Part shown: piece after piece, positions 1 through 64,000 of the stretch
Position numbering within the stretch: position 1 is the stretch's first letter
How the letters are laid out: every line of letters starts with the position of its first letter
NCBI GenBank assembly: GCA_036393835.1
Contig: DASWGI010000034.1
Location: 6,149-70,148, forward strand
DNA from: Myxococcales bacterium
GTDB taxonomy: Bacteria; Myxococcota; Myxococcia; Myxococcales; 40CM-4-68-19
Direction of reading: 5' to 3'
DNA length: 64,000 nt
Notes under the pieces: generated by a model
Databases searched by the model: none
Told to the model about the DNA's origin: nothing
Seen by the model: only the letters and a program-made list of their open reading frames with translations
Program-made: the position numbers and the translations under genes

Positions 1-1
1 G

Positions 2-142
2 GTGCTCGACCAGGTGTTCCCCTTCGGCGAGACGGCCAGGGCGCACGCGCTGATGGCGGCGAACCAGCACAAGGGCAAGATCGGCATCGCCATCCAGTGC
101 GCCGCCGCCGTCGTTCCGCGCGCGGAGGAACAGGCCGCGTGA
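2..142 (+). CDS. 3' end (cut by window edge) of a medium-chain dehydrogenase/reductase-type oxidoreductase
   Basis: The frame is open from the window edge to TGA at 140-142. The translation VLDQVFPFGETARAHALMAANQHKGKIGIAIQ resembles the C-terminal end of zinc-ADH/quinone-oxidoreductase family proteins. Only 46 aa are visible. Confidence 0.45.
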   Translation: MLDQVFPFGETARAHALMAANQHKGKIGIAIQCAAAVVPRAEEQAA

Positions 143-672
143 CCGGCCCCGAGCGGGGGCCCGCGACTCCCGACCAGGCCCGCGCGGCGATCGAATCCTT
201 CCTGCGCGAGAACCCCGGCCGCTTCGCGCTCCTGCCCGACGACGACGGCCGCGGAGCGCAGCTCCTCGAGGCGGGCACCGGCAAGACGCTGCGCGTGCGC
301 TGGGACGAGATCGCCTTCGCGGCCGTGAAGCAGAACCCGGTCCGGCCGGCGCCGTACCTGGTTCTGGTCTTCGCCGGCGGCCGGCAGGTCGCGCTCGCGG
401 ACGTGGGCTTCGCCTTCGCGCCCTCGACGGCGAGCACGGGTCCGCTCCCCGACCTGCCCGCGACGTTCTGCTTCCGCGACTTCCGCCACCTCGCGTCCGG
501 GGCGGAGGCGCTCCTGGGCGAGGAGGGCCGCGAGCGCGAGGCGGTCGCGGCGGTGCTGCTGGGGATCGCTCTGCTCGACGGAGCGCGCGCCGCCGGGCTC
601 GACGTCTCGCGGGAGGAGCGGGAGCTGGAGGCGCTGCTCCGGCGTTTGGAGGAGCGCGGGGCGCGCGTGTAG
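139..672 (+). CDS. hypothetical protein
   Basis: ORF 97..672. GTG at 139 overlaps the upstream TGA (GTGA), which suggests translational coupling. GC3-rich codon pattern. No motif recognised. Confidence 0.5.
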   Translation: MTGPERGPATPDQARAAIESFLRENPGRFALLPDDDGRGAQLLEAGTGKTLRVRWDEIAFAAVKQNPVRPAPYLVLVFAGGRQVALADVGFAFAPSTASTGPLPDLPATFCFRDFRHLASGAEALLGEEGREREAVAAVLLGIALLDGARAAGLDVSREERELEALLRRLEERGARV

Positions 673-686
673 GAAAAAAAGCACGG

Positions 687-706
687 CGCCGCCCTATCCG
701 GCGGCG
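687..706 (+). terminator. GC stem-loop CGCCGCC-ctatcc-GGCGGCG just after the stop of 139..672; hairpin-only relative of the intergenic repeat family
   Basis: A 7-bp perfect stem with a 6-nt loop containing TAT lies 15 nt after TAG 670-672. The stem sequence matches the hairpins at 6044, 9527, 29290 and 55196. There is no clear U-tract. Confidence 0.35.
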
Positions 707-740
707 GCCGTACCGTACAAAAACGTACGCCCAATCCTGC

Positions 741-768
741 TTGACAATCGTTTTGCTTTTGCTAACTG
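741..768 (+). promoter_or_regulatory. sigma70-like promoter candidate TTGACA-N16-TAACTG upstream of 837..1220
   Basis: TTGACA at 741-746 and TAACTG at 763-768 sit inside the only AT-rich island (about 672-790) of this region, 70 nt upstream of the ATG at 837. Confidence 0.35.
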
Positions 769-836
769 TACGCGCGGCCGAACGGCGCGATGCGCACCGG
801 CTTTGTTGCTAAGACTTTACGGAATCGGGAGGACCG

Positions 837-1220
837 ATGGCGCGCGGTCGCGGTCGTCGAAACCAAGGGATGGGCGCGTGGGTGCAGAACCTCGGCGAGC
901 AGATCGGCTCGCAGCTGGGCCAGATCATCGCCGAGAGCGTGCAGCGCTCGCTGCAGAGCACGATCGACGTGGGCGACATCGCTCGCCAGCTGGGCGTCGG
1001 CGGCCGCGGCCGAGGCCGGCGCGGCGGGGCGCGCGCCGTCTGCAGCGTGGCTGGATGCGGCCGCCCGGTGCTCGCCAAGGGATTGTGCCGCTCCCATTAC
1101 TACCGGGCACGCTACCGCGCGCAGAAGGCCGGCACGCTGCAACCCAAGCGCCGCGGCCGCCGCGCCTCGCGCAAGAAGTCGGGCGGCGAGTCCAGCGCCA
1201 GCGAGGCGTCGGCGTCGTAA
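837..1220 (+). CDS. small basic protein with CX4C...CX2H zinc-finger-like motif
   Basis: 127-aa ORF with an ATG start and GGAGG at 829-833. It contains the motif CSVAGCGRPVLAKGLCRSHYYRARY, which resembles the Cys/His loop often seen N-terminal to HNH-type proteins, followed by an Arg/Lys-rich tail. Confidence 0.6.
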   Translation: MARGRGRRNQGMGAWVQNLGEQIGSQLGQIIAESVQRSLQSTIDVGDIARQLGVGGRGRGRRGGARAVCSVAGCGRPVLAKGLCRSHYYRARYRAQKAGTLQPKRRGRRASRKKSGGESSASEASAS

Positions 1221-1264
1221 GCCGCCTCTTTCGGCCGCGGTGATCTGTTGTAGAGTCGGCGCGG

Positions 1265-2854
1265 ATGCAATTCATCTGCGAAAGCTGCAAGGCGCATCTA
1301 ATAGTCGCGGACGAGAAGATCCGGGGCAAGCGGCTCATCGTCCGCTGCAAGCGGTGCGGTGTGCAGATCCGCATCGTCGATCCCGCGCTCTTGCCGTCCC
1401 AGTCCGGCGGCAGGCCGCCCACCGGGCCGATCCGTACCTCGCCGGGGGCGCCCTCGCCGGCCGGCGGAACGTCGCAGTCGGGCGGCCGGCCCGCCACGGG
1501 GCCCGTCCGGACCTCGCAATCGGGTGGCAGGCCGTCCGCCGGACCGGTGGCGCGCGCGGCCGCGCCCCGGCGCGACACGGACACCGAGAGCACGCGCGCG
1601 ATGGACAGCGAGGTGCTGGAGAAGGCGCTGCGCGCCAGCAAGGGCGAAGGAGCCGCGCCTCCCTCCCCGGCGCCGCCCGCCCCGCGCAGCGCGCCGCCTC
1701 CGCCGCCGCGCGATCCGGCGGTCTGGTTCGCGATGATCCAGGGCAATCAGGCGGGCCCGATCACGCGCGCGGAGCTGGCCCTCAAGGCGTCGGCGGGCCA
1801 GGTGGGTCCGCGCACGTACCTGTGGAAGGATGGGATGGAGTCCTGGATCCGGGCGAAGGACGTGCCCGAGTTCGTCCCGCTCTTCGCGGCGCCGCCGGCG
1901 CCGCCCCCGCCGCCGCGGGACGAGGCGCCCGCCGCGCAGCGGCCGGAGGCGCGGGAGCGGCGCGTCGAGCTGCCGTTCGAATCGGCCGCCGGGCACGTCA
2001 CGCCGCCCTCCGCCGGGCACGTCACGCCGCCCTCCGCCGAGCCCGTCCCGGCTCCCGCGGCCGGAGTGGAGGTCGAGGAATCCGCCTCGCCCGACGCACC
2101 GACGCCGCCCGGTGGAATGCGGATCCCCGAGGAGGCCGGGTCGGCCGCCGCGCCGGGGCAGCCCGAGGCGGACCAGCCCGCGGCCGGCGACTCCGCCGCC
2201 TTGGCGCCGGGTGCGCTGGACCTGGCGCGGTGGGGAGCGGCCGAGCTGTCCAAACCTCGCGCGCAGACGCCGACGCCTCTCCCCAAGGCGGCCCCGCCCC
2301 CGGCGACGGCCCGCGAGTTCCGGATCGGCCAGCCCGAGCGGCGTGCTCCCCTCCGCGCGCTGCTGGTGGTGCTGGCGCTGGCGGGCGCGCTCCTCGCCTT
2401 CGCGCTCCTCTCCGAACGCAAGGACCGGGCGTCCGATCCGGCGCAGCAGGGCACCGCGCCGAGCGGCACCGCGCAGACGCCCACTCCCGCGGACGGCGAG
2501 CGCAAGCCGGAGGAGAAGCCCGCGGCGACCGCTCCCGGCGACCCGCCCGCCGCCGCGCCGGCGCTCAGCCCGGACGAGCTGAAGCGCAAGGTCGACGAGA
2601 GCAAGCCCGTCCTGCAGGGCTGCGTCGACGAAGCGGTCAAGCGGGACCCCTCGCTGCAGGTCGGCAAGATCCTCATCTCGACCACCATCGCCCCTTCCGG
2701 CGCGGTGACGAGCGCCCGGATCGACCAGAAGGCGGTCGACCAGAGCCCGCTGGGCGCGTGCCTCAAATCGGCCGCCCGCCGGATGCAGTTCCCGCCCTTC
2801 GCGGGCGAGCCGTTCGCGGTCGACATCCCCATCGTCGTCACGGGCGCGCCTTGA
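1265..2854 (+). CDS. AgmX/GltJ-like protein: N-terminal MJ0042-type zinc ribbon, GYF domain, Pro-rich linkers, one TM helix, TonB-C/AgmX-PglI-type C-terminal domain
   Basis: MQFICESCKAHL...RCKRCG forms a CxxC...CxxC ribbon. PAVWFAMIQGNQAGPITRAELALK...YLWKDGMESW is GYF-like. The TM helix is LRALLVVLALAGALLAFALL. The C-terminal LQGCVDEAV...FPPFAGEPFAVDIPIVV resembles the AgmX/PglI C-terminal domain. Confidence 0.75.
   Translation: MQFICESCKAHLIVADEKIRGKRLIVRCKRCGVQIRIVDPALLPSQSGGRPPTGPIRTSPGAPSPAGGTSQSGGRPATGPVRTSQSGGRPSAGPVARAAAPRRDTDTESTRAMDSEVLEKALRASKGEGAAPPSPAPPAPRSAPPPPPRDPAVWFAMIQGNQAGPITRAELALKASAGQVGPRTYLWKDGMESWIRAKDVPEFVPLFAAPPAPPPPPRDEAPAAQRPEARERRVELPFESAAGHVTPPSAGHVTPPSAEPVPAPAAGVEVEESASPDAPTPPGGMRIPEEAGSAAAPGQPEADQPAAGDSAALAPGALDLARWGAAELSKPRAQTPTPLPKAAPPPATAREFRIGQPERRAPLRALLVVLALAGALLAFALLSERKDRASDPAQQGTAPSGTAQTPTPADGERKPEEKPAATAPGDPPAAAPALSPDELKRKVDESKPVLQGCVDEAVKRDPSLQVGKILISTTIAPSGAVTSARIDQKAVDQSPLGACLKSAARRMQFPPFAGEPFAVDIPIVVTGAP
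1988..2035 (+). repeat. perfect 2 x 24-bp in-frame tandem duplication (AGHVTPPS x2) inside the GltJ-like gene
   Basis: gccgggcacgtcacgccgccctcc occurs at 1988-2011 and again, identical, at 2012-2035. Confidence 0.9.
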
Positions 2855-4719
2855 TCGGCGCGCTCGCTGCCGAGCTGCGCTCGGGGCGGGCCGCGCTCTC
2901 GCTGCTGTCCTTGCGGCTCGCCGAGGCGGCGGGGCTGCTCCCGGCGGGGACGTGCGCGCGGATCCCCGATCGGGGCGAGGCGGAGGAGGCGGCGCGCGAG
3001 CTGCGGGCCCGGACGGGCGGCGCGCTGCCGCCCTGGCCGCTGCCGCGAGAGGCCTTTGGGAAGGTTGCGCGCGCGCTGCTCGCCGGCCCTGCGCCGGAGC
3101 CGGAAGCCGCGCCGCCGTGGGCCGGAGGAGGCGGACCGGCGCGCGCCGGCGCCCCCCGGGCGCGGTTCTCCTTCTCGTTCTGCGCCGCGGCGGAAGAGCT
3201 CTTCGCGCTCCACCTCGGCGCGCACGGCAGGCGCTCCGCGGGCCTGTACTACACGCCGGCGGCCGTCGCGGCGGAGGTGGTGGCGCTGGCGTTGCGGCAC
3301 GGCTCCTCGCGATCGCCGTCGCGCGTGCTGGACCCCTGCGCGGGCGCGGGCGCCTTCCTCTGCGCGGCGGCGGCCGCTGTCCCCGCCGCGGCGCTGTCCG
3401 GGGCGGACCTGCACGCGGACGCCCTGCGCGCCGCGCGCGCCGCCCTGGCGCTCCTGGGCGCACGGGCGGAGCTGCGGCGCGCGGATTCGCTGCGGGCACG
3501 GCTGCCGCCCGCGGACCTGCTCGTCGGGAATCCTCCGTACGGGCATGTCGCCGACGCGGCCGAGCGCGCTTTCCTGTTGGACAGGCTGCCCGCGCTCCGC
3601 GGGGGCGAGATCGACCGCTACGCGGCCTTCCTGCTGCGGAGCCTGTCGCTCCTCCGGCCCGGGGGGACGGCGGCGCTCCTGGTCCCCGACACGTGGATGA
3701 CCAACGCCCGCTCCGGCCCATTGCGCGAGGCGGTGCTGGACGCCGCCGACCTCGCGGCGGTGTGCGACCTCGGCAAGCCGTTCGCCGCGGCCAAGGACAC
3801 CCGCGTGCAGGCGGTGGTGCTGGTGCGAAGGACGGCCGGCCGGCGCCCGCCACGGGCCGCGCGGGTGCTGCGCGGGCGCGAGCGGCTCGCCGACGCGCCC
3901 CGCGCCGAGCTGCGCCAAGGCGTCGGGCGCGGGTGGCAGCTCTACCGGAGCGCCGCCGAGCGGCGGCTCTGCGCGGCCCTCGAGGCCGCCGGGGCGCCGC
4001 TCGAAGAGCTGTGCGACGTAGGATACGGCTTGCGCACCGGCGACAACGCGCGCTTCGTGGCGCGGCGGCCGCCGCGTCCGGGGGAGGTCGCGCTGGTGGG
4101 CGGCGAGGACGTGGTGCCCTTCGCGCTCCGCTTGCGTCCCAAGGCGCTGCGCGCTCCCACCGCGCAGCTGCGCGCCCTCGCGGAACGGCAGCTCGGCCGG
4201 CCACGCGTGTGCGTGCAGCGGATCCGGACCAACTCGCGCGCCCCGCACGCGCGCTGGCTCGAGGCGGCGCCCGTTCCACCGGACATGGTGTGCCTCGACT
4301 CGCTGTCCACCCTCTCGTGCGACGACGCCGACCGGCTCTGGGCCCTTCTCGCGGTGCTCGGCAGCGTCGCGCTGCAGCGCTACCACCGGCTCCGCACCAC
4401 CGACGTGAACGTCAAGCCCGCCGTCCTGCGCGAGCTGCCGGTTCCGCGCGCGCTGCTCCAGGCGGGGGCCGCGGGCGCGCTCGCGGGCCTTTCGCGGGCC
4501 CGGGCGGCGGAAGCGGCGGCGGGCGCGCCGCACCTGGCCAGGGCACCGATCGAGGTCGCCGCCCCCGCGCTCGAACGCGCCATCGACGCCGCCGTGTACC
4601 GGCTCTTCGGGCTCGGCGAAGAGAAGGTCGCCGAGGCCGAGCGCGGGTTCTGGGGTCCGCGCTTTCCGGTGGAGTTCCCGAAGCTTGCGCAGGAGTGTCA
4701 GACGCCCCGTGTAGCCTGA
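2851..4719 (+). CDS. N6-adenine DNA methyltransferase, gamma-class (Eco57I/TaqI-like) with TaqI-type C-terminal target-recognition domain
   Basis: This is the C-terminal two thirds of ORF 790..4719. It carries motif X (LYYTPAAV), motif I (VLDPCAGAGAFL) and motif IV (LLVGNPPYG), plus DVGYGLRTGDNARFV typical of TaqI_C-like TRDs. The start is assumed to be TTG 2851, which overlaps the upstream TGA 2852-2854; the start is uncertain. Confidence 0.8.
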   Translation: MIGALAAELRSGRAALSLLSLRLAEAAGLLPAGTCARIPDRGEAEEAARELRARTGGALPPWPLPREAFGKVARALLAGPAPEPEAAPPWAGGGGPARAGAPRARFSFSFCAAAEELFALHLGAHGRRSAGLYYTPAAVAAEVVALALRHGSSRSPSRVLDPCAGAGAFLCAAAAAVPAAALSGADLHADALRAARAALALLGARAELRRADSLRARLPPADLLVGNPPYGHVADAAERAFLLDRLPALRGGEIDRYAAFLLRSLSLLRPGGTAALLVPDTWMTNARSGPLREAVLDAADLAAVCDLGKPFAAAKDTRVQAVVLVRRTAGRRPPRAARVLRGRERLADAPRAELRQGVGRGWQLYRSAAERRLCAALEAAGAPLEELCDVGYGLRTGDNARFVARRPPRPGEVALVGGEDVVPFALRLRPKALRAPTAQLRALAERQLGRPRVCVQRIRTNSRAPHARWLEAAPVPPDMVCLDSLSTLSCDDADRLWALLAVLGSVALQRYHRLRTTDVNVKPAVLRELPVPRALLQAGAAGALAGLSRARAAEAAAGAPHLARAPIEVAAPALERAIDAAVYRLFGLGEEKVAEAERGFWGPRFPVEFPKLAQECQTPRVA

Positions 4720-4740
4720 GCGCAACTTCGGAGGTCGCCG

Positions 4741-6039
4741 ATGACGGCCGTGGGGTTCGCTCTTGCGCTCGGAGTGGGATGCGTCGCGTTCTGCCTCGGC
4801 TGGCTGCTCGCGCTGTCGCGCGCCGGCCGGGGCGAAGCCGGGCTGCAGGACGCGTTGCGGACCGAGTCGGCCCGGTGCGCGGGGTTCGAGGCGGTCTTGC
4901 AGGCGGAACGAAGGGCAGCCGAGGAGAAGGCGAAGTCCTCCGACGAGATGAACGCCCGGTTGCAAGACGCGTTCAAGTCGCTCTCGGTCGACGCGCTGCG
5001 CTCGAACAGGGACGAGTTCCTGCGCGTCGCGCAGCTCTCGATGGAGAAGTTCCAGGAGGCGGCGCGCGGCGACCTGGACCAGCGGCAGAAGGCCATCGCC
5101 GACCTGGTCGTTCCGGTGCGCGAGTCGCTCGACAAGGTGGACGGAAAGGTGCAGGAGCTGGAGAAGTCCCGGGCGGGCGCGTACGCGGCGCTGTGGCAGC
5201 AGGTGAAATCGCTCCACGACGAGACGGGGAAGCTGGCGACCGCGCTGCGGGCGCCCGCGCATCGGGGACGCTGGGCCGAGATCCACCTCCGGCGCGTGGT
5301 CGAGCTCACGGGTCTCTCGGAGCACTGCGACTTCTTCGAGCAGGTCACGGTCGCGGCCGACGGGTCCACCCTGCGGCCCGACATGGTGATCCGGCTGCCG
5401 GCGGGACGGACCGTGCTGGTCGACGCGAAGGCGCCGCTCGGCGCGTACCTCGAGGCCACCCAGGCCTCCGATGAGCCGACGCGAACCGCGCGGCTGCGCG
5501 ACCATGCGGCGCAGGTGCGGCAGCACGTCTTGCAGCTCAGGCGCAAATCCTACTGGGAGAGATTCGAGGACAGCGCCGAGTTCATCGTCATGTACTTGCC
5601 CAACGACGCGCTCCTCGCGGCTGCCCAGGAACAGGACGGCGAGCTGCTCGAGTGGGCGCTGTCGGAGCGCGTGGTGCTCGCCACTCCCGCCACCCTGTTC
5701 GCGCTGCTCCTCACCGTGGCGCACGGCTGGAAGCAGGAGAAGGTCGAGATCAACGCGCGCGAGATCGCCAATCTCGGGCGCGAGCTGCACAAGCGGGTCT
5801 CGGACTCCGCCGCCCACCTGGGCAAGCTGGGGCGCCACATCGAAGGGACGGTTCGCGCGTACAACGACACGGTGGGGTCGCTCGAGCGTCGCGTGCTGCC
5901 CGCGGCGAGGCGGTTCGAGGACCTGCAGGCATCGCACGCGGACGTCGAGATCGAGCCGCTCGTGGCGCTGGAGAGCGCGCCCCGGCCGCTCCTCGCGCCG
6001 GAGCTGACGGCAAAGGAGGTCCCCGAGGACGCGAACTGA
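4741..6039 (+). CDS. rmuC: DNA recombination protein RmuC
   Basis: 432-aa ORF with an N-terminal TM helix, a coiled-coil region and a C-terminal RmuC-type nuclease-fold region (RGRWAEIHLRRVVELTGL, DMVIRLPAGRTVLVDAKAPL, EFIVMYLPNDALL). Confidence 0.9.
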   Translation: MTAVGFALALGVGCVAFCLGWLLALSRAGRGEAGLQDALRTESARCAGFEAVLQAERRAAEEKAKSSDEMNARLQDAFKSLSVDALRSNRDEFLRVAQLSMEKFQEAARGDLDQRQKAIADLVVPVRESLDKVDGKVQELEKSRAGAYAALWQQVKSLHDETGKLATALRAPAHRGRWAEIHLRRVVELTGLSEHCDFFEQVTVAADGSTLRPDMVIRLPAGRTVLVDAKAPLGAYLEATQASDEPTRTARLRDHAAQVRQHVLQLRRKSYWERFEDSAEFIVMYLPNDALLAAAQEQDGELLEWALSERVVLATPATLFALLLTVAHGWKQEKVEINAREIANLGRELHKRVSDSAAHLGKLGRHIEGTVRAYNDTVGSLERRVLPAARRFEDLQASHADVEIEPLVALESAPRPLLAPELTAKEVPEDAN

Positions 6040-6043
6040 CGGC

Positions 6044-6075
6044 CGCCGCCGATAGGGCGGCGCTGCTCTCTTGGA
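6044..6075 (+). repeat. intergenic repeat family, truncated copy (hairpin CGCCGCC-gatag-GGCGGCG + ctgctctcttgg)
   Basis: Starts 5 nt after the rmuC stop. The stem is identical to the other copies. The 3' module is only partly conserved. Confidence 0.6.
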
Positions 6076-6095
6076 CCGGCCTGCCCGGGCCGTCC

Positions 6096-6124
6096 TTGAC
6101 CGTCCCGACCTCGCAAGTTAGCTT
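6096..6124 (+). promoter_or_regulatory. promoter candidate TTGACC-N17-TAGCTT upstream of pyrH
   Basis: TTGACC at 6096-6101 and TAGCTT at 6119-6124, 32 nt before the TTG start at 6157. Confidence 0.3.
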
Positions 6125-6156
6125 CCCGCGGCGCAAGAGCGCGCCGAGGTCGCACC

Positions 6157-6903
6157 TTGCCGGAAAACCCAACGACCACGCGGTTCAAGCGCATCTTGCT
6201 GAAGCTTTCCGGCGAGGCGCTGATGGGGGACAACAAGTACGGCATCTCCCCCAAGGTGCTGGAGCAGGTCGCCGAGGAGATCCGCGACGTCATCGAGCTG
6301 GGCGTCGAGGTCGGCATCGTCATCGGCGGCGGCAACATCTTCCGCGGCGTCTCCGCCTCGACCGAAGGGATGGACCGCGCCAGCGCCGACTACATGGGGA
6401 TGCTGGCCACGGTGATCAACGCGCTGGCCCTGCAGGACTCGCTCGAGAAGCGGGGCGTCTATACCCGCGTGCAGTCGGCCATCGAGATGCAGCAGCTCGC
6501 CGAGCCGTACATCCGCCGCCGCGCGGTGCGCCACCTGGAGAAGGGCAGGGTGGTCATCTTCGCCGCCGGGACGGGTAATCCGTACTTCACCACCGACACC
6601 GCCGCGTCCCTGCGCGCGATGGAGATCCACGCCGAGGTGATCCTCAAGGCCACGAAGGTGGACGGCGTCTACTCGGCCGACCCGGTGAAGGACCCCAGCG
6701 CGGAGCGGTACACGCAGCTCAGCTACCTGGACGTCCTCAAGAGGAACCTCAAGGTGATGGACTCCACCGCCATCTCGCTCTGCATGGACAACGACCTGCC
6801 CATCATCGTCTTCGATCTGGGAGTGCGCGGGAACATCCTCCGCGTGGTGCGGGGCGAGGCGGTGGGGACCACGGTCGGCACGCTCAAGCCGCGCGCCGCC
6901 TGA
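6157..6903 (+). CDS. pyrH: UMP kinase
   Basis: [25 protein letters not shown] and [19 protein letters not shown] are canonical PyrH motifs. TTG start. Confidence 0.95.
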
Positions 6904-6913
6904 GGAGGGCACC

Positions 6914-7477
6914 ATGGGCATGGCAGAGGACGTCATCTCGGACCTGCGCGGGCGCATCGGGAAGACCTTGGACGATCTCCGGCGCGACCTGGCCAAGGTG
7001 CGCACCGGACGCGCCAACCCGCAGCTCCTCGACTCGGTGCGCGTCGAGTACTACGGTACGCCCACGCCGCTCAACCAGGTCGCGAACGTGACGGTGGCCG
7101 ACCCGCGGCTGATCGTCATCAAGCCGTGGGAGAAGTCGATGATCCAGCCCATCGAGAAGGCCATCAACGCGGCCGGGCTGGGGATCAACGCGCTGCCCGA
7201 CGCCGAGGTGGTGCGGGTGCCCATCCCCGCCTTGACCGAGGAGCGCCGGAAGGAATTCGTCAAGATCGTCAAGCAGAAGGGCGAGGAGCACAAGATCGCC
7301 ATCCGCAACGAGCGGCGCGACGCCAAGGAGATGATCGAGGAGCTGGTCAAGGGCGGGGACCTGGCGGAGGACGAGGGAAAGAAGGCGCTGGAGAAGGTGC
7401 AGTCCGAAGTGGACGCCGGCATCAAGAAGGTCGACGAGACGATCGCCGGCAAGGAAAAGGACCTGATGCAGGTCTGA
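6914..7477 (+). CDS. frr: ribosome recycling factor
   Basis: 187 aa with LRRDLAKVRTGRANPQLLD, PWEKS, LTEERRKE and IRNERRDA. GGAGG lies 6 nt upstream, and the gene follows pyrH as usual. Confidence 0.95.
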   Translation: MGMAEDVISDLRGRIGKTLDDLRRDLAKVRTGRANPQLLDSVRVEYYGTPTPLNQVANVTVADPRLIVIKPWEKSMIQPIEKAINAAGLGINALPDAEVVRVPIPALTEERRKEFVKIVKQKGEEHKIAIRNERRDAKEMIEELVKGGDLAEDEGKKALEKVQSEVDAGIKKVDETIAGKEKDLMQV

Positions 7478-7496
7478 AGGCGCGGGGGCTTCCAAC

Positions 7497-8045
7497 GTGG
7501 CTGCGAGGAAGAAAGGGACGGCGAAATCCGGCGGCGGCAGGAGCCTGCTCGAGGCAGCCCGCGAGCACCAGGACGCGCTCCTCGCGGCGGGCCTGCCGTC
7601 GCAGGTGCTGGAGGATCTGGAAACCGCGCTGCGTGGGATGGCGGCGGGCGGTCAGCCGGGCCCCGCGGCGCAGGTGCTGATCCGCGACCTGGGGCGCGAG
7701 GTGGGCGAGATCCAGGCAGCCGTACGCAAGGAGTTCCCCGGGAACGCGGCGTTCCAGTCGGTGTTCAAGGCCGACGCGCCCGTCCCCGGCGAGCCGCGCC
7801 AGCTGCTGGCGCTCGGACGGCTGGTCGCGCGCGAGGCGCCCGACTACTCGGCGAACCTGATCAAGTACGCCATCAATGCCGCCACCGTGAAGCACCTTTC
7901 GTACCTCTGCGACCAGCTGGAAAAAGAGCTGGGCGGAGCGGATCCCGGCTCCGCCGCCAAGGCGGCCGAGGAGCAGATCCGGGCCGCGGCGGCGCGGGCG
8001 TTCAAGGGACGGCCGGAGCTGGCGGCATTCAGTCGACGCCCATAG
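7497..8045 (+). CDS. hypothetical protein
   Basis: 182-aa ORF with a GTG start 19 nt after frr. Coding-like composition. No family recognised. Confidence 0.55.
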   Translation: MAARKKGTAKSGGGRSLLEAAREHQDALLAAGLPSQVLEDLETALRGMAAGGQPGPAAQVLIRDLGREVGEIQAAVRKEFPGNAAFQSVFKADAPVPGEPRQLLALGRLVAREAPDYSANLIKYAINAATVKHLSYLCDQLEKELGGADPGSAAKAAEEQIRAAAARAFKGRPELAAFSRRP

Positions 8046-8092
8046 GGCGGCGCTGCGCTTTCGAAGCGCGGACGTCGCGGCATCCGTCTCAG
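8034..8092 (+). repeat. intergenic repeat family copy (diverged)
   Basis: cgacgccc-ata-gggcggcg hairpin, with the ORF's TAG stop in the loop, followed by ctgcgctttcgaagcgcggacgtcgcggcatccgtctcag. This aligns with the copies at 9524, 15674 and 55196. Confidence 0.6.
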
Positions 8093-8143
8093 ACCCGGCT
8101 GCCCGCTCCCAATCGGGGCCTCGGGCATCTACACTGCTCGGAC

Positions 8144-9523
8144 ATGTCCCTCGACCTGAAAGGCCCGGCCGGGCTGTCCGAGCCGATCGGCGGCAAGGCC
8201 CAGTTGATCGATTACTTCAGGGGCGCCGAGAAGCCGCGCGCCGAGTGGAAGGTCGGGGTCGAGCACGAGAAGATCGGCATCGTCGACGGCACGTTCGAGG
8301 CCGTCCCCTATTACGGGGAAACCGGGATCCGGTCGATCCTCGACGCGCTCGCGCGCGAGGCCGGCGGGGCGCAGCACGCGCACCGCGAGAACGGCCAGCC
8401 GATCGCGGTCCTCAAGGACGGCGCCAGCGTCACCCTCGAGCCGGGCGGCCAACTCGAGCTGTCCGGCGCGCCTCACCGCAGCCTGCGCGCCGCGCGGGAC
8501 GAGATCGAGCGCCACCTCGCGGTCCTCCGGGGCGTCAGCCGGCAGCGCGGCGTGCGTTGGCTGGCGACCGGCTACCGCCCGTTCGGATCGCGCGACGAGG
8601 TGCACTGGATGCCCAAGGGGCGCTACGCCGCGATGCGCAAGTCGCTCGGCCCGCGAGGCCGGCTCGCGCTGGACATGATGCTCATGACCGCCACCGTCCA
8701 GGCGAACCTGGACTGGAGCGACGAGCGGGACCTGGCCGAGAAGGTGCGCGCGGCCAGTTCCGCTTCGCCGCTCGTGACCGCGCTGTTCGCCAACAGCTCG
8801 GTCATCGCCGGGCGCGACAGCGGGTGGCTCGACTTCCGCTACCAGGTCTGGCGCGAGTGCGACCCCGACCGCTGCGGCCTGCTCGAGCCCATGTTCCGCG
8901 ACGGCTGGGGATACGAGGCGTACGTCGACTGGGCCCTGAGCGTCCCGATGCTGTTCGTGCGCCGCGGCTCCGAGTACCTGGATGCGCGCGGCCAGACGTT
9001 CGGCGACTGGCTGCGGACCGGCCGGCTGCGGTCGGGCGGGGTGGCCGAGCCGCGCCTCGGCAACTGGGTGGATCACCTGACCACGCTGTTTCCCGAAGTG
9101 CGGGTCAAGCGGGTGCTCGAGCTGCGCGGCGCGGACATGGTTCCTCCTCCTTACCTGCACGCCCTGGCCGCCGTCTGGGTGGGCCTCCTGCACGACCCCT
9201 CGGTCCGCCAGGCTGCCTGGGAACTGACGAAGGGGTGGACCTTCGCGCAGCGCCTCGAGTTCCAGGGGGACGTCGCGCGACGCGCGCTCGATGCGCAGGG
9301 CCCCGGCGGGCGCACCGCGCGCGACCTGGCCCGCGAGCTGCTCTTCGCCGCGCGCGCCGGGCTGTCCGCCTGGGCCGCCGAATCGGGCGACGACGTGCGC
9401 GGCGCGCTCGATCCGCTCGAGGACGTCCTCGCCCGCGGCACCCTGGCCGAGCGGGCGCTCGTGGTCCTGCAGGAAGCGCGCGGCGATCCCGCCGCGCTGG
9501 TCCGTTTCTGGCAAATCGCCTAG
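8144..9523 (+). CDS. gshA: glutamate--cysteine ligase, plant/alpha-proteobacterial type (GCS2 family)
   Basis: 459 aa with KVGVEHEKIG, VTLEPGGQLELSGAP, MMLMTATVQANLD and FPEVRVKRVLELRGAD, the signature blocks of GSH1-type GCL. Confidence 0.85.
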   Translation: MSLDLKGPAGLSEPIGGKAQLIDYFRGAEKPRAEWKVGVEHEKIGIVDGTFEAVPYYGETGIRSILDALAREAGGAQHAHRENGQPIAVLKDGASVTLEPGGQLELSGAPHRSLRAARDEIERHLAVLRGVSRQRGVRWLATGYRPFGSRDEVHWMPKGRYAAMRKSLGPRGRLALDMMLMTATVQANLDWSDERDLAEKVRAASSASPLVTALFANSSVIAGRDSGWLDFRYQVWRECDPDRCGLLEPMFRDGWGYEAYVDWALSVPMLFVRRGSEYLDARGQTFGDWLRTGRLRSGGVAEPRLGNWVDHLTTLFPEVRVKRVLELRGADMVPPPYLHALAAVWVGLLHDPSVRQAAWELTKGWTFAQRLEFQGDVARRALDAQGPGGRTARDLARELLFAARAGLSAWAAESGDDVRGALDPLEDVLARGTLAERALVVLQEARGDPAALVRFWQIA

Positions 9524-9585
9524 TCGCCGCCGTATTCGGCGGCGCTACGCTTTTCACAGTGCGGACGTTATGGGATGCGCTTTAG
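9524..9585 (+). repeat. intergenic repeat family, archetype unit 1
   Basis: tCGCCGCCG-tatt-CGGCGGCG-ctacgcttttcacagtgcggacgttatgggatgcgctttag begins directly after the gshA TAG. 8-bp perfect stem. Confidence 0.75.
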
Positions 9586-9648
9586 TCGCCGCCCCCCCAA
9601 GCCAGGGCGGCCCGACGCTTTTCATTGTGCGGACATTATGGGATTCAG
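9586..9648 (+). repeat. intergenic repeat family, tandem unit 2
   Basis: tcGCCGCCC-ccccaagcca-GGGCGGC-ccgacgcttttcattgtgcggacattatgggattcag. The hairpin sequence differs from unit 1 but still pairs, and the 3' module is conserved. Confidence 0.7.
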
Positions 9649-9684
9649 CGGAGAACACGGATCCACCACGTGAGGAGATCGAAC

Positions 9685-10308
9685 ATGAAGACCGCCCTGG
9701 CAGTCCTGCTGTTCGCAGCGCCCGCGCTGGCCGTCGAGCTCCAGGTCGACCCGGCCCATTCCACCGCCGGCTTCGCCATCAAGCACATGATGGTGAGCAC
9801 CGTGCACGGCAGCTTCGGGAAGGTCACCGGAACGGTGAACCACGACCCGAAGGACCCGACCAAGAGCAGCGCGAACATCCAGATCGATCCGGCCAGCCTC
9901 GATACTCGTGTCGAGAAGCGCGACGCGCACCTCAAGTCGGCCGACTTCTTCGAAGTGCAGAAGTGCCCGGACATGAGCTTCAAGTCGACCAAGATCGAGA
10001 AGGCGGGCGAGAAGAAGTACAAGGTCACCGGCGACCTCACCATGCACTGCACCACCAAGCCCGTCACCCTCGACGTCGAGGGATTGAACGGTCCGGTGAA
10101 GGGGGCGCAGGGCGCGAACTTGTACGCCGCGACCGCGACCGGCAAGCTGAGCCGGAAGGACTTCGGCCTCACCTGGAACAAGGCGCTGGAAGCCGGTGGC
10201 GTGGCGGTGGGCGACGAAGTGCAGCTGGTCGTTGACCTCGAGATGACCGATTCCCCTCCTGCGGCGAGGAAGGAAGCGCAGGCGGAGACCAAGCCGGCCA
10301 ACAAGTAG
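9685..10308 (+). CDS. YceI family periplasmic protein
   Basis: Starts at ATG 9685 (GAGGAG at 9672-9677), not the track start 9625, which lies in the repeats. Signal peptide MKTALAVLLFAAPALA. VDPAHSTAGFAIKHMMVSTVHGSF, TRVEKRDAHLKSADFF and FGLTWN are typical YceI blocks. Confidence 0.9.
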   Translation: MKTALAVLLFAAPALAVELQVDPAHSTAGFAIKHMMVSTVHGSFGKVTGTVNHDPKDPTKSSANIQIDPASLDTRVEKRDAHLKSADFFEVQKCPDMSFKSTKIEKAGEKKYKVTGDLTMHCTTKPVTLDVEGLNGPVKGAQGANLYAATATGKLSRKDFGLTWNKALEAGGVAVGDEVQLVVDLEMTDSPPAARKEAQAETKPANK

Positions 10309-10333
10309 CGGCAGCGGCGCCCGCGCGGGAGGC

Positions 10334-10687
10334 TCAGCGCCTCCCCGCGAAAACCGGGCAGTCGTTCTGGTCGGCATCGCGGCAGATGCGGACCGATCCG
10401 TTGCAACTGTAATCGCCGCCCGAGTACAGACCGAGCGTCCGGCAATAGGGCACCGCGTCCGGGCAGTCCCCGTCGGATCCGCAGCGCAGGTGGCAGAGAC
10501 CGTCTCCGACGTCCCGGCAACCGAGCTTGTCGCCGGGCGGCAGCAGACTGCAGCTCTGATCGACGTAGATGAAGTCCTGCGCACCGCAGGTCCGAGACGG
10601 GCGGCCGCAAGCGGCGGCGAACAGAGCGATCGCGACGACGAGACGCACGCAGGGAATCTGGCCGGTCGCCTGCCGGGAGCCAAGCAT
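10334..10687 (-). CDS. small Cys-rich lipoprotein
   Basis: ORF 10334..10711; the internal ATG at 10687 is preferred. Lipobox LFAAAC, then about 12 further Cys in about 90 aa (CGAQD...CSLL...CRDVGDGLCHLRCGSDGDCPD...). Family unknown. Confidence 0.5.
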   Translation of the reverse strand: MLGSRQATGQIPCVRLVVAIALFAAACGRPSRTCGAQDFIYVDQSCSLLPPGDKLGCRDVGDGLCHLRCGSDGDCPDAVPYCRTLGLYSGGDYSCNGSVRICRDADQNDCPVFAGRR

Positions 10688-10833
10688 TGCGGACCAGGCA
10701 GCGTCCGGCATCTGACTGCCGTTGTTCGGTCCTCGGACGCGGAATGCACGATCTGCTGACCGTCACGCCGCGAATCGCCTTGCGTCCCGTGCTGCCGCGC
10801 GGCTAGGTTGCGCCCCCTCGCCGGGAGATCTCG

Positions 10834-11808
10834 ATGGCGCGCCCAGCGCTCCAGATCGGCTATCACGACCACTGCTTCGACGGAGTCGCGTCCTCGGCCA
10901 CCTTCTTGCGGTTCTATCGGGAGAAGGTCCTGCCCGGGCTCGCGATGGACCAGGTCGCCTTCCGCGGGCTCGCGCACCGCGCCGGGCAGATCTTCGGCGA
11001 GGAAGCCTTCGCGGGCCAGGAGAACGCGGTGGTCGACTTCCGCTATACCAAGGACCCGCGCCTCACCTGGTGGTTCGACCACCACCAGAGCGCGTTCGAG
11101 TCGCCGGCGGACGAGGCGCATTTCCGCGCCGACCGCTCGGGAAGGAAGTTCTGGGACCCGACCGCGAAGAGCTGCACGCGCTTCCTCGCCCGCGTCTGCC
11201 AGGAGCGGTTCGGCTGGGACTTCTCTTCCTTGCAGGAGCTCGTCGACTGGGCGGAGGTGATCGACGGAGCGCAGTTCCCCGACGCGAAGACGGCGGTCGA
11301 GCTGACCCAGCCGGCGATGCAGCTCATGCTGCTCATCGAAGCCACCAAGGACCCCGAGCTCTGCCCGCGGCTCATCCGCGATCTCTCGCAGCGGCCGCTC
11401 TCGGAGGTGCTGCGCGAGCCCTGGGTGCTGCAGCCGCTCGCGCCGCTGCTCGCCCGGCACCGCGATCTCGTGCGCACGGTGACGCAACGCCTGCGCGTCG
11501 ATGGCGCGGTCGCGGAGTACGACCTGGCCGACCTGGGCGTAGACAACGTGAACAAGTTCATCGCCTACGCGGCCGATCCCTCCACGGTGTACACGGTCGC
11601 GGTCACCCGCGGCCCGAATCGCAGCAAGGTGTCCTTGGGCTCCAATCCCTGGAAGCAGGACCTGCGCCGCCACAACCTGGCCCGCATCGCCGAACGCTAC
11701 GGCGGTGGCGGCCACCCCGCCGTGGCCGCGATCAGCTTCAAGCCCGAGCAGCTCGAAGAGGCGCGTTCAGCGGCCCGCACGATCGCCGCCGAGCTGCGCA
11801 ACGGCTGA
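10834..11808 (+). CDS. DHH/DHHA1 family phosphoesterase
   Basis: 324 aa with HDHCFDG near the N-terminus, WWFDHHQS (DHH motif) and RYGGGGHPAVAAI (DHHA1 GGGH motif). Confidence 0.75.
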   Translation: MARPALQIGYHDHCFDGVASSATFLRFYREKVLPGLAMDQVAFRGLAHRAGQIFGEEAFAGQENAVVDFRYTKDPRLTWWFDHHQSAFESPADEAHFRADRSGRKFWDPTAKSCTRFLARVCQERFGWDFSSLQELVDWAEVIDGAQFPDAKTAVELTQPAMQLMLLIEATKDPELCPRLIRDLSQRPLSEVLREPWVLQPLAPLLARHRDLVRTVTQRLRVDGAVAEYDLADLGVDNVNKFIAYAADPSTVYTVAVTRGPNRSKVSLGSNPWKQDLRRHNLARIAERYGGGGHPAVAAISFKPEQLEEARSAARTIAAELRNG

Positions 11809-11830
11809 GCCTCGCCGCAGGTGCGCTGCC

Positions 11831-13369
11831 TCAGGCCGTCGCGACCACGGGCCAGCGCGCCAGCGCGGGGAGGCGCACCCTGCCGTCCGGCGGGCGCGCC
11901 GCGGGAACGGGCCGCACCTCGCGCTCGGCGAAGGCGCGCTTCCAGGAGGCGAAGGACCCTCCCGCGCGCCAGGCCTGCTCGGCCGCGAGCCCCGCCTCGG
12001 CGCCGCCTTGCGCGAGCACGTACTCGACCCACGCCCAGCGCGCGCTGGTGGGCCGGACCTCCGCCCTCCCGCGCAGCCGCGCGCGGAGGAAGGCGAGCTT
12101 CGCCTCCACCTCGGGGACGCCGGCGTACGGCGCTCCGTCCATGGGCGTGTTGCGCTTCGCCACGAACGGCGCGCAGCCGAACGAGAGCGGCACGATGCGC
12201 GAGATCTCTTCCGAGAGCCGCGCGAGCTCGGCGAGGTCGTCCTCCGTCTCTCCGGGCAAGCCGACCATCAGGTACAGCTTGAGCTTGTGGAACCCCGCCT
12301 CGCGCGCCAGCTCCGCGACCCGCAGCAGCTGCGCCGAGGTGGTGCGCCGGTCGAGGGCCTTGCGCAGGCGCTCGCTCGCGCCGTCCGCCGCGGTGGTCAG
12401 CGTCCTCGCTCCGGCGCGCTTGAGGAGCGAGACCAGCTCCGGCCGCGCGCAGAGGCGGTCCGCCCGCAAGCTGGAGATGCCCACCTCCCGCCCGTCGTCG
12501 ATCAGCGTCCGCACCAGCTCCACGATGCGCGGGTGGTCGGTGACCGCCGCGCCCACCAGGCCCACGCGCCGCGCGCCCTCGGGGATTAGCTCGAGCACGC
12601 GCTCCGGCGTCACCGTGCGCATGCCGCCGTTGGTGGTGCGGCGCATGACGCAGTAGGTGCACCCGCGCGAGCACCCCCGCTCCGGCTCGATGAGGAACAT
12701 GTTCCGCAGCTCGGTGTGCGGGGTGACGATCTGCGACCGCGCCGGGAGCCGGCCGTCGTCCGCCTTGACCACCGGCGGGGGCGACGGAGCGAGCGCCGGA
12801 GCCCAGAAGCCCGGCCGGCGCGCGAGACGCTCGACCAGCTCGCGCTTGCTCCCCGCGGCGCCCAGCGCGTCGCACAGCTCGTGGACCAGGTCCTCCGACT
12901 CGCCCATCACCACCAGGTCCGCGAACGCAGCGAGCGGGACGGGGTTCGAGAAGGTGAGCGGCCCGCCGCACACGATGATCGGATGCGAGTCCGCGCGGTC
13001 CGCCGCGCGCACCGGCAACCCGGACAGGTCGAGCATCTCGAGCAGGCCGGTCAGCTCCAGCTCGTAGCTGATCGAGAATGCGAGAGCGGCGAACTCCCCG
13101 ATCGGCCGCTGCGTCTCGACCGTGCACACGGGGACGCGGGCGGCGCGATGGCCCTCCACGTCCTCGGGCAGGAAGGCCCGCTCGGCCGCGCACCCGCGGT
13201 GCCCGTTGAGCTCCCGGTAGATGGTCTGGAACCCCAGCGAGCTCATCCCCACGTGGTACGGGCTCGGATAGCAGAGCGCCACCCGCGTCGCCCCCGGGCT
13301 CGAGAGGGTCCCCTGCTCGTCGGCGAGGCGGGCCCGCAAGGGTTCGAGGAGGGCCCATCGGCTCTGCAT
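11831..13369 (-). CDS. B12-binding-domain radical SAM protein
   Basis: Real part of ORF 11831..14155, starting at ATG 13369. IEPERGCSRGCTYC provides the CxxxCxxC cluster. N-terminal cobalamin-binding-like region (PIIVCGGP). The upstream 260 codons of the track ORF look non-coding. Confidence 0.85.
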   Translation of the reverse strand: MQSRWALLEPLRARLADEQGTLSSPGATRVALCYPSPYHVGMSSLGFQTIYRELNGHRGCAAERAFLPEDVEGHRAARVPVCTVETQRPIGEFAALAFSISYELELTGLLEMLDLSGLPVRAADRADSHPIIVCGGPLTFSNPVPLAAFADLVVMGESEDLVHELCDALGAAGSKRELVERLARRPGFWAPALAPSPPPVVKADDGRLPARSQIVTPHTELRNMFLIEPERGCSRGCTYCVMRRTTNGGMRTVTPERVLELIPEGARRVGLVGAAVTDHPRIVELVRTLIDDGREVGISSLRADRLCARPELVSLLKRAGARTLTTAADGASERLRKALDRRTTSAQLLRVAELAREAGFHKLKLYLMVGLPGETEDDLAELARLSEEISRIVPLSFGCAPFVAKRNTPMDGAPYAGVPEVEAKLAFLRARLRGRAEVRPTSARWAWVEYVLAQGGAEAGLAAEQAWRAGGSFASWKRAFAEREVRPVPAARPPDGRVRLPALARWPVVATA

Positions 13370-13403
13370 GCGCGCTGGAGGTAACACGCGAGGGGCGGGG
13401 AAG

Positions 13404-13423
13404 CCATCCGGCCGGCCGGATGG
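13404..13423. promoter_or_regulatory. perfect 20-bp palindrome CCATCCGGCCGGCCGGATGG in a divergent intergenic region
   Basis: The sequence is self-complementary over all 20 nt. It is centred in the 66-nt gap between the radical SAM gene (start 13369, minus) and the lipoprotein gene (start 13436, plus). Confidence 0.5.
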
Positions 13424-13435
13424 TACAGATCCGCC

Positions 13436-14461
13436 ATGCGGCCCTGCCTGGCGTGGTGCGTGCTGCTGTGTGCTTGCGCCGAGTGGGGACGGCCGCCGCT
13501 GACCGCGCCGTATCGCGCGGGCGAGCCGCTGCTGCAGGAGCAGGCGCTCGTCGGCCTGGCCCCCGACGGCGCCGCCGCCGCGGTGCAGCTGATCGACGCG
13601 GAGGGGGTGGCGCCCCGGCTCGAGCTGCTCGCGCTCGACCCGCGCGGCGGGGAGACGCGGCGCCTCGCGGCCGCTCCGGAAGGAGCCGCCCGAGCCGCCG
13701 CGCGGAAGCTGCGCGCCGAAGGGCGGCGCCCCGTACCGCTCCTCGCCCGCATCGTCGCCGAGGAATGGCCGGAGGCGCAGGCCGCCGCCACCGCGTCCGG
13801 GTTCTCTCCCCGGGCGCCGGCAGCGCCCGAGCCCGGCAAGCGCCGGTGGCCCGTCACCGGCGCGCCCGGAGCGGGATCGTTGCCTCTGGTCCTGCGCACG
13901 GAGTTGACCGCCGGCGATCCTCCCGCGTTCGTGCTGCTGCTCGGCGAGCGCCCCGGCGGAGAGGTGGGCGGGGACGAGGTGGAGCTGGTCCGGCAGCCCA
14001 TCGCGGGAACGCCGGTCGAGGGAGAGCTGTGGCTGTGGAAACGGACGGCGTGGCTCCTCTCGGGGTCCGTCGGCGAGGACGAGCCGCTGCGGCGGGCGGT
14101 GGGCCTGCGGCGCGGGTCGCTGGCGCGCGGGGAGTCGCAGATCCACAACGCGCACGGTTTCTCCGACTACTCCGCCGGCGATCTCGACGCCGCCCGCCGA
14201 GAGTTCGACCGGGCCATCGCCGCGGATCCCCGCTTCGTCGACGCGCTCTACAACGCAGCCTCGACGGCGGCCCTCGCCGACCGCCCGGCCGAGGCGGTCG
14301 CGTACCTCCGCCGCGCGGTCGAGGTGGATGCGCGGCGCGTGCAGGTCCTGGGCAGGGACGACGACGACCTGAAGCTGCTCCGCCGGCGGCCGGACGTGCG
14401 GGCGCTCCTGGGGTTGAAGCGGCCGCCGCCCGAAACGTCAGAGGATGGGAAGGACCGCTGA
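13436..14461 (+). CDS. putative lipoprotein with C-terminal TPR-like repeats
   Basis: 341 aa. Signal/lipobox-like MRPCLAWCVLLCAC. The C-terminal AGDLDAARREFDRAIAADPRFVDALYNAASTAAL...AVAYLRRAVEVD is TPR-like. Confidence 0.6.
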   Translation: MRPCLAWCVLLCACAEWGRPPLTAPYRAGEPLLQEQALVGLAPDGAAAAVQLIDAEGVAPRLELLALDPRGGETRRLAAAPEGAARAAARKLRAEGRRPVPLLARIVAEEWPEAQAAATASGFSPRAPAAPEPGKRRWPVTGAPGAGSLPLVLRTELTAGDPPAFVLLLGERPGGEVGGDEVELVRQPIAGTPVEGELWLWKRTAWLLSGSVGEDEPLRRAVGLRRGSLARGESQIHNAHGFSDYSAGDLDAARREFDRAIAADPRFVDALYNAASTAALADRPAEAVAYLRRAVEVDARRVQVLGRDDDDLKLLRRRPDVRALLGLKRPPPETSEDGKDR

Positions 14462-14518
14462 GGCAAGGTGCCGGTTATGGTAGCGTCCGCCACCCCCGAG
14501 GAAGGAACCAAGGCCGCG

Positions 14519-15526
14519 ATGCGTACTCCCAACCACCCGCGCCTTCGTGGCGCGTGCCGCCTGCGCTCCGCTGCCACCGCCCTTGCCGCATCCTGCGCGT
14601 TCCTGCTGGCCTGTGCCGGTCTGCCGGCGGCGGCGCAGGCCGCCCCGCAGGCGCAGCCCGCGCCTTCCGCCGGGCGAGGTCTTTCCGAGGAGCAGGCGCG
14701 GCGGATCGTCCCGCGCGCCGACCTCTCGGGCCTGAGCGACGAGCAGCGCGCCCAGTTCCTCGAGGTGGCTGGAGACGTGTTCGACTACGCCGGCTGCAAG
14801 GACACCCTGGCGAAGTGCCTGGGCGCGAACGTGCAGGACGTGCACGCGGTGCGCATGGCCGAGCTGGTCAAGGCGCTGCTCCTCGAAGGCGGCACGCCGT
14901 CGCGCCTGATCGAAACGGTCGAGAGCTACTACGCCTCGTTCGACGCCTCCAAGCGCCAGGCGCTCAAGACGAACGACTGCCCGATGCTGGGCGACCCGAA
15001 GGCTCCCGTCGCGGTGGTCGAGTTCAGCGACTACCAGTGCCCGCACTGCGCGGTCGCCAACAAGCCGCTGCACGACCTCGTCACCGGCCCCGAGAAGGGC
15101 AAGGCGAGATTGTGCTCGAAGTTCTTCCCGCTCCCCGGCCATGCGCGCGCGCGCATCGCCGCCGGCTGCGCCGAGTACGCCCGCCGCCAAGGCAAGTTCT
15201 GGCCGATGAACGACCTGCTCTTCGCCCACCAGGACGAGCTGGACGACGACAGCCTCAAGGGCTACGCGAGGCAGCTCGGGCTCGACGGCGCGCAGATGCT
15301 CAAGGAGGTCTACGCCGGCCGCTTCGAAGGCGTGATCGAGGCCCACCTGCAGGAGGGAATCGCCGCGCGGGTGCAGGCGACCCCCACCGTGTTCGTCAAC
15401 GGCCGCCAGCACGTGCTGCCCATGAAGCTGCAGTTCCTCCAGCGGTCGGTCGAGGACGAGCTGGAGTGGCAGCAGAACAAGGCGTTCGTCTACGAGGGAC
15501 GCGACGGCCGGGAGAAGAAGGGTTGA
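14519..15526 (+). CDS. DsbA-family thiol:disulfide oxidoreductase (secreted)
   Basis: ORF 14468..15526; ATG 14519 is preferred. Signal sequence ...AFLLACAGLPAAAQA. Thioredoxin-fold active site FSDYQCPHCA. ATPTVFVNG is typical of DsbA-like proteins. Confidence 0.8.
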   Translation: MRTPNHPRLRGACRLRSAATALAASCAFLLACAGLPAAAQAAPQAQPAPSAGRGLSEEQARRIVPRADLSGLSDEQRAQFLEVAGDVFDYAGCKDTLAKCLGANVQDVHAVRMAELVKALLLEGGTPSRLIETVESYYASFDASKRQALKTNDCPMLGDPKAPVAVVEFSDYQCPHCAVANKPLHDLVTGPEKGKARLCSKFFPLPGHARARIAAGCAEYARRQGKFWPMNDLLFAHQDELDDDSLKGYARQLGLDGAQMLKEVYAGRFEGVIEAHLQEGIAARVQATPTVFVNGRQHVLPMKLQFLQRSVEDELEWQQNKAFVYEGRDGREKKG

Positions 15527-15673
15527 CACAGGTCCCGGCGGCAAGCGCCGGGCGCTCCGCGAGGGTTCCCCCCCCGCCGACCTGCTGAACTTCCTCCACA
15601 ACGGGCGGCGCGACGGCGTGCTGCTCGCGCGGAGCGGCGGGACGGAGCGCGCGGTGGCGCTGATCCATCTGCT

Positions 15674-15730
15674 CGTCGCGCAGAGCGGCGCTACGCTTTT
15701 CAAAGCGCGGGCGCTAAGGGATGCATTCAG
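15674..15730 (+). repeat. intergenic repeat family copy (weak hairpin, good 3' module)
   Basis: cgtcgcgcagagcggcg-ctacgcttttcaaagcgcgggcgctaagggatgcattcag. The last 10 nt overlap the annotated truD ATG at 15721. Confidence 0.6.
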
Positions 15731-16800
15731 TGGCCGGTCTGCTCAGTCCGCGCGAGGTGCCGCTGCTGACGCCCCAACTGCCGGGGACCTCGGGCTTGGT
15801 GCGCGTGTCCGAGCAGGACTTCCGCGTGGAGGAGCTGCCGCTCTACGAGGCCCGCGGCGAGGGCGGGCACCTTCTACTCCTGGTCGAGAAGTCGGGCCGG
15901 ACCACGCCCGAGGTCGCGCGCGAGCTGGCGATCGCGCTCGCCGTTCGCGAGCGCGAGGTGGGCTACGCGGGGCTGAAGGACAAGCGCGCGGTCGCCGTGC
16001 AGCGGTTCAGCGTCCCGGTGCCGCCGCGCAGCCCGGACTTCGCGCGGCGCGGCGCTGCCGCGGCGGGGACGGGCTGGCGCGTGCTGTCGGCCGCGCTCCA
16101 CGGGAACAAGCTGCGGCCCGGACACCTGCGCGGGAACCGCTTCCGGATCGTGGTGCGCGGCGTGGTGGAGGGCGCGCTGGAGCGGGCCGAGCGCGTCTGT
16201 GCCGAGCTGCGGTCGCGCGGGGCGCCCAACCTGTACGGCGCGCAGCGGTTCGGGCAGCGCGGCGACAACGCCGCGCTGGGCGCGGCCATCCTCCGGCGCG
16301 AGGCGGCGCCGCGCGATCGGTTCCTCCACCGGCTCGCGCTCTCCGCGTTGCAGGCGGAGCTGTTCAACCGCTGCCTGTCGGCCCGGCTGCGCGACGGCCT
16401 GTTCGATGTGGCCATCCCGGGGGACGTGCTGCGCAAGCGGCAGACGGGCGGTCTGTTCGTGTGCGAGGACGCTTCCGCGGACACGCCGCGCGTCAAGGCA
16501 GGCGAGGTCGATCCCACGGGCCCTCTCCCCGGCCATTCCCTGTTCGCCACCCGCGCCGACGCTCTCGCCCGCGAAGCCGCCGTCGTCTCCGAGGCAGGCG
16601 TGGATCCCCGTTCCTTCGCCGCCGGCGGCGGCGAGATGGAAGGGTCGAGGCGCCCCTACCGGGTCGCGGTGGAGGACCTCCGCGTCGAGGCAGCGGGCGC
16701 GGACGCAGTGGTGCTCGAGTTCGCGCTTCCCAGGGGCAGCTATGCAGCATGCGTCCTGCGGGAGGTGATGAAGGAGGGCCCTCCTGCGGAGGAGGACTGA
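15721..16800 (+). CDS. truD: tRNA pseudouridine(13) synthase TruD
   Basis: 359 aa with FRVEELP, GYAGLKDKRAVAVQ (catalytic Asp block) and LYGAQRFG. The start may instead be the in-frame GTG at 15730. Confidence 0.9.
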   Translation: MHSVAGLLSPREVPLLTPQLPGTSGLVRVSEQDFRVEELPLYEARGEGGHLLLLVEKSGRTTPEVARELAIALAVREREVGYAGLKDKRAVAVQRFSVPVPPRSPDFARRGAAAAGTGWRVLSAALHGNKLRPGHLRGNRFRIVVRGVVEGALERAERVCAELRSRGAPNLYGAQRFGQRGDNAALGAAILRREAAPRDRFLHRLALSALQAELFNRCLSARLRDGLFDVAIPGDVLRKRQTGGLFVCEDASADTPRVKAGEVDPTGPLPGHSLFATRADALAREAAVVSEAGVDPRSFAAGGGEMEGSRRPYRVAVEDLRVEAAGADAVVLEFALPRGSYAACVLREVMKEGPPAEED

Positions 16801-16846
16801 TTGCGAAGGCCGACGGCGACGCCGTCCGCTGGCCGCGATTGAACCT

Positions 16847-16875
16847 TTGACCGGTTCCTCCGCACGAGGTAGCAC
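16847..16875 (+). promoter_or_regulatory. promoter candidate TTGACC-N17-TAGCAC, 10 nt before ATG 16886 (near-leaderless)
   Basis: TTGACC at 16847-16852 and TAGCAC at 16870-16875. There is no SD before the ATG at 16886. Confidence 0.35.
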
Positions 16876-16885
16876 ATTGGTTCCA

Positions 16886-18553
16886 ATGACGCGTACCCGG
16901 CTCTGGACTTTCGCTGCCCTGGTCGCGGTGGTCCTGGTGGCGAATCTGGCGCTGGTGTCGGCCCGGTTCGCGCAGACGGTCGAGGAGGGGTTGGCATCCC
17001 GCCTGACCGTGGCGTCCGGCGGATTGCGCACCCAGATCGAGCTGGTCGACCTGCGCAGCTCGCCCCGGATCGCTGCGTTCAACCCGGAGCTGGTCGAGGC
17101 GACCAAGCCGGGCGCCGACGCGTCGCAACAGCCGTCCCGGCCGGACGAGCGCGCCCTGCGGGCGGCGGCGGCCGCGCTCCAGCCCGAGCCCGATCTGCTG
17201 GTGGTGGCGACCGCCCACGCCGCCGCGGTCTCGCGCCGGGGCAAGGCCGCCTCGCTTTCCGAGGACCCGGCCCGGCTGCCGCTGATCCGGATCGCGCTGG
17301 AGGGCGGAGGCGCATCGCCCCAGTTCGTCCCCGAAGGCGGCAAGCTGTACCGGGCGGCGGCGGCGCGCATCCCGGGCAACGCCGCGGTGGTGTTGACCGG
17401 GACGCTGATCGACGACCGCTTCGCCGCGCAGCTCCGCAGCCTGGTCGACGCGGACGTGACCTTCCTCCAGCAGGGCGCGGTGGTGGCCAGCTCGCTGCCT
17501 CCCGACGATCGCGCCGCGCTGGCTGCGTGGGCGAAGGCGCCGGCCGGCGCCGGGTTCGGAGCGCTGCGCGTCGCGCTGCCCTACGTCGGGACGCGCTTCT
17601 CGGAGCACCTCCCGCTCGGCGCTCCTCGCGCCGCGACCCGGGCGGCGCTGGCGCCGCTCGCGCAGGGCATCCAGGGCGCGGTCTCCGTGCCGGCCGCCCC
17701 GCACCTCGCCTGGCTCGCTCGCTACCAGGCGTTCTACGCGGCGGGCTGGGCGCTCTTCGTCCTCGCCGCCTTCGTCTCGGGCCTGTTCGCCGGCAGCGCC
17801 CCCCGAGCGCCAGCCGCGGGCCGGCCGGCGCCGGCTCCTTCTCCGGCGCGTGCGAGGAAGGAGGAGGCCCAGGCGCGGGCAGAGCCCGCGGCTTCGGAGG
17901 CCCCCTGGAGCGACGAGCCGGTCTCCGCGCCCCGGCGGGCGGCCGCCGGGGGACGCGAGCCGCTCGATCCGGCGCTGGCGCCGATTCCCGCCAGGGACGA
18001 GGAGCCGCAGTTCGGCCAGCTTCCGGCGTCCGCGGGCGCCGATCCAATGTGGAGCGACGATTCGTTTCGGCCGCCCGGAGGCGCGCAGAGCGAGCTGGCG
18101 CCGAGCGGGCTGGAGCTCGCGAGCGAACCGCCCGCCCGGAACGCCCCCCGCGAGCAGGACGGGGAGCAGCCCGGCGCCGCGCCCGCGGCGCTCGGCGCGG
18201 GCTGGTCGGATGCCCCCGCTGCCGGTGCCGCGCCTGCTCCGGGAGGATGGGGAGCGGCGGATCCGGGCACCGCGGAGCCGTGGCCGCCGCCAGAGCCGGA
18301 AGCTCCGGCCGGCCGGGAAGCTCCGGCCGGCGGCGAAGACCCGGACGAGGCGCATTTCCGCGAGACCTTCGACAAGTTCATGGCTCTGCGCGCCGAGACC
18401 GGCGAGACGGGGAACCTCACCTACGAGAAGTTCGCCGCCAAGCTCCGTCAAAACCGCGAGCAGATGCTTTCGCGAGGCTCGGCGCGAACGGTGCGGTTCA
18501 CCGTCTACAAGAAGGACGGCCGGGCGGCGATCAAGGCGAGCGGGCTGCGCTGA
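16886..18553 (+). CDS. membrane protein with periplasmic sensor-like domain, Pro/Ala-rich cytoplasmic linker and conserved myxobacterial C-terminal domain
   Basis: ORF 16847..18553; ATG 16886 is preferred. Two TM helices (LWTFAALVAVVLVANLAL and AGWALFVLAAFVSGLF). The C-terminal HFRETFDKFMALRAETGE...LTYEKFAAKLRQNRE...VRFTVYKKDGRAAIKA resembles, from memory, the MXAN_5187-type C-terminal domain. Confidence 0.65.
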   Translation: MTRTRLWTFAALVAVVLVANLALVSARFAQTVEEGLASRLTVASGGLRTQIELVDLRSSPRIAAFNPELVEATKPGADASQQPSRPDERALRAAAAALQPEPDLLVVATAHAAAVSRRGKAASLSEDPARLPLIRIALEGGGASPQFVPEGGKLYRAAAARIPGNAAVVLTGTLIDDRFAAQLRSLVDADVTFLQQGAVVASSLPPDDRAALAAWAKAPAGAGFGALRVALPYVGTRFSEHLPLGAPRAATRAALAPLAQGIQGAVSVPAAPHLAWLARYQAFYAAGWALFVLAAFVSGLFAGSAPRAPAAGRPAPAPSPARARKEEAQARAEPAASEAPWSDEPVSAPRRAAAGGREPLDPALAPIPARDEEPQFGQLPASAGADPMWSDDSFRPPGGAQSELAPSGLELASEPPARNAPREQDGEQPGAAPAALGAGWSDAPAAGAAPAPGGWGAADPGTAEPWPPPEPEAPAGREAPAGGEDPDEAHFRETFDKFMALRAETGETGNLTYEKFAAKLRQNREQMLSRGSARTVRFTVYKKDGRAAIKASGLR

Positions 18554-18575
18554 GCGCCGGGACTCCCGCCCGCGA

Positions 18576-21500
18576 CTACTTCGGCTCTTTGTAGAAGTCG
18601 TCGGGAGTGGGCGCCGGCGCGTCCAGCTGCTGCTGGGTCGGCTCGGTGCCCGCAAGGAAGCACTCCCGCACCGCGAACGGATCGTTCTCCCCCGCGAGCG
18701 CGCCCGAGCTGCGGTTCACCCTGAGGCAGCTCACCCCGGGCGCCGGCTGCGGCCACTCCTCGACCTCCGTCCCCGAGGTCGCCGCCCGCATCCACGACAG
18801 CCAGATGGGACCCGCGCAGTGCCCTCCCGTCTCGTAGTTGCCCATCATCCGGTGGTCGTCGAATCCGACCCAGGCTCCGGCGATGATCGACGGCGTGAAC
18901 CCGATGAACCACCCGTCGCGGTGCTCGTTGGCGGTCCCCGTCTTGCCGGCGATCGGCCGCCCGAGCGCGGTCAGCGAGTGCGCGGTGCCCTCCGGGTCGT
19001 CGATCACCGACCGCATGAGGTCCGCGGTGAGGTAGGCCACGTCCGGGCGCATGCTCTGCTGCAGGTCCGGCTGCGCCGCCTGCAGCGTGGCGCCGTCTCG
19101 CGAGACGATGCGCCGGACGAGCACCGGCGCCGCCCTGCGTCCCTGCGAGGCGATGGTCGCGTACGCGTTCACCATCTCCAGCACGCCCACCTCGCCGGTG
19201 CCGAGCGCCGCCGTGTAGCTCTGCGGGATCTCGCTGGAGAGTCCCGCCGCCATCGCCTCGGAGCGCACCTTGTCGAGCCCGACGCTGAGCAGGAGCTTCA
19301 CCGCGACCGTGTTCTTCGACTCCGCCAGCGCCTTGCGCAGGGTCAGCGGGCCGGCGAACTCGTCCTTCTCGAAGTTCTGCGGCTTCCAGGGCTTGCCGGT
19401 CCAGGGGTCGACGATCACCTCCGGCGAGTCGTCCACCTTGGTCACGGGCGTGTACTTCCCGCTCTCCAGCGCGGCCGCGTAGAGGAACGGCTTGAAGCCC
19501 GAGCCGGGCTGCCGCCGCGCCTGGGTGGCGCGGTTGAACGAGCTGAGCGCCTCGTCGTACCCGCCGACCAGGGCCAAGACCTGACGACTGCGCAGGTCCA
19601 TGCCGATGAACGCGCCTTGCACCGCGGGCGTCTGCTCCAGCGCGAGATCGAGCCGCGTGACCCGCAGCCGGTTCGGCGCGTCGCGCGTTGCCGAGAACCG
19701 CAGCACGCGCACCGGCACCACGTCGCCGACGGAGAGCACGTCGAGCGCGCTGCGCGGCGGCGGGGTCGGGTGCTCGGGTTGGAACTCGCGCGCCCACGAC
19801 ATGGTCGAGAAGGGGACGGTGCCCTGCGCGGAGGGAGCCAGCTCCACCCGCGCCTCGCGCGCGCTCACCGAGACCACGATGCCGCCGTAGATCGCGTTCT
19901 GCTCCAGCGTCCGGGTGCGCGCCGCGCGCGCGAACGAGTCGGGCTGCAGCGCTTCCTTCTCGGAGATGCCCTCCAGGTCGAAGGCCTCCACCGCGTCCGG
20001 CCCCCTGGCGACCTGCGTGTACCTTCGCGCCAGCGCGGCGCGGAAGTCGTCCAGGCGCGAGGCGTCGAGCCGGATGGGCGCGCCGCGCCAGCCCTGCCGC
20101 TTGTCCACCGCGCGCAGCCCCTCCTGCACCGCCTGCTCGGCCGCCGCCTGGACCCGCGGGTCCATCGCCACTTCCACGGTCATCCCGCTGGTCTCGACGG
20201 CCGTGTCGCCGTACTGCGCGATGAGCTGCCTGCGCACCTCCTCCAGGTACCACCCGCCGGGCGGGTCGGGAGGGAGGGCGGGCAGCGAGATCGCCTTCTC
20301 CACCTCGGCGTCGTGGTCCGCGCGCGAGATGTAGTGGTTCGCCAGCATGCGATCGAGCACGTAGATCTGGCGCCGCTTGGCGCGGTCCGGGTGCCGCCGC
20401 GGATTGATCCGCGCGGGGTTCTGCGGCAGCCCGGCGAGGATCGCCGCCTCGCCCAGGTCGATGTCCCAGACGTGCTTGTTGAAGTAGTAGAGGGACGCCT
20501 CCTCGACTCCGTAGCGCGCGCGGCCGAAGTTGATCTGGTTCAGGTAGAGGAAGAGGATGTCGTCCTTGGAGAGGTTCTTCTCCAGGCGCATCGAGAGGAG
20601 GATCTCCTTCAGCTTGCGCCGCCAGCGCTTCTCGCTGCCGAGGAAGAAGTTCTTCACCACCTGCTGCGTGATGGTGGAGGCCCCCAGGCGCTTCTGCCCG
20701 CTGAGCGCGTCGACGATCGCGGCGCGGACCAGCGAGAACGGGTTGAAGCCGGGGTGCTTGTAGAAGTCCTTGTCCTCCGCCGAGACCACCGCCTGCACGA
20801 GCACGCGCGGGATCTTGTCCATCGAGACGACGGTGCGGCGCTCCCGGTAGAACTGCCCGACCACGGTGCCGTCCTGGGCCACCACCTTGGTGGACACCAT
20901 CGGGTGGTAGTCCTTCACGCTGTCGAAGGTGGGGATCTCGCGCGCGAGGTACAGGTAGCCGGCGACGAGGCCCAGCAGCAGGAGCGCGGCGCCCGCGCCG
21001 CAGATCCAGGCGGCGCGGCGCAACCAGATCTTCCAGCGCGGCGGCCCGGCCGGGACGTGGCCTTCGTAGTCGTCCGCCGGCACCGGGCGGTAGGGCTCTA
21101 CCTCGGGCTCGGAAGGCTCGGCCGGCGGCGGCGGCTTCGGGGTGGGGCGCGCGCGCAGGAACGCCGTCGCTCCCGGAGAGTCGTCCTCCGACGGAACGGG
21201 CTCGGGCTCGGGCTCCGGCGGCTCGGGCTCCGGCTCGTCCGGGATCTCCGCGGCGTGCTCGTCCCACCAGGCGCCGCGGCGGCCCTTCTTCTGCGCCGGG
21301 GCGGGCAGCGCCACGACGCGCTTGGGAGGAGGAGGCGGGGCGGGCTCCTCGTCGGGGAGCGAGACCTGCAGCCCCTTGCGGGGCGCGAGCGGCGCTTGCT
21401 CCTTGCGGGGGCGCTGCTGCCCACCCGGGCCGTCGAGGCGCACGAACGCGGTACCGCCCGGCACGTCGTCGGCGGCGGGAGCGGGTTGCGCGCGCATCGC

Positions 21501-21725
21501 GACCGTGCTGCCCGGCGACTGCTCCGCGGCCGGCGGAGGCGCGGCCGGCCGGCGCGGCGGCGGGGCGCGCAGGAATGCCGTGGCGCCGTCGCTTCCGGGG
21601 TCGTCGGGGGTGACCTCCACCGTGTCCGGCGAGTCGCCTCGCGGCTCCTCCTCGCTGGCCGGCCCGGTGACGAGCGTGGAGGTGGCGGAGTCGGGCGGGC
21701 TCGCCGGGCGCTTCGGGGCGGACAT
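18576..21725 (-). CDS. mrcA: penicillin-binding protein 1A (bifunctional glycosyltransferase/transpeptidase) with long disordered N-terminus
   Basis: 1049 aa. GT51 motifs AVVSAEDKDFYKHPGF and GASTITQQVVKN. Transpeptidase motifs RQPGSGFKP (SxxK), SKN and KTGT. The first roughly 230 aa are Pro/Ala/Glu-rich. Confidence 0.9.
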   Translation of the reverse strand: MSAPKRPASPPDSATSTLVTGPASEEEPRGDSPDTVEVTPDDPGSDGATAFLRAPPPRRPAAPPPAAEQSPGSTVAMRAQPAPAADDVPGGTAFVRLDGPGGQQRPRKEQAPLAPRKGLQVSLPDEEPAPPPPPKRVVALPAPAQKKGRRGAWWDEHAAEIPDEPEPEPPEPEPEPVPSEDDSPGATAFLRARPTPKPPPPAEPSEPEVEPYRPVPADDYEGHVPAGPPRWKIWLRRAAWICGAGAALLLLGLVAGYLYLAREIPTFDSVKDYHPMVSTKVVAQDGTVVGQFYRERRTVVSMDKIPRVLVQAVVSAEDKDFYKHPGFNPFSLVRAAIVDALSGQKRLGASTITQQVVKNFFLGSEKRWRRKLKEILLSMRLEKNLSKDDILFLYLNQINFGRARYGVEEASLYYFNKHVWDIDLGEAAILAGLPQNPARINPRRHPDRAKRRQIYVLDRMLANHYISRADHDAEVEKAISLPALPPDPPGGWYLEEVRRQLIAQYGDTAVETSGMTVEVAMDPRVQAAAEQAVQEGLRAVDKRQGWRGAPIRLDASRLDDFRAALARRYTQVARGPDAVEAFDLEGISEKEALQPDSFARAARTRTLEQNAIYGGIVVSVSAREARVELAPSAQGTVPFSTMSWAREFQPEHPTPPPRSALDVLSVGDVVPVRVLRFSATRDAPNRLRVTRLDLALEQTPAVQGAFIGMDLRSRQVLALVGGYDEALSSFNRATQARRQPGSGFKPFLYAAALESGKYTPVTKVDDSPEVIVDPWTGKPWKPQNFEKDEFAGPLTLRKALAESKNTVAVKLLLSVGLDKVRSEAMAAGLSSEIPQSYTAALGTGEVGVLEMVNAYATIASQGRRAAPVLVRRIVSRDGATLQAAQPDLQQSMRPDVAYLTADLMRSVIDDPEGTAHSLTALGRPIAGKTGTANEHRDGWFIGFTPSIIAGAWVGFDDHRMMGNYETGGHCAGPIWLSWMRAATSGTEVEEWPQPAPGVSCLRVNRSSGALAGENDPFAVRECFLAGTEPTQQQLDAPAPTPDDFYKEPK

Positions 21726-21840
21726 CGCGGAGCGAAGGATGCCTCAGTTCGCCGCGCCGGGCTACCCGATCGGCGGCCGAGGTCGGTCGATGTCGAGGTC
21801 GAAAAGACGCCGCGCTCGCGTTTTCCGGTACAACTGGCCC

Positions 21841-22116
21841 GTGCCGCCCGCGCCGAGTTGGTACGTCTACCTGTTGCGTTGCGGGGATGGCAGTCTCTAC
21901 GCTGGCGCGACGACGGACGTGGAATCGCGGCTCGCCGCGCATAGCAAAGGGAAGGGCGCCCGATACACGCGCGGGCGCGGGCCGCTCTCGCTCGTGTTCT
22001 GCGAGCCTCACCTGGACAGGGCGGCCGCGCTGCGGCGCGAGCGGGAGCTGAAGCGGCTCCGCCGGGCGGACAAGCTGGCTCTCCTCCGCGCCGGGAGGCC
22101 ACCTCGTCCCGCCTAG
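21841..22116 (+). CDS. GIY-YIG nuclease-family small protein
   Basis: Tail of ORF 21142..22116. WYVYLLRCGDGSLYAGATTDVESRLAAHSKGKGARYTR is the standard GIY-YIG (URI) domain. The start is uncertain: GTG 21841, ATG 21790 or ATG 21739. Confidence 0.75.
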   Translation: MPPAPSWYVYLLRCGDGSLYAGATTDVESRLAAHSKGKGARYTRGRGPLSLVFCEPHLDRAAALRRERELKRLRRADKLALLRAGRPPRPA

Positions 22117-22577
22117 CGCAGGCGGCCTCCGGCTCCTGCTGCAGCCCCCGCCAGGCGCACCAAGGGCCCCACCGCCTCGGCGACGGCCCGGACGCGCGCT
22201 TCGTGCTCCGAGGGGAAGCGGCCGGTTTCGCGCGAATCGATGTCGATCTGCCCGACGATCTCCCCGCGATCGCGCACCAGGACGATCAGCTCGGAGCGCA
22301 CGTCGGCGCTGCAGGCCAGGTACTCGGGCTGGCTGGCCACGTCGCCGACGTTCAGGTCCCTCTCCTCGCGCACGGCCCGGCCGCACACCCCGCGCCCGCG
22401 CGGGATCAACACGTGCTCGGTGGGCGGTCCCACGAAGGGCCCCAGCACCAGCTCGTCGCCGCGGAGGAAGTAGATGCCGGTCCAGGAATGGCGCGCAAAT
22501 GCGCCGTGAAGAGCTTCCATCGCCGCCTGCAACGCCGCCGTCGCGACCTGCGCCTCGATCGGCACCATGCCCGGCAC
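22113..22577 (-). CDS. GAF domain protein (free-Met-sulfoxide-reductase-like)
   Basis: 154 aa. WTGIYFLRGDELVLGPFVGPP...GRGVCGRAV...VGDV...YLACSADVRSELIVLV...G.IDIDS is the typical single-GAF/MsrC-like pattern. The start is GTG 22577 or ATG 22568. Confidence 0.8.
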   Translation of the reverse strand: MPGMVPIEAQVATAALQAAMEALHGAFARHSWTGIYFLRGDELVLGPFVGPPTEHVLIPRGRGVCGRAVREERDLNVGDVASQPEYLACSADVRSELIVLVRDRGEIVGQIDIDSRETGRFPSEHEARVRAVAEAVGPLVRLAGAAAGAGGRLR

Positions 22578-22631
22578 AGTACCATTCGAGGGCGGGGTGG
22601 AGGTCGGGGCCGAGGTAATTCGCCGCGCCCA

Positions 22632-22666
22632 AGCTTGCTTGACAGCCCCTCAGGCCGTGGTAAGCG
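22632..22666 (+). promoter_or_regulatory. promoter candidate (AGCTTGCTTGACAGCCC 17-mer incl. TTGACA; -10 TAAGCG) ending 7 nt before the pal ATG
   Basis: TTGACA at 22639-22644, a 16-nt spacer, then TAAGCG at 22661-22666. The 17-mer at 22632-22648 is identical to 35040-35056 upstream of mraZ. There is no SD before ATG 22674. Confidence 0.4.
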
Positions 22667-22673
22667 CGCGCAC

Positions 22674-23432
22674 ATGCGCCGTCTCGCCCCGCTGGCCCTG
22701 GCCCTGCTGTTCGGCTGTCCCAAGCCTCCCGCGTACCCGGAGTGCCGCAACGACGACGACTGCGGCGGGCACGCCGAGGTGTGCATCAACGGCGTCTGCC
22801 GCGAGTGCCGCGACGACGCGCAGTGCGCGAAGAAGCCCGGCACCGCCTGCGTGAACAACGCCTGCCAGCCCAAGGCGCAGTGCCAGCGGAACCAGGACTG
22901 CCCGCAGGGGCAGAAGTGCGCGCAGAACAAGTGCGTGCCGGAGTGCACCGAGGCCACCGCGCAGCAGGACTGCGGGGCGGGGAAGAAGTGCCTCTCCGGC
23001 CGGTGCGCGGCGCCCGACGCTTGCAACGTGGACGCTGACTGCGGCGCGGGCCAGGCCTGCGTCCAGAACCGCTGCGCGGCGGCGCAGGCTTCTTGCCGGC
23101 TGGATACCGTCTACTTCGGGTTCGACGACTCCAGCCTGACGCCGGAAGCGCGCAGCACGCTCGACAGCGACTACCAGTGCCTGCGGCAGCGCGGGAATCC
23201 GCCCTCCACCATCGCCGGGCACACCGACGAGCGAGGCACCACCGAGTACAACCTCGCCCTCGGCCAGCGCCGCGCGGAGTCGGTGCGGAAGTACCTGGCG
23301 GGGTTGGGCGCCGACGCGAGCAAGATGAAGGTGGTGAGCCACGGCAAGGAGCGCCCCGCCGACCCCGGCCACGACGAGACGGCGTGGGCCAAGAACCGCC
23401 GCGCCGAGATCACCGCCGGGGCGGCGCAGTGA
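22674..23432 (+). CDS. pal: peptidoglycan-associated lipoprotein (OmpA-C family) with N-terminal Cys-rich repeat region
   Basis: Real part of ORF 22203..23432, starting at ATG 22674. Lipobox LALLFGC. About 110 aa of CxxxxxC-type repeats (DCGGHAEVCINGVCREC...). OmpA-like domain: VYFGFDDSSL, IAGHTDERGTTEYNLALGQRRA and NRRAEI. Confidence 0.85.
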   Translation: MRRLAPLALALLFGCPKPPAYPECRNDDDCGGHAEVCINGVCRECRDDAQCAKKPGTACVNNACQPKAQCQRNQDCPQGQKCAQNKCVPECTEATAQQDCGAGKKCLSGRCAAPDACNVDADCGAGQACVQNRCAAAQASCRLDTVYFGFDDSSLTPEARSTLDSDYQCLRQRGNPPSTIAGHTDERGTTEYNLALGQRRAESVRKYLAGLGADASKMKVVSHGKERPADPGHDETAWAKNRRAEITAGAAQ

Positions 23433-24244
23433 GGAGGCTCCTGCCGTTCTGCCTGGCCCTCTGCGCCGCCTGCATCACCACGCGCCAGGAAGGGGAGGAG
23501 ATACGCAAGCGCATCGACGCCCTGGAGAAGGACGCCAAGGCGCAGAAGGAGGCCACCGCCGCCGACCGGCAGAAGCTCCAGGCCGAGCAGGCGGCGAAGC
23601 TCAAGGAAGTGCAGGACGCGATGGACGCGTTGAACCGGGCGGCGCGGAAGAGCGGCGCGGACCTCGCCGTCGACCTGGAGAAGGCGCAGAACGACCTGGC
23701 GCAGATCCGGGGCATGCTCGAGGTGTCGCAGCACCGCCTCGACCAGATGGACCAGGCCAACGCCGAGCGCGACCGGAGGATCGACGAGAACGCCCGGTTC
23801 GTCGCCAACCGCCAGAGGGAGCTGGAGCACCCCAGCGACAAGGCGGGCCTGTACGCGGCGGCGCGCAAGAAGCTGGACGCGGGCGACACCGGCGCCGCGC
23901 GCCAGTTCCTCACCGAGTTCCTCGCCAAGTACGGCAAGGACGAGCTGGCGGGGAACGCGCAGTATTGGCTGGGCGAGACGTACTACGGGGAGAAGCGCTG
24001 GAACGACGCCATCGTCGAGTTCCAGAAGGTCCTCAAGGACCACCGCGGCAGCGAGAAGACGCCCGACGCGCTGCTCAAGATCGGCATGGCCTTCCAGAAC
24101 CAGAAGGACTGCAAGAACGCGCTGCTCTTCTTCGACGAGGTCGAGCAGGCCTACAAGTCGTCGCCGGCGGCCAAGGTGGCGCGCGAGCAGGAAGCGCAGT
24201 GCAAGAACCCGAAGAAGAAGGCCGCCGGGAAGCCTTCGCGCTGA
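23429..24244 (+). CDS. cpoB: Tol-Pal system protein CpoB/YbgF (coiled coil + TPR)
   Basis: GTG 23429 overlaps the pal TGA (GTGA). Lipoprotein-like signal LPFCLALCAAC, then a coiled coil. The C-terminal YbgF signature is AQYWLGETYYGEKRWNDAIVEFQKVLKDH..S.K.PDALLKIG. Confidence 0.85.
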   Translation: MRRLLPFCLALCAACITTRQEGEEIRKRIDALEKDAKAQKEATAADRQKLQAEQAAKLKEVQDAMDALNRAARKSGADLAVDLEKAQNDLAQIRGMLEVSQHRLDQMDQANAERDRRIDENARFVANRQRELEHPSDKAGLYAAARKKLDAGDTGAARQFLTEFLAKYGKDELAGNAQYWLGETYYGEKRWNDAIVEFQKVLKDHRGSEKTPDALLKIGMAFQNQKDCKNALLFFDEVEQAYKSSPAAKVAREQEAQCKNPKKKAAGKPSR

Positions 24245-24259
24245 AAACCCGCGCTCCGC

Positions 24260-24568
24260 TCAGGGCATCGTGACCACGGTCAGGTCGCGGAGCGGGACGC
24301 ACTGGCAGGCGAGGCGCTTTCCGCCCTTCACCAGCCGGCGGTGGAAGAGCTTCTCCTTCCAGGTGGGTGGGCTCACGGCGGCCGGGTCCTTGCCGCGCAG
24401 GAAGATGCCGCAAGCCATCCCCGAGCATCGTCCCTTCCCGTCGCACGGATGGATTGCCGCGAAGCCGCGCTGCAACACGATGCCGGCCTGCGAGGCCGCG
24501 TCGTGGACGGTCGACCCTTGCGGGATCTCGACCGTGACCGACTCCATCTCGAACGTGACCTTGGGCAC
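24260..24568 (-). CDS. 2Fe-2S ferredoxin-like protein
   Basis: 102 aa with a GTG start. The beta-grasp-like N-terminus is PKVTFEMESVTVEIPQGSTV. Cys cluster CDGKGRCSGMAC ... RLACQC, where RLACQ is typical of plant-type Fer2 domains. The Cys spacing is atypical. Confidence 0.7.
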   Translation of the reverse strand: MPKVTFEMESVTVEIPQGSTVHDAASQAGIVLQRGFAAIHPCDGKGRCSGMACGIFLRGKDPAAVSPPTWKEKLFHRRLVKGGKRLACQCVPLRDLTVVTMP

Positions 24569-24580
24569 GGGCCTGTCGGT

Positions 24581-25033
24581 TTACAGGCGGAAGCGGTGCC
24601 CTTGCAACAATCTGTCCTCGATCTTCTCGAGCAGCGCCACCAGGTCGCTGCGCGCGAACTTGCCCTGCGCCAGCTCCTGGAAGGCGAGCGCGGCGTCCAC
24701 CAGGTACTGGATGACGAAGTGCGCCGTCGTCTCCTCCAGCTCGTCGGAGAGCAGCTCCCGGTGCGGGCCGCTGCGCCAGAACCGGTCGATCAGGTCGTAA
24801 TCGCGGAGCAGCTCGCGCCGGGCCATCTCGCAGGCGACCCGCAGCGTCGGAACGCCCGGCGCCGAGGGCCGCTCGATGGCCGCGCGGAAACGGCGCCGGG
24901 CCGACTCGTCGAGCCACTCGTCGAGCGCCGGAGGCCAGGCGCGCAGCTCGGCGGCCACGCGGTCCGCGACCTGGTCGAGCACGTAGTAGTCCTTCAGCGG
25001 CTTGCGGTCGACGAGGTGGTCCCAGCGTCCCAT
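24581..25033 (-). CDS. hypothetical protein (helical, about 150 aa)
   Basis: Tail of ORF 24581..26497, starting at ATG 25033, which overlaps the upstream gene's TGA (TGATG). No family recognised. Confidence 0.6.
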   Translation of the reverse strand: MGRWDHLVDRKPLKDYYVLDQVADRVAAELRAWPPALDEWLDESARRRFRAAIERPSAPGVPTLRVACEMARRELLRDYDLIDRFWRSGPHRELLSDELEETTAHFVIQYLVDAALAFQELAQGKFARSDLVALLEKIEDRLLQGHRFRL

Positions 25034-26622
25034 CACGGCGCTCCCGGCAGTCCCGGTCGAGCATAGACGACGACCTGGGGCGTCTCGTCCAGGTAGAGGC
25101 CGGTCGCCGGCGTCCGGGTCCCGAAGGCGTTCCAGGTCTCGGGCTCGCGGTCGCGGAACTCCCGGTGCCACTGCAGCGCGGCGTACTGCGCATCCCACGG
25201 TCCCGACGCGTACTGGATGTCCGCCCGGAGCAGGCCGGCCTGCTGGTAGGCGCGGTAGCTCTCGACGTTGACCTCGTGGAAGAACACGCGCGCGCCCTTG
25301 GGCGCGTGGGCGTTGAGCCAGGGCAGCACGGCGGTCACGTTGTTCGACCAGTACTGGCGCTGCATCCCGAGGCTGGCGGCGCCCGGGATCCCGAAGGCCA
25401 GCTCGCCGTACGCGCTCGTCCCGTAGGGATGCACGTGCGCGATCTGCCACAAGCCCGGAAGCAGCGCGGCGGCGGCCGCGACGAGAAGGCCGCGCGATCG
25501 CGGCAGGCCGGCCCTCTGCGCCAGCTCGGCGCTGCGCTCGAGGAGGTGCGCTGCCTCGGGCGCCAGCAGGGCCAGGAACGCCAGCCAGTGCTTGATGCCG
25601 CCGAAGATGGGCGTGGTGCGCAGCATGAACGGCAGCAGGGCGGCGCCGGCGAGCCCCAGCTCGAGCAGCCGCACCGGCGAGAGCGCGCGGTGGGCGAAGT
25701 CCCAGAGGAGCTTCGCTCCGGCGGCCGCGAAGAGCGCCACCTGGGGGAGCGGGAGCACCAGCGCGAGCAGCACCAGGGGATAGAAGATGGGGAAGGGCGG
25801 CCCCCGCAGCTCGCGCCCCAGGTAGTACCAGGCGTAGTGCACGTGGTGGGTGTGGAAGGAGATCCACTCGGAGAGGTGTCGCAGCGGCTCGTGCCACAAG
25901 AGCGGCCAGCCCGCGAGGAGGACCACCGGGCCGAGCAGGAGCCACGGGAGCGTCCGCAGCGCGCGCCGGCGCAGCGGGGCGGGGAGCAGCAGCGCGTGCA
26001 CGAGCAGGACGGGCGGCAGGAGCCAGGCGTTGTGCTTGACGCCGAGGGCGCAGCCGAAAAGGAATCCGAGGAAGAGGCCGTGCCGGCTCGACGTCCAGGT
26101 CGGGTTCGAGGTCGGGGTCTGGAGAATGCCGATCGCCCGCGCCCACGCCACTCCAACCCCCGCCGTGAGCGCGCAGATGGGCACGTCGAAGCACGCCAGG
26201 TGCCCGTGGAAGAACGTCCGCTCCGCGCACCAGAAGAGCGCCGGCGCGAGCACGGCCGCCGCGCGCGAGCGCTGCGCGCCGAGGACGGCGAGCCAGTACG
26301 TGAGCAGGGCGCCGAAGGCGAACGCCGGCAGCCGCCAGGCGAGCGCGTCGGGCAGCCACCCCAGCCAGGTGGTGAAGACCAGGTGCGACAGCGCGAAGAG
26401 CAGCTTGGCGAGGCCCGGGTGCTCGAAATTGACGCTCCAGTACCGCCCCGTGTCGCGCAGCGCGGCGGCGGGCGCGCGCAAGAGCAGCGCCACCCACTGC
26501 TCGTAGCTCTTCGCCGCCTCGAAGTAGTAGCCCTCGTCGCGAACGAACCCGACGCCCGACTGCGTGGCGAAGAGCGCCGCGAAGGTCAGCGCGGCGAGCG
26601 CGAGCGGCAGGCGGCGGTTCAT
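25033..26622 (-). CDS. ArnT/PMT-like glycosyltransferase family 39 membrane protein
   Basis: Tail of ORF 25033..27393. ATG 26622 overlaps the upstream TGA (ATGA). More than 10 predicted TM helices. N-terminal FVRDEGYYF.. and NFEHPGLAKLL are characteristic of the first periplasmic loop (DE motif) of GT-C PMT_2/ArnT-type enzymes. Confidence 0.8.
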   Translation of the reverse strand: MNRRLPLALAALTFAALFATQSGVGFVRDEGYYFEAAKSYEQWVALLLRAPAAALRDTGRYWSVNFEHPGLAKLLFALSHLVFTTWLGWLPDALAWRLPAFAFGALLTYWLAVLGAQRSRAAAVLAPALFWCAERTFFHGHLACFDVPICALTAGVGVAWARAIGILQTPTSNPTWTSSRHGLFLGFLFGCALGVKHNAWLLPPVLLVHALLLPAPLRRRALRTLPWLLLGPVVLLAGWPLLWHEPLRHLSEWISFHTHHVHYAWYYLGRELRGPPFPIFYPLVLLALVLPLPQVALFAAAGAKLLWDFAHRALSPVRLLELGLAGAALLPFMLRTTPIFGGIKHWLAFLALLAPEAAHLLERSAELAQRAGLPRSRGLLVAAAAALLPGLWQIAHVHPYGTSAYGELAFGIPGAASLGMQRQYWSNNVTAVLPWLNAHAPKGARVFFHEVNVESYRAYQQAGLLRADIQYASGPWDAQYAALQWHREFRDREPETWNAFGTRTPATGLYLDETPQVVVYARPGLPGAP

Positions 26623-27437
26623 GGCGCGGCCGTCCATGCCGAAAGGCAGAAGGGCCGGTCCAGGTCGCGCGCGCTGACCAGGAAGGTGAAGGCGTGCTCG
26701 CCCGCGGGCGCCGCCGCGTCCAGTCGGCGCCAACCCGGTTCGGGAGGGGCGGTGGGCGGCACGGTCAGCGTCGCGAGCGGCGCGCCGTCGACCTGCACGT
26801 CCACGCGCACCGGGCCGCGAAAGCCCTGGTACGCGCGCTCGCCGACGATGCCGGCGCGCACGTGCAGGATCCCGCCCTCGCCGCGGGCCTGAAGCCGCCC
26901 GGGATCGGCGGGCCGGCCGATGCGCAAAAGCGTGCACTGGCGCGGCACGTAGTCGACCTCGTGCTCCTCGAGCGGGCTGGTGAGGAACGAGAGCACGCGC
27001 GGGCCGTGCAGCTCCCACGGCTGCAGCGACAGGGCGCCGAAATGCACCTCGTCGCCCGGGGTGGCACCCCGCTCGCGCAGCGCCGCGCGTGCGCGCGCCA
27101 GGTGGGCGAGCGGCACGCGGGGCAGCGCCAAAAGCCACAGCCGCTCGACGCCGGGATAGTCCGCCGCGCGCAGGTCCTCCTCGGTGCGCACCGGCAGCGA
27201 CCGGACGAACAGGCGCGCCCGCTCCGCCCAGGGCGGCCAGAGCTGGACGGCGTCGGCGAGCCCGGCGCGCACCCGCAGCGCCGCCGCCGCCTCGGCCCAG
27301 TCGCCGTTCCCCGGCAGGCGCAGGGGCAAGGTGAGGTCGAACAGCAGCGCGGACGCGCCCACCGCCGCGATCGCCAGGAGCGGAGCGGACCACGCCCGAT
27401 CGCTCCGGCGCCGGGCCGGCGCGGAGGGGCCCTCCAC
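26619..27437 (-). CDS. hypothetical membrane-anchored/periplasmic protein
   Basis: Tail of ORF 26619..28418. GTG 27437 overlaps the carG TAG (TAGTG). N-terminal hydrophobic helix WSAPLLAIAAVGASALLF. No family recognised. Confidence 0.6.
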   Translation of the reverse strand: MEGPSAPARRRSDRAWSAPLLAIAAVGASALLFDLTLPLRLPGNGDWAEAAAALRVRAGLADAVQLWPPWAERARLFVRSLPVRTEEDLRAADYPGVERLWLLALPRVPLAHLARARAALRERGATPGDEVHFGALSLQPWELHGPRVLSFLTSPLEEHEVDYVPRQCTLLRIGRPADPGRLQARGEGGILHVRAGIVGERAYQGFRGPVRVDVQVDGAPLATLTVPPTAPPEPGWRRLDAAAPAGEHAFTFLVSARDLDRPFCLSAWTAAP

Positions 27438-27973
27438 TACGACTGCCCGAGCTTGATCTTCCGCTCGCTCTTCTCCCGGTCGTACAGGCAGAGCGCGACC
27501 TCGGGGTACTGCGTGAACCCCGGCGACCACTCCGGGTTCATCGCGCACCGCGGATCGAAGCAGTGGTGCAGTTCCCAGAGGTGCCCGACGTGGTGCGCGG
27601 CGCGCTTGGCGAGCCCCACGTCGAGCGGCAGCTCGCCCTTCGCGCCCAGGCCGTGGCTGGTGACCACCGCGCGCCCCCCGCCGAACTGGGGGAAGCCCGT
27701 CATCGGGCCCTTGCCCATCGGTCCTTCCGGCGCGGTCAGCGGCGCGCTGGTCAAGTAGACGATCTTGTCGTCCGCGTAGAGCTGCGTGTCGTCGTCGATC
27801 TCCTCCAGCAGCTTGGGCGCCTCGTACGATTCCTGGTCGTCGGCGAGCGCCGACTCGGGCAGCTCCGCCTCGCCTTCGATCTCGCAGCCCATGCCGTAGG
27901 CGGCGTGGAGCCGGCGGGCGACGTGCTCCAGCACTTCCGAAGGAAACTCTCCCAGCGTGACCAGCCGGATCAT
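27437..27973 (-). CDS. carG: CarG-like zinc protein with archaemetzincin-type H/C motif
   Basis: Tail of ORF 27437..29320. ATG 27973 overlaps the carD TGA (ATGA). The motif AAHHVGHLWELHHCFDPRCAM aligns to the archaemetzincin HExxHxxGxxHCxxxxCxM motif, with Glu replaced by His. Its position directly downstream of carD matches M. xanthus. Confidence 0.75.
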   Translation of the reverse strand: MIRLVTLGEFPSEVLEHVARRLHAAYGMGCEIEGEAELPESALADDQESYEAPKLLEEIDDDTQLYADDKIVYLTSAPLTAPEGPMGKGPMTGFPQFGGGRAVVTSHGLGAKGELPLDVGLAKRAAHHVGHLWELHHCFDPRCAMNPEWSPGFTQYPEVALCLYDREKSERKIKLGQS

Positions 27974-29223
27974 CGCTTGCCCTTTCCGGCCGGCTTCTTC
28001 GCCGCCGCCTTCTTGGCGGGCTTCTTCGCGGCCGCCTTCTTCGCGGGCTTCTTCGCGGCGGGCTTCTTCGACTTCGCGGCCGGCTTGGCGGCCTTCTTCG
28101 CGGGCGCAGGCTTCGCCTTGGACGGCGCGGGCCTGCCCGGCGCCCTGGCCGCGGGCTTCGCCGGCGCGAGCACCTTGGCCGCGACTTCCAGCGCCTTGGC
28201 GGCGATCGACCGGGCGACGCCGCGTGCCTCCTCGCCGCCGGCAGGGCGCGCGTCGGCGCGTTTCGGCTCCGGCCCCGCGGGCGGCCCCGCCTTGGGCGCG
28301 GCCGCGGGCGCGGGTCCGCGCTTGGCCTGCGGCCTGGTCGTCCCGGGCGGAGCGTGCAGCTTCGCGCTCGGCTGCGCCGCCGCGTCCTCGTGGGTGGCCT
28401 CGAGAGCGTCCTTGGCAAGCTCGTCCAGCGGCTCCGGCTCCTCCTCCCCGGCCGTGACGCGCATCGCCCGCTGCCGCACCAGGTCCTTCGTCTCGGCGGG
28501 ATCGGCGATGTCCGACTCCTCCGTATCCGCCGCCTGGGCGGCCTTCGACTCGCCGCCGCCTTCCACGTCGACCTCGCCGAAAGCCATCTCGTCGTCCATC
28601 TCGTCGTCGGCCGCGCGCGAGGCCGGCCGCGCCGCGCCGACGCTCGAGCCGGGCACCGCGAGCGCGGCGGGCTGCAGCGGCTTGCCCTTGCGCTTCATGC
28701 CCGGAGGGGGCCAGAGCGCGTAGTCCAGGTTGTCCTCGGCGACGTGCAGCGGGAGGTTCATCGCGGCGGCGATCTCGCCGACCAGCAGGTGCCGCGCGCT
28801 GTCGTACAGCTCGCGCTCCTTCTGCGGGAGCGGACGCACCCGGCTCAGCGCGTGCAGGCCCTTGAGCACGTCGAGCGTGCCCTGCAGCCCGCCGCCCGTC
28901 ATCCGGTCCGCGTTCTCCCGGTGCCGCACCTTCCAGTCGAGCTGCGGATCGTCCCCGGGCGCGGCGAGCTGGTCGAACATGTCGTCGATGGCGGCGACGC
29001 TCGCCACCTTGCGCAGCCCGATGCCCATCACCTTGGCGCGCGGCACCATCACCGTCGCGCCGTCCTCTTCGCGCGACAGGGTGACGACCTCCCAGTCGCG
29101 GCCGGCGATCTGCTTCACCTCCACGCCGGTGATGCGGCAGATGCCCTGGTTCGGGTACACGACGCGGTCGCCGATGTGCAGGCTGCCGTCGCCGATCTGG
29201 ATCTCGGTGCCCTTGTTCGCCAT
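27970..29223 (-). CDS. carD: CarD: CarD_CdnL_TRCF N-terminal domain + acidic region + histone-H1-like Lys/Ala/Pro C-terminal tail
   Basis: ORF 27970..29262; ATG 29223 is preferred. N-terminal LHIGDRVVYPNQGICRITGVEVKQIAGRDWEVVTL is CdnL/CarD-like. An acidic stretch (DDEMDDEMAFGEVDVEGGGE) follows. The tail is KAKPAPAKKAAKPAAKSKKPAAKKPAKKAAAKKPAKKAAAKKP. Confidence 0.85.
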   Translation of the reverse strand: MANKGTEIQIGDGSLHIGDRVVYPNQGICRITGVEVKQIAGRDWEVVTLSREEDGATVMVPRAKVMGIGLRKVASVAAIDDMFDQLAAPGDDPQLDWKVRHRENADRMTGGGLQGTLDVLKGLHALSRVRPLPQKERELYDSARHLLVGEIAAAMNLPLHVAEDNLDYALWPPPGMKRKGKPLQPAALAVPGSSVGAARPASRAADDEMDDEMAFGEVDVEGGGESKAAQAADTEESDIADPAETKDLVRQRAMRVTAGEEEPEPLDELAKDALEATHEDAAAQPSAKLHAPPGTTRPQAKRGPAPAAAPKAGPPAGPEPKRADARPAGGEEARGVARSIAAKALEVAAKVLAPAKPAARAPGRPAPSKAKPAPAKKAAKPAAKSKKPAAKKPAKKAAAKKPAKKAAAKKPAGKGKR

Positions 29224-29233
29224 CGCGCCCGAT

Positions 29234-29262
29234 CCGGTACACCGCGCGCCCCGAGCGGTCAA
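29234..29262 (-). promoter_or_regulatory. promoter candidate TTGACC-N17-TACCGG, 10 nt before the carD ATG (near-leaderless)
   Basis: On the minus strand, TTGACC lies at 29262-29257 and TACCGG at 29239-29234. The -10 is weak. There is no SD before ATG 29223. Confidence 0.25.
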
Positions 29263-29280
29263 CGCGCCTCGAGCGCCTGC

Positions 29281-29312
29281 AAAGCGCAGCGCCGCCGAAT
29301 ACGGCGGCGGCT
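29281..29312 (-). repeat. intergenic repeat family copy, inverted orientation, hairpin + CGCTTT only
   Basis: The minus strand reads gccagCCGCCGCCG-tatt-CGGCGGCG-ctgcgcttt, directly after the TGA of the TetR-like relic frame (29317-29319). Confidence 0.65.
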
Positions 29313-29316
29313 GGCC

Positions 29317-29690
29317 TCACTCGATCCCGAGGTACCGGAGGAACATCCGCTGGAGCTCGGACTCGAGCTTCGCCTGCGGCACGCGCCGCGAACCCTGCAG
29401 GGGCTTGCGGTGACCACCAGCTGGCGCATCGCCAAGGTCACCGCGAGCAGCCCGGCGCGCAGCGCCAGCTCCGGATCCTGCGGCGCGCAGCAGTGCGTCC
29501 GGCACTCCCCACATGCCGCTCCCCGCCGCGCAGCTGGCGCTCGCGGTCCTCACGGCCGGGTTGCGGATGTGGGGAGCGCGGACCTTCGAGCGCCGGGCGA
29601 TCGGCTGATTTCCTCGCCAGCCGGGTGGGCGCTAGGTGCTGCTCTACAGGCGGGCAGTTGCGCGGCGCGTCCAGAGACACTAACTTCTGA
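29317..29690 (-). pseudogene. possible decayed TetR-family regulator remnant (multiple frameshifts)
   Basis: Three minus-strand frames each contain TetR-like fragments: GEEISRSPGARRSALPTS (compare EIArrAGVSrsALY), QDPELALRAGLLAVTLAMRQLVV and PQAKLESELQRMFLRYLGIE-stop. No intact ORF joins them. It is divergent from an acyl-CoA dehydrogenase, a common TetR arrangement. This is a weak call. Confidence 0.3.
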
Positions 29691-29710
29691 CATGACGCCG
29701 AGCGTCATCA
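29688..29710. promoter_or_regulatory. operator-like palindrome TGAcATGACG-ccgag-CGTCATCA upstream of the acyl-CoA dehydrogenase
   Basis: ATGACG (29692-29697) and CGTCAT (29703-29708) are perfect inverted repeats separated by 5 nt, 33 nt before ATG 29741 and just after a TAACTT -10-like hexamer (29681-29686). Confidence 0.4.
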
Positions 29711-29740
29711 ACTGTAAGCGAGGGTGCGCGAGGAGCGTAC

Positions 29741-31573
<1,833 letters not shown>

Positions 31574-31644
31574 GCTCGCCTCTTACCTCTCCCGACACCC
31601 GTGCGCAGATTCGCGCGGGGACAGAACGAGGGCGAGGGGGGCGT

Positions 31645-32466
31645 GTGCGCAATTCAGAGCCAGGGCGGTCGGGAGCAGTCAGGCCGCTGTGGTCGGAGGC
31701 GGACAGCCTGCGGGAGCGGGTCGCGGACGCGCCCGCGCTGTTCGGGTTCTTCTCGTTCGACGCCGCGCTGGCGCAGCACGCGTCGCACGGCCACCTGCGC
31801 ACCAATCCCGCAGCGCGCGCGGCGCTCATCCGGTTGTGTGCGGCGCCGAACACGCGCGGAGCGGTGATCTCCGGCCGCCGCGTCGAGACCCTCCAGCGCC
31901 GCCTGCGGCTGCACCGGCTCGGCTACGTCGGCGTGCACGGAGCCGAGGTGCAGAATTTCGGCTTGCGGCTCGTCACCGAGCCCGACCTCGAGGAGGCCGA
32001 GCAGGCGATCGGCCGGCTGCGCAAGGCGTGCGCGAGGGTCCCCGCCCTGCAGGCGCCGGGCATCGCGGTCGAGGACCGCGTCTGGGCGCTCGTGCTGCAC
32101 CTGCGCCATGCCGCCACCGCGGACCAGATCGCGGCGGCGGAGCATTTCGGCCGCCTCACCGCGGCGGAAGGCCTGCGCCTGCGGCGCGGCAACGATTCCG
32201 TGCAGGCGTGCACGCAGGGGGCGAGCGTCGGACGCGCGGCGCTCGGGCTCCTCGCCGGCCTTCGCGCCGCGCTGCCGGTCTACGTGGGCGCCGGCGACGC
32301 CGACGAGGAAGGCTTCGCAGCCGTCCAGCGCTTCGGCGGGATCACCGTGCACGTCGGACCGCCGCCGCGGACGGGGACCGCCGCCCGCTGGCACGTCGCC
32401 GACTGCGGCGAGGTCATCCGGCTGATCCACTGGCTGGCCGACGCCCGCCGCCGCGGCCAGAGGTAG
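31645..32466 (+). CDS. trehalose-6-phosphate-phosphatase (OtsB)-fold HAD protein with degenerate catalytic motifs
   Basis: Tail of ORF 31366..32466, starting at GTG 31645 after GAGGGGGG. It aligns by eye to E. coli OtsB (recalled from memory): FFSFDAALA vs FFDLDGTLA, AVISGRRVETL vs ALISGRSMVEL, GVHGAE, GASVGRA vs GTSKGEA, YVGAGDADEEGF vs FLGDDLTDESGF. Confidence 0.7.
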   Translation: MRNSEPGRSGAVRPLWSEADSLRERVADAPALFGFFSFDAALAQHASHGHLRTNPAARAALIRLCAAPNTRGAVISGRRVETLQRRLRLHRLGYVGVHGAEVQNFGLRLVTEPDLEEAEQAIGRLRKACARVPALQAPGIAVEDRVWALVLHLRHAATADQIAAAEHFGRLTAAEGLRLRRGNDSVQACTQGASVGRAALGLLAGLRAALPVYVGAGDADEEGFAAVQRFGGITVHVGPPPRTGTAARWHVADCGEVIRLIHWLADARRRGQR

Positions 32467-32526
32467 CCGCGGGCGCCGATCAACCCCAGCGCTAAGTTCG
32501 GATTGGCGGTGATCAGTTGGGGGGTC

Positions 32527-32550
32527 GAGGGGGGAGCGAGCTCCCCCCTT
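32527..32550 (+). terminator. stem-loop GAGGGGGGAG-cgag-CTCCCCCCTT, terminator-like
   Basis: An 8-10 bp G/C stem with a tetraloop, followed by TT, lies about 60 nt after the stop at 32466. A second small hairpin, GGCGCC-gaa-GGCGCC, lies at 32556-32570. Confidence 0.35.
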
Positions 32551-32651
32551 GTGGAGGCGCCGAAGGCGCCGGATCGAAGAGCGTCGCGTTCGTGGCAGGG
32601 CGGTGTCAACCCAAGCGAACCGTGGGGTGGGGGTATGGTAGGACACGCCGC

Positions 32652-34415
32652 GTGGCGCGCCTGGATCCGCACAGCTACGCCGACTCCGAGCAGCCGCTCA
32701 CCGAGCGCATCGATCTGGCGCTCAGGGTCGACTTCGCCCAGCGGGTGCTCTCCGGCGAGGTGCTGCTGACGCTGCGCGAGGCTTCCGCTGGACCGCTCGA
32801 CCTGGACACGCGCGACCTGCGCATCGGCGCGGTGGAGACGCCCGACAAGAAGCCGCTCCGGTACGAGCTGGCCCCGCCCGAGCGCATCCTGGGGACGCGC
32901 CTGCGCGTGCACCTGGCCCCGGGCACCCGCGCAATTCGCGTCCGCTACTCGACCTCGCCCGAGGCTTCGGCGCTGCAGTGGCTCGGGCCTTCGCAGACCG
33001 CGGGCGGGCAGCATCCCTATCTCTACAGCCAGTGCCAGCCCATCCACGCGCGGTCGCTGGCGCCGCTGCAGGACACCGCGCGCATCCGCATCCGCGCCGG
33101 AGCGCGGTTCACCGTTCCCGCGTACCTGCGCGCGCTGATGGCCGCGGCCCCGCTCGGCCGCGAGCCGGCGGGCGAGGGCGAGATGGTCGACCTGTTCGAG
33201 ATGCCCCAAAAGGTCCCGCCGTACCTGCTCGCCTTCGCCGTCGGGGACCTGTCGCCCCGGCAGCTCTCGCAGCGGTCGGCGGTGTGGGCCGAGCGCAGCG
33301 TCGCCGATGCGGCGGCGTGGGAGCTGGACGGCGTGGAGACCATGCTGCAGGTCGCGGAGGACCTGTTCGGCCCGTACGAATGGGAGCGCTACGACGTCCT
33401 GGTGATGCCGCCCTCGTTCCCGTTCGGCGGCATGGAGAACCCGCGGCTCACCTTCGCCACGCCCTCGCTGCTCGCCGGCGATCGCTCGCTGGTCAACGTC
33501 ATCGCCCACGAGCTGGCCCACGCCTGGACCGGCAATCTGGTCTCCAACGCCACGCTCGAGCACTTCTGGCTGAACGAGGGCTTCACCGTCTACGCCGAGC
33601 GCCGCATCCTCGAGGCGCTGGAGGGCACCGAGGCCGCGGAGCTGCACGCCGCGGTCGGGCTGCACGAGCTGGAGGTGTCGCTGCAGCGGTTCGCCCAGCG
33701 GCCCGAGCTGACGCGGCTGCGCACCGAGATGGAGGGCGTGGATCCGGACGAGGCGTACTCCACCGTCCCGTACGAGAAGGGCTACCTGTTCCTGCGGCGC
33801 CTCGAGGAGCTGGCCGGCCGCGACCGCTGGGACCGTTTCCTGCGCGCCTACCTGGAGCGGTTCCGGTTCCAATCGATCGTCACCGACGACTTCCTGCGGT
33901 TCCTCGACGAGCGCCTGCCGGGCGTTTCGGCGCGAGCGGGCGCGAAACGCTGGATCGACGGTCCGGGGTTGCCCCCCGACGCGCCGCGGCCCCAGTCGCG
34001 CCGGCTGGACGAGCTGCGCGAGATGGCGCGGCGGGTGGGGGAGGGCGTGCTGCCGGACGAGAACGCGGCGGTCCGCCTGCAGCCCACCGAGCTGCTCGTC
34101 TTCCTGCAGTCGCTGCCGGAGCTGCCTCCGGAAGTGTGCGATCAGCTCGACTCGCTGCTCGGCCTCTCCCGCCGCCGCAGCCTCGAGCTGCGGCACACCT
34201 TCGTCCTGGTGCAGCTGCGCGCCGGGGCCCTTGCAGGGCGCGAGGCCGCGCGCCGGGTGCTGCGCGAGACCGGCCGGATCAAGTACCTGCGGCCCGTCTA
34301 CACCGAGTTGGCCCGCCGCCCGCAGACGCGCACCCTGGCCCGGGAGATCTACGAGGAGGCGCGCGCCTCGTACCACCCGATCGCGCGCACGGTGGTGGAG
34401 TCGATCCTCGGGTGA
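32652..34415 (+). CDS. M1-family zinc aminopeptidase (leukotriene-A4-hydrolase-like)
   Basis: Part of ORF 32517..34415, starting at GTG 32652 (VARLDPHSY). FPFGGMENP (GxMEN), VIAHELAHAWTGNLV (HExxH) and WLNEGFTVY (distal Glu). C-terminal LTA4H-type helical domain. Confidence 0.85.
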   Translation: MARLDPHSYADSEQPLTERIDLALRVDFAQRVLSGEVLLTLREASAGPLDLDTRDLRIGAVETPDKKPLRYELAPPERILGTRLRVHLAPGTRAIRVRYSTSPEASALQWLGPSQTAGGQHPYLYSQCQPIHARSLAPLQDTARIRIRAGARFTVPAYLRALMAAAPLGREPAGEGEMVDLFEMPQKVPPYLLAFAVGDLSPRQLSQRSAVWAERSVADAAAWELDGVETMLQVAEDLFGPYEWERYDVLVMPPSFPFGGMENPRLTFATPSLLAGDRSLVNVIAHELAHAWTGNLVSNATLEHFWLNEGFTVYAERRILEALEGTEAAELHAAVGLHELEVSLQRFAQRPELTRLRTEMEGVDPDEAYSTVPYEKGYLFLRRLEELAGRDRWDRFLRAYLERFRFQSIVTDDFLRFLDERLPGVSARAGAKRWIDGPGLPPDAPRPQSRRLDELREMARRVGEGVLPDENAAVRLQPTELLVFLQSLPELPPEVCDQLDSLLGLSRRRSLELRHTFVLVQLRAGALAGREAARRVLRETGRIKYLRPVYTELARRPQTRTLAREIYEEARASYHPIARTVVESILG

Positions 34416-34425
34416 ATCCCCCCGA

Positions 34426-34923
34426 TCAGTGATGCTCGGGAGCGTGGTCCAGCCCGGCCAGGCGCGTCAGGTGCGCGATGCGGGCGCCGGCCTTGCGCAG
34501 CCGGCGGCAGAGCTCGCGATTGATGTTCTGCAGGACCAGCACGTAGGCCTTCAGATCCTGCTTGTAGAGCTGGTAGAGGTCCTTGCTGTCCAGCTCGAGC
34601 AGCTTGGTGTCCTTCTCCGCGGTGATGGTGAACGGCCGCGGCTCCATCTCGATCAGCGTGGTCACGCCGACGAAATCGCCGGGCCGGAAGAGGAGCATGC
34701 GGACGTCGCTTCCGTCCTCGCACTTCCGCGTGGCGTAGAGGGTGCCCGAGAGCACGATGTACATCGAGTTCCCGGTCTCTCCCTCTCGGAGTACGACCTC
34801 GCCCTTTTTGAACTCTTTCTCGCGCAGCATGTCGGCCAGGCGGTCGAAGACCGGCGTTCCCGCAAGCCCGCCGAAGAACGATGTCTTCGCGAGGAACTCC
34901 TTCAGGGGGGCCGCCTCGGCCAT
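34426..34923 (-). CDS. cyclic-nucleotide-binding domain protein (no DNA-binding domain)
   Basis: Part of ORF 34426..35157, starting at ATG 34923. KGEVVLREGETGNSMYIVLSG and FRPGDFVGVTTLI are cNMP-binding (CAP effector-domain) blocks. 165 aa. Confidence 0.8.
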   Translation of the reverse strand: MAEAAPLKEFLAKTSFFGGLAGTPVFDRLADMLREKEFKKGEVVLREGETGNSMYIVLSGTLYATRKCEDGSDVRMLLFRPGDFVGVTTLIEMEPRPFTITAEKDTKLLELDSKDLYQLYKQDLKAYVLVLQNINRELCRRLRKAGARIAHLTRLAGLDHAPEHH

Positions 34924-35039
34924 GCGTCCATAGTACGCCTCCTCCGCACTCCCACAGACCCCCACCCGCCGAGCGCGACCCGCAGGGGGAATCGCCTCGC
35001 GAGGCCCCACCTGTGGGGCTGCTCGGCAGTTCAGGCGAG

Positions 35040-35056
35040 AGCTTGCTTGACAGCCC
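35040..35056 (+). promoter_or_regulatory. 17-mer AGCTTGCTTGACAGCCC (contains TTGACA) upstream of mraZ, identical to the pal upstream 17-mer
   Basis: Exact identity with 22632-22648. It lies 49 nt upstream of the mraZ ATG. I could not find a convincing -10. Confidence 0.4.
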
Positions 35057-35084
35057 GGGGACCTTCGCCGAGTCTGCGCATGCG

Positions 35085-35110
35085 GTGGATCGAAGTGGGA
35101 AGAAATGGAA
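35085..35110 (+). promoter_or_regulatory. three 10-nt-phased direct repeats GTGGAT/GTGGGA/ATGGAA (MraZ-box-like) overlapping the mraZ RBS and start
   Basis: GTGGATCGAA (35085), GTGGGAAGAA (35095) and ATGGAAAGCA (35105) show exact 10-nt periodicity. MraZ proteins bind arrays of GTGG/TGGG-type direct repeats. Confidence 0.4.
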
Positions 35111-35599
35111 AGCAGGACCCCACCGCGGATCGAGGAGCCACGGGTCGTGTCCTTCACCGGCGTCTACCAGCACCAGATCGACGCGAAGGGGCGGACCAGC
35201 CTGCCTTCGCGCTTTCGCGAGGTGCTCGCGGCGCAGGGCGCGGACAAGCTGTTCGTGACCACCGACCTGTTCGATTCCTGCCTGCAGGCGTACGCGCCCG
35301 CGCAGTGGACGGCCTTCACCCAGAAGGTGGCCGCGCTCTCCCAGTTCGATCCCTCGGTGCGCCTCTTGGTGCGCAGCTTCGTCGCGCCCGCGCAGGAGTG
35401 CCCGGTCGACAAGGTGGGCCGCATCCTCATCCCGCCGCCGCTGCGCGAGCACGCCGGTCTCGCCGACGAGGTCACCTGGGCGGGCACGGTGGAGCGCATC
35501 GAGATCTGGTCGCCCGCGCGCTGGCTGGAGACGCAGAAGGCGGCGCGCGCACCCGAGGCCCAGGCGCAGCTTGCAGCGCGCCTCCACCAGCTTCTCTAG
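35105..35599 (+). CDS. mraZ: transcriptional regulator MraZ
   Basis: 164 aa with two SpoVT/AbrB-like halves: FTGVYQHQIDAKGRTSLPSRFRE and CPVDKVGRILIPPPLRE. First gene of the dcw cluster. Confidence 0.9.
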   Translation: MESRTPPRIEEPRVVSFTGVYQHQIDAKGRTSLPSRFREVLAAQGADKLFVTTDLFDSCLQAYAPAQWTAFTQKVAALSQFDPSVRLLVRSFVAPAQECPVDKVGRILIPPPLREHAGLADEVTWAGTVERIEIWSPARWLETQKAARAPEAQAQLAARLHQLL

Positions 35600-35608
35600 G
35601 AGACGACG

Positions 35609-36079
35609 ATGAGTGAACGGACGCGCATCCGGGGAATCGCACAGCGGGAAGCGCCGCGCCCACGCAGGGTGGAAGGCGCGGCGGTGCTCGCGCTTACGCC
35701 CGCGCCGGGTCCGCGGCCGGCCGGCCAGAAGTGGGAGGAGTCGCAGGCTACCGTGGCGGTGCGGGGCGAGCTGGACCGCGACGCTCTCTGGGCCATCGAC
35801 TACACCATCGGCCGCGCGTCCCTCGAGGCGGGCCGCATCGTGCTCGACCTGCGCGAGGTCACCCACCTCGATTACGCGGGCGTGCCGGAGCTGGTGGCGC
35901 GGCGCCGCGAGCTGCGCGCCCGCGGCGGCGAGCTGGTGGTGGTGGTGCGCAATCCCTACGTGGCAAACATCCTCAAGGCGGCGGGCGGCGCGGACCTGCT
36001 CGTCTGCCGCACTCCGGACGAGGCGTTCGCCGACGTCGCCGTGGCGCGCCCGAACGCTTTGCGCCGCAGGCAGCAATAG
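35609..36079 (+). CDS. STAS-domain (anti-sigma-factor-antagonist-like) protein
   Basis: 156 aa. ATG follows [32 protein letters not shown]...[51 protein letters not shown] fits the SpoIIAA/STAS pattern. DYAG occupies the place of the phosphorylatable DSSG. Confidence 0.7.
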
Positions 36080-36105
36080 GAACCCCGGCGGGTGGAGACC
36101 TCTTC

Positions 36106-37038
36106 GTGCAGCCCTTCGAGCATCGGACCGTGCTGCGCCGCGAGGCCGTGGACCTTCTCGCGCCCGCTCCCGGCAAGGTGTTCCTCGACGGGACCCTCGG
36201 CGGCGGAGGGCACGCCGAGGCGCTGCTCGACGCCGGCGCGCGGGTGATCGGTCTCGACCAGGACCCGGCCGCGCTCCGCGCGGCGCGCGCCCGCCTCGGC
36301 GCCCGCGGCGAGCGGTTCGTCGCCGAGCAGGCCAATTTCCGCGACGCCCGTTCCGTGCTCGACCGGCTCGGAGTTCGCGAGGTGGACGGCGCGCTGGTCG
36401 ATCTCGGCGTCTCCAGCCCGCAGCTGGACGATCCGGCGCGCGGCTTCTCCTTCCGCGCGGGCGGCCCGCTCGACATGCGGATGGACCCGACCCGCGGGGA
36501 GCCCCTCTCCGCGCTGCTTGTGCGGTGGGACGAGAAGGCGCTGGCGCGCATCGTGGGCACTCTTGGAGAGGAGCGCTTCGCGCGCCCCATCGCGCGCGCC
36601 ATCCACCGCGCGCATCGCGAGGGGAAGCTCGGGGACACCGCTCAGCTCGCCGACGTCGTCGCGCGGTCGATCCCCCGCAAGGCCTGGCCCAGGGACCTGC
36701 ACCCGGCCACCCGCACCTTCCAGGCGCTGCGCATCGCGGTGAACGACGAGCTGGGCGCCCTCTCCGACTTCGTCGGCGACCTGCCGCGCATCGTGGCCCG
36801 CGGCGGGCGCGCGGCGGCGATCAGCTTCCACTCCCTGGAGGACCGCATCGTGAAGCAAGGATTCGCGCAGCTCGCGACCGGCTGCATCTGCCCGCCCCGG
36901 CTGCCGGTGTGCGCCTGCGGGCGGGTGGCGCAGTGGAAGGTCCTGACCAGGAAGGCGGTGCAGACGAGCGAGGCCGAGCAGCGCGAGAACCCGCGCTCGC
37001 GCAGCGCGCGCCTGCGCGCGGTGGAGAGGCTGGCATGA
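36106..37038 (+). CDS. rsmH: 16S rRNA (cytosine1402-N4)-methyltransferase RsmH
   Basis: Part of ORF 35731..37038, starting at GTG 36106 after [59 protein letters not shown] and [11 protein letters not shown]. Confidence 0.9.
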
Positions 37039-37394
37039 GCTGCGCAATTCGCAAGACGGGGTTTCGCGGCCGGCGCGCCGCCTGCGGGCTGCGCCAGCTC
37101 GGGGCGGCGACGCTCGCCTGCGCGCTGCTCGCCGCCGCGGCGCTGCTGCAGATCTGGGTGCGCACCCGCGTGACCGAGCAGGGCTACCGCCTCTCGCGCC
37201 TCTCCGCCGAGCGCCAGCAGCTCGTCCGCGATCACGAGCGGCTGCAGCTCGCCGCCGCGCGGCTGGGCGGCGCGCAACGCATCGAGGACCTGGCGCGCGC
37301 GCGCCTCGGCATGGGCCCTCCCCCGGCGGATCGGATCATCGTCCTGGTCGGCGGCGCGCTGCGCTCGAGCGCCTCGATGGTCGCGTCCAAGTAG
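37035..37394 (+). CDS. ftsL: cell division protein FtsL
   Basis: ATG 37035 overlaps the rsmH TGA (ATGA). 119 aa with one TM helix ([16 protein letters not shown]) and a coiled coil ([23 protein letters not shown]). Correct position in the cluster. Confidence 0.7.
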
Positions 37395-37402
37395 GAGGGG
37401 CG

Positions 37403-39406
37403 GTGTACCAGCGCGGGCGCAACGCCAGAGGAGACGCCGGCCGCTGGATGCGGGTGCGCGCGGCGCTGGCCGGCGCGGCGCTCCTCCTGGGCTTCGGCGT
37501 GGTCCTCGCCCGCGCCGCCAAGGTGCAACTCCTCGATCGCGCCCGGCTGTCGCGGCTGGCGCGCGACCAGACCCGCCGCGAGATCGAATGGGCTCCGCGG
37601 CGGGGACCCATCGCCGACCGCCGCGGGACGACGCTGGCGGTCACCCAGGACGTGGACTCGATCTTCGCCGATCCGGCCGCGTTCACGACGCACAGGGAGC
37701 GCGCCGCCGCGGCGGACCTCCTCGCCCGCGCGCTCCGCGCCGATCGCGCCAAGGTGCTCGGCCGCCTCGCCGGGGAGAAACGCTTCGTGTGGCTCAAGCG
37801 GCGGGTGGACGAGGACACCGCGGCGCGCGTCGCCGGGCTCGGGCTCGACGGCGTCGAGCTGGTCAAGGAGCCGAAGCGCTTCTATCCGCAGCGGGCGCTG
37901 GCGGGGCACGTGCTCGGCTTCGTCGGGGAAGAAGGCGGCCAGGAAGGGCTGGAGCGCGAGCTGGACGCGTCGCTGCGCGGCAAGCCGGTCTCCGTGCAGG
38001 CCGTGCGCGACGCCCGGGGGGCCACGGTGCTGGCGCAGGGCGCGCCGGATCCGGTCGACCTCACCGGCGCGACCGTCACCCTGACCCTCGACTCGGCCAT
38101 CCAGCTCACGGCCGAGCGCGAGCTGTCGCGGGCCGTCGCCTCGTCGCGAGCATCCGCCGGATGGGCGGCGGTGATCGACGTGCAGAGCGGCGCCGTGCTC
38201 GCGCTGGCCTCGAACCCGGCCTTCGACGCGAACAAGCCCGGCCGCGATCCGGCGGTCTGGCGCAATCGCGCCGTGCAGGACCAGCTGGAGCCGGGGTCGA
38301 CCCTCAAGAGCTTCGTGGTGGCGGCGGCGCTCGACGCCGGCGTGCTGGATCCCGCAAAGCCGCTCTACTGCGAGAACGGCGTCTGGGAACGCAACGGCCA
38401 CCTTCTCCACGACAGCCACAAGATCAGGTGGGCCACGCCCGCGGCGGTGCTGCGCGAGTCGTCCAACATCTGCGCCGCCAAGATCGGCGAGGCGCTCGGC
38501 AAGCAGCGGCTCGTCGCTGCGCTCCGCGCCTTCGGGTTCGGCGAGCGCACCTTCGTGGGGCTCCCCGGCGAGGCGCGGGGCGCGCTGCCCGATCCGGGCC
38601 GCATGCCGAACATCGCGGTGGACACCGTCTCCTTCGGCCAGGGCCTGTCCGCGACCGGCCTGCAGACGGTGATGGCGATGGCGGCCATCGCCAATGGCGG
38701 GCTCCTGCTCAAGCCGTTCATCGTCTCCAAGGTGGTGGCGCCGGACGGCAAGGTTCTCTTGCAACGCCAGCGCGAGGAGGTGCGGCGGGTGCTGCGTCCG
38801 GCCACCGCGCGCGAGATCACCGCGATGCTCGAGCAAGTGGTGGAGAAGGGCACCGGGATGAAGGCGCGCGTGAGCGGCTTCCGCGTCGCCGGCAAGACCG
38901 GCACGGCGCAGAAGGTCGACCCGGTCCGCGGCGGGTACGGCGACAAGCGGCTGGCCAGCTTCCTCGGCTTCTTGCCCGCGGACGAGCCGCGGCTGGCCAT
39001 CCTGGTCGCGGTCGACGAGCCCGAGGGCGACGTCTTCGGCGGCTCGGTGGCCGCGCCCGCGTGGAGCGCGATCGCGGCGGAGGCGCTCCGCCAGATCGGC
39101 GTCGCCCCCGACAGCGCGCGCGAAGAGATCGCGTTCGCCTCCGTCGCGCAGACGCCCGATGACGAGGTGAGCGCCGAGGAGCTCGAGCTGGACCGCGAGC
39201 CGCAACCCGCGAGCCGCAAGCCGGATCGGTCCGTGGTCCCCGATCTGACCGGCCTGCCCGCGCGGTCCGCGGTCCGCAGGCTCGCCGAGGCCGCGCTCGA
39301 GCCGGAGCTGCGGGGCAGCGGCAGGACGGTCGCCCAGTCGCCTCGGCCGGGCGCCATTGTCAAGCGCGGTGCACGCGTGCGCGTCACGCTGGCGCCGTCG
39401 GGATGA
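37403..39406 (+). CDS. ftsI: peptidoglycan D,D-transpeptidase FtsI (PBP3) with C-terminal PASTA domain
   Basis: 667 aa with a GTG start after AGGAGGGG. GSTLKSF (SxxK), SSN and KTGTA. The PASTA-like tail is VPDLTGLPARSAVRRLAEAALEPELRGSG. Confidence 0.9.
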   Translation: MYQRGRNARGDAGRWMRVRAALAGAALLLGFGVVLARAAKVQLLDRARLSRLARDQTRREIEWAPRRGPIADRRGTTLAVTQDVDSIFADPAAFTTHRERAAAADLLARALRADRAKVLGRLAGEKRFVWLKRRVDEDTAARVAGLGLDGVELVKEPKRFYPQRALAGHVLGFVGEEGGQEGLERELDASLRGKPVSVQAVRDARGATVLAQGAPDPVDLTGATVTLTLDSAIQLTAERELSRAVASSRASAGWAAVIDVQSGAVLALASNPAFDANKPGRDPAVWRNRAVQDQLEPGSTLKSFVVAAALDAGVLDPAKPLYCENGVWERNGHLLHDSHKIRWATPAAVLRESSNICAAKIGEALGKQRLVAALRAFGFGERTFVGLPGEARGALPDPGRMPNIAVDTVSFGQGLSATGLQTVMAMAAIANGGLLLKPFIVSKVVAPDGKVLLQRQREEVRRVLRPATAREITAMLEQVVEKGTGMKARVSGFRVAGKTGTAQKVDPVRGGYGDKRLASFLGFLPADEPRLAILVAVDEPEGDVFGGSVAAPAWSAIAAEALRQIGVAPDSAREEIAFASVAQTPDDEVSAEELELDREPQPASRKPDRSVVPDLTGLPARSAVRRLAEAALEPELRGSGRTVAQSPRPGAIVKRGARVRVTLAPSG

Positions 39407-39418
39407 GCGGCGTACACC

Positions 39419-40933
39419 ATGGGGCTCGAAGTGAGGCTTCCTGAGCTCTTCACAGGGATCGATGTCCGCCTGCCGCCGCGCGCGGAAGAGGTCGATGTGC
39501 GCGCTCTGGCGGTCGATTCGCGAAAGGTGGGTCCGGGTGCGCTGTTCGCGGCGCTCCAGGGCGTCGTGGCCGACGGCGCGGACTTCGCGCCCCAGGCGGT
39601 CGAGCGCGGCGCGGCGGCGGTGCTGAGCGATCGCGAGCTCGAGGTCGCGCCCGCCGCGCTGATCGTCGCGCCCGATGCCCGGCGCGCATTCTCGCAGGCG
39701 GCATCGCGGTTCCACGGCGAGCCGTCGAAGCGGATGCGGCTCGTCGGCGTGACCGGCACCAACGGGAAGACGACCACCGCGTACCTCGTCGAGCAGCTCG
39801 CGGCCGCGCGGGGCCTGCGGACCGGGCTGATCGGCACCGTCGAGTCCCGCTGGCCGGGCGGCCGCGAAGGCGCGATCCACACCACGCCCGAGTCCCACGA
39901 CCTCCAGGAGCTGCTCGCGCGCATGGCCCAGGCAGGGGCGCAGCTCGTCGCCATGGAAGTGTCGAGCCATGCTCTGGCGCAGGAGCGGGTCTCCGGGTGC
40001 ACCTTCGCGGCGGCGGCGTTCACCAACTTGACCCGCGACCACCTCGACTACCACGGCACCCTGGAGGCGTACTTCGAAGCCAAGGCGCGCCTGTTCCGCG
40101 AGCTGTTGCCTGCGGGCGCGCCCGCGGTGCTGAACCTCGACGATCCCCGTTGTGCCCAGCTCGCGCAAGCGCTTCCCGGCTCGATCGGGTTCAGCGCGCG
40201 GGGCGCCGCCGGAGCGCGCCTCGAGGCCCGAGGCCTGCAGAGCGACCTGGAAGGGATCCGCTTCGATCTGCGCGGCGGATTCGGCGAGGCGCGGATCGAG
40301 AGCCCCCTGGTCGGCGCGCACAACGCGGAGAACCTGCTCGCGGCGCTCGGCCTGCTCCTCGGGCTCGGCATGCCGCTCGTGGAGCTGGCGCAGGCGGCGG
40401 CGCAGGCGCGCGGAGCTCCGGGGCGGCTGGAGCGCGTGCCCGATCCGGGCGGCCGGGTCGTGCTGGTCGACTACGCGCACACGGACGACGCGCTCGCGCG
40501 CGTGCTCGACGCCGTCCGCGCGGCCGCCGGGAGCAAGGCGCGCGTGATCTGCGTCTTCGGGTGCGGCGGCGATCGCGACCGCGGCAAGCGGCCGCTGATG
40601 GGTCAAGCGGCGGCGCGGCGAGCCGACCTGGTGGTGGCGACCAGCGACAACCCGCGGACCGAGGATCCCCTCGCCATCCTGGCGGACATCGAGCCCGGCC
40701 TCTCCAAGCACAAGCGAAAGATGGGGATGTCGGACGCGCGCGCGGGGCGCGACGGCTACTGCATCATCCCCGACCGGGCGGCGGCCATCGAGCTGGCGCT
40801 GCGCAGCGCGCGTGCCGGCGACGCGGTGGTCATCGCGGGCAAGGGCCACGAGGACTACCAGATCGTCGGCACCGAGAGGCTCAGCTTCGACGACCGCGTG
40901 GAAGCGCGGCGCGCGCTGGAGGCGCTGCGATGA
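39419..40933 (+). CDS. murE: UDP-N-acetylmuramoyl-L-alanyl-D-glutamate--2,6-diaminopimelate ligase
   Basis: VGVTGTNGKTTT P-loop, MEVSSHAL, DYAHTDDAL and DNPRTEDP (DNPR motif typical of the mDAP-adding MurE). Confidence 0.9.
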   Translation: MGLEVRLPELFTGIDVRLPPRAEEVDVRALAVDSRKVGPGALFAALQGVVADGADFAPQAVERGAAAVLSDRELEVAPAALIVAPDARRAFSQAASRFHGEPSKRMRLVGVTGTNGKTTTAYLVEQLAAARGLRTGLIGTVESRWPGGREGAIHTTPESHDLQELLARMAQAGAQLVAMEVSSHALAQERVSGCTFAAAAFTNLTRDHLDYHGTLEAYFEAKARLFRELLPAGAPAVLNLDDPRCAQLAQALPGSIGFSARGAAGARLEARGLQSDLEGIRFDLRGGFGEARIESPLVGAHNAENLLAALGLLLGLGMPLVELAQAAAQARGAPGRLERVPDPGGRVVLVDYAHTDDALARVLDAVRAAAGSKARVICVFGCGGDRDRGKRPLMGQAAARRADLVVATSDNPRTEDPLAILADIEPGLSKHKRKMGMSDARAGRDGYCIIPDRAAAIELALRSARAGDAVVIAGKGHEDYQIVGTERLSFDDRVEARRALEALR

Positions 40934-42366
40934 GCGCCCGGTTCACCGCCGGGCAGGCCGCGTGGGCCGCCGGCGCGCAGCTCCTCTCGGGCCCCCCGGA
41001 TCGGATGTTCGAGGGAGCGTTCACCGATTCGCGCAGCCCGGTCCGCGGCGCGCTTTTCGTGGCGCTGGTGGGAGAGCGGCACGACGGCAGCCGCTTCGCC
41101 GCCGCCGCCGCCCAGGCCGGGGCGGCGGGCGTCCTGGTCCCCTCCGCGGCCGCGCCGCGCGTGCGCGAAGAGCTGGCCGCGCAGGGCCTCGGGCCCGCGC
41201 TCCTCGCCGCGCCGGACACCGGCCGCGCCCTGGGCGGGCTCGCGCACGCCTGGCGCGAGAGCCTGCACGCGGTGCGCGTGGTGTGCGTCACCGGCTCGAC
41301 CGGCAAGACCTCCACCAAGGAGCTGATCGCGGCGGTGCTCGAGACGGCGGGCCCGACGCTCAAGACGGAAGGCAATCTGAACAACGAGGTGGGCGTGCCG
41401 CTCACCTTGCTGCGCCTCTCGCCCGAGCACCGCCACGCGGTCGTCGAGGCGGGCATGAACCACCTGGGCGAGATCGCCCGGCTCGCCGCCTGGGCCGACC
41501 CGGACGTGGGACTGGTCACCACCGTGGGCCCGGTGCACCTCGAAGGGACCGGCTCGATCGAGGGCGTGGCGCACGCCAAGGGCGAGCTGTTCCACGCCCT
41601 GCGCGAGAGCGCCACCGCGGTGGCCAATGCGGACGACCCGCCAGTGCTCCTCCAGGCTCGGCTCTCGCGGCGGCGGCTGATCACCTTCGGGGCGTCCACC
41701 GCGGCCCACGTCCGGCTCCTCTCCGCGCACCACGGCGGGCCCGGCCTGCGCGTCGAGCTGGCGTTCCCGGACGGGAAGACGCGCAGGGCCGAGCTGCACC
41801 TGATCGGCACGCACAACGGCCACAACGCGGTCGCGGCCGCGGCGGTCGGGTTCGGGCTCGGGCTCGATCCGGAGCAGATCGTCCGCGGCCTCGGCGATGC
41901 CCGTACGCTCGGCCGCCGCATGCGGCCGGTCCGGCTGCCCGGCGGCGGGATGCTGATCGACGACTGCTACAACGCCAACCCGCAGAGCACCAAGGCGGCG
42001 CTGCTCACCTTGACGCACCTGGTGCGGGGCAAGGGGCGCGCCATCGCCGTGTTGGGCGACATGCTGGAGCTGGGTCCGACCGAGCTGGACCTGCACCGCG
42101 ACGTGGGACGTTTCGCCGCGGGCGCCGGGCTCGCTCTCCTGGTCTGTTTCGGCCAGCGGGCGCGGGCGATCGGCGAAGGGGCGATGGAAGCGGGAATCGC
42201 CTCCGAGCACGTCGAGTTTGCCGAGGACCCGGCGCAAGCCGTCGAGATCGTGCGCCGCCACGCGCGGCCGGAGGACGTCATCCTGGTGAAGGGATCGCGA
42301 GGAATGAAGATGGAGCGGATCAGCGATCCGCTCGCGGGCGTAGCGCCCGGGCAGGGAGCGCACTGA
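40930..42366 (+). CDS. murF: UDP-N-acetylmuramoyl-tripeptide--D-alanyl-D-alanine ligase
   Basis: ATGA overlap with murE. VTGSTGKTSTKE, NLNNEVGVPLTLL, DCYNANP, and GDMLELG near the C-terminus. Confidence 0.9.
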   Translation: MSARFTAGQAAWAAGAQLLSGPPDRMFEGAFTDSRSPVRGALFVALVGERHDGSRFAAAAAQAGAAGVLVPSAAAPRVREELAAQGLGPALLAAPDTGRALGGLAHAWRESLHAVRVVCVTGSTGKTSTKELIAAVLETAGPTLKTEGNLNNEVGVPLTLLRLSPEHRHAVVEAGMNHLGEIARLAAWADPDVGLVTTVGPVHLEGTGSIEGVAHAKGELFHALRESATAVANADDPPVLLQARLSRRRLITFGASTAAHVRLLSAHHGGPGLRVELAFPDGKTRRAELHLIGTHNGHNAVAAAAVGFGLGLDPEQIVRGLGDARTLGRRMRPVRLPGGGMLIDDCYNANPQSTKAALLTLTHLVRGKGRAIAVLGDMLELGPTELDLHRDVGRFAAGAGLALLVCFGQRARAIGEGAMEAGIASEHVEFAEDPAQAVEIVRRHARPEDVILVKGSRGMKMERISDPLAGVAPGQGAH

Positions 42367-43493
42367 TGCTCTACCTGCTGCTCTATCCCTTCGCGGACCG
42401 CGTCGCCGCCTTCAACGTGCTCCGCTACCCCTCGTTCCGCATGATCATGGCGGGGCTGGTCTCCCTGCTGGTGGGCCTGTTGCTCGGCCCCACCTACATC
42501 GAGGCGATGCGGCTCAAGCAGTACGGCGCATCGAACGTCCGCGAGGACACGCCCGCGGCGCACCAGAAGAAGAGCGGCACTCCCTCGATGGGCGGCGGGC
42601 TGATCCTCTGGGCGCTCCTGGTCGGGACGCTGCTCTTCGCCGATCTGACCAACCGGCTGGTCTGGGCCGCCCTGATCTTCACCCTCGGCTACGGGCTGAT
42701 CGGGTTCGCCGACGACTGGCTGAAGCTCACCAGGCGCAACTCGAAGGGGCTGGCCGGCCGGAAGAAGCTCTTCTGGCAGACGGTGATCTTCCTCGGCGTC
42801 GTGGCGGTGCTCTTCGTCGACTGGAGGGGCGGGCTGCTCCATCCCCACCTGCTCCTGGACACGCGCCTGTCGATCCCGTTCATCAAGGTGCGCACCTTCA
42901 GCCCGGTCTTGCCCTGGTGGCTGTACCTGCCGTTCGCCTTCATCGTCATCGTGGGCACCAGCAACGCGGTGAACCTGACCGACGGGTTGGACGGGCTCGC
43001 CATCGGCCCCACCATCGTCAGCTCGCTCACCTTCCTCCTGCTCGCGTACCTCGCCGGCCTGGTGATCAAGGGATTCAACGTCGCCGACTACCTGCTCATC
43101 CCGCACATCGAGGGCGCCAGCGAGCTGGCGGTGTTCTGCGCCGCGATGGCCGGAGCGGGCATCAGCTTCCTCTGGTTCAACACGTACCCGGCCAGCGTCT
43201 TCATGGGCGACGTGGGCGCGCTCGCCATCGGCGGCGGGCTCGGGGTCCTCGCCGTGCTCACCAAGAACGAGGTGGACAGCGCGATCATCCACGGGGTGTT
43301 CTTCGTCGAGGCGCTCTCGGTGATGCTGCAGGTCTTCTGGTTCAAGCGCACCGGCCGGCGCATCTTCCGCATGGCGCCCTTGCACCACCACTTCGAGCTG
43401 CAAGGCTGGGCCGAGCCCAAGATCATCGTCCGCTTCTGGATCGTCTCCATCATGCTGGCGCTGGTCGGCCTCCTCTCCATCAAGCTGAGGTAG
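42366..43493 (+). CDS. mraY: phospho-N-acetylmuramoyl-pentapeptide transferase
   Basis: TGATG overlap with murF. KSGTPSMGG, NAVNLTDGLDGLA, FMGDVGALAIGG and PLHHHFE. Confidence 0.95.
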   Translation: MLYLLLYPFADRVAAFNVLRYPSFRMIMAGLVSLLVGLLLGPTYIEAMRLKQYGASNVREDTPAAHQKKSGTPSMGGGLILWALLVGTLLFADLTNRLVWAALIFTLGYGLIGFADDWLKLTRRNSKGLAGRKKLFWQTVIFLGVVAVLFVDWRGGLLHPHLLLDTRLSIPFIKVRTFSPVLPWWLYLPFAFIVIVGTSNAVNLTDGLDGLAIGPTIVSSLTFLLLAYLAGLVIKGFNVADYLLIPHIEGASELAVFCAAMAGAGISFLWFNTYPASVFMGDVGALAIGGGLGVLAVLTKNEVDSAIIHGVFFVEALSVMLQVFWFKRTGRRIFRMAPLHHHFELQGWAEPKIIVRFWIVSIMLALVGLLSIKLR

Positions 43494-43495
43494 CG

Positions 43496-44836
43496 ATGCA
43501 GCTCGCCGGGCGCAGGGCGCTGGTCGTCGGGCTGGGCAAGAGCGGCGTGGCCGCCGCGCGCCTGCTCGCGACCTACGGCGCCCGCGTCGCGGTCGCCGAC
43601 GACAAGGGCGCCGAGGCGCTGGCCGATTCGCTGCGGCAGCTCGAGGACGTCCCGCACGAGCGGCACCTGGCGGGGCTGCGCGAGGAGGCGTTCCGCGGGC
43701 GCGATCTGGTGGTGGTGAGCCCCGGGGTGCCGCTAGGGGCCCACCACCTCGCCGAAGCGCGTGCGCGCGGGGTGGAGGTGATCGGCGAGGTCGAGCTGGC
43801 GGCGCGGTTCGTCGAGGAGCCGATCGTCGGGATCACCGGCACCAACGGGAAGAGCACCACCACCGCCCTGACCGCGCACCTGCTCCGGGCCGCGGGCAAG
43901 AAGGTGTTCGCTGGCGGGAACCTGGGAGACGCGCTGTCCAACCGCGTCCTCTCGGGCGGGAAGCTGGACGCGACCGTCTGCGAGCTCTCGTCGTACCAGC
44001 TGGAAGGGATCGTCTCCTTGCGCTGCGCGGCGGGGGCCGCGCTGAACGTCACCCCGGACCACCTCGACCGCTACCCGTCGCTGGAGGCGTACGCCGCGGC
44101 GAAGGAGCGCATCTTCGAGAACCAGAAGCCCGGAGACGCGGCGGTGCTCAACCTCGCCGATCCACGCGTCGCGGCGATGCGCACGCCGGCGGGGGTCCGG
44201 CGGCGCGGATTCGATCCGCGGGGGCTGAACGCGGAGGCGGCGGGCTTCCTGCGCGCCAAGGCCGTGCTCGCCGTCGACGGCGCGGAGTACGACCTGCGCG
44301 CGCCCACGCTGCGCGGAGCTCACAATGCGGAGAACGCGCTGGCGGCGCTCCTCCTGGCGCGGCACCTGGGCGCGCCGCCGTGGGCCCTGCAGCAGGGTCT
44401 CGACACCTATCCCGGGCTGCCGCACCGGCTGGAGCCGGTCCGCACCCTCGACGGGGTCGAGTGGGTGAACGACTCCAAGGGCACCAACGTGGACAGCGTG
44501 GAGAAGTCCCTCTCCGCCTTCGACCGCGGCGTGCTGCTCATCATGGGAGGGCGGGGGAAGGGCGCGCCGTACCGCCCGCTGCGCGCGCTGTTCCCGGACC
44601 GCGTCCGCGCCCTGCTCACCATCGGGGAGGACGCGCCGCGCATCGCCGAGGAGCTGGGCGACCTGGTCCCCGTCACCGCCTGCGGCGACCTGCGCACCGC
44701 GGTCGCGCAGGCCCGCAAGCTCGCGCGCGCGGGCGACACGGTGCTTCTCTCGCCGGCCTGCGCCAGCTACGACCAGTTCCGCAACTTCGAGGACCGTGGC
44801 GATCAGTTCAAGGCGCTGGTGCGGGGGCTGTCATGA
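43496..44836 (+). CDS. murD: UDP-N-acetylmuramoylalanine--D-glutamate ligase
   Basis: ALVVGLGKSGVAAARLL, ITGTNGKSTTTAL, LPHRLE and NDSKGTN. Confidence 0.9.
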   Translation: MQLAGRRALVVGLGKSGVAAARLLATYGARVAVADDKGAEALADSLRQLEDVPHERHLAGLREEAFRGRDLVVVSPGVPLGAHHLAEARARGVEVIGEVELAARFVEEPIVGITGTNGKSTTTALTAHLLRAAGKKVFAGGNLGDALSNRVLSGGKLDATVCELSSYQLEGIVSLRCAAGAALNVTPDHLDRYPSLEAYAAAKERIFENQKPGDAAVLNLADPRVAAMRTPAGVRRRGFDPRGLNAEAAGFLRAKAVLAVDGAEYDLRAPTLRGAHNAENALAALLLARHLGAPPWALQQGLDTYPGLPHRLEPVRTLDGVEWVNDSKGTNVDSVEKSLSAFDRGVLLIMGGRGKGAPYRPLRALFPDRVRALLTIGEDAPRIAEELGDLVPVTACGDLRTAVAQARKLARAGDTVLLSPACASYDQFRNFEDRGDQFKALVRGLS

Positions 44837-46008
44837 GCGCCTCGGCGGCCATCCGCGTCTCCCACGCCCGCGACGCGCCGCGCGCGCTGAGCTACGACCC
44901 GGTGCTGCTCGGCGCGGTGTTGCTGCTCACCATGCTCGGCGTGGTGATGGTCTACAGCGCCTCCGCCGTCTACGCGGGAGCGCGGCTCGGCGACGGGCTC
45001 TGGTTCTTCAAGCGCCAGCTCGCCGGCGCGGCGCTGGGCCTGTTCGCGCTGGTCCTCGCCCTGCGCCTGGGCTACCGGCGCCTGGAGAAGCTCGCCACGC
45101 CACTGCTCTTGCTCTCGCTGCTCCTGCTCGTGCTCGTCCACGTGCCCGGCCTCGGCCGCGCGGCGGGCGGGGCGCGGCGCTGGCTGGCGGTGGGCCCGCT
45201 CCAGTTCCAGCCCAGCGAGCTGGTCAAGCTGGCCCTGGTGCTGTGGCTCGCGCGATCGCTGTCGCGCAAGCAGGACCGCATCCGGATCTTCTCCGCGGGC
45301 CTCCTGCCTCACCTCTTCGTGCTGGGGATCGTGGCCGCGCTGCTCCTCCTGGAGCCCGACTTCGGCACCACCATGGTGATCGGCTGCCTCACCTTCGCGC
45401 TCCTCTTCATCGCCGGCGCGCGGGTCGCCTACCTCGCCTCGGGAGCGGCGCTGGCCGCGCCGATCGCGGCCTTCCTGGTGTGGCACTCGCGCTACCGCCT
45501 GCAGCGCGTTCTCGCCTTCCTCGATCCCTGGGCCGACCCGCGCGGGTACGGCTACCAGGCGGTGGAATCGCTGCTCGCGTTCGGCGCCGGCGGGACCTGG
45601 GGCGTGGGCCTGGGCGGGAGCCACCAGAAGCTCTTCTTCCTCCCCGCCGCGCACACCGACTTCATCCTCAGCATCGTCGGCGAGGAGCTGGGCTTTCTGG
45701 GCGTGGCCGCCGTGCTGCTGCTCTTCGCGGTGCTGGTCTGGCGGGGCCTCAAGGCCGCGCAGGCGGCTCCCGACGCGTTCGGCTGCTATCTGGCGCTGGG
45801 CCTGACGCTGCTGCTCGCGCTGGAGGCGCTGGTCAACGCGGGCATGGCGCTGTCGCTGTTGCCCACCAAGGGCATGGCGCTGCCGTTCCTCTCCTACGGG
45901 ATGAGCAGCGCGGTGGCCTCGCTCCTCGCCGCGGGCGTCCTGCTGTCGGTGAGCGGCGGGGCGGGCGGGTTCCTCCGGCACGCGCGGCCGGGCGGGGGCG
46001 CGCGATGA
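44833..46008 (+). CDS. ftsW: peptidoglycan glycosyltransferase FtsW (SEDS family)
   Basis: ATGA overlap with murD. About 10 TM helices. FQPSELVKLAL, LLLLEPDFGT, PAAHTDFI and LPTKGMALPFLSYG. Confidence 0.9.
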   Translation: MSASAAIRVSHARDAPRALSYDPVLLGAVLLLTMLGVVMVYSASAVYAGARLGDGLWFFKRQLAGAALGLFALVLALRLGYRRLEKLATPLLLLSLLLLVLVHVPGLGRAAGGARRWLAVGPLQFQPSELVKLALVLWLARSLSRKQDRIRIFSAGLLPHLFVLGIVAALLLLEPDFGTTMVIGCLTFALLFIAGARVAYLASGAALAAPIAAFLVWHSRYRLQRVLAFLDPWADPRGYGYQAVESLLAFGAGGTWGVGLGGSHQKLFFLPAAHTDFILSIVGEELGFLGVAAVLLLFAVLVWRGLKAAQAAPDAFGCYLALGLTLLLALEALVNAGMALSLLPTKGMALPFLSYGMSSAVASLLAAGVLLSVSGGAGGFLRHARPGGGAR

Positions 46009-47177
46009 GGATGCTGATCGCCGGCGGCGGCACGGGCGGCCACCTCTTCCCCGGGCTCGCGCTCGCGGAGGAGGTGAAGACGCGCCACCCGCGCAACGAC
46101 GTGCTCTTCGTGGGCACGCCCCGCGGCCTCGAGACCCGCATCGTGCCCAGGAACGGCTTCCCGCTCGAGCTGGTCGACGTCGGGCCGCTCAAGCGGCAGG
46201 GCGCGCTCGGGACTTTGCGGGGCCTGGGGCGGGTCCCGCGCGCGCTGTGGCAATCGCGCCGGATCCTCAGGAAATTCGACCCGGACGTGGTGGTGGGCGT
46301 GGGCGGGTACGCCAGCGGCCCGGTGGTGATGGCAGCGTGGATGATGCGCATCCCCACCGCCGTGCAGGAGCAGAACGCCTTGCCCGGGTTCACCAACCGG
46401 ACCCTGGGCCGGTTCGCGCGGGCCTGCTTCATCGCCTTCGACGAGGCGCGGGCCGGGTTCCCGCCCGGCCGGACGCACCTCCTGGGCAATCCCATCCGGC
46501 GCGCGTTTCTGGACAACTACCTGCACTCGAAGGAGCCTTCCGGGCAGCGCCTGTCGATCCTGGTCACCGGCGGGTCGCAGGGTGCGCACGTCTTGAACCT
46601 CCGCCTGGCGGAGGCGCTCGAAGAGCTCGCGCCCGAGCTGGGCCAGAGGCTGCGCGTCGTGCACCAGACCGGGGAGAAGGACCTGCAGGAGATCGTTCGA
46701 AGGTACCAGGCGCTGGGGGAGAGCGGCGTGGACGCGCAGGCGACGGCCTTCATCGACGACATGGCCAACGCCTACGCGCAGGCCGACCTCCTCGTCTGCC
46801 GCGCCGGCGCGACCACCATCGCCGAGCTGACCGTCTGCAAGAAGCCGGCGATCCTGGTCCCCTTCCCCTACGCGGCTGACGACCACCAGACGGTCAACGC
46901 GCGCAGCATGGTGAGGAACGGAGCGGCGATCCTCCTGCCGGAGCGCGACCTGACCGGGCAGAAGCTGGCCGGCGAGCTGCGCGCGCTGGAGGCCGACCGC
47001 GAGCGCCTGCGCCGGATGGCCCGGCAGAGCGGCCTGTTGGGCCGGCCGGAGGCCGCCCGCGAGATCGCCGAGGTCTGCGTCTCGCTGTGCTCGCGCAGGC
47101 TGGTCCGCGAAGGGCGCCACCTTCCCGCGCAGCCCGCGCCAGGGGCGCTGCCGCCCAGGGGTGGAGATCACACGTGA
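46005..47177 (+). CDS. murG: undecaprenyldiphospho-muramoylpentapeptide beta-N-acetylglucosaminyltransferase
   Basis: ATGA overlap with ftsW. IAGGGTGGHLFPGLA, GGYASGP, VTGGSQGA and RAGATTIAEL. Confidence 0.9.
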   Translation: MRMLIAGGGTGGHLFPGLALAEEVKTRHPRNDVLFVGTPRGLETRIVPRNGFPLELVDVGPLKRQGALGTLRGLGRVPRALWQSRRILRKFDPDVVVGVGGYASGPVVMAAWMMRIPTAVQEQNALPGFTNRTLGRFARACFIAFDEARAGFPPGRTHLLGNPIRRAFLDNYLHSKEPSGQRLSILVTGGSQGAHVLNLRLAEALEELAPELGQRLRVVHQTGEKDLQEIVRRYQALGESGVDAQATAFIDDMANAYAQADLLVCRAGATTIAELTVCKKPAILVPFPYAADDHQTVNARSMVRNGAAILLPERDLTGQKLAGELRALEADRERLRRMARQSGLLGRPEAAREIAEVCVSLCSRRLVREGRHLPAQPAPGALPPRGGDHT

Positions 47178-47207
47178 ACACACCCCGGATCCATTCAGGC
47201 CTCGGTA

Positions 47208-47237
47208 TTGATTATCGTGGATCGAATCGCGTATATT
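47208..47237 (+). promoter_or_regulatory. internal dcw promoter candidate TTGATT-N18-TATATT between murG and murC
   Basis: This is the only sizeable gap (73 nt) in the cluster and it is locally AT-rich. TTGATT at 47208-47213 and TATATT at 47232-47237. The spacer contains GTGGATCGAA (47217-47226), identical to the first mraZ-proximal box. Confidence 0.4.
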
Positions 47238-47250
47238 CCCGCGAAGGAAG

Positions 47251-48654
47251 GTGAGGAGGGTGTTCCGCAACAAGAAGGTGAAGGTCCACTTCGTCGGGAT
47301 CGGAGGCATCGGGATGAGCGGCATCGCGGAGCTCCTCCTGAACCTGGGATACGGCGTGAGCGGATCGGACCTCAAGGAGAGCGAGATCACCCGCCGCCTG
47401 GGTTCGCTGGGCGGCAAGGTGGTGCTCGGCCACCGGGCCGAGAACGTTGGCCCCGACGTCGACGTGGTGGTGACCTCCAGCGCGGTGCGCCGTTCCAGCA
47501 ACCCCGAGGCGCTGGCCGCCCGCGCCCGCGGCATCCCGGTGATCCGAAGGGCGGAGATGCTCGCTGAGCTGATGCGCCTCAAGGACGCGGTGGCCATCGC
47601 CGGATCGCACGGCAAGACCACCACTACCAGCCTGATCGCCACCGTGCTCGAGCACGCCGGCCTGCAGCCCACCGCGGTGGTGGGCGGCAAGCTCAACGCG
47701 TTCGGGTCCAATGCCCGCCTGGGCAAGGGCGAATGGATCGTGGTCGAGGCGGACGAGTCGGACGGCTCCTTCCTCCACCTGACGCCCACCATCGCGGTGG
47801 TCACCAACGTCGACCCCGAGCACCTCGACCACTACGGCACGGCGGAGGCGCTGCAGCAGGCCTTCATCGACTTCGCCGACCGGGTGCCGTTCTACGGCCT
47901 GGTGGTGCTCTGCCTCGACCACCCGACGGTGCAGCACCTGATCCCGCGGCTCTCCAAGCGCCACGTCACCTACGGCATCTCGCCGCAGTCCGACTGGCGG
48001 GCCGACGAGGTGAAGCTCTCCGCCTTCAGCGCCCGCTTCGCGGTGTGGCACCGGGGGAAGCGGCTGGGCGAGGTCGCGCTCAAGATGGTGGGCGCGCACA
48101 ACGTGCTCAACGCGCTGGCCGCCTGCGCGGTCGCGCACGAGCTGGGCATCCCGTTCGAGCGCACCGCCGAAGCGCTGGGCGAGTTCGCCGGCGTGCAGCG
48201 CCGCTTCACCGTGAGAGGCGAGGCGAACGGCATCCTGGTGGTCGACGACTACGGGCATCATCCGGCGGAGATCCGGGCGACCCTTGCGGGAGCGCGGGCG
48301 TCCTTCCCGCAGCGGCGGATCGTCTGCGCCTTCCAGCCGCACCGGTACACGCGCACGCGAGATCTCATGGGCGACTTCGCCACCGCCTTCAACGACGCCG
48401 ACGTGCTGGTGCTGGGCGAGATCTACGCCGCCAGCGAGGAGCCCATCCCGGGAGTGTCTGGCCAGAAGCTGTACGAGGCGGTGCGGGCCTGCGGGCACCG
48501 CGACGCGACGTTCGTGCCGGAGCGCGCGGCGCTGGCAAAGGCGCTGCACAGCCGGGTGCGGACCGGCGACCTGGTCCTCACCCTCGGCGCCGGCGACGTC
48601 ACGCACGTCGGCGAGGAGCTGCTCGCGCTCCTCGGCGGCGGAGGGCGCGCATGA
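47251..48654 (+). CDS. murC: UDP-N-acetylmuramate--L-alanine ligase
   Basis: [30 protein letters not shown] and [10 protein letters not shown]. The start is GTG 47251 or GTG 47260. Confidence 0.9.
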
Positions 48655-49637
48655 TCGAGCTGGTCTCCGCCCTCAAGCGCGCCTCGCGCGGCGAGGTGCT
48701 GCGCGACGTCCCGCTCGCGCCGCGCACCAGCGTGCGCGTGGGCGGTCCCGCGCAGCTGTGGGTGCGGCCGCGCGATCCCGAGGCGCTGGTGGCGGTGCTC
48801 GGGGTGCTGTGCGACGCGGGCGTCCCCTGGTTCGCGCTGGGCGGAGGGGCGAACACCGTGGTCGGCGACAGCGGGGTGGAGGGCGCGGTGCTGAAGCTCG
48901 CTCCCGACTTCGCCGCCGAGCAGGTCGAGGAGGGCGGCGATCACGCGCTCCTCACGCTCGGCGCCGGCGCGCCGATCGCCCGCTTCGTCTCGCTGGCGCG
49001 CGAGCAGCGGGGCGTGGGCGTCGCCTGGGCGGCCGGCATCCCCGGCACGGTGGGCGGGATGGTGACCATGAACGCCGGCACGGCGACGGGCGCCGCGGCC
49101 GACCACCTGGAGGCGGTCGAGATCGCCACGCCGGACGGGCTGCGCTGGGTCCCGGTGGCGGAGCTGCGCCTCTCCTACCGCCGCTGCGAGCTGCCTGAAG
49201 GAGCGGTGCTCACGCGCGCTCGCTGCCGGGTGCGCCGCGGGGGCGGGCCGGAGGTGCAGGAGGACGCGCGCGCGGCCAAGGCGGACGTGGAGCGCCGGCG
49301 CGCCACGCAGCCGCTCGCGATGCCCAACTCCGGCTCGGTGTTCGTCAATCCGCGAGGCGACTTCGCGGGCCGCCTGATCGAGCAGGCCGGGTTGAAGGGG
49401 GAGCGGCGCGGCGGCGCGCAGATCAGCGACAAGCACGCCAACTTCATCGTCAACCTCGGCGAGGCGACCGCGGCCGACGTGATCGAGCTGATCGCGCTCG
49501 CCCGCGGCACCGTGCTGGCCCGGACGGGGATCGAGCTGCAGCCCGAGGTCCGGCTGGTGGGCACCTTCCGGCCGCCCTTGCCTCCCGAGCTGGAGCCCCA
49601 CCACTTCGTTCCCGTGCTGCGCAGGAGGTCCGCATGA
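48651..49637 (+). CDS. murB: UDP-N-acetylenolpyruvoylglucosamine reductase
   Basis: ATGA overlap with mur[34 protein letters not shown] and [11 protein letters not shown]. Confidence 0.9.
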
Positions 49638-50488
49638 CCGAGCCGGCCTGGGTTCGCCTGCCGTTCCGCCCGGAGCGCGCCGCCGCGGCGCGGCGGACCT
49701 CCCCCTCGCGCGGGTCCGGGGCGCGAAGCGCGGCGGCGGCGCTGGGCCGCACCGCCCTCGCCATGCTGCTCTCGGCCGCGCTGTCCGTCGGGGCGTGGCA
49801 GGCACTGCGCTGGTCCACCACCACGCCGCTCTTCTCGGTGCGCGAGGTGCGCTTCTCCGGCCTGTCCCACGCGGCCGAGGCGGACCTGTTGGCCCGCAGC
49901 GGGCTGCGGCTGGGGGCGAATCTGATGGCGGTCGACCTCGCCGCCGTGGCCCGGGCGATGGAATCGCATCCGTGGGTCGTCTCGGCGCGCCTCTCCCGCA
50001 GCTTGCCGGGGACCGTGCTGGCCGAAGTCGCCGAGCACCGCGCGGCCGCGCAGGTGCAGCTCGGCGGCCTCTACCTGCTCGACGACGAAGGCCGCGTGTT
50101 CAAGCGGGCCGGGCCCGAGGACGGGGTCGATCTGCCGCTCGTGACCGGGCTCTCCCGCGACGCGTGGTTGCGCGATCGCGGCGCCGCGCAGCTGCGGCTG
50201 TACTCGGCGCTGCGCCTGCTCGAGGCGTGGCGCGCCGAGGGTCTGCCCGGGGCGTCGCTTTCGGAGGCGCGGCTGGAGGAGGACGGAGGGTTCACCGCGT
50301 TCGCCCGGGAACCGGCCGGGCTGCAGGAGGTGCGCCTCGGAGCGAACGATCTGCCGCTGCAGCTGCACCGGCTCTCGCAGCTCCGGGCGGCGCTCGCCCG
50401 CCGCGGCGAGCACGCGGCGCGCATCGATCTGGACAGCCAGGCGCGGCCCGAGTGGGTATCCGCGCAGCTTGTGCCGACCGTACGCTGA
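49634..50488 (+). CDS. ftsQ: cell division protein FtsQ (POTRA + FtsQ domain)
   Basis: ATGA overlap with murB. TM helix LAMLLSAALSVGAW. POTRA-like VREVRFSGLSHAAEADLL...G.NLMAVDL.AV...ESHPWV..A.L.R.LP.T. Confidence 0.85.
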   Translation: MTEPAWVRLPFRPERAAAARRTSPSRGSGARSAAAALGRTALAMLLSAALSVGAWQALRWSTTTPLFSVREVRFSGLSHAAEADLLARSGLRLGANLMAVDLAAVARAMESHPWVVSARLSRSLPGTVLAEVAEHRAAAQVQLGGLYLLDDEGRVFKRAGPEDGVDLPLVTGLSRDAWLRDRGAAQLRLYSALRLLEAWRAEGLPGASLSEARLEEDGGFTAFAREPAGLQEVRLGANDLPLQLHRLSQLRAALARRGEHAARIDLDSQARPEWVSAQLVPTVR

Positions 50489-50501
50489 GGAGGGGAATTC
50501 C

Positions 50502-51722
50502 ATGGCGCAGAAGAAGGGCGAGCTGATCGTCGGGCTGGACATCGGCACCACGAAGATCTGCTGCATCGTGGGCGAGGTCGGGCCGGAAGGAATCGACGTC
50601 ATCGGCATCGGCACGCACCCCTCGCGGGGCCTGCGCAAGGGCGTGGTGATCAACATCGAGGCGACGGTGTCCTCCATCCGCCGCGCGGTCGAGGAAGCGG
50701 AGCTGATGGCCGGATGCGCGATCGCGTCGGTGTACGCCGGCATCGCGGGCGGCCACATCCGCGGCTTCAACTCGCAGGGCGTGGTGGCGGTGAAGGACAA
50801 GGAAGTGAAGCAGGGCGACATCGCGCGCGTCCTCGACGCCGCTCGCGCCATCAACATCCCGCAGGACCGCGAGATCCTCCACGTCCTCCCCCAGGACTAC
50901 ATCATCGACGAGCAGGACGGCATCAAGGAGCCCTTGGGGATGAGCGGCGTGCGCCTGGAGGCGAAGGTGCACATCGTCACCGCCGCCGTCTCCAGCGCGC
51001 AGAACATCGTCAAGTGCTGCGCCAGGGCGGGCCTGCAGGTCTCCGACATCGTGCTCGAGTCGCTCGCCAGCGCCGAGGCGGTGCTGGCCGAGGAGGAGAA
51101 GGAGCTGGGCGTCGCGCTGGTGGACGTGGGCGGCGGGACCACCGACGTTGCGATCTTCTCGGGCGGGGCCATCCAGCACACCAGCGTCATCCCGCTGGGC
51201 GGGAACCACCTCACCAACGACATCGCGGTCGGCCTGCGGACGCCGATGAACGAGGCGGAACGCATCAAGGTCAAGTACGGCAGCGCGCAAGCCGCGCTCC
51301 TGGACAAGGACGAGACCATCGAGGTGCCCAGCGTGGGCGGCCGCGCGCCGCGCGTGCTGGCGCGCCGCATCCTCTGCGAGATCGTCGAGCCGCGCGTGGA
51401 GGAGCTGTTCCAGCTCGTGCACCGCGAGGTGCAGAAGGCGGGCCAGGAGGACCTGCTCGCCTCGGGCGTGGTGCTGACCGGAGGCTCGACGCTCTTGCAC
51501 GGCATGCCCGAGCTGGCCGAGGAGGTCCTGGGGCTGCCGGTGCGGCGCGGGTTGCCGCGCAACATCGGCGGCCTCACCGACGTGGTGAAGAGCCCGCAGC
51601 ACGCCACGGCGGTGGGCCTGCTCCACTACGCGGCCAAGCAGGGGATGGAAGGTCGGGTGTTCGCCGGCGACTCGTCGTCGCTGCGCGAGCGATTCCTGGG
51701 TTGGGTGAAGGAGCTGTTCTGA
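50502..51722 (+). CDS. ftsA: cell division protein FtsA
   Basis: ATG 50502 after GAGGAGGGG is preferred to the track start 50469. VGLDIGTTKICCIVGE, VDVGGGTTDVAIF and VLTGGSTLL. The C-terminal amphipathic helix is LGWVKELF. Confidence 0.95.
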   Translation: MAQKKGELIVGLDIGTTKICCIVGEVGPEGIDVIGIGTHPSRGLRKGVVINIEATVSSIRRAVEEAELMAGCAIASVYAGIAGGHIRGFNSQGVVAVKDKEVKQGDIARVLDAARAINIPQDREILHVLPQDYIIDEQDGIKEPLGMSGVRLEAKVHIVTAAVSSAQNIVKCCARAGLQVSDIVLESLASAEAVLAEEEKELGVALVDVGGGTTDVAIFSGGAIQHTSVIPLGGNHLTNDIAVGLRTPMNEAERIKVKYGSAQAALLDKDETIEVPSVGGRAPRVLARRILCEIVEPRVEELFQLVHREVQKAGQEDLLASGVVLTGGSTLLHGMPELAEEVLGLPVRRGLPRNIGGLTDVVKSPQHATAVGLLHYAAKQGMEGRVFAGDSSSLRERFLGWVKELF

Positions 51723-51734
51723 ACCGGAGGGGTC

Positions 51735-52952
51735 ATGGACGAGTTCGAGACTGAGCTGGGCGCGAAGATCAAGGTGATCGGGGTCGGCGGCGGCGGCGGC
51801 AACGCCCTGAACACGATGATCCTCGCCGGGCTCACCGGGGTGGACTTCATCGCCGCGAACACCGATTGCCAGGCCCTGCAGAACAACCGCGGGCACACCA
51901 AGATCCAGCTGGGCGCGCAGGTCACCAAGGGGCTGGGCGCCGGCGCCAATCCGGAGATCGGGCGGCAGGCGGCGCTCGAGGACAAGGCGCGCATCCTGGC
52001 CGCGCTGGAGGGCGCGGACATGGTCTTCGTCACCGCGGGGATGGGCGGCGGCACCGGGACGGGCGGCGCGCCGGTGATCGCCGACCTGGCGCGCAGCGTG
52101 GGCGCGCTGACCGTCGGCGTGGTCACCAAGCCGTTCCTCTTCGAGGGCAAGCGGCGCCTCAAGCAGGCGGAGAGCGGCCTGGCCGAGCTGAAGAACGCGG
52201 TCGACACGCTGATCACCATCCCCAACCAGCGGCTGCTCGCCATCGCCGACGAGAAGACCACGCTGCTCGACACCTTCAAGAAGGCCGACGAGGTGCTGCT
52301 CAACGCGGTGCAGGGCATCTCCGACCTGATCACCATCCCCGGCCTCATCAACGTCGACTTCGCCGACGTGCGGACGATCATGAGCAGCATGGGCGTGGCG
52401 CTGATGGGCACGGGGACGGCGTCGGGCGAGGGACGGGCGCTGGCTGCCGCGCGACAGGCGGTGGAGAGCCCGCTGCTCGAGGACGTGCAGATCGACGGCG
52501 CGACCGGCATCCTCATCAACATCACCGGCGGGCCGGACATGACGCTGGTCGAGGTGAACCAGGCCTGCAGCCTCATCCAGGAGGCGGCGCACGAGGACGC
52601 GAACATCATCTTCGGCAGCGTCATCTCCGACGAGATGGGCGACAGGCTGAAGATCACCGTCATCGCCACCGGGTTCAACCACCGCGACACCCGCCGCATC
52701 GAGCGCAACGACGCCACGCGCGCCCTGCGGACCGCCACTCCTGCCGTCGAGCACGGCGCGCATCGCTCGCCGGCCCGCCCGGCCGAGGCGCCTCGCGCGA
52801 CTCCGACCCCGCGCGCGGCGACGCCTCCTCCTCCTCAGCGCCCCGCCGGCGACCGCCCGGTCCGCAAGCTCTCCTGGGACGAGCTCCGCCAGCTCACCGG
52901 CGCCAGCGAGGACGAATTGGACATCCCCACCTTCCTCCGCCACAACGACTAG
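51735..52952 (+). CDS. ftsZ: cell division GTPase FtsZ
   Basis: [41 protein letters not shown] and NVDFADV. C-terminal conserved peptide [10 protein letters not shown]. Confidence 0.97.
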
Positions 52953-53083
52953 CCCAAAAGATCAACGCGGAGGCGCAGAGGCGCGGAGATCCGATTTGCT
53001 TACTCGACCGGGCACCCGCGTCCGCTCGCGAAAACCTGACAATCTCCGCGCCTCCGCGTTCGGCTTTGAAGGCTGGAGAGGCG

Positions 53084-53479
53084 TCAGTCGCGGGAGCGGC
53101 CGGAGAGGAAGGCGCCGGCGCGGGCGGTGAGCTGGGCGGTGCGGGCCAGCTGGGCGTCGAGGCGGGCGAACACGTCCTCGGCCCGATCGTGCAGCGCCAC
53201 GTCGCGGCCCTCGCCGAGGCGGGCGAAGAGATCGACCAGCTTCTGCAGCGTCTGGTGCTCGCGCAAGAGCTCGCGCGCGGCGCGGCTGCCCTTCTGCGTG
53301 AAGACGAGCCCGCTCGCGAACAGCCGCGTGAGCGCGGCGCGGTTCCCGTCCATCACCGAGCGCACCCTTCGCTCGGCCAGCTCGCGCCGCCGCTCCTCGC
53401 GGACCGACGAGAGATCCACCACGGTGGCCCGCGACCGCCGCCGTCTCCCGCTCCGCGCATGCCGCATCGCCTTGGCCAT
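53084..53479 (-). CDS. hypothetical small helical basic protein
   Basis: ORF 53084..53506; ATG 53479 after GGGAAGGGG is preferred. Convergent with ftsZ. No family recognised. Confidence 0.45.
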   Translation of the reverse strand: MAKAMRHARSGRRRRSRATVVDLSSVREERRRELAERRVRSVMDGNRAALTRLFASGLVFTQKGSRAARELLREHQTLQKLVDLFARLGEGRDVALHDRAEDVFARLDAQLARTAQLTARAGAFLSGRSRD

Positions 53480-53603
53480 CCCCTTCCCGTGGAACGGAAC
53501 GCGCACAGGTTAGACGCGCACGCAGTGCCCGGTCAACGTGAGCGGCGCGCGCTCGGCTGGAGTATGCTGCGCCGCCTTTCCGCGCCGCCGGAGGCAACCC
53601 GAC

Positions 53604-54977
53604 GTGTTCCACAAGCTGCTCATCGCCAACCGCGGCGAGATCGCCTGCCGCGTGGCGCGCGCGGCGCGCGCGCTGGGCGTCCGCACCGTCGCCGTGTACT
53701 CCGACGCCGACGAGCGATCGCTGCACCTCGAGCAGTGCGACGAGGCGGTGCGCCTGGGCCCCGCGCCCGCGCGCGAGAGCTACCTGGACGCGGAGAAAGT
53801 GCTGGCCGCCGCGAAGAGCACCGGCGCCGAGGCGATCCATCCCGGCTACGGCTTCCTCTCCGAGCAGGCCGACTTCGCGCAGGCCTGCGCCGCGGCCGGG
53901 TTGGTCTTCGTGGGCCCGCCGCCCGGGGCGATGCGCGCGATCAAGGACAAGTCGCAGGCGCGCGCGGTGATGCGCGGCGCGGGCGTGCCGGTCGTCCCGG
54001 GGTCCGAGGGGCACGTGACGCCCGAGCTCGCCGCCGACGAGGCGCGGGCCCTCGGCTTCCCGCTCCTGGTCAAGGCGGCGGGCGGCGGCGGCGGGATCGG
54101 CATGCAGGTGGCGAACGACGAGCCGGAGCTGCTCAAGGGGCTGCGCGCCTGCTCGGACCGGGCGCGCGCCTCGTTCGGCAAGGACGCGGTCTACCTGGAG
54201 CGCTACTTCCCGGCGCCGCGGCACGTGGAGGTGCAGGTCCTGGGGGACGGGCGCCTCACCCTGCACCTCGGCGCGCGCGAGTGCTCGATCCAGCGGCGCC
54301 ATCAAAAGATTTTGGAAGAGGCGCCGGCCGCCGCCTTCGAGCTCCCCTCGCCCCGGCCGCGCCTGCGGGACGAGCTGCTCCAGGCGGGCCTGGCCGCGGC
54401 GCGCGCGGTGGGCTACGCCAACGCCGGCACCTGCGAGTTCCTGCTGGTCGGCGACCAGGTCTACTTCATCGAGCTGAACGCGCGGCTGCAAGTGGAGCAC
54501 CCGGTGACCGAGGCGGTGACCGGCCTCGACCTGGTGCAGCTCCAGATCCGCATCGCGGCGGGCGAGCACCTGCCCATCGGCCAGGGCGACGTGAAGACGC
54601 GCGGGCACGCGATCGAGTGCCGCGTCAACGCCGAGGACCCGGTGAGGTTCTTTCCCTCGCCCGGCAAGATCGTCCGGTTCGAGACGCCGGTTCCCGCCGA
54701 CGGCCGGTTCCACGACGGCGTCCGCGTCGACGCGGGATACCGTGCGGGCGACACGGTGACGCCCTTCTACGACTCGCTGCTCGCGAAGCTCGTGGTGCAC
54801 GGCCCCACCCGCGCCGAGGCCATCGCGCGGCTGGGCGCCGCGCTCGACGCCTTCGCGGTCGAGGGAGTCAAGACCAACCTTCCGCTCCACCGCCGAATCG
54901 CCGCATCGCCCTTCTTCGCGCGCGGCGAGCTCGACACCCGTTTCCTGGAACGACTGACTCAGGAGGTCCCGCCTTGA
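53604..54977 (+). CDS. accC: biotin carboxylase (acetyl/acyl-CoA carboxylase subunit)
   Basis: GTG 53604 after GGAGG. KLLIANRGEIACRV, HPGYGFLSE, LLVKAAGGGGGIGM, CSIQRRHQK and FIELNARLQVEHPVTE. Confidence 0.9.
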   Translation: MFHKLLIANRGEIACRVARAARALGVRTVAVYSDADERSLHLEQCDEAVRLGPAPARESYLDAEKVLAAAKSTGAEAIHPGYGFLSEQADFAQACAAAGLVFVGPPPGAMRAIKDKSQARAVMRGAGVPVVPGSEGHVTPELAADEARALGFPLLVKAAGGGGGIGMQVANDEPELLKGLRACSDRARASFGKDAVYLERYFPAPRHVEVQVLGDGRLTLHLGARECSIQRRHQKILEEAPAAAFELPSPRPRLRDELLQAGLAAARAVGYANAGTCEFLLVGDQVYFIELNARLQVEHPVTEAVTGLDLVQLQIRIAAGEHLPIGQGDVKTRGHAIECRVNAEDPVRFFPSPGKIVRFETPVPADGRFHDGVRVDAGYRAGDTVTPFYDSLLAKLVVHGPTRAEAIARLGAALDAFAVEGVKTNLPLHRRIAASPFFARGELDTRFLERLTQEVPP

Positions 54978-55189
54978 TCGACGTGCCCGCCCACATCACC
55001 GGCACCGTCTGGAAGATCGAGAAGAAGCCCGGCGACCCGGTGTCCGCCGGAGACGTGCTGGTGATCATCGAATCGATGAAGATGGAGATGCCCGTCGAAG
55101 CGCCCGAGGACGGCAAGGTCTCGGAGGTCCGCTGCAAGGAAGGGCAGCCGGTCAGCGAAGGCGAGGTGCTGGTCGTGCTCGCCAAATGA
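54974..55189 (+). CDS. small biotinyl/lipoyl-attachment domain protein (BCCP-like, 71 aa)
   Basis: TTG 54974 after AGGAGG overlaps the accC TGA. VLVIIESMKMEMPVEAPEDG contains the biotinylation motif (E/A)MKM. It lacks the N-terminal part of a canonical AccB. Confidence 0.8.
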   Translation: MIDVPAHITGTVWKIEKKPGDPVSAGDVLVIIESMKMEMPVEAPEDGKVSEVRCKEGQPVSEGEVLVVLAK

Positions 55190-55195
55190 GGGCCG

Positions 55196-55251
55196 GCCGC
55201 CGTATTCGGCGGCGCTGTGTTCATGGCGCGGACGTCATGGATGCGCTTCAG
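55196..55251 (+). repeat. intergenic repeat family copy between convergent genes
   Basis: GCCGCCG-tatt-CGGCGGC-gctgtgttcatggcgcggacgtcatggatgcgcttcag. It begins 7 nt after the BCCP-like stop, and its last 4 nt overlap the stop of the minus-strand regulator (55248-55250). Confidence 0.7.
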
Positions 55252-55841
55252 ACCCGCGAGAACAGCTCGGGGAGCCGGATCTTCAGCGCGTGGGCGATCT
55301 TGTAGAGCGAAGTGACGCTGGCGCTCGATTCGGCGCGCTCGATCTGCGAGAGCAGGCTGACCGAGAGCCCGGTCCGCTTCGCGAGCTGCTTCAGGGTCAG
55401 GGTCCGCTTCTTGCGCAGATCGCGGATGGCCGATCCGATGTTGCGGTGCAGCTCTTCCTCGGGCAGGAGCGCCAGCCCCTTCGCGGCGAGCGCCCGCCGC
55501 ACCGCTCCGAGCAGCTCGTCCTCGCGCACCGGCTTGCGCAGGTAGTCCACCACGCCGCCGCGCAGGGCGGAGACGGCGGAATCGAGCGTCGCATAGCCGG
55601 TCATGAGGATGACGGCGCAGTCGGAATCGTGGTGCCGGATCATCTCCACCACGTCCAGCCCGGAGATGTCGGGCATCTTGAGGTCCACCACCGCGAGGTG
55701 GATGTCGTTCTTGCGGATCTCCTCCTCGACCTTGCGGCCGTCGGTCAGCGTCTGGACGCGGTAGCCATCCTTCTTGAGGATCTTCTCGACCAGCTCGACG
55801 GAGTCCTGGTCGTCGTCGACAACGAGGATTCGAATGTCCAC
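55248..55841 (-). CDS. response regulator: REC receiver + C-terminal XRE/Cro-type HTH
   Basis: 197 aa with a GTG start after GAAGGGGG. ILVVDDD...AVVDLKMPDISG...ILMTGY...DYLRKP is a receiver domain. LKQLAKRTGLSVSLLSQIERAESSASVTSLYKIAHAL is an XRE HTH. Confidence 0.85.
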   Translation of the reverse strand: MDIRILVVDDDQDSVELVEKILKKDGYRVQTLTDGRKVEEEIRKNDIHLAVVDLKMPDISGLDVVEMIRHHDSDCAVILMTGYATLDSAVSALRGGVVDYLRKPVREDELLGAVRRALAAKGLALLPEEELHRNIGSAIRDLRKKRTLTLKQLAKRTGLSVSLLSQIERAESSASVTSLYKIAHALKIRLPELFSRV

Positions 55842-55878
55842 CGTAGCCCCCTTCGTTGGGACGCGCAGTGAAGTCTGA

Positions 55879-55893
55879 CGTACCTACGGTACG
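55879..55893. promoter_or_regulatory. palindrome CGTACC-tac-GGTACG between the promoter candidate and the RBS of the REC-XRE gene
   Basis: Perfect 6-bp arms, 8-22 nt downstream (minus-strand sense) of the -10 candidate. Confidence 0.35.
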
Positions 55894-55900
55894 GCAAAGC

Positions 55901-55929
55901 TTGTTATCCGGCCGCGCCTCAGCGGTCAA
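55901..55929 (-). promoter_or_regulatory. promoter candidate TTGACC-N17-TAACAA for the REC-XRE regulator
   Basis: On the minus strand, TTGACC lies at 55929-55924 and TAACAA at 55906-55901, within the 107-nt gap downstream of the FHA genes. Confidence 0.35.
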
Positions 55930-55948
55930 CGGACGGACGTGTAGGCGT

Positions 55949-56530
55949 TTACCGTACGCTGTCGCGTGATCCCGGGGGCGCGGAGTCACGTGACGATTGT
56001 GCATCGGGGTCCGTGATCGTGATCGTGCTGGTACTCGTGCTCGTGCTCGAACTCGCCGGCGACTGCGTCTCGGCGCCGCGGGCGGTGCGGAGCCACAGCG
56101 CTGCCGCGACGGCGGAGGCGACGAGCACGGCTACGATGAAAGTCGTAATGCGCGCCCTTCGCGCGTCCAGTCCGCGCCTCGCGCCGCGAATCGGAGTGGT
56201 GGTTTCTTCCGCGGCTCGCGGGTCCGGCTCCGGCTTCTCGTCGGGGCCTCCTTTCAGCGTGAGATCGTACTGGCTGATCTCGATGAGGTCGCCTTCGCGG
56301 ACCAGGCGCGGTCCGTGGACCCGGCCGCCGTTGACGCGGACGCCGGTGAAGCTGCCCAGGTCCTCGACGTACACGCGGCCGCTGCGGCGCAAGAGCTTGG
56401 CGTGGCGGCGCGAGACGTCCTTCTCGGTGAGCCGGACGGGGCTCCCCTCGGCGCGGCCGATGATCAGCTCGTCGCGGAAGAGCGGCACGACGGTGCGTCG
56501 GCCCTCGTCGTCCTCGATGATCAGCTTCAT
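55949..56530 (-). CDS. FHA-domain protein with one TM helix and Ser/Thr-rich extracytoplasmic tail
   Basis: Tail of ORF 55949..58774, starting at ATG 56530. MKLIIEDDEGRRTVVPLFRDELIIGRAEGSPVRLTEKDVSRRHAKL...VEDLGSFTGVRVNG is an FHA domain. TM helix ITTFIVAVLVASAVAAALWL. Tail SPASSSTSTSTSTITITD. Confidence 0.8.
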   Translation of the reverse strand: MKLIIEDDEGRRTVVPLFRDELIIGRAEGSPVRLTEKDVSRRHAKLLRRSGRVYVEDLGSFTGVRVNGGRVHGPRLVREGDLIEISQYDLTLKGGPDEKPEPDPRAAEETTTPIRGARRGLDARRARITTFIVAVLVASAVAAALWLRTARGAETQSPASSSTSTSTSTITITDPDAQSSRDSAPPGSRDSVR

Positions 56531-56538
56531 CTCGGCGG

Positions 56539-58374
56539 CTACCCGCCGAACTTGTCGATGAGCTGCTGCAGCTGTCCCCTGGTGGCGTCGTCCGCGAAGG
56601 GCATGTAGAGCTTGTACCACTTCACCGCCGCCTTGGTATCGCCCGCGTAGACGGCCGCGGTGCCGAGCCCGCGATAGGCGAATCCGACGTATTGCTTGCT
56701 CGGCTTCAGGTCGATGGCGGCCTGGTACTTGGCGGCGGCGCCCCCGAAGTCCTTCGCGCTCACCTTCGCGTTGCCTTCCTGGATCAGCTGGTACGCCTTC
56801 TGATCGCGGCTCGCCGGGGAGAGGCCGCCGCCCTCGTGCCGCGCGGAAGCCGGCTTCTCCGCCTGCGCCTGCTGCGGCGCGCACGACAGCGCCTGCGCCT
56901 CGGCGCTGTTGGCGTCGAGCGCGAGGACCTGCTGCACCTCCTGCTTGCACGACTCGATCTTTCCCTGCGCCTTCGCCGCCTGCGCCTTGGCGAGGTGCGC
57001 GGCGGCGTAGCCGGACTTCACCTGGTCGCCCTTCTCCCGCACCCTCTCGCAGAACCAGGTGGTCTCGGTGGAGCACTTCTCGTAGAGCGCGCGCGCCTTG
57101 TCGAAGTCCTTCGCCGCGATCGCCTTGTCGAGGGCCAGGTCGACTTCCTGCGCGCGCGCCTCGTCCTGCGCCTTGGCGCGGTTCGCCGGCTTCTCTCCCT
57201 TGGCCGCCGCGGCGTCGTAGTACTCGAGCGCCTTGAGGTAGTCGTGCTTCTTGAACTCGCGATCGCCGGCCTTGGTCGCCTCGGCGGCGGACAGGTCCCC
57301 CTCGCCCCCTTCGTCGGCGCGCCTGGCCTTCCCCAGCAGGAGGAAGGCGACCAGCGCGGCGGCGACCAGCGCACCCGCGCCCGCGACCAGCGGCAGCTTG
57401 CCCTTCTTCGCCGCCGGAGCCCTCGCGCCCTCGCGGGCCCCGGCGATCAGCTCCGCGGTGGTGGGGCGCAGGCCGGGCTTCGCCTCTTCGGCCTTGTCCG
57501 CGGACAGGGTGAACTTCTCGCCCGGCGCGCAGAAGCGGAACTTGAGGTGTCCCAACTCGACCGTGTCGCCGGGCCTGACCGCGCCGATGGCGTACTGCTC
57601 GCCGTTGATGTGCACGCCGTTGGCGCTCTTGTTGTCGACCACCTTCCAGCTCGCGTCCTCGAGCACGAACCGCGCGTGCTGGCGGCTCATCGACTGGTGA
57701 TCGATGGCGATGTCGTTCTCGTCGCTGCGCCCGATCTTCACCTCGGTGCGCGTGAGGAAGAACTCCTTGCCGCGCACGTTGCCGGTGAGGCCCACCAGGC
57801 GGGGCATCTCGCCCTTCTGCAGGTCGCGGACGTCGACCTGCGGGGCGGACTTCATGATGTCGCTGACGCGGATGATGGCGGTCGCGCCGCCCGCGCTCGC
57901 GGAAGCCGTCGAGGCGCTGCCGGGGGCCGGGCCCGCCGCCGGAGGGGGCGGCGGCTCCGCGGCAGCGGCGGCGGAAGCTTGCACCTGCGGATGGGGGATG
58001 GCCGCCGGCCTCTGCGCCATCATCGACGGCGGGATGGTCGTGCGCCCCATCTTCGGCTGGGTGGGAGGCGGCGTGGTGGGAACCTCGATCCGGCCCTGGA
58101 CGCCGAGATCGTAGTCGCCGATCTCGATCAGGTCGCCTTCCTTGATCTTGGTGGGGCCGTTGATGCGCTCGCCGTTGACGCGCACGCCGTTGTAGGACCC
58201 CAGGTCCTCGATCACCAGCGAGCCGTTGTCCTTCTTCAGGCGCGCGTGCCGGCGGGAGACGTTGCGCTCGCTCAGCTTGATGATGTTCCCGTCCTGGCGC
58301 CCGATGGTGATCTCTTCGCGCACGAGCGGGACGACGGTCTTCCGTCCCTCGTCGTCCTCGATGATGAGCTTCAT
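56539..58374 (-). CDS. double-FHA-domain membrane protein with C-terminal TPR-like periplasmic region
   Basis: 611 aa. FHA1 is MKLIIEDDEGRKTVVPLVREEITIGR...SRRHARL...IEDLGSYNGVRVNG. FHA2 is KIGRSDENDIAIDHQSMSRQHARF...DNKSANGVHING. TM helix LPLVAGAGALVAAALVAFLLL, followed by TPR-like repeats. Confidence 0.85.
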   Translation of the reverse strand: MKLIIEDDEGRKTVVPLVREEITIGRQDGNIIKLSERNVSRRHARLKKDNGSLVIEDLGSYNGVRVNGERINGPTKIKEGDLIEIGDYDLGVQGRIEVPTTPPPTQPKMGRTTIPPSMMAQRPAAIPHPQVQASAAAAAEPPPPPAAGPAPGSASTASASAGGATAIIRVSDIMKSAPQVDVRDLQKGEMPRLVGLTGNVRGKEFFLTRTEVKIGRSDENDIAIDHQSMSRQHARFVLEDASWKVVDNKSANGVHINGEQYAIGAVRPGDTVELGHLKFRFCAPGEKFTLSADKAEEAKPGLRPTTAELIAGAREGARAPAAKKGKLPLVAGAGALVAAALVAFLLLGKARRADEGGEGDLSAAEATKAGDREFKKHDYLKALEYYDAAAAKGEKPANRAKAQDEARAQEVDLALDKAIAAKDFDKARALYEKCSTETTWFCERVREKGDQVKSGYAAAHLAKAQAAKAQGKIESCKQEVQQVLALDANSAEAQALSCAPQQAQAEKPASARHEGGGLSPASRDQKAYQLIQEGNAKVSAKDFGGAAAKYQAAIDLKPSKQYVGFAYRGLGTAAVYAGDTKAAVKWYKLYMPFADDATRGQLQQLIDKFGG

Positions 58375-58445
58375 GAGGTCCTCCGCCCGAGGCGCTTTCT
58401 GCCTGGGGCGTGTGGTGAGCGAGGGCCTGCCGCGTACCCCCCTCA

Positions 58446-59672
58446 GTGATCATCCTAGTGCAGATGGGCGCGTGGACGGAAGAAGCGACTGTCGGGTCGC
58501 CGACGGCCCGGGATGCCGCGCTGCGTCCAGGGTCGGCGCGCGAAATGCTGGCCGTTTCCGGCATCCCCTGGGTGACGCTGCTCTTCCTGCTGGCGTGCGC
58601 CTGGGTGCTGCTGGCGGCCGGCGGAATGAGGGGGGCCCTGTCGGTTTCCGGATTGCTCGCGTACGGGGCCAAGGCCACTCCGCTGATCCTCGATCGGGGC
58701 GAGACGTGGCGCCTGCTCTCGGCGAACCTCCTGCACAAGGACCTCTTGCACCTCGCGTTCAATGCCTTCGCCATCTGGAACGTGGGGGGCGCGCTGGAGC
58801 GGGCCGTCCGGCCGGCCGACTACCTGGCGTTGATCATCTTCACTGCGCTGGGGACGACGGTGGCTTCCGCGGTCGGCGCCGATTCGATCTCGCTGGGAGC
58901 CTCGGGCGTCGCCTTCGGTGTGCTGGGCGCGTCCGCCACCTTCGGCTGGCGGCGCGCGGTGCGCGGACGGCTGCGCGCGCATTTCGGCCTGCGGCTCTTG
59001 CCCTGGCTGTTCGCGCTGTTCCTGGCCGGGCTCGGCTCGGCGGGCGTAGACAACTGGGGGCACGGCGGAGGGCTGCTCGCGGGAGCTGCGTGCGGGCTGT
59101 TCCTGACTCCGCGGGAGTGGCCGGGCGAAGCGGCGGCGCGCAGGCTCGCCGCCGCAACCGGGGCCCTGGTGGGGACGGTCTCGATGGGGATGTTCGCCGC
59201 TCCTGCGCTGCCGGTGCTGGGAGCTTTGCGCGAAGGTCCGCTGGGGAGCTCGATGCAGGTGCCGCTCGGATGGCGGAAGGCGGCGTCTTCGCCGCACGAG
59301 ATCTCGTACACGAACGGGCTGTCCACGCTGTGGCGGAACTCGGTCACGCTGCTCTCGGCCCCGGGTTGCCGCGGATCGGCCGACCTGGTGCGCGGCGCGG
59401 TGACCAGGGACCTGTGGCGCCTGGCCGACGTGGGCGCGCTCCGCGCGGTGGACGTTGCGGAGCCGCACCCCGGGCGCGTGGCTGGATCGGTGCGCGTGGT
59501 CGCGACCGTGCTCGGTGAAGACGGGCAGGCACATCTCGAGGCGGTCTGCACGGAGCGCGACCGCACCGCGCTCGCGGTGGTGGTCCTGCAGCCGCTCTCG
59601 GAACGGCCGACCGAGCTGGCGGATCGGATCGCGCGGACGGTGCGGTGGCCGGTGGTGCCGCCTTCGCCGTAA
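58446..59672 (+). CDS. rhomboid-family intramembrane serine protease with about 170-aa C-terminal extension
   Basis: WRLLSANLLHKDLLHLAFNAF (the HxxxN-type helix-2 motif), GASGVAFGVLG (catalytic GxSG) and NWGHGGGLLAG (catalytic His). The start is uncertain: GTG 58446 or ATG 58464. Confidence 0.8.
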   Translation: MIILVQMGAWTEEATVGSPTARDAALRPGSAREMLAVSGIPWVTLLFLLACAWVLLAAGGMRGALSVSGLLAYGAKATPLILDRGETWRLLSANLLHKDLLHLAFNAFAIWNVGGALERAVRPADYLALIIFTALGTTVASAVGADSISLGASGVAFGVLGASATFGWRRAVRGRLRAHFGLRLLPWLFALFLAGLGSAGVDNWGHGGGLLAGAACGLFLTPREWPGEAAARRLAAATGALVGTVSMGMFAAPALPVLGALREGPLGSSMQVPLGWRKAASSPHEISYTNGLSTLWRNSVTLLSAPGCRGSADLVRGAVTRDLWRLADVGALRAVDVAEPHPGRVAGSVRVVATVLGEDGQAHLEAVCTERDRTALAVVVLQPLSERPTELADRIARTVRWPVVPPSP

Positions 59673-59673
59673 T

Positions 59674-60408
59674 CTACCGAGTCACGGCGAAGCGCGCCGA
59701 AGCCGAGGCGCCCAGACCCACCGTGTCGACGGCGGTGAGGACGGGCTCGGCCGCAGTGGCCGATGGGTCCAGCGCGCCGGTGTCCACCGCCATGCGGAAC
59801 GAGCCGTCCAGCTGGAGCGCGAGGGTCGTCCCCGGGGAAGTGGTCAGCGTCACCGCCGAGCCGTCGAAGACGTGCGCCCGGAGCTGGACCACGGCGCCCC
59901 GCGGCACCGGCTGCGAAGGCACGCTGCTCGCGTCGATGAACACGCGCGGGGCGAGGTCGTCCAGCGCGAGCGCGCCGGACAAGACGGTGGCGTGGCCCAG
60001 GTCGTCGAGCACGAAGACTTCCATCGGGACCGTCGCCTCGACGCCGGCGGGAGCGAACTGGAGCGGGACGTCGAAGCGGATCCGCCCACCGGGTTCTCGC
60101 GCTCCCTGGACGGTCTTGCCGTTGATGCGAAGCGACGCGGTCGCCACCTCCGCGCCCCCGTGCGCGCGGTCTACCCGGACCCGCACGGTGGCTGTCTGCG
60201 CGCGGGCGAAGAGCGTGCGCGGCACCTCGTCGAAGACGGCGCGCGGCGGGCTCTGGCAAACTCCTTCGGCGCAGAACAGTCCGGCCGCGCCTCCTTCGCA
60301 GTCCGCGTCCCGGCTGCAGCTGCCTCCTGGATCGGGGACGCAAGCGGCCAGCGCGAGGGCCAGCGCGGCGCCGCCGGCTCCGAGGCATGCGGCGGGCGCG
60401 GCGCTCAC
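59674..60408 (-). CDS. putative lipoprotein (beta-rich)
   Basis: Tail of ORF 59674..61377. GTG 60408 overlaps the upstream TGA (GTGA). Lipobox LALALAAC, followed by DPGGSCSRDADCEGGAAGLFCAEGVC and then a beta-rich domain. Confidence 0.6.
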   Translation of the reverse strand: MSAAPAACLGAGGAALALALAACVPDPGGSCSRDADCEGGAAGLFCAEGVCQSPPRAVFDEVPRTLFARAQTATVRVRVDRAHGGAEVATASLRINGKTVQGAREPGGRIRFDVPLQFAPAGVEATVPMEVFVLDDLGHATVLSGALALDDLAPRVFIDASSVPSQPVPRGAVVQLRAHVFDGSAVTLTTSPGTTLALQLDGSFRMAVDTGALDPSATAAEPVLTAVDTVGLGASASARFAVTR

Positions 60409-61364
60409 CACCACAAAGCCACCGCTATCGCGCCGAGCACGGCCGCCCCTGCGATCATCGCCCGCCCTGCGATCGACTCGCGCCGCGCCCGCCCGTACCG
60501 CGGTCCGTCGGTCGCGTCGAGTTCGCCCGCCGCGAATCTCGCGTGCAGGTCGTCCGACACCCTCGCTCCGTCCCACCACAGTGCTGCTCCTCCAACGGCG
60601 AGCGCCCCGGCTCCCGCGGCAATCCAGGGTGCCGCGCGGGCGCCGCTCGAGCGCGGGCGGGACGTCGCCTCCTGGGGCGCGCGCACCGGGCCGCCGACGG
60701 CACCGGTCGGCGCGGCGTTGGCAGACGGCCCGCCCGGAGCCGTTGTCGCTGTCGGAGTCGCAGTCGCTGTCGGAGTCGGTGTCGTAGTCGGAGTCGCAGT
60801 CGTAGTCGGAGTCGTAGTCGTAGTCGGAGTCGCAGTCGAGGTCGGGTTCGTGGTCGAGGTCGTGGTCGTGGTCTCGTTCGCTTTCGAGCTCTGCTTCGCC
60901 GCCCCCGCCCCCGCCGCCGCCGTCGCGCTCGGTCCCCGCCGCGGCGGCCCGGGCTCCGGCCTGGGCGCCTTCTTCTTCTTCTTCGCCGGCGGCGCCTTCT
61001 CGTGCTCCTCGTCCGGCACCTTCCTGTGCTGCTCCTCGATGAGCACGTTCAGCTCCGCGAGCTGCCGCGTGACCTCCTCTCTCAGCTCCCCCTCCGGCGC
61101 CGCGCGCAGGTAGCCGCGGAACGCCTCCTTCGACAGCTCGTACTGCTTCAGCCGGCGCCGCACGAGCCCCAGCCGGTAGAGCAGTTCCGGCGCTCCTTCT
61201 TCTCGGTAGGCCTCCTCGTATTCGCGCGCCGCCTGCGCCGCGTGACCGGTGCTCTCCGCCGCCTGCGCGCGCTGGCGGTGGCCCGCCGCAAAGGCAGAGG
61301 CGCTCAGGAGGAGACACAGCAGGGTAGGGGCCGCTCGCACTTCGCGGATGCTCGCGTGCAGCAC
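60405..61364 (-). CDS. secreted/membrane protein: signal peptide, TPR-like helix pair, Lys-rich patch, Thr/Pro-rich linker, C-terminal TM helices
   Basis: 319-aa ORF in a different frame from the longer 59674..61377 track ORF. It is preferred because of the signal peptide (RAAPTLLCLLLSASAFAAG), the sensible helical region (AAQAAREYEEAYREEGAPELLYRLGLV) and the C-terminal TM helices. The start is GTG 61364 or GTG 61340. Confidence 0.65.
   Translation of the reverse strand: MLHASIREVRAAPTLLCLLLSASAFAAGHRQRAQAAESTGHAAQAAREYEEAYREEGAPELLYRLGLVRRRLKQYELSKEAFRGYLRAAPEGELREEVTRQLAELNVLIEEQHRKVPDEEHEKAPPAKKKKKAPRPEPGPPRRGPSATAAAGAGAAKQSSKANETTTTTSTTNPTSTATPTTTTTPTTTATPTTTPTPTATATPTATTAPGGPSANAAPTGAVGGPVRAPQEATSRPRSSGARAAPWIAAGAGALAVGGAALWWDGARVSDDLHARFAAGELDATDGPRYGRARRESIAGRAMIAGAAVLGAIAVALWW
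60744..60873. repeat. hexanucleotide-periodic tandem repeat (GTCGNN)n, about 130 bp, encoding the Thr/Pro-rich linker
   Basis: gtcgctgtcggagtcgcagtcgctgtcggagtcggtgtcgtagtcggagtcgcagtcgtagtcggagtcgtagtcgtagtcggagtcgcagtcgaggtc... On the coding (minus) strand this reads ACN-(A/C/G)CG repeats, giving TTTTSTTNPTSTATPTTTTTPTTTATPTTTPTPTATATPTATT. Confidence 0.85.
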
Positions 61365-61424
61365 TCGGCGCGGTCAAGCTTCGCTCCTTGCCGCTTCAGG
61401 GAGGCCGTGCTACCCCGGCCGGGG

Positions 61425-63506
61425 ATGGCGCGCTCTCCGAGACTGCACGCGACCGCACCCGAGCCCGAGCCCGTCCCCGAGGTCCCGCCTCGGCAGTGGG
61501 GCGACGCGCTGCCTGCACCGGTGCTGAAGACGCCCTGGCTGCGCTGGCTGGCCCCGCTCTCGGGCGAGCAGCGCTGCGTGGTCGCCCTGTGCGCCTTCTC
61601 CGCGCTGCTCTTCGTCCCGTGGCTGGGCGCGACGGGCTTCTGGGACCCCTGGGAGCCGCACTACGGCGAGGTCGCGCGCGAGATGATCGCGCGGGGCGAC
61701 TACCTCCATCCCTGGTGGGAGTCGGCCTACTTCTTCTCCAAGCCCGCGCTCGACCTGTGGCTGATGGCCGCGGCGATGCTCGCCGTGAACACCAACGGCC
61801 CGGACCGCTGGGTGGGCGTCTTCACCGAGTGGGGCGTCCGCCTCCCGTTCGCCGCGCTCTCCGCTCTCGGCGCCATCCTGCTGTTCGTCGCCGCCAGCCG
61901 CCTCATCTCGCGCCGCGCCGCCCTGCTCGGCACCGTCGCCACGCTCACCGCGCCGCTGTTCGTGATGCTCGCGCGCCAGGCCGTGCCCGACGCCGTCTTC
62001 GTCGGGTTGCTCTCGGCGGCGATGGCCTGCCTCATGATCGCGCTTTTCGCCGAGCAGCCGGGCCCGGGCTGGGCGATCGCCTTCTACTGCTTCGTCGGCC
62101 TGGCGACGCTGTCGAAGGGCCTGCTGGGTTTCGCCCTGCCCGGCGCAGTGACCCTGGTGTACTGCATCGCGACCGGCGAGTGGCATCGCCTGCGCCGCCT
62201 CCGCCTGCTCACCGGGACGCTCATCGTCCTGGCCATCGCCGCGCCCTGGTACCTCACCATGTTCGCCTTCCCGGGGAACGACGACGAGGGCAAGACCTTC
62301 TTCGAGCGCTTCATCGTCCACGACCACTTCAAGCGGCTGGTCACCGGCGTCTACACCAGCACTCCCGGCGGCACCTTCATCTATTTGATCGAGCAGCTCG
62401 GTTTCGACTGCTTCCCCTGGGTGTTCGCCTTGCCGGGCGCGCTCGGAGGCGTGCTCGCGCGCCGCACGCTCCGGCCGCAGACCACGCGCGACCGCGCGCT
62501 GTTCTTCGTGCTCCTGTGGGTGCTCATCGGGTTCGCCGTGTTCGCCTTCAGCGCCACGAAGTTCCACCACTACGCGTTCCCGGTGGTGCCGCCGCTCTTG
62601 CTCCTGTGCGGCGTGTGGCTCGAGCGCGTGCTGGACGAGGGGCTCCGCGCCCACGCCGGCGAGCTCCTCGCCGGCGCTCTGGTGTACGGGCTCGTCGCCC
62701 ACGACCTGGCGCTGACGCCCAAGCACGTGGCCGACATGTTCGTCTTCAACTACGAGCGGCCCTACCCGGAACGCGAGACGGACCCGCGCCGCGTCTTCAC
62801 CGTGCTCTTCACCGCGGCGGCGGCGGTGGCCCTGTCTCCGTGGCTCCTCGACCGGGCCGGGCAGGCCTGGCGGATCCTGCGCGCGCTGCCGCGCAAGGCG
62901 GGCCGCGCGGCGCTGCGCACCGCGTGGCGCGAGCGCATGGACGGGGCGCCGCTTTCGACGGAGGAGTCGCCCCAGGACCGGACCATCCTGGTCGGCAGCC
63001 TCGCCGCCCTGGCGGTGGTCTTCGCCATCTTCCTCGGATGGTTCCACTGGCGCGCGCTGTCGCCGCACTGGACGCAGCGCGACCTGTTCTGGGAGTACTA
63101 CCACCAGAGCGCGCCCGACGAGCCCATCGGCGCGTACCTCATGAACTGGCGCGGGGAGACGTTCTACTCGAAGAACCGGGTGCGGCAGCTCAAGGAGAAC
63201 CAGAAGCTGGGCGAGTTCATGGCGGGTCCTGGCGATCGCAAGTGGCTCCTCGTCGAGCATGCGCGCCTGACGGCGCTGCGCACCGCGCTGGGCCCCTCGG
63301 TCCGGCTGCGGGTCGTCGAGTCGCGCAACAACAAGTTCGCGCTGACCGTGGCCGAGCGGCGCGAGCAGGCTCAGCCATCGCCGCCGCCGGCTCCGGCGCA
63401 GAACGGCGCCCAGCCGCAGCCTCCCGGCGCCGGAGGTCAGAGCGGCGGCACGCCGGGGCCCGCCGCGCCGCCGCCGCCGTCCACCATATTCGGCGCTCCG
63501 CCGTAG
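61425..63506 (+). CDS. ArnT/PMT-like glycosyltransferase family 39 membrane protein (second copy)
   Basis: Tail of ORF 60387..63506, starting at ATG 61425. FWDPWEPHYGEVAREM... and YFFSKPAL form the first-loop DE-type motif of PMT_2/GT-C enzymes. More than 12 TM helices. About 150-aa soluble C-terminal domain and a Pro/Gly-rich tail. Confidence 0.85.
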   Translation: MARSPRLHATAPEPEPVPEVPPRQWGDALPAPVLKTPWLRWLAPLSGEQRCVVALCAFSALLFVPWLGATGFWDPWEPHYGEVAREMIARGDYLHPWWESAYFFSKPALDLWLMAAAMLAVNTNGPDRWVGVFTEWGVRLPFAALSALGAILLFVAASRLISRRAALLGTVATLTAPLFVMLARQAVPDAVFVGLLSAAMACLMIALFAEQPGPGWAIAFYCFVGLATLSKGLLGFALPGAVTLVYCIATGEWHRLRRLRLLTGTLIVLAIAAPWYLTMFAFPGNDDEGKTFFERFIVHDHFKRLVTGVYTSTPGGTFIYLIEQLGFDCFPWVFALPGALGGVLARRTLRPQTTRDRALFFVLLWVLIGFAVFAFSATKFHHYAFPVVPPLLLLCGVWLERVLDEGLRAHAGELLAGALVYGLVAHDLALTPKHVADMFVFNYERPYPERETDPRRVFTVLFTAAAAVALSPWLLDRAGQAWRILRALPRKAGRAALRTAWRERMDGAPLSTEESPQDRTILVGSLAALAVVFAIFLGWFHWRALSPHWTQRDLFWEYYHQSAPDEPIGAYLMNWRGETFYSKNRVRQLKENQKLGEFMAGPGDRKWLLVEHARLTALRTALGPSVRLRVVESRNNKFALTVAERREQAQPSPPPAPAQNGAQPQPPGAGGQSGGTPGPAAPPPPSTIFGAPP

Positions 63507-63516
63507 GAGAAGGTCC

Positions 63517-64000
63517 GTGCCGGTCGTCCTGGTCGTCGACGACGAGCCAGCCATCCGCGAGAGCCTGGCTTTCGCGCTGCGCCGCGACGGGTTCGCGATC
63601 GAAGAAGCCGCCGCGCTGCGCGACGCCGAGCGGCGGAGCGCCGACGCCGACCTCATCATCCTCGACCTGGTGCTCCCCGACGGCAGCGGCCTCGATTTCC
63701 TCCGCGCCCTGCGGGCGCGCTCCGACGTGCCGGTCATCGTGCTGACCAGCCGCGACGAGGAGACCGACCGCGTGGTCGGCCTGGAGATGGGCGCGGACGA
63801 CTACGTGCTCAAGCCGTTCTCGCCGCGCGAGGTGGTGGCGCGCGTCCGCGCCGTGCTGCGCCGCTTCCGCGGCGACCGGCCGCAGGAGGAGCCGCCGCTG
63901 CAGGGTCCGGGAGGGCTGCGCGTCGATCCGCGCACGCGCCGCGCTGCGCTCGGCGGGAACGAGCTGGCGCTCTCGCGCACCGAGTTCAACCTGCTGGCCG
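63517..64000 (+). CDS. OmpR/PhoB-family response regulator (3' end beyond window)
   Basis: GTG 63517 lies 10 nt after the GT39 stop, with GGAGAAGG upstream. VLVVDDEPAIRESL...IILDLVLPDGSGLDF...VIVLTSRDEETDRVVGLEMGADDYVLKPFSPREVVARV, then the start of a winged-helix domain (LSRTEFNLL). Confidence 0.85.
   Translation, partial: MPVVLVVDDEPAIRESLAFALRRDGFAIEEAAALRDAERRSADADLIILDLVLPDGSGLDFLRALRARSDVPVIVLTSRDEETDRVVGLEMGADDYVLKPFSPREVVARVRAVLRRFRGDRPQEEPPLQGPGGLRVDPRTRRAALGGNELALSRTEFNLLA

Follow-up and report, generated by a model that had tools for sequence, protein, structure and literature searches.

The repeat that occurs at eight places in the 64,000-nt stretch of DNA analysed here (the window) is probably a mobile element of the REP/MITE kind, non-autonomous and lineage-specific, that is moved by a trans-acting single-stranded DNA transposase of the HUH type. 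It belongs to an already-known kind of bacterial repeat and is not a separate class. A search of the whole window with an nhmmer profile, built from 64 distinct copies of which most come from loci outside the window, returned the same eight copies that the initial annotation had reported in 64 kb and no extra one, and a repeat search done independently of the profile recovered the family as groups D12 and I14. In 100 shuffled versions of the window, a degenerate consensus pattern of 42 nt had no match. The modules said to be shared, a hairpin and a conserved 3' part, were present on reading all eight places. Of the eight, four are full, including a decayed one; another is missing the 5' hairpin arm, two consist of the 5' half only and one is a short form (Table 1). 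That the family is not a described one is confirmed in Rfam terms: the covariance models of Rfam 15 gave 0 matches at gathering score over the whole window, and at E ≤ 10 on positions 9450-9720 only chance-level matches (E 2.5 or worse).

Table 1. Copies of the repeat and the associated stop codon in the window.
Feature	Position	Strand	Remarks
Unit boundaries, full copies	8033-8092, 9524-9585, 9586-9648, 55194-55251	+	Unit of 62 nt preceded by YAG
5' half, inverted	677-709 (687 in the initial annotation)	-	nhmmer 709-677, E 1e-4
Short form	6044-6075	+	nhmmer 6042-6072, E 0.018
Full but decayed unit, B type	8033-8092	+	nhmmer 8029-8089, E 3e-8
TAG stop of glutamate-cysteine ligase gene (8144-9523)	9521-9523	+	Abuts first unit; doubles as 5' tag/target
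Full 62-nt unit, A type	9524-9585	+	nhmmer 9520-9585, E 1e-19
Second unit, head-to-tail, zero spacing	9586-9648	+	nhmmer 9582-9646, E 5e-10
Copy without 5' hairpin arm	15684-15730 (15674 in the initial annotation)	+	nhmmer 15680-15729, E 7e-11, profile positions 17-66
5' half only	29277-29314	-	nhmmer 29314-29277, E 9e-7, profile positions 3-40; repeat group I14
Full unit with small deletions, between convergent genes	55194-55251	+	nhmmer 55196-55251, E 7e-10

The unit is about 62 nt long and opens with a 7-bp GC hairpin (hairpin 1; YCGCCGCC, loop, GGCGGCG), which is followed by a 3-nt foot, CTA or CTG. After the foot, about 35 nt form a conserved module that is not palindromic, CGCTTTTCA nn GCGCGG AC nnnnn GGGATGCG, and the unit ends YTCYRG, with no terminal inverted repeats. 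Short forms of about 32 nt exist, rarely. The helix is 95% paired and its outer stem pair is changed from C:G to G:C in 4 of 74 distinct copies, confirming on this set, compensatory change included, that pairing is kept where the stem sequence differs. The further proposal of selection on structure and not on a peptide is supported for hairpin 1 and finds no clear support for the 3' module, since there the sequence is highly conserved between genomes and no helix is convincingly supported. The two candidate helices of this module are 82-87% paired with little covariation, and they depend on G:U pairs, which exist on one strand only. Read as a promoter (sigma-70, sigma-54 or ECF spacing), the module showed no fit by eye or scan. 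A generic hairpin regular expression was too permissive for use.

The complete layout is seen in the unit adjoining the glutamate-cysteine ligase gene, where hairpin 1 (CGCCGCC/GGCGGCG) closes a GTATTC loop and is followed by the CTA foot, the conserved 3' module and a terminal TTTAG; in the fold, the foot pairs with the TAG tag. The second unit of this tandem has a divergent hairpin (GCCGCCC...GGGCGGC) and the 3' end TCAG, and the orthologous site in locus L078 holds a single unit only. In the decayed unit, preceded by a CAG tag at 8030-8032 and carrying a CTG foot, ORF 7497-8045 reads into the repeat and ends at the loop TAG (8043-8045). This copy is missing in L078, L140, L143 and L136, and decayed but present in L142. 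The unit between convergent genes lies 4 nt after the TGA at 55187-55189, and the stop of the response-regulator gene on the - strand (TCA, 55248-55250) sits inside its terminal TTCAG, an arrangement that recurs in L001-L004.

The incomplete copies are built from the same parts. The copy without a 5' arm retains a remnant of the 3' arm (GCGGCG), the CTA foot and the 3' module, and a candidate GTG start of the TruD gene begins with the final G of this copy (15730); orthologues of this locus were examined in L067 and L024. The half copy at 29277-29314 comprises a CCAG tag, hairpin 1 and then CTGCGCTTT, after which similarity ends. The other half copy, made up of hairpin 1 and CCGTGCTTTT, is found 4-15 nt past the TAG stop (670-672) of a + strand gene; its hairpin had been recognised correctly in the initial annotation but its orientation had not, as it is an inverted 5' half. 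The short form, in which hairpin 1 is joined directly to CTGCTCTCTTGG and the middle of the 3' module is missing, begins 4 nt past the RmuC stop codon (TGA, 6037-6039). This short form is also present in L011, L037, L068 and L096, and the relatives L136-L139 have 17-22 nt at this site instead. The placement first described, 0-15 nt after a stop codon or with the stop in the loop, holds at the stops at 9521, 8043, 6037 and 55187 and fails at the copy without a 5' arm, since the upstream TGA (15524-15526) is about 150 nt away.

The family extends well beyond the window: soil metagenomes and four MAGs contain it at over 100 distinct loci. In 1.07 Mb of such DNA there are 113 non-redundant full loci, plus partial copies, and all named carrier records are Myxococcales or Deltaproteobacteria MAGs (four). 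About 74 kb of the syntenic relatives L136-L139 contained no unit at nhmmer E ≤ 1; in syntenic relatives without the unit the flanking protein is just 65-90% identical. The flanking genes are functionally unrelated. Their orientation is (+,+) in 48 cases, (+,-) in 18, (-,-) in 18 and (-,+) in 7, and about 73% of the copies follow closely, in sense, on a gene of the same orientation, a co-orientation that is confounded by target strand, replication direction and possible RNA-level selection. For 29 copies the upstream stop is at offset -3 and for 8 it falls in the loop (+9 to +11), and 16 units contain the stop of a convergent gene in their last 4-5 nt. Many copies stand 0-3 nt ahead of the next start inside conserved operons, for example as TAG/unit/ATG in L084 and in PatA_N-TruD. 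Head-to-tail arrays have zero spacing, and the tandem number (1, 2 or 3) differs between orthologous loci.

Of 91 copies, 50 have TAG and 30 have CAG as the 5' flank, and the hairpin is preceded by YAG in 88% (CTAG 36, CCAG 14, TTAG 8, TCAG 8). GTAG is present in only 4; the TAG/YAG is conserved, the leading G is not. Comparison of filled and empty sites showed that the unit inserts immediately 3' of a target YAG (or YA); in a genome of 72% GC, this is mostly a stop codon (TAG or TAA). The empty site in L056 (...gccgTAG/ATG...) is filled in L084, where 56 nt lie between the TAG and the ATG and the copy ends CCGG directly before the ATG; likewise, the empty site in L109 (cctccTCAGgcgg) is filled in L006 and L062, which read CCAG[unit...TCAG]gcag. 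The 3' site of GCS2 is empty in L140, L141 and L136 (gccTAAAAGGC) and in L143 (gcgTAGAAGGC), and filled in L078 (gccTAG[62 nt]AAAGGC), in the window (two units) and in L142 (one decayed unit), with filled and empty lineages interleaved on the GCS2 identity matrix. The unit directly follows TAG, or splits TAA with its own first G restoring TAG. GCS2, the one discriminating site, requires an insertion of 63 nt, not 62 nt, so that the cut may lie either between TA and G or after TAG. Two further pairs considered as empty sites were rejected, L117/L114 as a rearranged remnant and L009/L055 for an upstream deletion.

Among close relatives, the copy at an orthologous site may be present, absent or decayed (L078, L140, L142). 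No target-site duplication was found, and duplication is rejected because near-identical copies in SMAG_U2820 have flank and terminal tetranucleotides that disagree (TTAG...CTGG, CTAG...CCGG and CTAG...TCAG). The 3' end of the element (YAG or YGG) resembles the target, so the downstream junction is regenerated: after insertion the upstream gene retains its stop, a start overlapping that stop is also retained, and a convergent gene still ends within the terminal CTA or TCA of the unit. New copies can land behind old ones, which gives the head-to-tail arrays.

The flank and the interior of the unit change together. The flank base at -3 covaries with internal column 35, just 3' of the GC hairpin (T:A 34, C:G 32, other 8; Fisher p = 6e-17), with a mutual information of 0.82 bit, against 0.38 bit for the best internal subfamily marker. 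There are two subfamilies, an A type (TAG/CTA) and a B type (CAG/CTG). Tag and CTR foot are predicted to pair, with 95% of cells paired, and the stop codon would be base-paired inside the extended hairpin, the complementary triplet 3' of the hairpin being a plain Watson-Crick stem extension. By analogy, such covariation corresponds to the way in which guide and cleavage site pair in the IS200/IS605 and TnpA-REP systems. Alternatively, the YAG could belong to the element itself, against which stand only 3-4 empty sites.

In the mechanism that we infer, the flanking YAG would pair with the internal CTR foot and lengthen hairpin 1, with the first base of the element predicted to bulge out. This pairing would select the target and the cleavage site on single-stranded DNA, in the manner of the guides of IS200/IS605 TnpA and of TnpA-REP (RAYT), for a putative HUH tyrosine transposase supplied in trans. 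Insertions at other places would probably be removed by selection. Copies appear to decay after fixation, so that most single copies would not be individually needed. Most copies would be part of the upstream gene's transcript, in sense and at its 3' end, and, as a likely side effect, hairpin 1 may influence mRNA 3' ends or the termination of translation.

Three natures had been proposed for the family, namely a terminator cassette, a REP/RAYT-type element and an sRNA family derived from 3' UTRs, and the REP/RAYT-type reading fits best. It does so on account of the conserved 5' YAG tag beside a GC hairpin, the many dispersed near-identical copies, the site near 3' ends between co-directional or convergent genes, the presence/absence polymorphism and the decay of old copies. 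Membership is putative, as the RAYT or IS200-like transposase gene for which a search had been suggested was not found in the 1.07 Mb of loci searched. There, a motif regular expression and tblastn for Y1/HUH transposases gave nothing convincing; these are weak tests on a small sample, and the tblastn queries were approximate sequences of IS608, IS200 and RayT. Neither a long parent element (5' half, ORF and 3' half) nor a tnpA-bearing parent IS with the ends of the unit was seen in the loci. The ORFs upstream of eight copies in these loci that retain a 3' part only are ordinary genes, with L039 as the exception: there, a truncated transposase of the IS110 family adjoins the 3' module. This IS occurs nowhere else in the loci, so its insertion into a unit is likelier than its being the parent.

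Other readings of the unit were weighed against these data. It is unlikely that it represents a distinct type of single-stranded DNA mobile element, in which one CTR triplet by a single hairpin guides both the YAG target and the element's own 3' end. Such an element would be built to land on stops, regenerating stop/start junctions scarlessly, with the 35-nt 3' module as a putative binding site for a possibly non-RAYT enzyme or a host factor; if this were true, the A and B types would offer a natural example of one-base retargeting. Rather doubtful, too, is a unit that selection maintains chiefly for a function as RNA, with mobility secondary, either as a 3'-UTR or intercistronic hairpin that sequesters the stop and controls mRNA stability, termination or coupling, or as an sRNA derived from the 3' UTR. 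The prevailing sense orientation downstream of co-oriented genes, the paired stop codon, the strand-specific G:U pairs in the candidate 3' helices and the high conservation of the 3' module across genomes all agree with an RNA role, and a role as RNA elements is attributed to REPs (PMC3733652). However, orthologous copies come and go or decay among close relatives, the flanking genes share no functional relation, the 18 copies between (-,-) gene pairs are antisense, and a full unit is carried by only 1 of the 14 TAG stops in the window. Neither the lack of an Rfam match nor the scarce covariation of the 3' helices favours such a role, and compensatory mutation following insertion would not easily give covariation between flank and element at independent loci.

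A MITE moved by a DDE transposase (IS630/Tc1-like) that targets and duplicates TA or CTAG, giving CTA[G...C]TAG, is highly improbable. It would account for the many copies in one MAG with CTAG at both ends, for the weak correlation between the 5' flank Y and the 3' terminal Y (p about 0.01) and for the GCS2 site, which fits insertion after TA; yet the unit has no terminal inverted repeats, near-identical copies end discordantly, TA duplication does not predict the extra G at the filled GCS2 site, the L084 copy has no TA before the ATG, and duplication leaves the covariation of flank -3 with the internal base unexplained. Hardly any weight can be given to a transcription terminator cassette spread or recruited behind genes, even though stop codons are followed by a GC hairpin with CTACGCTTTTCA behind it. 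The T run is just 4 nt long and 6 nt from the stem, and a consensus scan flags no copy on the + strand, the sole terminator-like one being the inverted half copy at 687 on the - strand. Moreover, the many copies immediately before a start within conserved operons speak against termination, which does not need a long conserved 3' module either.

REPs are palindromes with a tag; their termini often provide TAG stops, and they are found 20 bp or less from the ends of convergent ORFs (PMC3733652). In REP systems the GTAG is equivalent to a guide, with cleavage at CT (PMC8266576). Like the GTAG-tagged REPs (REPtrons, REPINs, BIMEs), the unit has a short TAG-ending tag directly 5' of a GC-rich hairpin, with a stem of 6-13 bp. 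It is lineage-confined, as are REPs with their hundreds of dispersed copies, and it is located between co-directional or convergent ORFs, at most 20 bp from 3' ends, where the tag often gives a TAG stop (PMC3733652). Pairing with the CT cleavage site is proposed for the REP tag (PMC8266576), and the foot of the unit is CT[A/G]. In contrast to REPs, the first tag base is C or T and not G, the tag pairs with the 3' foot whereas that of REPs is described as unpaired, and the empty sites put the tag (at least TA) in the target. With about 35 nt of its 62 nt in a non-palindromic module, the unit exceeds a classic REP, which is essentially a single palindrome of 20-50 nt, in length and asymmetry, and its arrays are head-to-tail, whereas inverted pairs dominate among REPs and head-to-tail dimers are rare. 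A REPtron also includes a cognate single-copy tnpA-REP (RAYT, Y1 HUH) gene with repeats on either side; none was found in the 1.07 Mb searched.

As in IS200/IS605 elements and hairpin-ended MITEs (PATEs), the ends are asymmetric and have no terminal inverted repeats. Insertion takes place 3' of a short specific sequence without duplication (L056/L084, L109/L006, GCS2), as for IS200/IS605, and the data are compatible with precise excision, since empty sites are identical to outgroup sites. Unlike in these elements, the whole unit is only 62 nt and its left cut site abuts the hairpin; the left cut site of IS608 is about 19 nt from the hairpin. PATEs have imperfect hairpins at both ends, whereas in the unit hairpin 1 is clear and the second is weak (82-87% paired). 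The target is complementary to a short internal sequence by the hairpin foot, again as in IS200/IS605 (PMC3201880, PMC5934647). In IS608 the guide pairs with the cleavage site (PMC3201880). That guide lies 5' of the hairpin, whereas the putative guide of the unit lies 3' of it, and a single guide may suffice for both ends.

Most knowledge of REP-like repeats is from gamma- and alpha-proteobacteria; the family described here is from uncultured soil Myxococcales. Its clean filled and empty sites give natural data on the spread of such repeats, on which the two subfamilies, with their co-changing target flank base and internal base, also bear. The design of the ends explains why such repeats often supply stops and fit exactly between genes, and yields the testable prediction that the CTR foot sets the target. 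For annotation, gene ends and starts in carrier genomes run into the repeat, and the repeat probably breaks metagenome assemblies of the carrier lineage.

The MIRUs of mycobacteria, reportedly described by Supply et al. in 1997, are said to be short intergenic repeats in a high-GC genome, located between operon genes. Their ends overlap flanking stop and start codons, and tandem units of 40-100 bp contain small ORFs in frame with the neighbours. The unit resembles them as a short repeat of a high-GC genome placed exactly between operon genes, with ends that overlap stop and start codons; it differs from them in having no through-ORF in two of the three frames, in carrying a hairpin and a tag, and in occurring as dispersed single copies.

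An nhmmer profile, for which 64 distinct copies were used, chiefly from loci outside the window, matched the eight places that the initial annotation had assigned to one family within the 64 kb, and no others (E from 1e-19 to 0.018). The family was also recovered independently by a de novo repeat search of the window (D12, I14), and the long consensus pattern gave no match in 100 shuffles of this sequence, whose GC content is 72.5%. At gathering score the window is without a match in Rfam, where only chance-level matches (E 2.5 or worse) appeared. Reading of all eight places showed as common parts the GC hairpin CGCCGCC / GGCGGCG, the run GCT[A/G]CGCTTTTCA and GCGGACGT.ATGGGATGCG. Four copies belong to the family in a form other than the one first described. 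Those at 687 (on the - strand) and 29281 are 5' halves, that at 6044 is a short form with the hairpin plus CTGCTCTCTTGG, and that at 15674 has lost the 5' hairpin arm; the rule that every copy lies next to a stop codon fails there because the upstream stop is ~150 nt away. The cell-division genes of the dcw cluster also lie in the window, which is devoid of tRNA genes.

Copies are present beyond the window. A strict pattern gave 12 matches in 185,579 species-representative genomes, nine of them in the Myxococcales MAG SMAG_U2820 and the remaining three in two more Myxococcales MAGs and one 'Deltaproteobacteria' MAG; a looser pattern matched at least 119 soil-metagenome contigs. De-duplication of the matches listed left 113 distinct full loci, along with numerous partial loci (1.07 Mb). 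The consensus unit measures 62 nt counted after YAG and reads YAG, YCGCCGCC, a loop (GATAG, GTATTC or GTAATC), GGCGGCG, CT[A/G] and CGCTTTTCA, followed by nn, GCGCGG, AC, nnnnn, GGGATGCG, YTC and YRG. No copy was found in ~74 kb of syntenic relatives with a glutamate-cysteine ligase (GCS2) 65-88% identical; the family is therefore restricted to a narrow clade.

Orthologous loci provide cleanly filled and empty pairs of sites, and we regard the repeats as a genuine family that moves or did so until recently. The empty site of locus L056 reads ...gccgTAG/ATGgcc, and in L084 56 nt of slightly decayed unit lie precisely between TAG and ATG. Likewise, the empty site cctccTCAGgcgg of L109 (in unit orientation) has its filled counterpart, cctcctCCAG[unit...GCATTCAG]gcag, in L006 and L062. 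The window copy at 8033 is missing from four relatives (L078, L140, L143 and L136), where the gene ends at its own TAA or TGA, and is present in decayed form in L142. At the 3' end of GCS2 (position 9524) the site is empty in L140, L141 and L136 (gccTAAAAGGC) and in L143 (gcgTAGAAGGC), filled once in L078 (gccTAG[62 nt]AAAGGC), occupied by two units in the window and L122, and by a single decayed unit behind TGA in L142. GCS2 identities pair the window with L142 and L078 with L140, so that filled and empty lineages are interleaved and the site must have been hit twice or precisely vacated. Each of the four empty sites implies an insertion of 63 nt; no mutation would be required if it had occurred between TA and A of a TAA stop, the first G of the unit restoring TAG. 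The unit also forms zero-spaced tandem arrays whose copy number (1, 2 or 3) varies between orthologous loci. It has no terminal inverted repeats, and a target-site duplication is unlikely because flank and terminal tetranucleotides disagree in near-identical copies of one MAG (TTAG...CTGG, CTAG...CCGG, CTAG...TCAG). A non-autonomous mobile repeat is the description in which we place high confidence.

The most important regularity connects the flank with the element. In the RNAalifold structure of 74 distinct copies the two are paired: the flank base at -3, a T or C, faces the A or G that follows GGCGGCGCT, as T:A in 34 copies and C:G in 32, with 8 other combinations (Fisher p 6e-17). The mutual information of this pair, 0.82 bit, compares with 0.38 bit for the best marker within the element. 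The next two positions are A:T and G:C, so that YAG and CTR add three pairs to hairpin 1 and leave the first base of the unit bulged. The extended structure was obtained by both DNA and RNA folding; its helix is 95% paired, and the outer stem pair changes from C:G to G:C in four of the 74 copies, in line with the proposed stem covariation. The unit's own 3' triplet correlates more weakly with these flank and foot bases (p ~0.01). Since the flank is not inherited on movement and TAG, TA or TCAG already stand at the empty sites, the simplest reading would be that the element picks its target by base pairing, a CTA foot (A type) selecting TAG and a CTG foot (B type) CAG. An HUH transposase probably moves the unit as single-stranded DNA; to a guide-directed mechanism of this kind we give an even chance.

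This arrangement recalls systems already described. A tagged REP is a palindrome with GTAG, or a variant of this tag, in front of it. Such elements are located between co-directional and convergent ORFs (in the latter case within 20 bp of both ORF ends), and by their termini they 'often provide the stop codon (TAG)' (PMC3733652). The cleavage site of TnpA-REP is a CT on the 5' or the 3' side of the hairpin, and GTAG is taken to correspond to the IS200/IS605 guide (PMC8266576); in IS608, hairpin-adjacent guides read cleavage and target sites by pairing (PMC3201880, PMC5934647). The unit shares with them an apparent pairing logic and the genomic niche. However, its tag is C/T-TAG instead of GTAG, is paired and apparently target-derived, the 62 nt include a non-palindromic module, and its arrays are direct whereas those of REPs are inverted. 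Of the readings suggested initially, a REP/RAYT-type element fits best, but motif and tblastn searches of the collected loci found no RAYT or IS200-like gene as the defining partner. The most suitable class for the family is that of REP-like, hairpin-tagged miniature elements, among which it forms a new variant.

The best-conserved sequence of the unit is the 3' module, which is kept where hairpin 1 is lost (in the window, L014, L010 and L053). Of two helices considered as candidates for it, one is 82% and the other 87% paired; both depend on G:T/U pairing and covary little, and a consensus scan found no promoter or terminator consensus that fits it. We infer a putative protein recognition module. 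A side role at the RNA level is plausible, and decay at orthologous sites counts against a need for each individual copy. IS110/IS1111 elements insert into REPs; in L039, the one locus with an IS110-type transposase beside a unit, the truncated ORF ends ~20 nt before a 3'-module-only unit (...ggtta/CTACGCTTTTCA...), as if the IS had entered a unit there and parted hairpin 1 from the 3' module.

Gene ends were placed by codon-position GC around the 91 copies whose hairpin is intact. The TAG stop of the upstream same-strand gene directly abuts the unit in 29 copies, the ORF enters the unit and ends at the loop TAA or TAG in 8 further ones, and in 16 the stop of a convergent neighbour (CTA or TCA on the unit strand) lies within the last 4-5 bases. 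TAG forms the 5' flank of 50 copies and CAG that of 30 (YAG in 88%), and flanking genes are oriented relative to the unit as (+,+) in 48, (+,-) in 18, (-,-) in 18 and (-,+) in 7. TAG accounts for 14 of the 46 window stops and just one of these 14 carries a full copy; occupancy is therefore low.

Coordinates of unit-related and other features in the window and collected loci
Feature	Coordinates	Locus	Basis
Unit with convergent stop inside terminal bases	55194-55251	window	gene-end mapping
3' module without hairpin 1	15684-15730	window	
Half-copy just upstream of start of - strand gene 27970-29262	29277-29314	window	
Candidate GTG start of TruD	15730-15732	window	
Candidate GTG start of TruD, reverse strand	near 1350	L024	
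PatA_N/TruD spacer, ~150 nt rearranged vs L067	15527-15683	window	
Promoter-like pair tccTTGACCgtc ... gTTAGCTtcccgcgg upstream of pyrH	6085-6125	window	
Same pair	7990-8030	L136	
Same pair	8490-8530	L137	
5'-truncated IS110-family transposase ORF	669-1603	L039	
Convergent gene ends 24 nt apart (TGA at 18551, - strand TAG at 18578)	18551-18580	window	
15-nt-period repeats, GGCTTCTTCGCGGCC-like, in gene 27970-29262	27972-28116	window	
Segments ~76-77% identical, 1844 nt apart	56261-56530 and 58105-58374	window	
Tandem repeat, 18-nt period, ~10 copies, CGGAGTCGCAGTCGCTGT-like, in long ORF region	60699-60885	window	

The unit terminus, YAG or YGG, is itself target-like, so the sequence found downstream before insertion still follows YAG afterwards; head-to-tail arrays are explained in the same way. 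In L032 and L028 the terminal CTAG or TCAGG completes the last sense codon of the convergent gene and supplies its stop. The candidate start of TruD (tRNA pseudouridine synthase D) uses the unit's last G, and in relatives without a unit there the upstream stop abuts or overlaps the start (TAGATG in L138, TTGA in L137). In the PatA_N-TruD spacer of L067 the 3' module directly follows the motif ctgctgaacttcctccRcaacGGGCGGCGC; the window has this motif ~85 nt upstream, and the stretch between is bounded by GGCGGCGC repeats. The short form at 6044 comes after the RmuC stop and ahead of the conserved pyrH promoter-like motif, which is left intact.

The spacer between the convergent ends at 18551, TAGTCGCGGGCGGGAGTCCCGGCGCTCA, starts repeat-like (TAG TCGC...) and gives no profile match; it could be a very old unit remnant or a coincidence. 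Among the other repeats, the 15-nt-period array would make its gene product an Ala/Lys-rich repeat protein, and the 18-nt array, read on one of the strands, probably gives an acidic repeat rich in Asp and Ser. The two similar segments are located in neighbouring FHA-domain genes, as seen in L001, and probably represent a tandem gene duplication.
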